Below are positions 1-40,240 of a stretch of 40,240 nt of DNA, in pieces; position 1 is the first letter of the stretch; every line of letters begins with the position of its first letter. A program made the position numbers and the translations under genes. The stretch spans positions 1 to 40,240 of the forward strand of contig JWZX01002699.1 in NCBI GenBank assembly GCA_001275005.1, given 5' to 3'. A model generated the notes under the pieces. The model saw only the letters and a program-made list of their open reading frames with translations, had not been told where the DNA came from and searched no databases. This DNA is from Chrysochromulina tobinii (Eukaryota).

Positions 1-3000
1 GGGAGCAGTCGGCCGCGGCGGCCGCCGCCGAAAAGGCGAGCGCGGTCCGCGGGGCCGAGGCGGAGATCGCGCGAGCTCTGGCAGCTCGCGATGCGGCGAG
101 CGCGCGCGCCGTGTCGGCGGAGGCGACGTCGGCGGCGGCCGCTGCTGAGAGGGAGGAGGCTGTGCGTGCGGCGGAGCGTAACGTGGCGTCCGCGCTGCAG
201 CTGCGCGACGCGGCCTCGGCACGGGCGACCGAGGCGGCGCAGGCTAGGGCACGCGCCGAGGCGGAGGCGAAGGCGGCGGAGGCCGCGGCCGAGTCGGCGA
301 TCCGCTCCGCCACGCTGGAGCACGAGGCGGCCAAGGCCCTGGCGCAGAGAGCCGAGGCCAGCGCCGAGGCCAAGGCGAGCAGCGCGACCGAGGCGGCGGA
401 GGCGGCGGTGAAGGAGGCGCACCTGCGCTCCCTCGATCTCGAGGCGCAGCTCGCGTCGAGCTCGCGCGAGCTCGCGCAGCTGCGCGACGAGCTCGCGCGG
501 GAGAGGAGCGCGAGCGCACGCCGGCTCGAGGCAGCCGAGGCGGCGGCGGCGCGGCTCGAGCGGAGCGAGCGGGAGCTGCTCGCGCGTGGGGAGGCGCTCG
601 AGGCGGCGCGTGCGAGGGAGGCGGCCCGCGAGGCGGCGAGAGAGGCGGCGGTGGAGGCGGCGCGCCAAGCGGACGCGCAGGCGGCGGCGGCGGCGGCGCA
701 GGCGGCGGTGGAGCAGGCGCGCGAAGCGGAGAGGAAGGCACGATCAGATGCGGAAGAGGCGCGGGCGCGCGCGAGGGCGGCTGTGGAGGAAGCCAAGGCA
801 CAGACCCAGACGGCCCACGACGACGCGCGCGTCGCCAAGGCGGAGGCTGCTTCGGCTCGTTCGGAGCTGCACCGCGCGCAAGAGGCGACCAAGACGGCGC
901 GTGCGGCGCAGGCAGAGGCCGAGATGGCGGCGGCAGCGGCGGCGGCGGCCGAGGCGAACGCCAAGGCGCGGGCCGGCCTCAAGGTCACCGAAGCCCACGG
1001 AGCGACCGAAGCCAAGCTCGTGGCCGAAGCCCGGGCCGCGGTGGCGGCCGAGGCCCAGGCGGCGGCCGAGGCGGCGGCGGCGGCCGCGAGCTTGGCGGAG
1101 AAGGGAGCTCGAGCGGAGCTGGACGCTACCGCCAAGGCCGCGGCGGTGGCGGTGGCGGCGGCGCAAGCGCGCGCGCACGAAGCCGAGTCCAAGGCACGCA
1201 GCTCCATCGAAGAAGTCAAGGCGCGCGCGAGGGCGGCTGTGGAGGAAGCCAAGGCACAGACCCAGACGGCCCACGACGACGCGCGCGCCGCCAAGGCGGA
1301 GGCGGCTTCGGCTCGTTCAGAGCTGCACCGCGCCCAAGAGGCGACCAAGACGGCGCGTGCGGCGCAGGCAGAGGCCGAGATGGCGGCGGCGTCGGCGGCG
1401 GCGGCCGAGGCGAACGCCAAAGCGCGAGCGGCGGCGAAGGCGGCGGAGGCGTTCGCGGCGATCGAGGCCAAGGGCGTGGCCGAAGCCAAAGTGGAGGCAG
1501 CGCGGGCGGAGGCCGACTTGGCGCGCGCGGAGGCGGCGCGGGCGGACAAGGGGCGTGCGGAGGCGCGAAACGACGCGTTGCAGGCCAAGGCGCGGTCCGA
1601 GGCGTCGCTCGATGTGAGTGTCGTTAATTGCCTCTTGATGGCCTCTTCTGATTGCCTCTGATTGCCTCTGATTGCACAGGTCCGAGGCGTCGCTTGATGT
1701 GAGAGCGCGCGTGCAGACGCCCTCCTTGGCTGATTGCTGCTGATGACCCTCTGACAGCCTCTGATTGCTTTCTTCATCAGGTGAGAGCGCGCGCGCAGAG
1801 GCCCTCCTTGGCTGATTGCTGCTGATGACCCTCTGACAGCCTCTGATTGCTTTCCTCATCAGGTGAGAGCGCGCGCAGAGGCCCCCCTTGGCTGATTGCT
1901 GCTGATGTCCCTCTGACAGCCTCTGATTGCTTTCCTCATCAGGTGAGAGCGCGCGCACAGGCCCCCCTTGGCTGATTGCTGCTGATGACCCTCTGACAGC
2001 CTCTGATTGCTTTCCTCATCAGGTGAGAGCGCGCGCAGAGGCCCAGGCACACGCAGCCAAGGCGGAGGCTGCGAGGGCTGAGGCGGCGAGGTCCGAGGCC
2101 GTTGAGGCCGCCAGGACGGCAGGGGCGCGAGCGGAGGCGGCAGAGGCGGCCAAGGCGGCCGCTGTTAAGGCCGAGGCCGCCGCGACGGCGCGGGAAGAGG
2201 CCGCAGAGGCGGCAAGGGCGACTGCAGAGGCGGCCAGGGCAAGTGCGGAAGCGGCGAGGGCGGAGGCTGTACTGGCCGAAGCGGCGGCGGTGGCGAGGGC
2301 GGAGGCCGCGGAGGCAGCCAAGGCGGACGCTGTGAGGGCTGAGGCGGCGGCCCTTGCCCGCGCCGAGGCGGCGGAGGCGGCGAGGGAGGCGGCGGAGGCG
2401 GCGAGGGCGGCGTCGGCGGAGGCGGCGAGGGCGCTCAGCACGGCGCGGTCCCAGCCGCCGGTGCAAGCACAGTCCTTACGGGCCGCCGAGCCCGAGACGC
2501 GCCGTGCTGAGCAGCTGGCCGAGCAGCTGGCCGCCGTGCAGACGGAGCTGGCGGAGGCGCGCGCGGCGCTCCTCGGGCAGCCGCTCCGAGCCGACCAGGC
2601 CGCCGCCGTCCAAGCCGCCGCCGCCGGCAGGGTGGACAGAGTGGACAGGGTGGACATTGTCCTGCCGAGTCCGGCCACGTCCCCAGCCGTTGAAGGTCAA
2701 GTCGCTCCATTGACGAACCAACCGTTGACGAACCAGCCGTTGACGAACCAGGGTCCCGTCGAGAAGGACGTGAGAGCGCTCGAGCGCCGTACTGAGCGCC
2801 AGTTGGAGCTCGAGCACTCGACGGCCGAGGCGCTGCGCGCGCAGCTCGCCGCCCAGGCCGAGCTGCACCTCGCGCAGCTCGCCGCCCAAGCCGAGGCTCA
2901 CCAAGCCCAGCAGAGGGAGATGGCGGAGCGTCATCGTGCAGCCCTCGCCGAGAAGCGCGAGGAGAAGAAGAGCCTCGCGAAACAGCTGGCCGACGTGAGC

Positions 3001-4885
3001 AAGGCGCAGCGGCGTGAAGAGAAGCGAGCGTCGGACAAGAGCGCCGAGTTGAGCGAGGACCTCGAGAAGCTGCGCGCCGAGCTGAGCACTGTGGAGGCCG
3101 AGCGGCGGGAGCTCGAGGAGGCGGCGAGATCGCGCCTCAAATCGCTCAAGGCGCTGCAGGAGGATGCGGCGAGGGCGATCAAGGCGCTCCATGCCGAGCG
3201 CGCCGAGAAGACGCAGCTCGAGAGCCGGCTGGCGCATTCGATCGCCGAGGTTGGCTCGCACAAGTCCGCCGTGTCGCGGCTGACGAAAGAGGTGGCCGCC
3301 AAGCACGCACCTGATTGCACCGGATTGCACCGGATGGCACCCGATGGCCTCACTCATCAGGTGGCCTAAGGACGCACCTGATTCAGGTGGCCTAAGGACG
3401 CACCTGATTGCACCTGATTGCACCTGATTGCACCGGATGGCCTCCCTCATCAGGTGGCCGCCAAGGACGCTCAGTTGCGCGAGGTGCGCGCGCGCCTCGA
3501 GGAGCGATCTGCCGCGAGCCTGGGCCACGAGGACGAGCGCAAGCGGCTCGAGGAGAAGCTCAAGGGGATGCAGGGCGAGCTCGCACGTCGAGATCGTCAA
3601 GCAAGCGATCTCAAAGCGAAGGTGGATCCCCTCGAAGGCTTGCACAAGTCCTCATTGCACCTGAGTGCCCCTGAGTGCACTTGAGTGCACCTGAGTGCAC
3701 CTGAGTGCACATGATTGCACCTGAGTGCACCTGATTGCTTTGGATGGCCTCCCTCATCAGGTGGATCAGCTCGAGGGCAGCCTGCTGAGTGAGAAGAGCG
3801 CCGTCGAGGAGCGCGCGGCGCAGTCCGCCGCCGAGCCCCTGAGGCGGGCCCTCGAGCGCAAGGAAACCGCGCTGCGCTCGATGAAGCTCAAGCTCGAGGT
3901 GGTTCAGGCGGAGCTGAGTGGCAGCCGGGCGGAGCTTGAAGGCGCCAAGGCGGAGGTGGCGAAGCGCGAGGCGAGGACGCGCAAGCAATCCGAGGCGGCG
4001 CACGCAGCGCTCGGTGTGCAGCTCGACAGGGCGCACGCCGACCGTGATGAGCTTCGGCTGCTCCTCCATCGGATCGCCCATGTCCTCGAGCAGACAAGGA
4101 CGAGTAGAGAAGCGACCGAGGCGGCCGGCCAGCGGCGCGCCGTCGCGGGCGGTACCACGGGTTCGTCAGCGCTACGCGAGCTCGGCGAGCTCGGCGGAGA
4201 TTTGGAGCTCGCTGCCAACGAGGACATGCAAGTGAGTGCGCTGGCCCACTCGCTGCTGCAGCTCTCTCCCGAGCAGCTCGGGCTGAGGCCGCGCACCGAG
4301 ATCGGGGGCGAGATGGTGAGCGGCCAGGGGGGCGCGAGCGAGAACGCGCCACCGCAGCTGCTGCTCACGTCCGCTGCCGATGTGGCAGCGGCCACGAGCA
4401 CCTCGCGGCATCAGAAGCAGCTCAGGACGGCGCTCTCGGAGCCGTTGGACGCGCAGGTGCGTTGATTGCCACTGATGATCTGCCTTGCATGCACGTGCTC
4501 ACCACGGCGCTCTCGGAGCCGTTGGACGCACAGGCCGCGTTCACCATCTTCTCGCGCCTCGTGCAGCAGCTGCCGCCATCCGGGGCGGCGCAGCAGCGCG
4601 GGACGGACGAGGCGGTGCAGCAGGCGCTCCATGAGTACGAGGCGATGCTCCGTCAGATCCGCTCGCAAGTCGTCACCGAGAAGGCGGACTACGAAGTCAA
4701 GCTCGCGCAGCGAGATCGCGTGATTGCGGGGCTGCGCGTCCGGCTGCAGGTGAGTGTCGTTAATTGCATCTTGATGGCCTCTTCTGATTGCCTCTGATTG
4801 CCGCTGATTGCGGCGGCTGCGCGTCCGACTGCAGGAGGCCGGGGTCGCGGGCACGTATGGGGTCGGCCACGTCACGTTTGAGTGA
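1..4885 (+). CDS. Large Ala/Glu/Arg-rich coiled-coil protein, 5'-truncated by the window. Inferred exons <1-1613, 2023-3291, 3454-3621, 3761-4456, 4534-4749, 4835-4885
   Basis: Frame 3 is open from the window start. ORFs 111-1661, 1927-3369, 3418-3684, 3725-4465 and 4462-4797 join in frame when five GT-AG phase-0 introns are removed (SLD|VRARAE, TKE|VAAKD, LKAK|VDQLE, LDAQ|AAFT, VRLQ|EAGV), ending at TGA 4883-4885. Confidence 0.8.
765..1420 (+). repeat. Internal coding duplication of about 200 nt (765-964 and 1221-1420)
   Basis: ARARAAVEEAKAQTQTAHDDARxAKAEAASARSELHRAQEATKTARAAQAEAEMAAA occurs twice, offset by 456 nt, with near-identical DNA. Confidence 0.9.
1614..2022 (+). other. Composite spliceosomal intron: an 85-nt cassette plus four tandem 80-82 nt units (alternatively two introns, 1595-1679 and 1699-2022)
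   Basis: GTGAGT donor at 1614 and CCTCATCAG acceptor at 2022. Units 1699-1780, 1781-1862, 1863-1942 and 1943-2022 each begin GTGAGAGCGCGC, as the next exon does, and end CATCAG. Confidence 0.85.
3292..3453 (+). other. Repeat-built intron (162 nt, phase 0)
   Basis: GAG|GT...CCTCATCAG|GT with CTGATTGCAC decamers. Its 5' end GTGGCCGCCAAGcACGC copies the downstream exon GTGGCCGCCAAGgACGC. Removal deletes in-frame stops. Confidence 0.85.
3622..3760 (+). other. Repeat-built intron (139 nt, phase 0)
   Basis: AAG|GT...CCTCATCAG|GT with CTGAGTGCAC decamers. Its 5' end GTGGATCccCTCGAaGGC copies the downstream exon GTGGATCagCTCGAgGGC. Removal restores the frame. Confidence 0.85.
4457..4533 (+). other. 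Intron (77 nt, phase 0) whose 3' end copies the upstream exon
   Basis: CAG|GTGCGT donor. The last 30 nt ACGGCGCTCTCGGAGCCGTTGGACGCaCAG match the exon end ACGGCGCTCTCGGAGCCGTTGGACGCgCAG. Removal restores the frame. Confidence 0.85.
4750..4834 (+). other. Intron (85 nt, phase 0), near-identical to the cassette at 1614
   Basis: CAG|GTGAGTGTCGTTAATTGC...CTGATTGCCT repeats. The 3' end GGCTGCGCGTCCGaCTGCAG copies the upstream exon end GGCTGCGCGTCCGgCTGCAG. Confidence 0.8.
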
Positions 4886-5261
4886 GAGGACGCGCGCCGC
4901 TACCGGTTCCTACTCGCCCAGGCCGTCTCAACCCAATCAAGTCAATTCAGGGCATTGCAGTCATGATTATGCTCAACATGCTCATGGCCATGGCCCATGC
5001 ATGGGGAGGTTTGAATCCCAAACCGAACTCGCGTGTGCTTTTGTGTCGAGTCGAGTGTCGTGTGCTGCGGCGTCACGCGGGGCCGTATCGCGTATAATGC
5101 CCCATCGTAACTACTATTCAACATTAAAATTTATAAAAAATTATATAGTTCGGTTATAGATAACTAGACACCGTCCCGGCCCCGGGCGGCCAAGCGCACG
5201 CTTCAAGTTACGAAATTAAGGCACAGCCGCAAGTACAGGAAGGACACGCCAATAAAAGTCG

Positions 5262-6200
5262 TCAGATCGCCGGCAGTTGGAAGGTCACTTTCCGCCGCAG
5301 AGGATGGGCCGACTCCGTCGATAAGCGCGCCGCCCGACGGGTCGAGCGTTTCATGGACTCGTCCACCATCCGACTGATTCGGTTGGAGTTGACCACCATC
5401 CCAAAAGGGAAGCGATCCGGATCTGTCAGGGCCGAGAACGGCTCGCATGGAGGCGCGCTGCTCTTGACGCTGCTCGGCGCGACGCACTCGTGCATCCGCT
5501 CCCGCTTGCGCGCGGCGGCGTTTGCGTTCAGAATGAGCGCGCAGAACTTGTCGAGGTCCAGCTCGTCGTCGATGGTGCAGTGCACGGCCGCTATGGCTTC
5601 GCGAGTATCCGTGATGCCAATGGACTGAAGAGGCTCTTTGAGCTCCTGAAGGGAGAGAGAGCCGTTTCCGTTGGTATCGAGGGCATGGAACGCTCGTTGC
5701 AGCGCGTCGCGCGTGCTCTCCGGGATGATCGTGCGCCGCGGCGACATACGAGAGTGACCCGCGCACCACTCGGTTTGCTCCTTTTCGAGCAGCAGCAGTT
5801 GGTGCTCGCTCAGTCCACGGGGGGATAGCCAGTCTTGCTTCCGAGGGGATGCGAGCAGCGACGGCAGCGACGGCAGCGGCGGCGGCGGCGGAGGCGGGCG
5901 CGGCAACTCGGCTGAGTTCCTTGGCGAGCGGGACATGCCCTTGAAGCCCGTACCGCTGCTCGACGACGGCACAGACTCGAGCCCCTCGGCCGCCGCGGCC
6001 GTTCTGGCGTTGTCAGTGGTCATGGTTGATGACGGCGGAGCAGGTGCATTGGATGGCCGGGCTTGCGAGGGCGGAGGAAAGAAGTGGGGAGGTAATTGCC
6101 CAGGTGCGACACGGGTTCGGGAGGTGCTCGCAACGTGCTGAGCGGCCATGCTGTCCAGCTCACGTGCCACCAGGTTGAGCGGCCGTACGCGGACGGGCAT
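5262..6200 (-). CDS. EF-hand calcium-binding protein with a Pro/Ser-rich N-terminus
   Basis: 312-aa ATG ORF with a canonical EF loop AFHALDTNGNGSLSLQEL and a degenerate second loop (IDDELDLDKF). Confidence 0.75.
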   Translation of the reverse strand: MPVRVRPLNLVARELDSMAAQHVASTSRTRVAPGQLPPHFFPPPSQARPSNAPAPPSSTMTTDNARTAAAAEGLESVPSSSSGTGFKGMSRSPRNSAELPRPPPPPPPLPSLPSLLASPRKQDWLSPRGLSEHQLLLLEKEQTEWCAGHSRMSPRRTIIPESTRDALQRAFHALDTNGNGSLSLQELKEPLQSIGITDTREAIAAVHCTIDDELDLDKFCALILNANAAARKRERMHECVAPSSVKSSAPPCEPFSALTDPDRFPFGMVVNSNRISRMVDESMKRSTRRAARLSTESAHPLRRKVTFQLPAI

Positions 6201-6529
6201 TTTGTGGGGCAGTCTGTTTCGTTTCCAATGGCAGTTTCGTTTCCACGTTCTTGAGATTACATAAAGGCAACGATTGCATGCTGATGGCAGTCAGTCAGGC
6301 TCGAGAGACGCGTGCGGACGTCACGTTTGGTCGCCATTCCACGACACCTGTTTGGGAAACTGAATGGTTTAGCGTAGACTTTGAAAGGGGAGTGGTCTCT
6401 TCGTATTTTTCATTCATGTACTCCGAAAGTTACATACCTCAAGGCAAGATGACGAGTAGATGGCGTTCATGATAGCTTTCCTTCGCCTGGTACCTTCAGT
6501 TAATGACAGCCCCCACGAGCGCAGAGTGA

Positions 6530-7456
6530 CTAATAACAATCACCAATCTTTGCAAGGCGCGAGTGCCGGCGGCGGACATCCCGTGCATGGCATTCCTCGG
6601 CCCTCGCACAATTGCGGACCGAGGTACGAGCCGCGCAACTGCGGCTTGTGCGGCTGCGCGGCTTGAGCTCATTGCCGCGCCGCGCAGCCGCACGAGCCCT
6701 CCTCCGGCTCTCACGGACGCGCCCCCGAGCCACGGCCGCCCTCTCCCCCCTCCCCCGTCGTCTCATATTAGGGTATTCCCAAGCATCTGCCCAATTCTCT
6801 GCCCAAGCATCTGCCTCTGCCTCTGCCCAAGCCTCCGCCCGAGCCGCCTTCGCCTTCCTCCGAGCCCTCGCCCAAGCCTCTGCCTTCTTCACAGCAGCTA
6901 CCACCGCCGCCTTCGAAGCAGCAACCGCCGCCGCCTTCGCAGCGACAAGTGCCACCGCCCTCTCAAACGCCTTCTCAGCGGCAACCGCCGCCGTCTTTTC
7001 TGCTGTCTTCTCGTCATAGTGGACGTTCGCGAGCTTAAGAGCGGCGTAGCATGCATCCGTGAGCGTCGGATCAAGGGCCTTTGCCTTGTTGTTAATCGAT
7101 GCGTCCACGATGGGCGCGGCGCTTGCAATCATTGCGAGCGGCGTCTTGCACTTCATCATCTCATGTTTGTTCGTCGCAAGCCACGTGCGGCAGCGGGAAA
7201 TGACGCCGCTGTCGATTGGCATATCGGTGGTGGTCAACTCGGCGACGTACTTGACAAGGCTTGCGGGCATGCCATCCGAGGAGGATGCAAGGGAGGCGAG
7301 AGCGCCGGCAGCCGTCTTCATTGCAGACGCACGGCGGCAAGCGGCCTGCACGGCGTCCCACTCGCTCATGCGGCGTGAGGTGAGCAGACGCTTCATCTCA
7401 GCGACAGCCCACCCCGCCGCGTCGGAGGGCAATGGAATGGTTTGGTTGGAGGGCAT
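6530..7456 (-). CDS. Hypothetical Ala-rich protein (3' end uncertain)
   Basis: Open frame from ATG 7456 (MPSNQTIPLPSDAAGWAVAEMKRLL...) with protein-like composition and WAEA/WAD repeats. No recognisable domain; the C-terminal part looks off-frame. Confidence 0.4.
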   Translation of the reverse strand: MPSNQTIPLPSDAAGWAVAEMKRLLTSRRMSEWDAVQAACRRASAMKTAAGALASLASSSDGMPASLVKYVAELTTTDMPIDSGVISRCRTWLATNKHEMMKCKTPLAMIASAAPIVDASINNKAKALDPTLTDACYAALKLANVHYDEKTAEKTAAVAAEKAFERAVALVAAKAAAVAASKAAVVAAVKKAEAWARARRKAKAARAEAWAEAEADAWAENWADAWEYPNMRRRGRGERAAVARGRVRESRRRARAAARRGNELKPRSRTSRSCAARTSVRNCARAEECHARDVRRRHSRLAKIGDCY

Positions 7457-7889
7457 TGGAAAGGAGCCTGTGTGCTCGGGTTTTGAGAAGAGTGTGCTTG
7501 CCTTGGCATTTCCGCGAACGCGCTTGTCTTTCGCTCGACTTTTGCATAATCCTCTTGCCAGTCTGGCCCTTCTCTTCTGGGAAGGCCTGAGACCTGCGTT
7601 TGGGAACACACGAGACTGGATGCGCTGCCGCGGACGCGGTGGCCGCCGGCGCCGCCGTGACGCACAGCAGCCTCTTTGGCTGTGATGGGGGCCGGCACTT
7701 GCCTGTTCGCGGTTGCGCCCCCGAAATGCGAAAACAACGGCACACAAAGACAGACCGAAGCTCTATACTCTGAAACTCTCGGTCAAGTCTCGAAAGACGG
7801 CCTGGTGTGAAGCGAAATATGCAGGACAGTAATTTTCTTTGTCGGTCTCCTACATCCGCTCCGGGTCCGATATGCGCGGGTGAATGCGA

Positions 7890-8405
7890 GGGTCTGTCAC
7901 TGTTGCGGTTTTCAAGCAGATCGGCTGTTTGGCACGCGTTCTGAGTGCTTTCGCCCAAGCTGTCATGTTCGGCTCATTCCCCCAGCCATCAATTGGATCG
8001 GATGGCGCTCAACCCGTACGTGCCGGCGGCTCTCGCGTCGTGCTGCACGTTAGTGTCGAACGTAGTGCGGCTCACTTAGCGCCTCGCTGAGCGGCCACCT
8101 CTGTGGAAGCCTCTGTGAAGGGCTCGCTGAGCGCCTCCGCTGAGCGGCTTGTCTGCCGCCATGCAGTCGCACGCGTTGCCGAACCACGACGTCGTCGCAC
8201 CGGCGCTCTTGGCGTAGTCGTTGAGGCTTCTCAGGCCCAGGACGCGATGAATGGCTCTCCGCTTGCGTCGTGGTATGAGCCGTTGACGCCGGGGCCGAAT
8301 ACGCCTCCCAGGCTGTCGTCTTCCGACGACTGTGTGGCCGGCACAGGAGAGGGCAGGGCGGACGCCGTCTGAGCAAAGGGACCGTGGATCAACAGCAACG
8401 TCTGG
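7890..8405 (-). pseudogene. Decayed alpha-galactosidase (GH27)-like pseudogene fragment
   Basis: Collinear peptides across shifting frames: VG/DDS/WEAY/GPGVNGSYHDASGEPFI/GLRSLNDYAKSAGATTSWFGNACDC/EPHY/DARAAGTYGLSAI/EPNMTAWAKAL..QPICL/EN. These resemble the GH27 DDxW, 'ADYxH-G' and downstream segments. Multiple frameshifts and stops. Confidence 0.5.
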
Positions 8406-9310
8406 TCGGTGAAGGAGCGGCGGAGTTCCGAGCGCGCACGCCTCGGTGAGGAGTCCTGCCGAAACTATTTGGGAAGCTGTTGTTCGCCGCAACGGCAGGC
8501 AGAGGAAGTGGCAGGAGGCGAACCGCTGAAATTCGGAATATCGAATGGTATCGAATCTTGTGAGCTATATGCCTAAGTGTAGAAGCGGCATCTCTGCCGA
8601 AGGCATGCGCGCTGGTGTCACGGCATACCAAGAAAGTAAACCATCCCTGTGGTAAGTAATGCCACGATGACAAGGAAGAACCATAGCTCCCGGTGACTTT
8701 GCTCCTCCTCAAGCATTTGCTTGGAAGATACTAGGGACCGAACGTATTCTGGGAGTTCGAGACAAAAGGGCCAGAAGACCCACGCGGCGCCTTGCGTCAC
8801 GATATGAAGGTCCATTGGACCTACAACAGGGTTTTTGTCGGCCGACGAGGTGCAGATTCTGTGTCGCCCCCGACTTTTCGTTTTCGAAACTTGGACAAAC
8901 TTGTTTGACCTTCATGCGAAAAGGTCACCTAGGAATGACTCACGTAATTACAAGGAGTTTTGGAACCCCTCATCCCCAACCCACCGACGCTAAATCGAAG
9001 CGGAGCACCACGCCACCCCTGCCGACTTCGTTTGCCTAGTCAGTCAGTCACATGCCCTACATTTCGCCTCACGCCATTGCTTCGTATACCTCTGTCATCG
9101 CATAGTCATCGCATGACCTATCTCCTCCACGCTCTGCTTACACTTCGCCCATCTCTCTGACTCTCTCTCTCAAGATCCCGTCTCTATAGCCAACCATCAC
9201 CACAGCGAGTACTCCAGCTCTCGGCACAGCTCCTCGCGCCCGCCATGGCGCCCGTGCAGCTTTGGCCATAGTTCGCCCACATCAGCGCTCAGACGACACA
9301 CCAGACCAGC

Positions 9311-9492
9311 CACCTCGGCGCTCGGGGCTATGTGCATATGCCATATGCCCACCTCGGCGCTCGGGGTTATGCTCGTATGCCATGTGCCCACCAACTCGTC
9401 CCCGAACTCACCCTCGATGCGGAGCGACGAAATACGGTTTCGTCATCGTGTGCCATTCGAAACATGGCTTCTTCATCGTGTGCCATTCGAAA
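9311..9492. repeat. Two short tandem duplications downstream of the CBS stop (39-nt x2 and 30-nt x2)
   Basis: CACCTCGGCGCTCGGGGYTATG...ATGCCATRTGCC at 9311 and 9350. TCATCGTGTGCCATTCGAAAC occurs twice at about 9443 and 9473. Confidence 0.75.
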
Positions 9493-9520
9493 CGACGTGC
9501 ACAGCAAGAATGCGACTCTC

Positions 9521-12184
9521 TTATTTGAGTTCCATCTTCGGCAGCGCCTCGTCCAATGCCTTCCCGTCGCAGCCCGTCGTTGAGGGGATGGCTGGGCTTG
9601 CGAGGCAGCTTGCGAAGCGCGTGGGCGCCCCCGATGCCTCGTTGTCCTCGAGGAGGGTGCCCGTCGGCTTGAGATCCACTGACACGTGGCCGTCCGGGCC
9701 GAACGACCAGTCGAGAGTTGCATGCCGATCCTTACCCGCCTCCCCGGCGTTGATGTCGATGGCGTTGATGTCGATGGCGTTGATGTCGATGGCAGGCATC
9801 CCGTTGACGCCCTTGGAGGTTGGCAGGTCGGGGCTCGCGCAGTGCTTCGTCTCGGGAGAGCTCGGGGGGGTCGCAGGGGAGATCTGAGGAGGCGAAGGTC
9901 GCTTCAGCTTCATGAAGGACCAGGCGAGCTGCGCACACTGCAACTCCGGTCTGCTGCCAGCGGCCCCGTCCGCTGCGTGCCGGCTCCCGTCTGTGGCCTT
10001 GTAGAAGGCGGCTGCCTCGTCGCGCGCGGCCTTTTCGTCGAGTGCGGCACGCCACGCGTGCTCCATGTACGCGTCGCGCAAAGCCTTCTCCGCATGTGCC
10101 TCCCGCCACGCCTTCTCCTCATGCGCCTCCTCCCACACATGAGCCTCGTGCGCCGCAGCCATCGCGGCCACATCGGTCGTATGGCCGCTCGGACGGTTGC
10201 TAGGAGGGAGCCTGCGGTAGGCGGCGTCAGGCTGCGTCATGGCCGGCTGCTTCATAAACTGCCACGCGAGCTGGGCGCAGTCCATCTCGTTGCCGCCACG
10301 CCCAAGGCTCTCGGCGCGGTTGGAAGACTCGATGACAGTATCCAGCCGACGCCGTGCCGCCTCCGCCTTGAACGCGAGGCGATCCGACGCCGTCGTGATC
10401 CGGGCAGGAGGCAGTGGGGCCGTCCACTTGGCTGGCGAGGTCTTCGGAGGAGATGGAGCATGCGCCGGGCCCGGCTTCATGAACTGCCACGCGAGCTGAG
10501 CGCAGTCCATCTGGTTGCCACGCTCGTTAGGGCTGGTGGGCGGCTCGGGGGGCAGTGATGCCGAGGCGGTGCGCACCGCGTCCACGACCGTCCCAGGCCG
10601 CGCCGCGGTCGCCCCGTCCATGACGAACTTGAGCAGATCGATCTGCGTGCAGACCGCCACGACGACCTGCTTGGGCGACGTGAACGAGGAGGCGTCGTGG
10701 AGTGCGACGGGCAGCCGTGGGGCGTGTACGGGCAGGTGCCGGATGGGAGCGACGATGAGGCAGAAGGCGTCACGCTCGAAGATGCGCGAGAAGGCAGCGA
10801 GCTTCGTGTTGAGTGGTGCGCAAGCAAAGCGCGTAAACATGAGCTTCGAACATGGGTCGCGCGGCGAGGCGCCGTTGGAGAGGATCTTGGAGGACAGGTG
10901 ACCCAGGGTCACGACGCCCACGACGCCCAGCGAGTCCTCCACAACGGGCAGCTGATCGATCCCGTACGCCCGCATCACTTTGACGGCCTCGGCGATCGCC
11001 ATCGTCGGCGGCACAGTGATGGGCGAGGGCAGGTCGAGGTCCACCGCCGTCTTGTCTGCCCACCACTCGAGGTGGGCCCCTGGTGGCCGGTTCACGAGCA
11101 GCCCACCACCGACGTGGTCCTCGATGAGCCCTAGGAGAGCTGACGGGCGTGTCAGCAGGGAGGCGGGCTCCATGCCCTGCTCGACCATCCAGTTGTCGTC
11201 GATGAACTTGGACATGTAGTTGCGCGACGCGTCCGGCAGCAGCACGACGACCCGCTGACCCCTGCCAAGCCCTTTCGCGGCGAGCAGCGCGGCATGCATC
11301 GCCGCGCCACTCGAGCCTCCGCAAAGAAGGCCTTCCTCGCGCACGAGCCGGCGCGCCATCTTGAGCGAGGCGGCATCGTCGGTCTTGATCCACTCGTCGA
11401 TGAGCGACCGATCGAGCACGCCCGGGATGAAGTCGTACCCAATCCCCTCCACCAAGTACGACTCGCCGATCTTGTGGGCATTCAGCGAATCCGGCTGCGC
11501 GAGGATGGAGCCCTGAGGGTCAACACCGACCACGCGGACGTTCGAGCCGAGCTGCTCCTTGAGCCGGCGAGCAATGCCTGTGATAGTGCCCCCCGTGCCG
11601 GCGCCGATCACCACCATGTCCACGTGCCCGCCGCACTGGTACAGTATCTCGTGCGCGGTTCCGTCGTAGTGCGCGAGTGGGTTGGAAGGGTTAGTGTACT
11701 GGTCGAGGATGTGCGAGTTGGGGATCTGCGCGTGCAGGCGCTTGGCCACGCCTATGTGCGACTCCGGTGCATCCCACGCGGCCTCGGTCGGCGTGCGGAT
11801 GATCTCGGCGCCGAGGGCCTTGAGCATGTTCATCTTCTCGTTGCTCATCTTCTCCGGGAGCGTGATGATCATCCGATAGCCGCGGATGAGGGCGGTGATG
11901 GCGAGGCCGATGCCGGTGTTGCCCGAAGTGGGCTCGATGATGGTGTCGCCCGGCTTGATGCGACCCTGCTTCTCAGCGTCGAGGATCATGCGCTTGCCGA
12001 TCCGGTCCTTGACGCTCCCTCCGGCATTCATGAACTCGCACTTTGCAAGGATCTCGCACTCGTGCGTGCCCTTGCCGATCTTGTTGATGCGAACAAGGGG
12101 AGTGCATCCGACGTGGTCGAGGATCGATGACGAGATAAGGGGTCGCTCCCAGCCGGGTGGGGGAAGTGAAGAGTCCGACCTCAT
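9521..12184 (-). CDS. CBS: Cystathionine beta-synthase (PLP catalytic core plus CBS/Bateman pair) with a roughly 360-aa C-terminal extension
   Basis: 887-aa intronless ORF with TPLVRIN, KCEFMNAGGSVKDR (PLP lysine), EPTSGNTG, RTPTEAAWDAPESH, GAGTGGT, EGIGYDFIP and EGLLCGGSSG, then CBS-domain segments (AVKVMRAYGIDQLPVV, TQIDLLKF). Confidence 0.95.
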   Translation of the reverse strand: MRSDSSLPPPGWERPLISSSILDHVGCTPLVRINKIGKGTHECEILAKCEFMNAGGSVKDRIGKRMILDAEKQGRIKPGDTIIEPTSGNTGIGLAITALIRGYRMIITLPEKMSNEKMNMLKALGAEIIRTPTEAAWDAPESHIGVAKRLHAQIPNSHILDQYTNPSNPLAHYDGTAHEILYQCGGHVDMVVIGAGTGGTITGIARRLKEQLGSNVRVVGVDPQGSILAQPDSLNAHKIGESYLVEGIGYDFIPGVLDRSLIDEWIKTDDAASLKMARRLVREEGLLCGGSSGAAMHAALLAAKGLGRGQRVVVLLPDASRNYMSKFIDDNWMVEQGMEPASLLTRPSALLGLIEDHVGGGLLVNRPPGAHLEWWADKTAVDLDLPSPITVPPTMAIAEAVKVMRAYGIDQLPVVEDSLGVVGVVTLGHLSSKILSNGASPRDPCSKLMFTRFACAPLNTKLAAFSRIFERDAFCLIVAPIRHLPVHAPRLPVALHDASSFTSPKQVVVAVCTQIDLLKFVMDGATAARPGTVVDAVRTASASLPPEPPTSPNERGNQMDCAQLAWQFMKPGPAHAPSPPKTSPAKWTAPLPPARITTASDRLAFKAEAARRRLDTVIESSNRAESLGRGGNEMDCAQLAWQFMKQPAMTQPDAAYRRLPPSNRPSGHTTDVAAMAAAHEAHVWEEAHEEKAWREAHAEKALRDAYMEHAWRAALDEKAARDEAAAFYKATDGSRHAADGAAGSRPELQCAQLAWSFMKLKRPSPPQISPATPPSSPETKHCASPDLPTSKGVNGMPAIDINAIDINAIDINAGEAGKDRHATLDWSFGPDGHVSVDLKPTGTLLEDNEASGAPTRFASCLASPAIPSTTGCDGKALDEALPKMELK

Positions 12185-12553
12185 TCGCGTCCAGGTCCGA
12201 CCGATATCGGCCGGCCGTCAAAAGCGATCACCGCCGGACGGACGAAATCAGAATTCAATCAACGAAACCGGACGAAACGCAGTCGGTGCGCACCCCTTTG
12301 CGCGACCGCATTCTTTTTTCGCCTATCTGTGGCATGGAGGTTCATTTTTCCTATACAGAACACTTACAGAACTCCTCGTCGGCCCACGCTCGTCCTTACA
12401 GCGTAACAGCCTACAGGCCGTGCAACAGGCCGCTCCGTCCGGTCCGTCCAAAACCGCCGCAAACCCGCCCTCTTCAACCTTCCACATGTGCCTGATAGCG
12501 CCGTTTCGGGCTCCTTCTCTCGTCAACGGCCCACAAGGCGCGGAGCGTGTGCG

Positions 12554-13717
12554 ATGGCCGACGAGCGCTTCGATGAAGTGCTGCTCAACCTCGCAGGGAA
12601 CCTCGGTGGCATCGAGCCGCTCTTCGACACAATCTTCTCCTTCCTCTACCGGAAGACGGACTACTTCCACGTGATGAAGCCCGGCGACAAGATCGGCTTC
12701 AAAGCGGGCGTCGCTCAGCAGATCCTGCTCCGTTCGTTCGGCAAGTTTGAGCAGCAGGCGGCTCTCGCGGCCGCCAAGCAGCAGGCGGCTGCCAGCGCCG
12801 CCCCTGCCAAACCCAAGACGTCGAGCATTCCTCAGCCAGCTCCGACGCCCGCCAAGGACGCCGCGCCTGCCGCGCCGGGCACGCCTGCTGCACCTACCGC
12901 CGCACCTACCGCCGCGCCTACCGAGCCTACCGCGCCTACAGCGCCTCCCAGCGTGCCGGGAGCGTCTTCCTCGGCATCACCGGCGACCCAAATCACCACC
13001 GCCGCCGGCTCGGCCGCGGCGGCGGACAAGGGCGTAGCCGTTGCGCAGGCCGCGGGCGCCAAGTCGTCGAGCCACCTGTCCGAGCAGTTGGGCGTGCCGT
13101 ACAATGGCGGCCGGTGCGCCAACTTCTGGTGGGAGCAGACGCTCGGCGATGTGACGATCAACGCGCCAGTACCGTCGGGCACGAGCGCGCGCGACGTCGT
13201 GTGCGTCATCGGGCGCTCGCACCTGACTCTGAAGCTCAAGGGCACGTCGGACCCTCTCATCGACGCCGACTACCCATGCGACGCCCGTAACGGCCAGGAG
13301 ATTTGGGAGAGGGTGAAGACGAACGAGTGCTACTGGAGCCTCGGCGAGTCGCGCGGAGCGCCGTGCGTGTGCATCTACCTCGAAAAGGAGAGGGAGTGCT
13401 GGTGGAAGAGTGCTGTACATGGGGCGGAGGAGATCGACACGACCAAGGTCGACTCGACGCGGGATCTGTACACGTACGACGACGAGACCCAGGGCGCGAT
13501 CCGCAAGATCATGTTCGACCAGCATCAGAAGCGTTTGGGCAAGGCGACCTCGGACGAGCTCAAGAATGAAGACATGCTCCGGAAGGCGTGGGACGCGGAG
13601 GGCTCACCTTTCAAGGGGCAGCCCTTCGATCCGAGTCTCGTCAACTTTTCGGGCGGCGCAGGCGGAGCCCCGATGCCGCCGCTCCCGCCCAGCAGGGGGC
13701 TCGATGAGGCGGATTAG
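12554..13717 (+). CDS. NudC-family co-chaperone (NudC N-terminal domain plus CS/p23 domain; NUDCD3-like C-terminus)
   Basis: MADERFDEVLL...FDTIFSFLYRKTDYF, WWEQTLGDVTI, ECYWSL...YLEK..WWKS, EIDTTKVD, DDETQGAIRKIMFDQHQK, LRKAWDAEGSPFKG. Confidence 0.9.
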   Translation: MADERFDEVLLNLAGNLGGIEPLFDTIFSFLYRKTDYFHVMKPGDKIGFKAGVAQQILLRSFGKFEQQAALAAAKQQAAASAAPAKPKTSSIPQPAPTPAKDAAPAAPGTPAAPTAAPTAAPTEPTAPTAPPSVPGASSSASPATQITTAAGSAAAADKGVAVAQAAGAKSSSHLSEQLGVPYNGGRCANFWWEQTLGDVTINAPVPSGTSARDVVCVIGRSHLTLKLKGTSDPLIDADYPCDARNGQEIWERVKTNECYWSLGESRGAPCVCIYLEKERECWWKSAVHGAEEIDTTKVDSTRDLYTYDDETQGAIRKIMFDQHQKRLGKATSDELKNEDMLRKAWDAEGSPFKGQPFDPSLVNFSGGAGGAPMPPLPPSRGLDEAD

Positions 13718-14287
13718 AGGACGCGCGGAGGCCTTCACGTCTCTTCATGTAGCCTTCATCTCAGCCTAGGAGCGGGGCCCGAGATGGGCCCGAGGGACTG
13801 CGTGCAGCTCCTCAGGCGCAGCGTAGACGAGCCATGCCCGGACGTGAAGCCACCGTCCTTAGTTCTATGCGTGCGTGGAGAGTCAGAGCTCAGACTGAGG
13901 AGTGGTGGTTGTGGCTTGAGCACCACCGCTCTTTGGTTGTTTTGGAAACATTTATATCGTGTAGTTTCCCAACGTCGAACCGAACATGAACGTCCCATCC
14001 AACTCGTTCCGGTCGTCGCGTTTCCGTGCGCGTGTGATGAGCTCCGGTGAGAGTCGTCACAGAGACAAACACGCGAACGCTCCTCGTACCTCGACTGTGC
14101 ACTGTGAACACGCCTATCGCCTTCCTCCCACCGCGCCTTCCTTGCACACCACGGCGCTGCTATCAGTTCTCCTCGCCTGGCCGCTGAGTTGAGCGCAAAG
14201 CGCCGTTTCGCCTCTAAGTTTCAGTCGGACCAACTTTCGCCCTCCATCCTAGGTCACATATCCGTCCTCTGGACAAGATCCACAGGG

Positions 14288-17098
14288 ATGGTCCGCGCCA
14301 CGGTGCAGCACCTCGAGTCTCCTCTGCAGGACTATGAGGCCGGTGTCGAAGATTTCCTCATGGCACACGCTCGAAAGCTCAGGACATCTCGTTCGCCCGT
14401 CCGTTCGCCCGAGGGCTCTAACAATGCATCTCGAGATGCTTCGCCGGAGAAGTCTATTGAGCAGCTTGCCGCAGAGCTGCGGCAGGAGGCACGTGAGGCG
14501 CTTCGGAAAGGCGTCTTTCCTCAGCTTGAGGTGGACAATCAGAAAGTCTACAGGACGATGGCTGAGAGGCTCTGGGGCGGCGATGGGGAGACGCTCGTCA
14601 TCGAGAGCATCGGCAAGAATACCAAGGAGCCGGAGTTGCATTTCATCCCTTATGGCGAGGATGGCGATGGCGATGGCGCTGCTGGGCGGTATATGGGCGC
14701 CAAGCAGGGCCTGGAGTCGCTCTTCGTCGGCGGTGGCGGCGGTGGCGGCGGTGGCGCTGCCCCGGGAAAATTCGTGAGCTTCGAGGTCACTGTGGCTGGG
14801 GACTTGTCTGCGTTCGACGAGGCCGCGTTCCGTGAGCGCGTGAAGGAGGCGCTCGGCTTTCGTGGCTTAACTGACCCATCGACGATCGCGGTGACGCTCG
14901 TTCCAAATGCCGATGGCACCTACCATGTGCATGTGCGCGTGAAGGCGACGGGGGCGGTGCAAGCCGTGAGTGCAGCGGTCGAGAAGCTGAGTAACTCCGC
15001 CGACGTGGCCGCGGCGGCCCTGGGTTTGCCCGTGGCCTCTGTCTCGCCACCTACGGCGATCGACACGGCCAAGTCGGGCGGCGCGAGGGGCAAGGGAGCC
15101 AGGGCCGAGCCACGTGGCGTGGCCGTTGGCATGGGCGGCGCGCCTCCGCCGGAGTGGACCGAGAACGACTATCCCGATGACGGCACGAAGATCAATTGCC
15201 CGGCCAACGACAACTCGGGGCTGAAGGCAGGATCGAAGGCGTGGTACAAGCAATCTGACGGCACGCGCGTGATTTGCACCATCGTCAAGGTGTACTACGA
15301 CGACCCCCCGCCCTACTATGCGATCAATCTCGATGGGCAAGAACGCTCGACGGTGCGGGACAAGCTGAGGCCCTATCTTGAGGGCCAGAGCACGGCGCCG
15401 CAACCGCCGGCCGGCCAGATGGGCGGTGCCGGCAGGACACTCACTCCCCGAGCAACGCTCATGCATGGCCTGTACGGCGGGCTCGACGAGGGCGCCATCC
15501 TGAGCGCCTTCCAAACTTGTGACCGGGACGGAAGTGGCGCTTTGGAGAAGGACGAGTTCCTCGTCTTCCTGCGGGCTCTCAACGACGAGACGACGGAGAA
15601 GGATGCGGACACCCTCTTCGCCCTGTGCGACAATGACGGCTCTGAGCTGGTCACCCTCGTCGAATTTCTTCGGGCGTGGCGCGGCAAACCGGATGTCGTG
15701 CAATTCGAGCAGGGGATCGACGCAGCGGACGAGGCGAAGGATCAACTAGCGTCGCGCGCGCAGCGCATGTCGGCGATGCGCCTGGAGCGCGACGCGGAGC
15801 GTGAGGGGCAGCGCACGAGCGACATCAAGGCTAGGAAGCGCCGCGCCATGGAGCAGCGCAAGCTCTCAGGCCTCGACTCGAGGCTAGAGCAAGAGTCGAT
15901 GGCACAGCAGGCACGGATCGAAGCGCTCCTCGCCGAAGAGAATAGCCGTGAGCAAGAGCGCCAGCGGCGCCAGCAGGAGGCGGCCAAGAGGCTAGCCGCG
16001 CAGCGTGAGGAGAAGTACGCGGCGGAGTCTGAGGTGCGGCGCGCGCGAGAGCAGCAAGAGGCTGCCGAGCGCGAGCGCAGGACCAAGGGTGCTCTGGCCA
16101 AGATGGAGGCAGAGAAGCTCGCGCGCGTGGAGCGGGAGCACGCGCAGAGGCTTGCTAGAGAGGAGGCAGCGGAGGCGGAGCGGCTCCGTCGGATTGCGGA
16201 GACGGCAGAGAAGGAGAAGCGCGGGCAGGAGGCGCGGCAAGCGGCCGCGCTGGCGCAGGCGGCCGCGCTTCGCGAGGCGCGGGAGAGAGAGGAGGAAGCC
16301 TTCCGATCAGCGCAGGCGTCGCGCATCTCAGCGGCGGCCGCGGCCGAGCTCGAGGCTCGTCGAGCTCACGAGCTCAGGGAGCGCTCGAGGCTCGACGTCG
16401 TGGAAGAGGCGGCGCGCCAACGGCAGGCAGAGAAGGTGTCCGCCGCGCTGGCGGCCGAGCAGGAGGCGCGCCGTCTCAAGCGCCAGGCCGAGCTCGACTC
16501 CGAGATTGCGGCAGAGGCTGATCGTCTGAGACGTCTCGCTGCGGAGACCAAGGCGGCCGAGGGCGCACTCGCCGAGCGGCGTGCTCGTGTGGAAGAGGAG
16601 CGGCGCCGTCTCGAGCAGAAGCGTGAGGCCGAGGCAGCGGCCCTGCCTGCGAGCTCTCGAGGAGTTCTCACCGAGAGGCGCTCGGGGCGGCGCGAGCGCG
16701 AGCGGCGTCTCGAAGGCAAGTCGGGATGTTTCGGGATGCTCTCGGCACTACGGGAGGCGTACGGGAACGAGACGGACGCCTGCTCGGCCGAAGTCTTCGA
16801 GGCGGCGATGCGCTTCATTGATGCGAAGCGCGTGCGCCACGTCAAGGAGATCCTCAAATTCAAAATGACGGACGACCTCGTTGCCGCGCTGCCCAATCTC
16901 GACGACGCCTCTGCCAGCCGGCTGCGTGGGGCGCTTGTCAAGCAGGCCGAGGTGGCCTTTGAGAGCATGACCGTACCCAGGTCGCCGACCGGTTACGACG
17001 GCAGCCCCTCACCGAAGACGAAGAGGAAGGCGATCAAAAGGATGAGTCCATTACGTACACCTGGTGAACTAGAGGGCTTGCCGCGGTACAACTGGTGA
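14288..17098 (+). CDS. Multidomain protein: SEA-like alpha/beta module, Tudor/SH3-like module, EF-hand pair, long charged coiled coil and small helical C-terminal domain
   Basis: Intronless ORF from ATG 14288. EF loops DRDGSGALEKDE and DNDGSELVTLVE; beta-barrel-like GSKAWYKQSDGTRVICTIVKVYYDDPPPYYAINLDGQERSTVRDKL; E/R/A/Q-rich helix region. The domain names other than EF-hand are pattern-level guesses. Confidence 0.8.
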   Translation: MVRATVQHLESPLQDYEAGVEDFLMAHARKLRTSRSPVRSPEGSNNASRDASPEKSIEQLAAELRQEAREALRKGVFPQLEVDNQKVYRTMAERLWGGDGETLVIESIGKNTKEPELHFIPYGEDGDGDGAAGRYMGAKQGLESLFVGGGGGGGGGAAPGKFVSFEVTVAGDLSAFDEAAFRERVKEALGFRGLTDPSTIAVTLVPNADGTYHVHVRVKATGAVQAVSAAVEKLSNSADVAAAALGLPVASVSPPTAIDTAKSGGARGKGARAEPRGVAVGMGGAPPPEWTENDYPDDGTKINCPANDNSGLKAGSKAWYKQSDGTRVICTIVKVYYDDPPPYYAINLDGQERSTVRDKLRPYLEGQSTAPQPPAGQMGGAGRTLTPRATLMHGLYGGLDEGAILSAFQTCDRDGSGALEKDEFLVFLRALNDETTEKDADTLFALCDNDGSELVTLVEFLRAWRGKPDVVQFEQGIDAADEAKDQLASRAQRMSAMRLERDAEREGQRTSDIKARKRRAMEQRKLSGLDSRLEQESMAQQARIEALLAEENSREQERQRRQQEAAKRLAAQREEKYAAESEVRRAREQQEAAERERRTKGALAKMEAEKLARVEREHAQRLAREEAAEAERLRRIAETAEKEKRGQEARQAAALAQAAALREAREREEEAFRSAQASRISAAAAAELEARRAHELRERSRLDVVEEAARQRQAEKVSAALAAEQEARRLKRQAELDSEIAAEADRLRRLAAETKAAEGALAERRARVEEERRRLEQKREAEAAALPASSRGVLTERRSGRRERERRLEGKSGCFGMLSALREAYGNETDACSAEVFEAAMRFIDAKRVRHVKEILKFKMTDDLVAALPNLDDASASRLRGALVKQAEVAFESMTVPRSPTGYDGSPSPKTKRKAIKRMSPLRTPGELEGLPRYNW

Positions 17099-17356
17099 GG
17101 CCGTATGCCCTTTTCCAGTCCAGTGGAGTGGAGTACCTGTCGTGTGGTGCGGACTGCCGGTGCGGAACCCGAACGGTCGCGACGTCCAGGTCCGGGTCTC
17201 CCACGACGACTATGCGTGATCTCGTGTCCCCGCTCCGGGGTGCCCGTGAGCGCTCCGATTCGATTCCTACATATCAATTCCCCTATACTTTGTGCTACAC
17301 AAGCCGACACGCAAGCACATTTCAATAGCTCCACCAGCATAGAAGATTGAGAGTCA

Positions 17357-17920
17357 TCACTCGCATCTTCGGTACAGCAGTGTCTGCATGCCGAGCTTCC
17401 GCGGTCCTTCAACTTTCCAGTGCAAGATGAACGAATCCGCATCGCAGAGCTCCAGCCTACCTCTATACATGTCAGGTCCACATGGGTGGCTGAAGCTCGG
17501 CTGCGAGCTCGAGTCCTCCTCCTCCGGTAGCTCAATGTCATGAAAGAAACGTTGAGAGAGCAGCACTTCCTTCGGATCGTTGGTACGCGCCTCGTCGAAA
17601 TAGACGCGTACGCGATCCGGGTGAAAGTGGTAAATAAGTTTCCGGCTAGCGGCCAGTTGCTGCTGCTCCTGTGCGAGCGTAATTGTCCCATCCTCCAGAT
17701 ACCACAGACATTCATCTGCATACGAAACCCTATTCAGGCACTGAGAGGTGTCGAGAGATTCAAAGCGCGCGGTGCCCGAAAATGACGCCTCCTTGCCACC
17801 ACGCACGTACGACATTTGCTTGGCTATCGTCCAATGGCCTGCAAAGTAGCCTGCGAGCGCGTGTGGCGTTTTTGGTCGGGTCCATGCAGCGGTTGCGAGA
17901 ATGAACACCGTCCACGCCAT
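17357..17920 (-). CDS. DUF6314-like protein with a hydrophobic N-terminal leader
   Basis: 187 aa with FAGHWTIAK, FSGTARF, YLEDG, RVYFDE, RFFHDI, HPCGPDMYRG and WKVEGPRK motifs typical of DUF6314. Confidence 0.7.
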   Translation of the reverse strand: MAWTVFILATAAWTRPKTPHALAGYFAGHWTIAKQMSYVRGGKEASFSGTARFESLDTSQCLNRVSYADECLWYLEDGTITLAQEQQQLAASRKLIYHFHPDRVRVYFDEARTNDPKEVLLSQRFFHDIELPEEEDSSSQPSFSHPCGPDMYRGRLELCDADSFILHWKVEGPRKLGMQTLLYRRCE

Positions 17921-18139
17921 CGAAGACCCTTCTGTTCTTCACGAGCATGCGTGAACTTCACAAAAGTCGTCAAACTTGCATTTCACGAGCCGGCGCGAAA
18001 CACCCTGGGATCATCATCGAGGAGAAGAGATTGCGGACGTTGAAGCGCGCGCGCCGATCCGGAAACCAAATGCGACAAGTTCGGAATCTGAAACCGATGA
18101 TCAGGGGGCCGACTGGCTGGGCGAAGTCCACTATCAGAC

Positions 18140-18865
18140 ATGCCAGTCTCCATGGAGTTCAACAGCAAGGCATCGCCTTCGCAGCGCGCCTCGCTCGACG
18201 AGGCGCGGCTGAAAGCACGCGTGGCCAAGGGTGGGCTCACACCGGCGCCGGGCGCTTACGACCCCAAGCGCCTGGCAACGGATTCCGAACAGCTTGCGGG
18301 CACAACAGCGTTCAAGAGCAAGAGTGACCGCAAGGCTGACAGCACGCTGCGTGAGCAGGGCGACCCGGGCTCGTACAATCCGTATGACAACAGATCGATG
18401 GCCTCGAACGCCTCGCGCTCGTTCAACAGATCACAGCAGACGGGCGTGGGCGGCTTTGGAAGCAAAGTCAAGCGAGCCGAACTTTCGACGCCGAACGAAG
18501 CACCCGGGCCGGGCACGTACGACGCCAAGCTGCCCTCTTCACCCGAGGCGAAGCAGGGGAGCGCCTTTGCCTCGAACACGAAGCGCGGAGCCTATCTCGG
18601 CAAATCTCAGACGCCTGGTTCAGGCGAGTACGATCCTGCTGATGTGACCGCTCGAACGCCTGGTGGCGACTCCATGTTCAAGAACAAGGACGATCGCTTC
18701 AAGAAGAGCCTCGAGCTTGAGTACGCGGCGCACGTGGCCCCTGGCTCGTACAGTAGCGATGGCCACACCATCGAAAAGAAGGTCAGGCAGAGTCGAGGCA
18801 AGGTGTCGTCTGCCTTCGCCTCTACTAGCCTCCGCGGCGACATGTTCATGGGACATCGCTGCTAG
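18140..18865 (+). CDS. Sperm-tail PG-rich repeat (SHIPPO/ODF3-like) flagellar protein
   Basis: Repeated PGxY motifs (TPAPGAYDP, DPGSYNP, APGPGTYD, TPGSGEYDP, VAPGSYS), each followed by an FxSxxxR-like segment. Confidence 0.85.
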   Translation: MPVSMEFNSKASPSQRASLDEARLKARVAKGGLTPAPGAYDPKRLATDSEQLAGTTAFKSKSDRKADSTLREQGDPGSYNPYDNRSMASNASRSFNRSQQTGVGGFGSKVKRAELSTPNEAPGPGTYDAKLPSSPEAKQGSAFASNTKRGAYLGKSQTPGSGEYDPADVTARTPGGDSMFKNKDDRFKKSLELEYAAHVAPGSYSSDGHTIEKKVRQSRGKVSSAFASTSLRGDMFMGHRC

Positions 18866-19337
18866 CGGCCAGTGGCACGTTGAGCAAGTGCTCAGCCTCA
18901 TCGACGGCGACCCAGCCAGAGGCGTCTCGTCTCGCACGAGATTTACTAGTTACCGTACCTCAGCGTTGTCTTGCCTAAAATAGCTTGGTGATCCTGGTTT
19001 TACCTTTTGATCGAATTCTTTACCATGAAGCATGTTAAGAAGCATGTGCCGTACGCTCACCAGGGGCCTTAGTCGGTTGTTCACATGTGGACATGTGAAC
19101 AGGATGCACACGCACTCGCGAGTCATCCGAGACGTTCGTCCGGTAATACCGCTTACGCGGCGGACGCGCTCAACGCCACAAGGTCGCTGGGCCTCCTCGG
19201 GCCTCATACCGTCGTGGATGCAGATGTCCTTGCACGTGCACACCCAACGAGTCGATGCCGGACCATGCTTAGCAGCCACAGGCGGCGGTCGCATGCGTGG
19301 TCAGCGGGCTCTCACCGCTAACCGAGGATTCTAATGA

Positions 19338-19823
19338 TTAAGGGTTGTCGAGGGTAATCTTGAGCTTGCGGGTCGCGCCTCCTGGGATCACGCCGCCTTG
19401 GCATACCTTAATTGATGAGCGTCCGTTTAGGCGCACCTGGCATGTGCCGCATTGGCCACTCTTGCAATCGAACTTGACGCGGAGGCCAGCCTTCGAACAG
19501 ACCTGGGCGATATTGTCGCCCTGCTTTGCAATGACGACCTTGTCACCCTTTTGCGGAAACGTGCACTCGACCGAGCCAGCCGGGAGCTCTTTGGCCTTTT
19601 CCTGCCGCGCGGCGAGCTTGTCCTGGCGCCTCGCAAAGTCAGCATCGCGAGCGCTCAGGCCAGCACCGCCGCTGCCGCTGTCTTTGTTTCCGCCGCCAAA
19701 GAGGCCGCCGAACAGCATGGTCGGCGAGGTGGCACGCGACACAGCGTGCACGAGAGGCCGCTGCGGGACAATTAGGCCCTCGGCGGATAGCAGCAGCGCA
19801 GCTGCGAGCGTGGTCAGGACCAT
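19338..19823 (-). CDS. Plastid-targeted 2Fe-2S ferredoxin-like protein
   Basis: ATG 19823. Signal plus transit-like leader MVLTTLAAALLLSAEG-LIVPQRPLVHAVSRATSPTM. C-x4-C-x2-C motif FDCKSGQCGTCQV and a distal Cys in IKVCQ. Confidence 0.85.
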   Translation of the reverse strand: MVLTTLAAALLLSAEGLIVPQRPLVHAVSRATSPTMLFGGLFGGGNKDSGSGGAGLSARDADFARRQDKLAARQEKAKELPAGSVECTFPQKGDKVVIAKQGDNIAQVCSKAGLRVKFDCKSGQCGTCQVRLNGRSSIKVCQGGVIPGGATRKLKITLDNP

Positions 19824-19944
19824 GGTTGGAGGCAGAAGCCTTTCGTCTTCGTCGATCTCGGTGGACCTCGCGCGCTCGACGCTCAGTACGGCGTTTTTGA
19901 AAACTCTAGGAGAGAGACACACGCTGTTAACCACGCATGTGCTC

Positions 19945-20626
19945 TCAACAGTGGTGCGACGCGGCGTACATGGCGCCCGAGACGAGCAGGTGCAAGCAGA
20001 CCATGTAGCCGAAGAGGAAGAGTCGCGCGTGCCGATTGGCCAGGAAGAACTGTGAAAAGTTGAGCATGAGCTTCTCGGGCGCGGGCAGCTCGGCATAGCG
20101 CTGCTGCCGCTCGCGCTGGTGGAACGCGGCGAACGGGTTCACCTTCTCTTCGTACATCTTTTGGTACCGGCCCTCGGTAGCCTGCTCCTCAATCGAATTC
20201 CGACCGATTGGGGTGGCAGCCAAGCTGTCCCTCGAGTGACCGGCTGCGGCGACCGTCGACTGCAGGAACTTGACCTTCTCGTACAGCTTGAGGTTGTCCG
20301 CCTGCAGCCGGCGCGCCTCAGCCTGGTGCCCGTGCGAGATTGCGGCGAGCTTCGCCATCTCGACCTCGAGATCTTGCACCTGGCGCCGAGCTCGCTCCCG
20401 CTGACCACACACAAGCTTGAAGGCGTCGTCCGCGCTCGACGAGGCGATCGGCTCAAGCCCGAAGGCACCCGCGCCCGCGGCGGCGCTCGTGCCGCCCCCG
20501 GGCGTCGTCCCGGGCGTCACGGGCGTCGCGGGAGCCATCGCAGACACTCTGTACCGGTCGCTGCCGCCGTCGACGCCGTACCGGTACGACGCGTCGCTGC
20601 CGCTTAGCAGCACTGCTGACAGCGCC

Positions 20627-20670
<44 letters not shown>

Positions 20671-22379
20671 CGGGACGGCGCCCATCGCGGTGCTGTTGCC
20701 GCTCGCCATGCTGGTGCAGCTACTCCGATGCTGCTGCACCCACCGATCCTCGAGCTCCGCGAGCCTGGCGGCTTGCTGGCGCAGCAGCTCGGCTTGCTTC
20801 GCTTCGGTCAGCCGAGCCCGGTGAAGCTCAGCCTCCACATCAGCGAGCTGCGACCGGTGGAGGGAGAGCTCCGCCTGCAGCCGCTGCGCATTGGGCCGCG
20901 TGCCAGCGCGTTCATCGAGCGTGCGCCCTCGCCCGCACCGCCCACGGCCGCCGCCGTGGCATCGTCGCGGTTCGTGACGCCCGCTGCCGCAAGGAGCTCC
21001 GCCGCCGTAGCCGTACTGAGCGCCGCCGCCGCCGCACCCGGCGCGCCGACGCTCGAGTCGGCGCCGTACTGAGCGCCCGCCGCGAGCTGCTGCTGCTGCG
21101 CCCGCAGCGCCGTACTGAGCGCCTCGCTCGCCACCTGATTCGCCTCCTGCGCCGCGCGCTGCTCAGCCTCGTGCGCCGCACGCTGTGCCGCGTCGCACTG
21201 CGCCTCGAGGCGCGCGAGCACGCCTCATCAGTGGTCATAAAGGGCAATCAATGGCAATCAATGGCAATCAAGGGTTCTCAAGGGAGATCGCACCTGCGCC
21301 TCGAGGCTCGCGACCTTGGCCTCGAGGGCGCGCCGTGCTGAGCGCTCGCGCTGTAGGTCCTCCTCCAAAGTCGCGAGGTGGCGCTCGGCGGCGGAGAGCT
21401 GTGCCGACGTCTTGGCCAGCTGGAGCTCCTTGTGCGACAGCTGCCCTTCGAGGCGTCCCACAGCCGCTTGCGCCGCTGCCATGTCCGCCGCCGCCCTCTC
21501 TGCAGCCGCCACCGCGGCGGCGCCACTAGGGGAGGCATGGCTGGCGCGGAGCTGCTCCTCGAGGGCGGCGCGCTGCTTCTCGGTGGCGAGCTGCGTCGCC
21601 GTCGCGCGCTCGAGCTCCACGCGCAGCACCTCCATCTCGGCCCCCGCGGCCTCCTGCACCTGCTCGAAGCTCGAGCGCATCTCGAACAGAGCTTCCTGCG
21701 CTTGCTGGTGCGAGCGTGCCGCCTCGCGCGCCTCATCCTGCGCGCGGAGCAGCTTGGCGGCATTCGCCTGCTCGCGCTCGCGGTACTGCTCCGCCGCCGC
21801 GCTCGCCTGCTCTTTCCACGCCGCCTCGCGTGCCGCGAGGGCGGCCTCGAGCGCCTCGCTCGCCACGGTCTCGCTCTTGCTGTCCACCTCGCGCAGCTGC
21901 CGCTCGAGCCGCCGAATGGTCGCCTCTTGGTTCTTGAGCGAGGTGAACTCGCGGTCGTAGTCGGCGATCTGCTGGCGCAGGCCCTCCACCTCGACCGCCT
22001 CCGCCGCCAGCCGGCGTACCTCGCTGCTCACCTCTCGCAGCAGCGGCACCGGGTCCGGAGCGTCGTCGAGCGAGCGGTAGAGCGAGAGGAAGGCGGTCTC
22101 CGCCGAGCTCTGACGCCGGGTGAGCGCATCCACTTCCGCCTGGAAGGCGCGGATCACGGAGCCAATCTGCGCAGGGCGCTCCTCCGCCGCGACCGCGCGG
22201 AACTGGCGGATGACCTCCTTGAGAGCATCGCGGCCCTCGGCCGAACGCTCCTGGTTGTCGGCGATCTCGAGGCCCTGCTGGTCGAGGGCAATGTGGCGCT
22301 CCGCGGAGAGGTCCGCGCGCGTCCACACCGCGATTGCCGCCTCCAGCTTGGCGACGACGGGAGGCGGTGCCGTCTTCAT
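19945..22379 (-). CDS. CASP: Golgi protein CASP (CUX1/COY1-type golgin); one intron and an apparent frameshift at about 20890-20925
   Basis: N-terminal FQAEVDALTRR..AETAFLSLYRSLDDAPDPVPLL. C-terminal GQRERAR, LQADNLKLYEKVKFLQS and YEEKVNPFAAF, plus a transmembrane segment RLFLFGYMVCLHLLV with the conserved Tyr and His. Confidence 0.88.
21198..21293 (-). other. Repeat-built intron in CASP (96 nt, phase 0)
   Basis: CAG|GTGCGA donor with TTGATTGCCA decamers. The 3' end TCGCGcGCCTCGAGGCGCAG copies the upstream exon end TCGCGaGCCTCGAGGCGCAG. Removal deletes in-frame stops. Confidence 0.85.
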
Positions 22380-22495
22380 GACCAGGAACTTGAAGTGCCC
22401 ACTACAGCGTGTCGAATTTCCTGACGAAATCGTGCACATGCAACATGTTCCGAAGCGGTTGAGAACCCTGTTCACGCTCGACACTCGCACGACCA

Positions 22496-23150
22496 ATGGC
22501 GAAGAAGGGCAAGAAGAGGCGCGCGACCATTGATGGCCTGGAGGAGAGCGACGACGAGGGCTCGCCGGCGCCGCAGCAACAGCGTCGCGGCCCACCTGTA
22601 GCGGAAACATCCGGGTGGCTCCGCGGCACCGTGCCGAACGACGAGTGGCAGACCACGCGCCGCACTTGGGAGGCAGTGGCGCCCCACTTTGACAAGTGGC
22701 GTGGCCAGCGCGTGTGGATGCCATTCTACTATGACGGCGCGTGCGCGGAGCCATCTGCGTGCCTTGGGCTTTGCGAACGTGGTGCACGATGATCAGGACT
22801 TTTTCGTGCGCGTGCGCGACAAGAAGTTTATGGCGTCGATCGACTTGATCTGGGACAACCCACCGTACACAACGCCCGACATGAAGGAGCGTGTGCTGCG
22901 CGCGCTCGCCGCAAGTGGGAAGCCATTCGCCATGCTGCTGCCGATCTCGATTCTCCACGTCGCCTTCGTTCGTGACGTCGTCGACATGGCGCACGTACAG
23001 GCCATCGTGCCTCGGCGGGCTTGGGTGAAGAAGCGAGGCACGGAGGACAAGGAGCTGCCATTCAAGTACCTGTGCTGGTTCTGCTTCAAGGCCAAGCTCG
23101 CACGTGACCTACTCTTTGCCGAGGACGAGGACGGCGCCGATGGCGATTGA
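22496..23150 (+). CDS. Putative N6-adenine (amino) methyltransferase, phage/giant-virus Dam-like type; +1 frameshift at about 22751
   Basis: Removing one C from GAGCCATCTG joins ORFs 22496-22792 and 22689-23150 into NDEWQT...VWMPFYYDGACAEHLRALGF..VVHDDQDFF...IWDNPPY...KERVLRAL...KPFAMLLP...QAIVPRR. NPPY is motif IV of amino-methyltransferases. Confidence 0.7.
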
Positions 23151-23681
23151 TGCATGGAGAGCGTTGACGAACCCTGAGGTTTAAGGGTAGGGCGAAAGTG
23201 GAGCGACGGATCGCAGTTATAGCTAGTTATACACTCCGTTTGAAATACACAATGTAACAATCTCGTGGGAGTGAGACGGTCCCTCGCGCCTCGCACGGTG
23301 TGCCGCGTGCTGCCGCGCGCTCGGAGTCCACTCTCCACAGAGCCTCTAACAGTAACACAGCGTCAGAGCCGGTCAGGGCGCTCAGGTGCGGACGACCGCG
23401 AGGCTCGAGCCTCGAGGGAGTCGATCCGCCGTTCGCGCGTGCGGCGGATTCGTCAATGGGCTCAATGCCTTCAGAGGCACACAGGCTGCATCGATGCCTG
23501 AAAACTCTAAACTCTAAACTCACAGTCTAAGCTAAGTGCTGCACACAAACGAAAGGGAACCTAGTGTTCCCGTGGGTCCGATTCATGTCCAGTCGATTGT
23601 GTACAGGGGCTCGCACCCGGACGCCACGCCACGCCAGGAACTGGCGGACCAGATGGCCCAGGTAGTTGCAAAGAATGCGGA

Positions 23682-24629
23682 TCACCACGCCAGGCACTGG
23701 CAGACCGGATGACCCAGGTAGTTGCAATGGGAAGTCCATCCCATGGCGACTGCGACGCTGAGCGAGCAGTCCTCATCCTCGCCGCCGCCGTTGCACACGA
23801 TGACATCTTCGCTTGCGTGGTCATACCAAATCTCGCGTGCAAAGTGTGCGAAGCCCACCTCTTGCGGGGGCAGGTGAGGCACCGGATCATTCCAGTGAGT
23901 GACGCGCAGCCAGCCAGGGAAGTAGGCGCCATGCCAGCGGGCAAAGGCCGCGTCGCCCGTCCGGGGCTGTCCGAAGGTGTACACGTACGGCTCGAGCGGC
24001 AAGTTGCGCACGAGCCGCAAGCTCACCGCCGCGTGCGCCGCCATGGCCGCCCCGAGGGAGTGCCCAGTGAGCGCAATGGTCCGATTTGGATAGAGCTCGA
24101 GCAGAGCGAAGATCGACGCTTCGACCCCCGGCTGCAGGCTCCAGTAGGCGTCGAGGAATCCCTTGTGAACGTAGCATTCGTCGCAACCGAGCTCCGCGTA
24201 CGCTTGCGTCTTCAACACGTCCAAGTTGGTCACCCAATCCTGCACCGACAGGGATCCTCGAAAGACGGCCACGATCTGGTCCAGCTCAGCATCGTAGCCG
24301 ACGTAGGCCGAATGCCCATCGTTGTCGGTCACGTTGATGCCGTGGAGGCTCACATTCGCCGAGCACGCGGTGCAATTCCACGCACGCACCGGCCCGGCGT
24401 CGCACTGGCTCGCGGCGTTCAAGGCGAGCATTCGGAGTGCGAGATTATCGTTGTAGCCCACAGACTCCCGGGTCGGCTGCTCCTTGCACCCGCACGCGCC
24501 CTCCAGGGAGTTGCGGCATCCGGCGGTGCATGCACTGGTATTGCAGCAATGCGATTCGAAGTTGGAGTTGCAGCAATACTGCCCGTGGCCGCGAGTCCCG
24601 CATGGCTCATCGGCAAACCAATTGTGGCA

Positions 24630-24679
<50 letters not shown>

Positions 24680-24854
24680 GCTTTCCGCCCTTGGGGACGG
24701 TGCAGCAGCCGTCGGGATTGCCCGAGAAGGGCGAGCAGACGCAGTCGTCCAGATCCTCAACCCTTGGCTCTTCGGCCACATCCTCGACTATCGGCCGCAA
24801 GAGCGTGAGCGATGACACGAGCGGTGCCAACGCAAGGTAAAGCGCACACCTCAT
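23682..24854 (-). CDS. Secreted class-3 lipase with a Cys-rich/poly-Thr N-terminal region
   Basis: Signal peptide, then VAVFRGS..DWVTN, VHKGFLDAY, TGHSLGAA (nucleophile), YTFGQPRTGD, RVTHWNDPVPHLPP and a C-terminal His (SHCNY). Confidence 0.92.
24631..24678. repeat. (GTC)16 microsatellite encoding the poly-Thr linker of the lipase
   Basis: Perfect trinucleotide run. Confidence 0.95.
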
Positions 24855-24993
24855 TCTTTGACCTTCTTGAGATGGGCTCGCGTTCTCCTCACCGGGTCAG
24901 TCGAGAAGAACTTGTCATCACAAAAAGTGCCGAAACTCAAGGTACTTGAGATGGCTCTCTGTGAAGTACATGCGCTCTTGAACGACATGCGCG

Positions 24994-25950
24994 ATGCGGC
25001 ATCAAAAACCTTGTACCGGTAGATCTGGGGCAGAGATTTTTCGCGCACGAGCACAGACAAGTGACAGTCGGACCGACGCGACCGGCTTACAGAAAGCTTG
25101 GGTAGCCTGTCGCGCCATGTGGAACGTGGACCTCCACAACGGGCGAGAGCAGCTCGACCTGATGCGCTCGCCAATCGATGAGTGCGGCCGACGCGGCCCG
25201 TTGCTGACGTCGTGCATGCCACAGCAATGGAAGGGCACTTCTCACGAGCCGCCAGCAGACTTTCTGGCCGCGTGCGTGCACATTGTGCATTATCTGAGCT
25301 GCTCGCCCAGCTCAATGGCCGGTCTTTCTTGGATGACGCAACGCCATCTCGCGGTGCCCTCTCGCACCTACGCGCACACATTCATTCGATTGGATGCCGA
25401 TCCAAGCAAACTAGAACAGGTCCCGGCCGGATGGTGTGAGCTTATTCCGCGCGGCGCTGGCGAGCCCTACATTGACGCCATGGTGCTCGTCGACCGTGGC
25501 GCAGAACTGGTGATGGCCACACCCGTTGGTGCCACGATGTTTGGGCACCCGTTCGTCGGTCCTCATGTCCGAGGGTACTCATTCCGGCGCGCGCGCCTCA
25601 TCGTCACGCGTGATCAGCTCTTCGCCCAGGGGGGCATGCGTCCCGCAAGCGACATCGAGTTTTGCGATGATATGGAATTTGTCCACGTCGCACCTACAGC
25701 TCCTCCTCCCGTTGCCCTCGCTCCTCAACGAGCGGTGTCATCGAGAGACGAGCGACCATCTGGATCCATGCCGGTATCTGCTGGCACGAGCAGGTCAGGC
25801 GGCGCGGGTCCATCTGAAGCTGGGCCGGCTTGCGGTTCTCCCTCGTGGACCAAGCGCCGTTCGGGGGGGCAGGGCGGTGGTCAGGGCAGCAAGGCGCCTG
25901 CAGCCTGGGCGCCTGCGAAGCCTCTGTTCAAGAACAAGATAGTGCTGTGA
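24994..25950 (+). CDS. Hypothetical protein (start uncertain)
   Basis: 318-aa ORF with a globular-looking middle and a low-complexity tail, divergent from the lipase. No family recognised. Confidence 0.5.
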   Translation: MRHQKPCTGRSGAEIFRARAQTSDSRTDATGLQKAWVACRAMWNVDLHNGREQLDLMRSPIDECGRRGPLLTSCMPQQWKGTSHEPPADFLAACVHIVHYLSCSPSSMAGLSWMTQRHLAVPSRTYAHTFIRLDADPSKLEQVPAGWCELIPRGAGEPYIDAMVLVDRGAELVMATPVGATMFGHPFVGPHVRGYSFRRARLIVTRDQLFAQGGMRPASDIEFCDDMEFVHVAPTAPPPVALAPQRAVSSRDERPSGSMPVSAGTSRSGGAGPSEAGPACGSPSWTKRRSGGQGGGQGSKAPAAWAPAKPLFKNKIVL

Positions 25951-26264
25951 CCTCGCTGTTAGTGCGCGACCCCCCCCCCCCACCGCGCCACGGGCCGGCG
26001 TTGTCTGTTGACTATAGGACACGCCGGGACACGCGGGAGTGCCGCCTCTCGGAGCGGCCAGTGTACTCTCACTCTGGACAATGCTCAGTGGACCAGACGA
26101 GACAGGACTCAGGTCACAGGGATTTCGGCCGCGATCGAAAATGAATCGCACGGGTTGCGATTGCGGGGAGCCGGGAGGAGCAGGAGACGAGACAAATGAA
26201 CAGAGATGAGTTCGGCGATGCCGATTGTCGTGGACGGGACGTCGCACGTTACAGGCGCTAACTC

Positions 26265-26430
26265 CGGCAAGCGAAAGCGCGTAAGACAGTGCAAAGTCTC
26301 ATTGTTACAATGATTCAATCCGTTCGTAATGTCGGTTTTCGAGGTCCTCGGCAAGCGAAAGCGCGTAAGACAGTGCAAAGTCTCATTGTTACAATGATTC
26401 AATCCGTTCGTAATTTCGGTTTTCGAGGTC
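26265..26430. repeat. Near-perfect tandem duplication (82 nt x2, period 84)
   Basis: 26265-26346 and 26349-26430 differ at one base. Each copy contains the palindrome CATTGTtACAATG. Confidence 0.92.
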
Positions 26431-26763
26431 GTGGACGGTCGTAAGTCTACGACGAGTCTAGCGGTGTCGTGATGTGAGATGTCCGGTCAGCGGTCTCATA
26501 CCGAGTGCAACGCAACGAGACGCTTACGCGAACGGTCGAGTACTCCAGCGCCGGCGGGGCGCGTGACTCGATGTACCTCACCACCGAGCCGAACTACAAG
26601 AAGTGAAAATTAGCGCCAATGCACCACGGCACAAGGCCCAGTGTCACGCCCTCCGCGACTGAAAGCGTCGTCACGAGCAAGTCAACCGCGATGCGCGTTA
26701 AACATGCCCGTCAAACCGTCTGAGAGCATATCAGCATCTGCTACATTCCCCATAAAGCCACAT

Positions 26764-27502
26764 TCACTTCCCCACCTGCTTTGCGAACTCGTCGTAGTGC
26801 GGATTGGCCAGCCCCTTGGCCTCTTCGGCGAGGGCCGCGGCTTCCCACTCCAACATTCCAGGGTCTGCGAGCATCGCCTCGAAATAGGCAACAGCGAGCG
26901 GGTCCGACAGAACGATGCCATAACTACAGAAGCGCCACACCACGGGTGAAAAGAAGGCATCCGCGGCACTAAAGCGTCCGAAGAGGTACGGCCCGGCCTC
27001 CATGCCTGTGGCCTGGCACCCAAAGTCTCGGCGCGCCGTCGCCCAGATGTCTTCGATGCGCCGGATGTTGGACACTACGTCTTCGGCCAATCTCGCGGTG
27101 ACGGTGACGTCGGGGACGGAGCGGTGCTTGATGTTCATCGGGCACGCGGCACGCAGTGGCCCGAAGCCCGAGTGCATCTCGGCGGCGAGACAGCGCGCAC
27201 GGGCGCGCGCGGCGCGGTCCAACGGCCAGATGCCTGCCGAGGGGAAGAGCTCATGAGCATATTCGACGATCGCGAGCGAATCCCACACGGTGAGCTTCGC
27301 GTGGACATCGTTCAGGACGGGGACGAGGCCCGAGGGCGAGTAGCCGCCATGGACGGCGAAGTTGACGCCCTTGCCGAAGACTTGGACGACGCGCGTCGTG
27401 AACGGGATGCCGCCATTGCGCAGAGCGATCCAAGGGCGCAAAGACCACGAGGAATAGTTTTGTGATCCGACGATGAGCTCCAGAGAGGGCGTCATCGAAG
27501 GC

Positions 27503-27533
<31 letters not shown>

Positions 27534-28536
27534 GCGTCGCCTCGGCTGGAGAGGGTGGCGACGCTGCTCCCACTGGCGCTGGAGCCTCCTCAAACACCGC
27601 CACGTGCGCCGATGCGTCGCCTTCGCGCACAAAGCCCCGAAACATGCCCTTTGTATTGAAGGGCATGGCGAGGTTGCCGCTGGCGTCTACGGCGATCACG
27701 CCGCCGTCGCCTGGCGCGAGTGCGCGATGCACGAGCTCATCGCACGCCGCGTCGAGTGAGACGCCCATGGCGACGCGCGTCCCGATGGCGCCGCACACGG
27801 CATGACGCAGGAACTGCTCTCCGCGGCCGGTGCCCGAGACCGCGCAGAACGCGCTCGCGTGCGTCCCCGCGCCGATGACTGGGCTGTCGCCGATGCGGCC
27901 CACCATCTTGTTGGTCATGCCGCCCGTCGAGGTGGCCGCCGCGAGGTGTCCGTGCGAGTCGACGGCAACCGCACCCACCGTCCCGGTCCGCAGCGGAGGT
28001 TCGCCTGTCGGAGGTGGCTCACAGTCAGTTCCTCGACTGCCGCTCCCGTGATCTTGGCTCACCACGTCCTCACGTTTGGCGTCTGCGAGCTGCTGGAGAC
28101 GCTCGGCGGTGTCAAACCAACCCGCGGGCTGCTGTTCAAGCCCCTGCTGCGCGAGCCACGCGTCGCAGTCGGCCAGAGCCACGTGCCGCGTGCGGTCCAT
28201 GACCGCACGGGCACCTTTGATTGGGTGTCGTGTCGTGCGCAAGCCGAGGACGGCGCCGGCGGCGCATGTGCGGCCATCTTGCATCGATGCCTCCATGCGG
28301 TGCGTCCCGTCCTCGCAAAACACGGAGCCGCGGCCCGCGTTGAACAGCTCGCAGTCTTCGAGCACGCACACAGCCGCCTCCACCGCGTCGAGGGCGGCAC
28401 CACCGCTCGCGAGAATCGCGCGACCAGCTTCGAGCGCGGCAGCTAGTGCAGCGGTGTAAGCATGAACGCCGTGGCGCTCGACTGCACTCGAGATGACGCC
28501 CGCGCCGCCGTGGACTGCGATCGTGAAGGGGGGCAT
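26764..28536 (-). CDS. Fusion of isoaspartyl peptidase/L-asparaginase (Ntn hydrolase) and glutathione S-transferase
   Basis: Single frame from ATG 28536. Asparaginase motifs IAVHGGAG, LEDCELFNAGRGS, G|TVGAVAVD, AATSTGG, GRIGDSPVIGAG, SGTGRGE, MPFNTKGMFRG. Pro-rich linker. GST motifs GSQNYSSWSLRPW, SPSGLVPVL, VWDSLAIVEY, AEMHSGF, YLFGRFSAADAFFSPV. Confidence 0.92.
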
Positions 28537-28877
28537 TATTGCGCCGACCCTCTGTGCGATGGCGATGCCGAAGGCCAGCTGTGAGAAAAGCTCTCCTCCC
28601 CGTTTCCCCACAATGGTGCCGGCCCGGCTTGGGCGCCGGACACTCGCGTGGGAGCCCCCATTCACGATGAGAAAGGAGGGGCTGCGATGAAAGCGGCGCG
28701 GTAAGACGTAAGAGCGATGGTTCGCGACGAAATTGTATGACAGACACCCTGCCTGAGACAACACATTCCTAGTCGTGCTCCCCAGGCCTTTACGTTTCCC
28801 CACAGAGCGGGGGAGTTGCGTGGATTGGGAGATGCCCCTTGATTAGGGAAGTAATTGCGCCTTTTCTACCGGCCCAC

Positions 28878-31186
28878 ATGCAGGTATTCGTCGACGACGC
28901 AGCAGCGCCACCTCGCACACATGCATCGAGCTCTCGCAAAGTTCTCAAAACGCTCGCACCCAACGTGCAAGGGCAACAACAAGCTGCCTCCAAGGCCTCT
29001 CCCGCGGAGTCGGCGACGGCAGCGGCTGTGAGCGACGAGCTCTTCGAGAACCGCGCGTTGCTTCATCGCGTGCTGCGGGAAAAGCAGCAGCTGCTCGCGC
29101 GCTGCACGCAGCAGGAGGTCGCTCTGCGCGCCGCAGCTGCCCGCGAGAGTGCGCTCACGGCAGAGCTGGCCGAAATGGAGAGCACCATTGCTGGCCTCGC
29201 GGCGGCGAATGCGGCTAACACGCGGCGGCCCGTCAATCATCTTGCCATGGCAGCGGCTCCCACCAAGCAGGACGAGGCTCCGGCGCCGGCTGCCCTTCAC
29301 CCTCCATCGCCACTGCCGGTGGAGACGCTCGCCGCTGCTGCCCACGCTGCGGCTGCCCACGCCGTGGCCGCACGTGAGGCACAGGCACAGGAGGCGATCG
29401 AGCGCCAGGCACGGGAGGCGGTCGAGCGCGCTCTGCTCGCCCGAAGCCGCGAGTGTGAGGAGCTTGAGCTGCGCGCGCGCTTCAAGGAGGCACAGTTAGA
29501 GCACCAGCTCTCCCAAGTCGCCAGGCGCGAGAAGGAGCTCTCCTCGTACTGTCGGCAAGCGGCTCAGCAGCCGCAGCATCCGCCGCTGATGCTGTCGCCC
29601 GCCGCGATGTCGCCTAGCCTTTCGGAGCCAGTCGATATGATTGCCGCAGCGATCGCCACCGCAGCTGCGGCCTTTCTCAGCGCAGCTCCGCCGCCACCGT
29701 CAGACGCGATGCCAGAAGCGGCGGCCGCGCCAGCGCCGCTACCGCTACCGCCGCCGCCGCCGCCGCCGCCACATGCGAGCAGCCTTGCCGTGCACCGACC
29801 AGGCGCCGTGCCGAGCATCCCCGCGTGGCGGCAGGGGCAGCGGAGGGCGAGCGCGCCTGCCGCGATGAGCTCGGGCTCATCTGGCACGCGCGCCCTCGCG
29901 AGCCCGAACCGTCAAGCCTCGATCTCGGCGATGAGCTCGGGCTCATCTGGTCGCATGCCTCCCTCGGGCTCATGCTGGTCGCATGCTTCATCCATCGACT
30001 CGCTACCGCCCTCCCTCTCCGCGGGTTCGCATCCCTCTTCGCGCCCATCCTCGCACCCCTCCTCAAGGACCACTTCGCCCTCGCGCCCAGCCACCACACG
30101 CCCAGGCTCTCTCCCGTGCTCGCGCGCGCCGTCGCCCGGCGCCTCGCGCCTACCGTCGCCCATGCACTCGGCGCGCCTGCCCTCGCCTGCCCGCCCGGCC
30201 TCGCCCGCAGGCACGGGCCTGAGCATGGGCCTGTGCAGCGCCGTCGTGGGCCCCACCACCTCCGCCTCGTCGCTCCGATCGGACTTGCGCCGACTGCAGC
30301 TGCTCGAGCGCGAAGCAGCCAGGCAGCAGTGGCTGCCGCCGCCGCGGCGCGAAGGCCGTGCGTGTGTGTCGACTACCGCGAGCACCGCCGTACCGAGCGC
30401 CGTACCGAGCGCCGTACCGAGCGCCGTACCGAGCGCCCCGCTGCTCGCTCACCCGCACGCGCGCCGCGGTCTGAACGCCAGCCTCCACGCTTCCTCCCAG
30501 AGCGCCGGCCCGAGCCGCCGGCCCGAGCGCCGGCCCGAGCGCCGGCCCGAGCGCCGGCCCGAGCGCCGGCCCGAGCGTCGTCCATGTTCCCAACAGCCGC
30601 AGCCCGTCGGTCGAGTCCGAGTCCCCGCGCCCGCCCACTCACCTCTCGTGAGCTTCAAGTCCCCGCGCCTTTCGACCTTCATGCGGAGGCGCGCCATCCC
30701 GAGCGCGTCGTCCCGAGCGACCACGTACCACCACGACCGGCGGCGACAGCGTCGGCGGCGGAGGAGGCGGGGATTCTGGACACGCCAAGCTCGGCAGCGG
30801 CCCTCGCCAAGATCCCGAGTGACGTGCTGGCGATGGTGGCTCGTGCCGTGGGCCACCAACTCGAAAAGGAGGAGGCCGATGTGTTGGCGATCGTGGCACG
30901 GGTGGTGGGTCAACAGATTGGCGTCGAGAAGCACGCTGGCCATCAGATGGACCTCGAGAAGCACGCTGGCCATCTCGAACGAGAGGCCGAAGCAGAGGCC
31001 ATGGCAGCGGCCGACGTGGCGGCGGAAGAGGCGGCGGACGCGGCGGCGGCGGCGGTGGCCGGCGAGCGGGCGGTGGCGCCGGCTGCTCCAGACAAGATGA
31101 AACCACCACCACCACCCGTCGCCCTCGACTACGCGCGTGCTCAGCCCGTGCCTCCCGCCTGGCGGAGCTCAAGGCAAGCACGCTGA
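28878..31186 (+). CDS. Hypothetical coiled-coil plus Pro/Ser-rich protein; apparent frameshifts near 30516 and about 30630; 3' end uncertain
   Basis: Coiled-coil N-terminus from ATG 28878. Coding-like composition moves to the frame of ORF 29825-31186 after the 12-nt repeat block. Confidence 0.6.
30381..30577 (+). repeat. 12-nt coding minisatellites (CCGAGCGCCGTA)n and (CCGAGCGCCGGC)n encoding PSAV/PSAG
   Basis: Tandem dodecamers at about 30385-30437 and 30500-30577. Confidence 0.85.
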
Positions 31187-32292
31187 CGTTGCGGCTGGAG
31201 ATCTCTCGAGCGTGAGCCAAAGAAGCCCCTGATGAGGGAGGCAATCAAGGATGCTGAAGTCGCGGCTATGATCTCTCGAGCGTAAGACCACGCGCCGGTG
31301 GGGGAGGGGATTTTGAGATTGGGGGGGAGGCAATTCAGAGATGGCGGCGCGAGGGGCTCCATGGGACCGTGCACATGAGCATGCGTGTGGCGTGAGCGTT
31401 GCATGGACCCGAAACCGATCACCGACAAAAGTGCTCGGCGGCCGGGTTTCGGTTTGCCCGTGATCCGACCAAGAAGCAAGATTGGAGTCGTGAAGGCTCG
31501 GTGGTGTGATCACATGATCTTCTTACCTGGTATCGTCAGCCGGTCAGCGCAAGTGATAGCCGGGCTCTTAGTCTTTTTGTGGAGGGTTGACTCGGTCGGA
31601 CGCGATCGCGACCCTTGCTAGGATCGCGACCATTTCGCGACCATCCGATCCGAATTGGAAATCGTCTAATATATTACTTATTAGTCATCACCCGCGCTGA
31701 CGCCCGGCGCGGTCGCTCGCTCGGCTCGCGGACGATCAACGATGCGGCTGATATGCTCTCAAGGGCTGAACGGAATGATTGTTCTAACAGTTCATTCCAG
31801 GAATGCTGCAGCGCACGATACCGCAGCGCGCAAACATGATCATGGTTCATCGAACGAGGTGAGGACGAGCGTGAGAAACTGAGATCCGGCCGCGGGGCCG
31901 CCGCGTCCACAGGGCCTGTGCCCTGTGCCAGCATATTGACCCTAGGCGACCGGACCCGACCCCCCGAGCCGAAGATTGAGAGTCGAAGGGTCACACTGGA
32001 GTGTCAGACACTAAACATGCGGGAAAAGGTTCGTCGAAGTTTCATCACTGACCTCGCAGGGTTTCGTCATCTCTTTATTAGGCAACCAGTGGGTTTCGTC
32101 ACTAGGGCTACCGGCAGTAAATCTCCGTACTATATAGCGCCGGTTACGATAACGAACGAAACCATAAACACATACGACCCAGTAGACTACGTAAAATAAT
32201 CAACGAATGCCACTTGTGCGCATGACCTATGAGCATGTCCATGCGGCCTCTCGGGTGTGTGTAACCGCGACACGTATGCAGGCTAAGTATGC

Positions 32293-32590
32293 ACACCGCG
32301 GGCCCTCCCCGCAGCCGATCGAGCCGATCACGCCTGACGACATCTACATGCAGGATCCCTGAGTAGGCATGTCATGTTCCCACAAGTACACCGGTCACCA
32401 CGGGCGCTCCCCGCGGCGATTCACGCCTGACGACGACATCTACACATAGGAACCAGGATCCTTGACGTAGGCATGTGGCTGACACGTCGACGACGCTTGT
32501 TGCCAAGTCATGTGTCTACATGTACACCGCGGGCCCTTCCCGCGGCGATCACGCCTGCCGATACCTACACCGCGGCAGGCCCTCCCCACG
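32293..32590. repeat. Degenerate intergenic tandem repeat (three units of about 100-130 nt)
   Basis: Recurring CACC(G/A)CGGGC..TCCCCGC..CGAT.CACGCCTG.CGA.A..TACA, with CAGGATCC.TGA..TAGGCATGT in the first two units. Confidence 0.7.
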
Positions 32591-32720
32591 CTCACAGCCA
32601 GCCCGCGTCTCACGCCTGGCATCTCAGAGCTCCCACTCTCCAAAGCAGGTTGGCGGTTTAGTGGCGGCTGGCCACGTAATGCCATCCAGCCCTGGGGCTA
32701 TTTCAAGGCATATCTCGGGG

Positions 32721-34457
32721 CTATTTCTCCTTCAGAGAGGCCACGTCTGACGACGAGGGCGTCACGGGAATGATCGGGGGATCGTCCAGGGGAAGACCAT
32801 ACGAGGCCATCCACGGGTGCTGCAGCGCCTCCGCCGCAGTCGGGCGCACGTTGGGGTCGAGGGTCAGAAGCGTCTCGGCGAAGAGACTGAAGGACAGCAC
32901 GTCGCCGAATATGGAGGGATCGAGATGTTGGGCGAGTAGCTCGGGCAGCGTCATGTTGGGCTCGCTGCGCAGCAGATAGGTGCCCGGGGCGGTGGCAGGA
33001 GGGTCGACCTCGTACACGTAGCCCGAGCCGGAGAAGTAGATGGATCCGAGTGGCCCTTCCATCATCCATGGTGGGAAGGGCCCGCGGGTAGCCTTGTGGG
33101 CCGCGAGGACGAGCTCCGTCGACGCGAACTGGAAGGGCACGAAGCCGAGCGCGACTTCGATGGCCACGCAGCCGAGAGACCACACGTCGATCTTGGGCGT
33201 CCAGCTGAGGCCGAGGATCACCTCGGGCGCGCGGTACCAGCGGCTCTGCAGGGTAGGGGGCGGGGGGCGCCATGGTGGGTGTCGAACACGTGAGGACCAC
33301 CGAGCCGAGGCGATCGGGAGGCACTTGGGAGGTGATCGGGCGGGTGGACACTTGCGGGGCACTCAGTGGCACTCACCTGCAGGTAGGACATGTGGGCGTC
33401 GTGCGTGAGGACGACCGAGCCGAAGTCGATGAGCTTGAAGATGCGACGCTCCGCGTTGACGATGCAGATGTTGGCCGTCTTGACGTCGCAATGCGTGATG
33501 CCGAGGTAGGTGAGGAAGGCGAGCGCGTCGAGCATCTGGATGGAGAGGGCCCCGATCGAGCCTGCGTGCCAGTACTCAGCGCGCGCGCGCGGGCCAAGTG
33601 TCTCGAGGTGCGTGCAGTGCGCCAAGACGGACGCGTTGAGGCGCTCGTACACAAGAAAGAGGTGCTCGCGGTAGTAGAAGCAGTCGAGCAGCCGCACAAT
33701 GTGCCGGCGGCCGAGTGGGTCATGTAGGCGGATCAGAGATTGAACCCGGGCCTCGCCCAGCCCGGCATCCACCGTCTCCTTTGCGTTCTTTAGGCACTTG
33801 AGTGCCACGGGCCGGTTCTGGGCGCCTTCGTGCACGGCGCGGAAGACGGTGGCAAAGGAGCCCGAGCCGAGGATCCCGTCGATCTTGTAGCTGCGAGTTC
33901 ATAAGGGTGGCGGCAAGCAGATGAGACAAAACCATGCGGTGGCGTAGAGACGTGGCGTGGGGAGAGGGAGCGCGCGCCTCGCGGGGATCGTTGCGAGATG
34001 GGCACGCGCGGTGCATCGGGCAATCAGAGCAAGGCAGGCGAGGGGCGCACTTGAAGCCGACCGTCTCGTTCGGGCTGGGAAGGAAGTCGGATATGGGCTC
34101 CATGCCGTTCAAGTTCGGATTGAAGATGGTCGGGATCGACATCATCACGCGGAGCTCCGGCGGAGCCGAGGGCACGTGCGTCACTACACGATGAGCCGCA
34201 TCATGCGTACCTCGGCGTTCTCGCAACGCCGCCTTTGCCGCGTGGTTGCTAACGATGACGCGACTGCACGCACACACATCCAGACCGCGCGTGTCAGGGG
34301 CTGCTGATGGATGATTGCGAGGCGCGTGCAGGGGGGTCTGTACGCACTTGAGGATCGGAATGGGTTGGGGAGGTGCCCTTGTTGGCTGCGGCAGCTGCTC
34401 CTCGAGAGGAGTGACGGCCACCGTCCAGATGAGGTCTGCGGGCAGCGTGAGGTTCAT
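32721..34457 (-). CDS. DYRK-family (DYRKP-like) protein kinase. Inferred exons 34457-34051, 33890-33377, 33245-32721 (start uncertain)
   Basis: The spliced product gives FNYKIDGILGSGSFATV, VALKCLKN, LLDCFYYREHLFLVYERL, HCDVKTANI, KLIDFGS and SYLQ|SRWYRAPEVILGLSWTPKIDVWSLGC. The pre-kinase NGMEPISDF segment resembles that of DYRKP. Confidence 0.88.
33246..33376 (-). other. Intron (131 nt, phase 0) with a degenerate copy of the last ~50 nt of the upstream exon
   Basis: CAG|GTGAGT...CTGCAG|AGC splits YLQ|SRWYRAPE. The intron contains TCGGCTCGGTgGTCCTCACG...CTACCCTGCAG, against exon TCGGCTCGGTcGTCCTCACG...CTACCTGCAG. Confidence 0.9.
33891..34050 (-). other. Conventional intron (160 nt, phase 2)
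   Basis: AA|GTGCGC...CTCGCAG|C joins TVGF-N-YKIDG. No cassette repeats or exon copy seen. Confidence 0.8.
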
Positions 34458-35375
34458 GTGGGCGTCGATGTTGCGCGTCGCTTGCGGACGCGCCTTTCTT
34501 TTCTTGGCACGACACGATGCGTCTGGAGAAGAGAATCTTTCAGAGAGTGTCGAATGAATATTCCCCGAAGTTGCGGAACATTCCAACTTTAGAAATCGCA
34601 AGCTATAGAGTCGCACGAGTGAAAGAAGACGGGCCTTGTCGTCGGACGACGGCGCTTGAATGCGCTCGTGACGTCGAACGCAGAGCTGGCCTTTAATTGC
34701 AGCCAAATCACTTGTACCATTAACCGACTAAAGTACATCGTACATACACGAAGTCGGATGTAGTCGGAGGTAGTATGCAAATATGAGAGTCTGTTTATTA
34801 AGTACCAATCACGCTATCCACTTAGCACTTTGCAGATACAATGTTATTTCAAGTTCTCGTCTTCCGCCCTGCATTCCGCCCCCGCCCTCGTGCCTCGATG
34901 CTCGAACGCCTAAGCCACTCAACGGGCAACGGGTATCGCTATCGGGTTTACGGGTAGTCATTTACACGCCCGGTCGGGTAAGCCAACGATTAATCTCCGA
35001 CTATCTCCGGATCTCCTGTGTGATGCACAATCAGGAGTAATCAGGAGACTTGAGTTCGTGATCGCACATTCGACATTCATTGTCGACATTGGTATAGATC
35101 TAGAGATGGAGGTTCGCATATCGTATGCCATATCGCAACTTTGCAACATTGCAAGTTTTCATTGCTGATTCGCGGCCCGACGAGTTACGGCGGAATCAGT
35201 ACGGCAACAAAGTACGGCTAAGCGCGGTTAGTACAGTTTACATACAGACCACAGTACTTTACAGACCAGCACCAGGGCGCAGGGGCCGCGGCCGGGCTCA
35301 CTTCTAGAGCTAGAGCTGTCGAGATGCACCGCTGCGACGCTCCGAGGCAGCGCCCGCCAGGGGGGCCTCACGGCC

Positions 35376-38300
35376 TCAGGACGCGGCCGAGAGCACCTTC
35401 TTCGCCATCTCGAGCTCCGACATCGCCGCGAGGAACACGGCTCCTTGCGACTCCTCCTGCTGTGCCTTGGACAGAGAGCCATCTGGAGGCCCGATCTCCA
35501 TGAGAGATTGGCGGTTGGCCTTCAGCTTGCCCATGAGCCTCTCGGTCGCCTTGTCGGGCTTGGTGATCGTGCCGCCAACTCCGACATGTCCTTGATTCAT
35601 CGCGACTTGTCCAGCGGCGCGCGCGCCCCCAGCCGCATGATCGGCTTGCGGCTTGAGCGCCGCGTCGCCCGCCAGGCCCATCTTAAGCGCGACCCGATGC
35701 ACCTCCATGCCGTTGAGCATGATCTTGCGCGACTGCTCAGCGATACCCTTGCGCTCCCGCGCCGGAACGCGCTGCACTCCGTCAAAGCCCACCGGCACGG
35801 CGTGCTCGTGGACGGGCGGCGGCGGCTTGGGCGTCCACCTTTCGAGATGAGGTCGGCGTCGCGACCTGGCAAAGTCGAGCGCCTCTTGCAACTCGGGTGG
35901 CCTGCCGCTCATCGCCTCCTCCTGGTGTTTCGCCCTCGCCTGCTGCAGCGCGATGTCGTGCATGGACTGGTGCAGCAGTCGATGGCGTCTTTGGTGCACG
36001 AGCTCTGCAAATTCAGGAAGGGCGCGCGCAAAGCCCTCGGCGTCCTCCCGAGCGAGGCACAGCACACACGTGTGGTCCGCCGCGCGCACCGCCACCGCAC
36101 TGATCGGCTCTTGCGCGCCACCCTTGCCCACCCCGCCGCCGCTAGTCTTGAGGGCAGTGGCAGCAGGCTGGGCGCCGAGAACCACCCCGTACACGTCGTC
36201 GAGAACGCTCTCGCCCACAAAAGGTGTGTGCGTCTCGTGCGTGAGTGTCGCCACGATCTTCTCGGTTTGCATGCGTCCCGCCCTTTGGAAGAGCCGCAGC
36301 TTGCCCCATCCGGTCCGCTGTGAGAAGACGAGCTTGCCGCTCACGACCACATGGAATGTCTCAATTGGCCTCCCCTCCTCCGCGAGCTTGTCCCCCGGCG
36401 CGTACGCGCGCATTCGAAACGTCTGAGCGAGCGGTACGAGCCGTCGAGGTGCAATCTCCGAGAAGACGGGCGCACGCACGAGCGCTTGCTGGCACAGCAT
36501 GATCTCCGCACGGCGCGCCGTCTGAAACTGGATCAGCTGCTCGTAGATGCGACGTGACTGCGCCAGGAGCGCTTCGGGCAGCACCAGCAGCACGGCCGCC
36601 TCTATGCTCGTCGCCGTGTGCGCGCGCAACATGCCGCCCGCGCCGCCGGCCGTGCTGCCGGGGGAGCCGGAGGAGGCGGAGGAGGCAGGGGTGGCAGGGG
36701 TGGCAGGGGTGGCTGAGGCGGGCTTTCCTTGATCGCCTCCCTCCGTCGACACATTCGTGATGAGGGCGAGGGTCTCGATGCCGAAGACGCTCCCCGGCCC
36801 GAGCGTCGAGTCCTCGTAGATGCCCACGTCGAGCCCCAGAACCTTACCCGTCTGCACGTCGGTGAGCACACGAGGGAAGATTGACATCTTATGCCCAGAG
36901 GCCGCGGCGCCCGAGACGGCGGCGGCCGCGGCCGAGGGTGCGCCGTCTGCGGATGTTTTCGCTCCCCACTCGTTCACCGTCAGGTGAATGGCGCCCGAGA
37001 GCACAATGTAGAATGCGTTGCACGGCTGCCCCTTGCGATAGAGAAGTTCGTACCTGAGGAGGAACGCGATCCTCAGAGGCAATCCAGTGCAATCAGAGGC
37101 CATCAGGATGGTCATTCGAAGCACTCAGAGGCCTCTCAGAGGCAATCCAGTGCAATCAGAGGCCATCAGGATGGTCATTCGAAGCACTCAGAGGCCTCTC
37201 AGAGGCAATCCAGTGCAATCAGAGGTCATCAGGATGGTCATTCGAAGCACTCAGTGGCCTCTCGCACCGGCGCAGCTCGCGCTGCTTGAGCTTGTTGATG
37301 ACGAGATCCTGCAGGTAGTGGTGCGGCCAGCTGCTGAAGAGTGCCGTCGCCTTGAGCATCTTGATGGTCTCGTTGGCAGTGGGCAGTGGCGGTGGCCCCC
37401 TCGCCGGCGCTGTCGCCGCCTTTGACGGCGCCGTCACGGGCGGTGGCGGAGAAGCTCCTTCGTGCAAGATCTCAAAGCCAGGGGGCGCCGTCTCGGGCAG
37501 CACGGTCGGCGCGCCGTCTCGGGCAGCCGGTGGCTCTTCGGCGGGTGGGTTGCCCTTGGCCGGCGCAGACGACGGGCGGCCGCCCGCCTGCGCCTGCGCT
37601 GCAGCATACTCCCTCTCCTCTGCCGTCTCTTCAAATCCCGGCGGCATGAGGTACATTGCAGCAGCTGATTGCGGGCGTGCGGGCGGTGGTGGCTTGCGCG
37701 GCAACGTCGGTGCCAAGGGCTTCTCAGGGCTTCTCTTCTCCGCCTGCGCCGGCGGGCGAGGGCCCGCGGAGTCTCTGTGAACGTGGACGAAGCCACCATC
37801 GGTAACGGTCGCGCTGCGACGGTTACCGAGGTCTGGTGTGGAGGCACTATGGCGAAGGTGGAAGCGGCTTGCGTGCGATGACGAGGTGGGCCGACTCGAC
37901 AAGACTGGCGAGGGAGACTGCGGCCGTCGCAGCATTGAGGCGGCGGCTGAGGCAGGGCGTGCACCTTGCTGCTGTGGCTGCTGCTGCTGCGGCTGTGTCT
38001 GCGTCTGCGTCTGCGTCGGCAACATATCGTCCAACGAGGGATGCGACAGCAGTGGTGTCCGCACGAGAACGGGGTAAGCGTGCATCAAAGGTGCGCGAGG
38101 TAAGCCTCGCGTATCGAGCAGGAAGGCATCAGACCGCACCGGGAAGGCACGGGGCTCCAGCTCCAGGACCACGTCGTCTGCCATGTAGTCCACATCAATC
38201 GCATCGGCCGCCACCGAAGTGACCTTGCCGATCACGATCTTGAGCTGTGTCGCGACGGCCGCAGGAGCGGAGCTTGGCACGGACGAGCTGCTGCGTTTTG

Positions 38301-38466
38301 CCACAGCTTCCTCCGCAATACGTTGGGGTTGCCACGCCAACACGCTCTTGGCCGCCATATACGAGGAGGACCGCTCGAGCTCGTTGAAGCGACGAGCGGC
38401 GAGAGCCGCCTCAATGTGCACCACCTGCGGGGGCAGCCGGCGCTTGTTGGGCGGCACGAGGACCAT
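35376..38466 (-). CDS. Protein with two cyclic-nucleotide-binding domains and a long disordered N-terminus. Exons 38466-37268 and 37053-35376
   Basis: Domain 1: LKATALFSSW...RR|YELLYRKGQPCNAFYIVLSG...LGPGSVFGIE...RAHTATS. Domain 2: LVRAPVFSEI...YAPGDKLAEEGRPIETFHVVVSGKL...FVGE...AVRAADHTCVLCL. Confidence 0.85.
37054..37267 (-). other. Repeat-built intron (214 nt, phase 2) made of three 63-nt tandem units
   Basis: CG|GTGCGA...TTCCTCCTCAG|GTACGA. The unit GAGAGGCCTCTGAGTGCTTCGAATGACCATCCTGATGGCCTCTGATTGCACTGGATTGCCTCT occurs three times. The intron splits the first cNMP domain. Confidence 0.9.
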
Positions 38467-38602
38467 CACGTCCCCCTCTGCCGAGCGCCCGAAGGACAAT
38501 CGAACCGCTTGGCCGCTCAAATTCCGCAACAAATGCCTCGACTCTGGAGCGGCCAACGCCCGCGCAGGGCCTGGTTCTTGTTTCAACGGTGCATTTGTGA
38601 GC

Positions 38603-40003
38603 ATGAACCACGATGATCTCCGCACCTTAATCATTGCAGTGGCGTCCTGGTTCTCCCTGCTGCTGGTCGGCCTCCTTTTCCATTTTCTCTGGTCGCGACG
38701 GCAGCAGCACCAGGTCGCTCCGGAAGAGCGGAAGGTGGCTCCGGCGCCCATGTACCCACGCGAGAGCCACACGGTGTACCACGACCCCATCGGTTCAGTC
38801 GTTCTTGTCGCGGGCATGGAATCGCGAGCGCTCTTCGCACCGCAAAATCGGACTCCATATCCAAGAGAGCGCTTGCAGCTCGCCTCCATGGGGCGTCCAC
38901 GATTGCAACCCGGTGTCGCGGAGCTCCACGCCGCCGCCAAACCCGTCGCCACACCTACCGCCACAGACGGCGACAGACGCCCTTTGCCTACCGCCGCCAC
39001 CCCTGCCGTCGCCCCTGCCGTCGCCCCTGCCGTCGCATATTTTGGTGATACGTCCGTCATTCTAGACGCCGCACATCCCGCTGCTGCACCTGGCGCCGCA
39101 CCAACCACCGCCACTGAAGGGGAAGCAAGGAAAGAGATTGAGGAGTTGGCGCTGCGCAAAGATGCGCTACGGCGACGACGAAGGCTGCCATTCAAGCTCT
39201 CGTTGTTCCGATCGCGTCCACCGCCTCCACTGGCACCCGGCTCTGGCACGGCTGAGCAGCTACCGAAACTGGCCGCGCCAGCTACCGCAACGGCAACCAC
39301 GCCTGCAATGACACCTGCGGACGCACCTGCGCACGCTCTAGCCGCCTCTGCTGCCCTCGGGCAGCCACCAGCTGGAGACCTGGAACCAGAACCAGCACCA
39401 GCACCAGCGCCAGCGCCAGCTCCAGCGCCAGCTCCAGCACCAACAGAGCAGCAGCGGCCTGGAAGGAGCGGCAGCAGCAGCACTCCCTCCGACGAGCCGC
39501 CGCCGCACGCAGAGACGCCGGCTGTCGAGCGCCGTCTCGAGCCCTCCCGCGAGGACTCCCGCTTGGACGTGGCCGAGGCCCTCCCCACAGGTGCGCTAGG
39601 CTGCATGCAAGTGCTCACCACGACGCCCCCCCGCTTGGACGTGGCCGAGGCCCGCGCGCTCAATGCGAGGCTTACACGATCCCTCGAATTTGCCGAGGCA
39701 GCTACTACTGCATCGCCGGCTGAAGGTGACCAGCAGCGATGTGCACCTGCGAGGGGCTTCGATGCGCTGGCGGCTGCCGGGGGCTACGTTGCAAAGAAGA
39801 GGCCGCCGCCGCCAAAGGGCACCGGGAACGTCGTCGCCGCCAACGCCAACGCCAACGTCACTTCCAGTACATGTAGTAGTACTACTGCTGTCGTCGGTGG
39901 TAGCAGGAAGCGAATTGAGGCCCCGGACGAGGATGTGGGGGCCGGCGTTGGACTACCGGCTGCGTCGCGGGCAAAGGCCCCATTGCCCAGCCAGCAGCAA
40001 TAG
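38603..40003 (+). CDS. Hypothetical single-pass membrane protein with a Pro/Ala-rich tail
   Basis: ATG 38603, hydrophobic LIIAVASWFSLLLVGLLFHFLW followed by SRR, then an open frame to TAG 40003. Confidence 0.65.
   Translation: MNHDDLRTLIIAVASWFSLLLVGLLFHFLWSRRQQHQVAPEERKVAPAPMYPRESHTVYHDPIGSVVLVAGMESRALFAPQNRTPYPRERLQLASMGRPRLQPGVAELHAAAKPVATPTATDGDRRPLPTAATPAVAPAVAPAVAYFGDTSVILDAAHPAAAPGAAPTTATEGEARKEIEELALRKDALRRRRRLPFKLSLFRSRPPPPLAPGSGTAEQLPKLAAPATATATTPAMTPADAPAHALAASAALGQPPAGDLEPEPAPAPAPAPAPAPAPAPTEQQRPGRSGSSSTPSDEPPPHAETPAVERRLEPSREDSRLDVAEALPTGALGCMQVLTTTPPRLDVAEARALNARLTRSLEFAEAATTASPAEGDQQRCAPARGFDALAAAGGYVAKKRPPPPKGTGNVVAANANANVTSSTCSSTTAVVGGSRKRIEAPDEDVGAGVGLPAASRAKAPLPSQQQ
39578..39649 (+). 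other. 72-nt cassette insertion, possible GC-AG phase-0 intron
   Basis: Flanked by a duplicated CCCGCTTGGACGTGGCCGAGGCCC. Contains TGCATGCAAGTGCTCACCACG, shared with intron 4457-4533. In frame with no stop. Confidence 0.55.
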
Positions 40004-40100
40004 CAAGAGAGCCGTACGGCGTAGGTCAGTCAAGAGGTCAGACTTCTACTGGTCTACAGTGTGCACACTCAGTCCTGGGGGCACATGATTGTGGGGTGAC

Positions 40101-40240
40101 GGGGGGTTTCCTATACAAATTGGGGGGGGGTTCCTATACAATACGTATCCTGATGTATCCTGCATGTATCCTGCATGTATTCATCAAGATACATCAAGAT
40201 ACATCGAGATACAACAAGATACATTTGTATCTGTCACTTT
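40101..40240. repeat. TGTATC/GATACA inverted-orientation short-repeat cluster, possibly a DNA-transposon subterminal region
   Basis: ATGTATCCTG units followed by AGATACA units (reverse-complement core), preceded by a duplicated G-run TTCCTATACAA. Truncated by the window end. Confidence 0.55.

Follow-up and report, generated by a model that had tools for sequence, protein, structure and literature searches.

Allele-variable introns in Chrysochromulina tobinii join a copy of the neighboring exon to a piece of other introns

The main finding of this study, made in a 40,240-nt stretch of Chrysochromulina tobinii DNA (contig JWZX01002699.1; hereafter the window) and in loci related to it, is that allele-variable introns consist of a 12–39-base copy of the neighboring exon and a piece matching other introns. 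The decamer-rich cassette that recurs in them is, rather than a single element with fixed ends, a fragment of other introns that in some cases includes donor exon bases. We give a probability of about 55% to an origin by staggered-break repair with template switching, which would copy part of an existing intron while splicing selects the seamless products. How new introns originate is an old question, and mass gains have until now been attributed to transposons. In the present case, natural populations segregate for gains, each of which keeps its own record (target copy, donor, and junction) with traceable donors, so that birth rate, template, and mechanism can be tested directly in an alga that can be cultured and whose genomes are public.

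Results

We sampled ~0.4 Mb of loci related to the window, containing 169 cassette clusters; eight of 103 loci (L028, L041, L087, L092, L093, L096, L098, and L100) had no decamer context, were taken as chance matches, and were left out. A direct exon repeat of at least 12 nt, the floor below which copies go uncounted, flanks 72 of these clusters, compared with 1–6% in controls (next flank out, 5/168; shuffled pairs, 16/1676; random places, 52/845), and the remaining 97 have no flanking copy detectable at that floor. Removal by eye of eight repeat-flanked clusters, in which the repeat was cassette-like or spurious, left 64 cases. The geometry is the same throughout: exon copy, insert, exon copy. 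Copies are 12–39 nt long with a continuous spread (median 25) and perfect in 24 cases, and insert plus copy together measure 67–292 nt. A cassette spacer lies between the copies in every case of this set, which was itself chosen by cassette; cassette-free inserts flanked by copies also exist (66 nt in L035, 86 nt in L025), and a search for the source of the 66-nt insert found none. The cassette is sense in 81 and antisense in four of 87 callable coding contexts. The window holds 11 clusters, as against an average of 0.18 in shuffled windows.

The pattern originally seen is upheld and is found genome-wide. In the window (Table 1), the segments listed in the original prediction are all present where it placed them, and its claim that they carry copies of adjacent exon was borne out, each of nine segments giving p ≤ 0.001 against 1000 random exon pieces. 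In the first gene, removal of 1614–2022, 3292–3453, 3622–3760, 4457–4533, and 4750–4834 opens a frame of 1336 codons without internal stop. Segment 1614–1698, whose copies agree at 19/20 positions and whose cassette is 96.8% identical over 62 nt to that at 4750, had been listed with the type B introns, ends in GAT and therefore is no intron by itself; it is either the start of a compound intron 1614–2022 or, slid left, a GT-AG intron 1595–1679 followed by a 19-nt exon. Together with 1699–2022 (exon copy 21/22, frame open once removed), it would probably be spliced as one intron, 1614–2022. The intron status proposed for 39578–39649 (copy 20/20) is likewise doubtful: these 72 nt are in frame and stop-free, would require a weak GC donor, lie where the coding strand is ambiguous, and may be an unspliced insertion. 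Elsewhere, the insertion at 31182–31283 has 15 extra bases beyond the acceptor and is antisense to a plus-strand ORF, at its 3′ end, and an exon copy is lacking at 37054–37267 (p = 0.15 and 0.99 against random exon pieces).

Table 1. Repeat-flanked and cassette-bearing features of the window. Fractions give identity between exon copy and exon; splicing is predicted from proteins and frames.
Positions	Strand	Feature	Details
1594..1698	+	Compound junction, first module	Copy 1594–1613; donor-bearing decamer cassette 1614–1679; second copy 1679–1698
1699..2022	+	Four tandem units (copy of downstream exon + acceptor cassette)	Repeated in tandem with period 80 (4.3 copies)
3292..3453	+	Candidate type A intron	GT supplied by exon copy, cassette acceptor, internal re-duplications; copy 16/17
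3622..3760	+	Candidate type A intron	Copy 15/18; homologues read across
4013..4027	+	Empty site	Segment doubled around cassette in allele L018 (77-nt GT-AG insert; alignments)
4457..4533	+	Candidate type B intron	Copy 34/37; protein P0202 joins exons exactly
4750..4834	+	Candidate type B intron, common to L018 (gapless match)	Copy 28/29; P0202 joins exons exactly
21198..21293	-	Candidate type B intron, CASP/CUX1-like gene	Copy 19/20; Pfam CUX1_N and CASP_C either side; frame test
31182..31283	-	Copy-cassette-copy insertion, no seamless splice sites	Overlooked in the original prediction
33246..33376	-	Candidate older type B intron, protein kinase gene	Copy 25/29
37054..37267	-	Candidate cassette intron, 63-nt unit x3, phase 2	cNMP-binding domain gene; splicing predicted from frame
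39557..39652	+	48-nt cassette piece between perfect 24-nt copies	Piece starts in acceptor tail, crosses AG|GT

Database proteins directly cross five window junctions, including that of 3292–3453 (distant homologues P0210, P0211, and P0213) and that of 33246–33376, where the exons are joined at the kinase motif in both P0001 and C. tobinii P0157. In another cassette-rich gene, nine GT-AG junctions fit a transcript-like protein. These proteins and the reading frames suggest that the window segments are spliced as introns. No window-intron joint is among the 15 joints listed, of 162, from RNA contigs of three runs and one DNA run over 2050–21400, where the gene is thinly covered; nearly all of the listed joints are repeat-driven DNA joints.

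Comparison of 23 allele pairs revealed three empty sites, intron-less alleles with a single exon copy of the kind expected from active intron creation, and four extra-unit differences. Intron 4457–4533 is missing from allele L018, in which the exon segment is single-copy; L018 and L086 carry an extra 74-nt unit at the 3′ end of 3622–3760; and the simple mid-exon insert of L068, with a 32-nt perfect copy, has an empty allele. With the junction-spanning proteins, the three empty alleles place multi-copy introns at new exon positions. Repeats in short-read assemblies can produce false duplications, run contigs do break at cassettes, and assembly noise may underlie some of the differences in unit number; however, several assemblies and alleles 97–99% identical show the same structures, copy mismatches are shared between records, and frames open only after removal, which makes an assembly artefact extremely improbable. 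The empty alleles could also be reversions, a possibility that counts against break repair. An alternative reading is that the intron positions are old and only their interiors were remodeled, by border-crossing duplications and decamer slippage, with empty alleles as precise losses, which the direct repeats would permit. Modules do accumulate at existing junctions (window 1614–2022; L051), related genes have variant interiors at the same kinase intron site, and P0199 breaks off near one L051 junction. Nevertheless, we consider this reading improbable in view of mid-exon simple inserts that have perfect copies and an empty allele (L068; L018 at window 4013), of P0187 (79% identical, from a 13-kb contig), a relative that is continuous across three L051 junction positions and has its breaks elsewhere, and of the at least nine introns in the L051 gene, against an average of one per gene given for C. 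tobin in the available text of PMC4580454.

The two polarities originally described are real, but they are variants of one geometry and are joined by two further classes. In 25 of the 64 cases (type A) the copy gives the GT and the cassette the acceptor, in 11 (type B) the cassette gives the donor and the copy ends in AG, and in 12 (type I) a duplicated AG|GT exon copy gives both splice sites; the other 16 are not seamless. The locus-specific copy therefore forms one intron end in types A and B and both in type I, splice sites being recruited from the target duplication. In 39 of the 64 cases (eight on the opposite strand), insert plus one copy can be excised at GT-AG, and seamlessness is best read as selection, aided by AG|GT microhomology. 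The phase 0 originally noted for eight introns is no general rule: phases 0/1/2 number 18/7/7 among 32 callable cases (frame calling was right for 159/172 training pieces), 26 of 34 AG|GT sites in coding sequence are already in phase 0, and phase 0 of the introns is not special.

Where the inserts come from is illustrated by L008: its insert of 64 nt matches the L035 locus with 100% identity, nine exon bases past the acceptor included. Similarly, nine of the 16 non-seamless inserts carry 1–15 bases after the acceptor, and for 21 of 64 inserts a near-full match exists elsewhere, in eight of these cases within the same record. Sharing of 12-mers drops with distance (0.089 below 1 kb, then 0.058, 0.055, and 0.028 above 10 kb, with 0.039 between loci; p = 0.0015), a modest bias, to which parts of a single compound intron may contribute among the pairs below 1 kb. 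As expected of break repair, direct repeats of the target lie on both sides of the filler, and templated filler is accompanied by junction microhomology (left, 1.69 nt vs. 0.55 at 16 junctions, p = 0.0002; right, 1.75 vs. 0.51 at eight junctions, p = 0.0016), albeit in a small sample of 24 junctions with a register deduced from periodicity. Insert ends vary on both sides: type A inserts are the 3′ part of an intron, type B the 5′ part, and type I the middle only. There are nevertheless 29 occurrences of a 24-nt non-decamer core whose left edge, at a GCATGC palindrome, is rather fixed, and which looks more element-like than random copying. An excised lariat as template was rejected because inserts extend beyond the acceptor, and intron transposition by reverse splicing does not fit the donor exon bases and long duplications. 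Rfam matches in the window were nil, as were matches in a triple-decamer scan of viral contigs.

These properties bear on two mobile-element explanations. In the first, the main rival to break repair, a LINE- or Penelope-type reverse transcriptase would prime at a nick on the unspliced pre-mRNA of a cassette gene and copy a part of this RNA, a second-strand nick 12–39 nt away creating the duplication. Variable-length target duplications without inverted repeats, as found here, are typical of target-primed reverse transcription, and a pre-mRNA template would also account for donor-exon read-through and, if nascent, for the local bias; the fairly fixed edge of the 24-nt core fits as well. However, both insert ends vary, with neither poly(A) nor a single fixed 3′ end, truncation of same-strand inserts affects either or both ends instead of following a SINE-like pattern of a fixed 3′ end with 5′-only truncation, and Pfam detected no reverse transcriptase or transposase in the small sample of 22 window ORFs, so that we regard this route as unlikely, though a serious contender. 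The second is a classic Introner, a non-autonomous fixed-end DNA transposon taking one splice site from its target duplication. Its splice-site logic, depicted in Fig. 2B and 2C of PMC9860276 for Introners with short duplications, already covers both polarities, and cassette ends recur across loci. Yet the 64 inserts lack terminal inverted repeats (4.6 of 12 matches vs. 4.3 shuffled), their ends are not fixed, they carry donor exon bases, and their variable 12–39-nt duplications contrast with the 3–9 bp given in the available parts of that paper. This reading is already largely refuted, and we think it highly improbable.

Discussion

Staggered-break repair with templated synthesis, one of the routes originally suggested, remains the best fit; the other, reiterative synthesis, is not needed at birth, since the differences in decamer count between alleles need only slippage. 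We propose that repair synthesis at a staggered break would jump, at short microhomologies, onto another cassette-bearing intron, copy ~40–65 nt of it, and return, leaving a 12–39-nt target duplication on either side. Acceptor-bearing inserts would persist where the copy begins with GT (type A), donor-bearing inserts where AG closes it (type B), and decamers alone where it contains AG|GT (type I), while the remaining outcomes in exons would mostly be purged or add whole codons. Surviving inserts would serve as new donors, each survivor making the pool self-feeding. Later recombination between two copies could multiply the unit, as at 1699–2022, or delete it, and slippage would alter decamer number afterward. 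The polymerase theta pathway is linked to templated insertions at staggered breaks and to the small tandem duplications that form there. The direct observations touching this scheme are the copy-insert-copy geometry, empty alleles, donor-recipient identity, donor-exon read-through, microhomology, and local bias. That staggered breaks produce small tandem duplications is documented in the accessible portion of PMC8355091.

More tentatively, and at somewhat less than even odds, these introns may be the output of a transposon-free, self-propagating intron factory, in which the cell's break repair patches with existing introns, AG|GT microhomology at donor junctions steers the return so that the exon copy gives the missing splice site, products become donors, and thousands of haptophyte introns and their decamer repeats have been so made, missed by Introner screens. 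Such a process would unite break repair, exon duplication, and intron copying models, would escape published screens by their design, and may account for decamer-rich haptophyte introns.

Our literature search found no description of these introns. Read and colleagues are reported to have described in 2013, in Emiliania huxleyi, intronic tandem repeats of 10–11 bp with an unexplained role, which resemble ours in being decamer-length and enriched in haptophyte introns, a likeness by length. Introners (Gozashti et al. 2022, PMC9860276; 2025, PMC12130899; Roy et al., bioRxiv 10.1101/2020.10.14.339549), in the available parts of these sources, are likewise multi-copy sequences that make introns in exons, with one or both splice sites from the target duplication and some insertions adding codons. 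Families are reported there for E. huxleyi and Chrysochromulina sp., the latter with 4-bp duplications and no inverted repeats (PMC9860276). However, Introner duplications are fixed per family and members match at both ends, whereas here, comparing families by description only, duplication length varies, an exon copy specific to the locus forms one intron end, the ends are variable, and donor exon is sometimes carried; family similarity at both ends is lacking, with 21/64 inserts matching elsewhere. The original suggestion of active intron creation, set apart from described Introners by its long variable duplications and by the lack of terminal inverted repeats, is supported. C. tobinii was included in the published screen (Table 1 of that work) and is absent from the Introner rows found in the available text, the screen requiring similarity at both ends and dropping low-complexity families. 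Type I is like the Rogers model, in which an AGGT-containing exon segment is duplicated (PMC3443670, available part), in that both sites come from a duplicated AG|GT, but here a foreign spacer with branch-point-like motifs separates the copies, the intron measures at least 67 nt, and none consists wholly of duplicated exon. The events in the accessible portion of PMC8355091 are similarly below 100 bp, with microhomology and added sequence, but are presented there as mutations of animal and plant cells rather than as events that give rise to spliced introns. Also close is known break-repair intron gain, with direct repeats flanking new introns, a staggered break with filler DNA, and presence/absence within species. 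There, repeats are short and filler mostly has no known source; here, repeats are long enough to account for between one quarter and one third of the intron, and because the filler is traceable to other introns, the process would be self-feeding.

Results

Every segment listed in the original prediction is present in this GC-rich, eukaryotic stretch, and each of the nine proposed exon copies (direct repeats of the adjoining exon) outscores all of 1000 random exon pieces. Matches to the cassette, the repeat sequence common to many introns, form 11 clusters in the window versus 0.18 in shuffled windows, and the first gene without five segments reads through 1336 codons with no internal stop. Two proposed introns need revision: 1614-1698 ends in GAT and hence is not an intron by itself, and at 39578-39649 the exon copy stands whereas intron status, which would need a weak GC donor, is doubtful; this segment is possibly inserted in frame. 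At 20895 and 20903, RNA and DNA runs each have one base fewer than the window, and both bases must be removed for the CASP/CUX1-like frame to stay open to its end, so the window probably contains a minor error at each place or else a defective allele of this gene. Other features are tabulated.

Further features of the window and of L051, a related locus found by motif scan
Position (strand)	Feature	Observation
4842-4900	Region duplicated in allele L018	Plain 55-nt tandem duplication around stop codon and 3' end, without cassette
6450-7400	Multi-copy stretch, possibly a repeat family	DNA and RNA runs vary at numerous sites; no Pfam match
26265-26430	Two AT-rich intergenic copies	84 nt each, 98% alike
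26764-28538 (-)	Single ORF	Joins asparaginase-2 domain and glutathione S-transferase N-terminal domain
31182-31283	Copy-cassette-copy insert	Additional to the original prediction
32698-34500 (-)	Kinase of a multi-copy family	Members differ in interior at same intron position
37054-37267	Cassette	Exon copy absent
37219-39783 (-), 38189-40003 (+)	Two long, opposite, overlapping ORFs	Either could be the gene around 39578
L051 1785-6080	2,4-dienoyl-CoA reductase gene	Compound cassette introns number at least 9; in many, the exon copies at the two ends differ; one holds an antisense decamer block

Cassette introns are real, active and widespread in this genome. One acceptor-motif scan gave 103 loci, and removing 8 without decamer context left 27 groups (about 0.40 Mb unique), including near-identical assemblies and 97-99% identical alleles; because every group was chosen by a cassette, densities are biased upward. 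A flanking direct repeat (score at least 12) borders 72 of 169 clusters, versus 5/168, 16/1676 and 52/845 in three controls, and an artefact is scarcely credible. Discarding 8 by eye left 64 inserts, with copies of 12-39 nt (median 25.5; detection floor 12), perfect in 24, and an insert plus copy of 67-292 nt (median 87). Type A, in which the copy provides GT and the cassette the acceptor, accounts for 25, type B (donor from the cassette, AG from the copy) for 11, and both sites lie in the copy in 12; the other 16 are not seamless. GT-AG removal is possible for 39, and on the opposite strand for 8. Cassettes run sense to coding in 81 clusters and antisense in 4 (2 tied, 82 uncallable), and the clusters occur in clumps (over 136 bins, variance 1.26 against a mean of 0.56). 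Phase 0, originally noted for eight introns, is not a rule: phases 0/1/2 number 18/7/7, and the L051 junctions run 0,1,2,2,1,0,0,0,1. Copy length ends at 39 nt, though longer copies were detectable, a ceiling that might be connected with the length of nucleosome linkers.

Protein comparisons are consistent with splicing of the window introns. Exons are joined exactly at 4457-4533 and 4750-4834 in the database protein P0202 (89% identical) and at 33246-33376, in the kinase, in P0001 and in five proteins that cluster with it, while the alignments of P0210, P0211 and P0213 (46-49%) continue through the junctions at 3292-3453 and 3622-3760; such proteins could derive from transcripts or from genes that lack introns. 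P0180, encoded on a 1.8-kb run contig with 93-100% identity to L051 exons, fits 9/9 L051 junctions at GT-AG with 0-2 mismatches, and because of this fit and its tail, which we take to resemble adapter read-through, we infer an RNA origin. Frames called separately upstream and downstream match in 40 of 47 seamless cases. Among the 15 contig joints listed of 162, with RNA on the first half of the window, none lies at a window intron. A kinase 88-94% identical to the window exons falls in the same 90% cluster as Chrysochromulina tobinii KOO53550.1, and Prymnesium and Diacronema are among the named NudC relatives; the host is accordingly a haptophyte near C. tobinii.

Activity was surveyed in 23 allele pairs. 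The predicted empty allele exists: L018, which matches the window at 98.4% identity and has its other introns in common, lacks exactly 4457-4533, has the exon segment in single copy, and contains a 77-nt GT-AG insert of its own where the window has 4013-4027. Similarly, a 92-nt insert with a perfect 32-nt copy is present at locus L068 and missing from L053. Alleles also differ by one whole unit at four existing junctions (61, 68, 74 and 97 nt) and by decamer number in several arrays, and cassette-free copy-flanked inserts segregate too. An empty allele could be ancestral or reverted; that the filled allele holds a duplication speaks for the single-copy state as the earlier one. A history in which old introns were remodelled and precisely lost is unlikely. 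In favour of new positions, P0187 (79%, from a 13-kb contig) continues through three of the junction positions of L051, and P0199 does likewise but breaks off near the fourth.

As originally noted, inserts have no terminal inverted repeats. Another place is matched by 21 of 64 (at least 85% of length, at least 90% identity), 8 in the same record; the window 4750 insert matches window 1614 at 96.8%. Similarity falls with distance, and insert junctions have microhomology. The 64-nt insert of locus L008 is identical to locus L035, including 9 bases of the L035 downstream exon, and 9 of the 16 non-seamless inserts have 1-15 bases past the acceptor, and two of these inserts can add whole codons (+12, +24). 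Donor exon bases therefore make the template DNA or unspliced RNA; an excised intron is ruled out by these same bases. Spliced in the way that is most likely, the L036 and L006 inserts would leave 4 or 8 additional codons derived from duplicated exon, and peptide duplications could arise by this route. Two cassette families occur intermixed. One consists of decamer arrays with CCTCATCAG at their end; the other is a 24-nt core, seen 29 times, in which a pyrimidine tract comes after a branch-point-like CTCAC. Type B inserts comprise the core and the part upstream, type A the core and what comes after, as though each were a portion of a single complete intron.

Discussion

The best explanation of these introns, to which we give a probability of roughly 55%, is a staggered break with template switching. 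Synthesis would switch at microhomology onto another intron and return, and splicing would select the products before unit and decamer expansion. Many donors have GT directly after them, so synthesis rejoining the target at AG|GT would by that alone start the copy at GT. Of 50 distinct sequences following the acceptor motif, in which GT does not occur, 32 open with GT; removed loci contributed 6 of the 50. Cassette ends held in common would attract further events to junctions already in place. Against break repair count the rather fixed left edge of the core, the 97 of 169 clusters without a copy, and the kinase intron common to related genes. Reverse transcription of pre-mRNA at a nick, for which the template would be unspliced RNA, is a less likely alternative.

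In break repair, cassette introns have a counterpart at the junctions: available text of PMC3443670 describes such gain in Daphnia and also AGGT duplication, and that of PMC8355091 small tandem duplications at staggered breaks in animal cells. The C. tobin genome paper, in the text available, mentions introns once, at about one per gene (PMC4580454), haptophytes are absent from the coverage seen of PMC11282704, and our literature search found no account of such introns, which are apparently undescribed so far. The screen of PMC9860276 lists the C. tobinii genome, with no Introner row for it in the portion available; both it and its sequel (PMC12130899), as far as their available text goes, kept only families whose introns resemble one another at both ends and filtered out those of low complexity. 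The screen of PMC9860276 also lists E. huxleyi and Chrysochromulina sp. families, considered here by description. Introners take splice sites from the duplicated target by the same two arrangements, but their duplications span 3-9 bp versus 12-39 nt here (PMC9860276, text available). Alike at splice sites, cassette introns failed membership of the transposon type, and a classic Introner is very improbable. Their gain is apparently an undescribed variation on routes of intron gain already known, and there is a fair chance that it feeds itself and needs no transposon.
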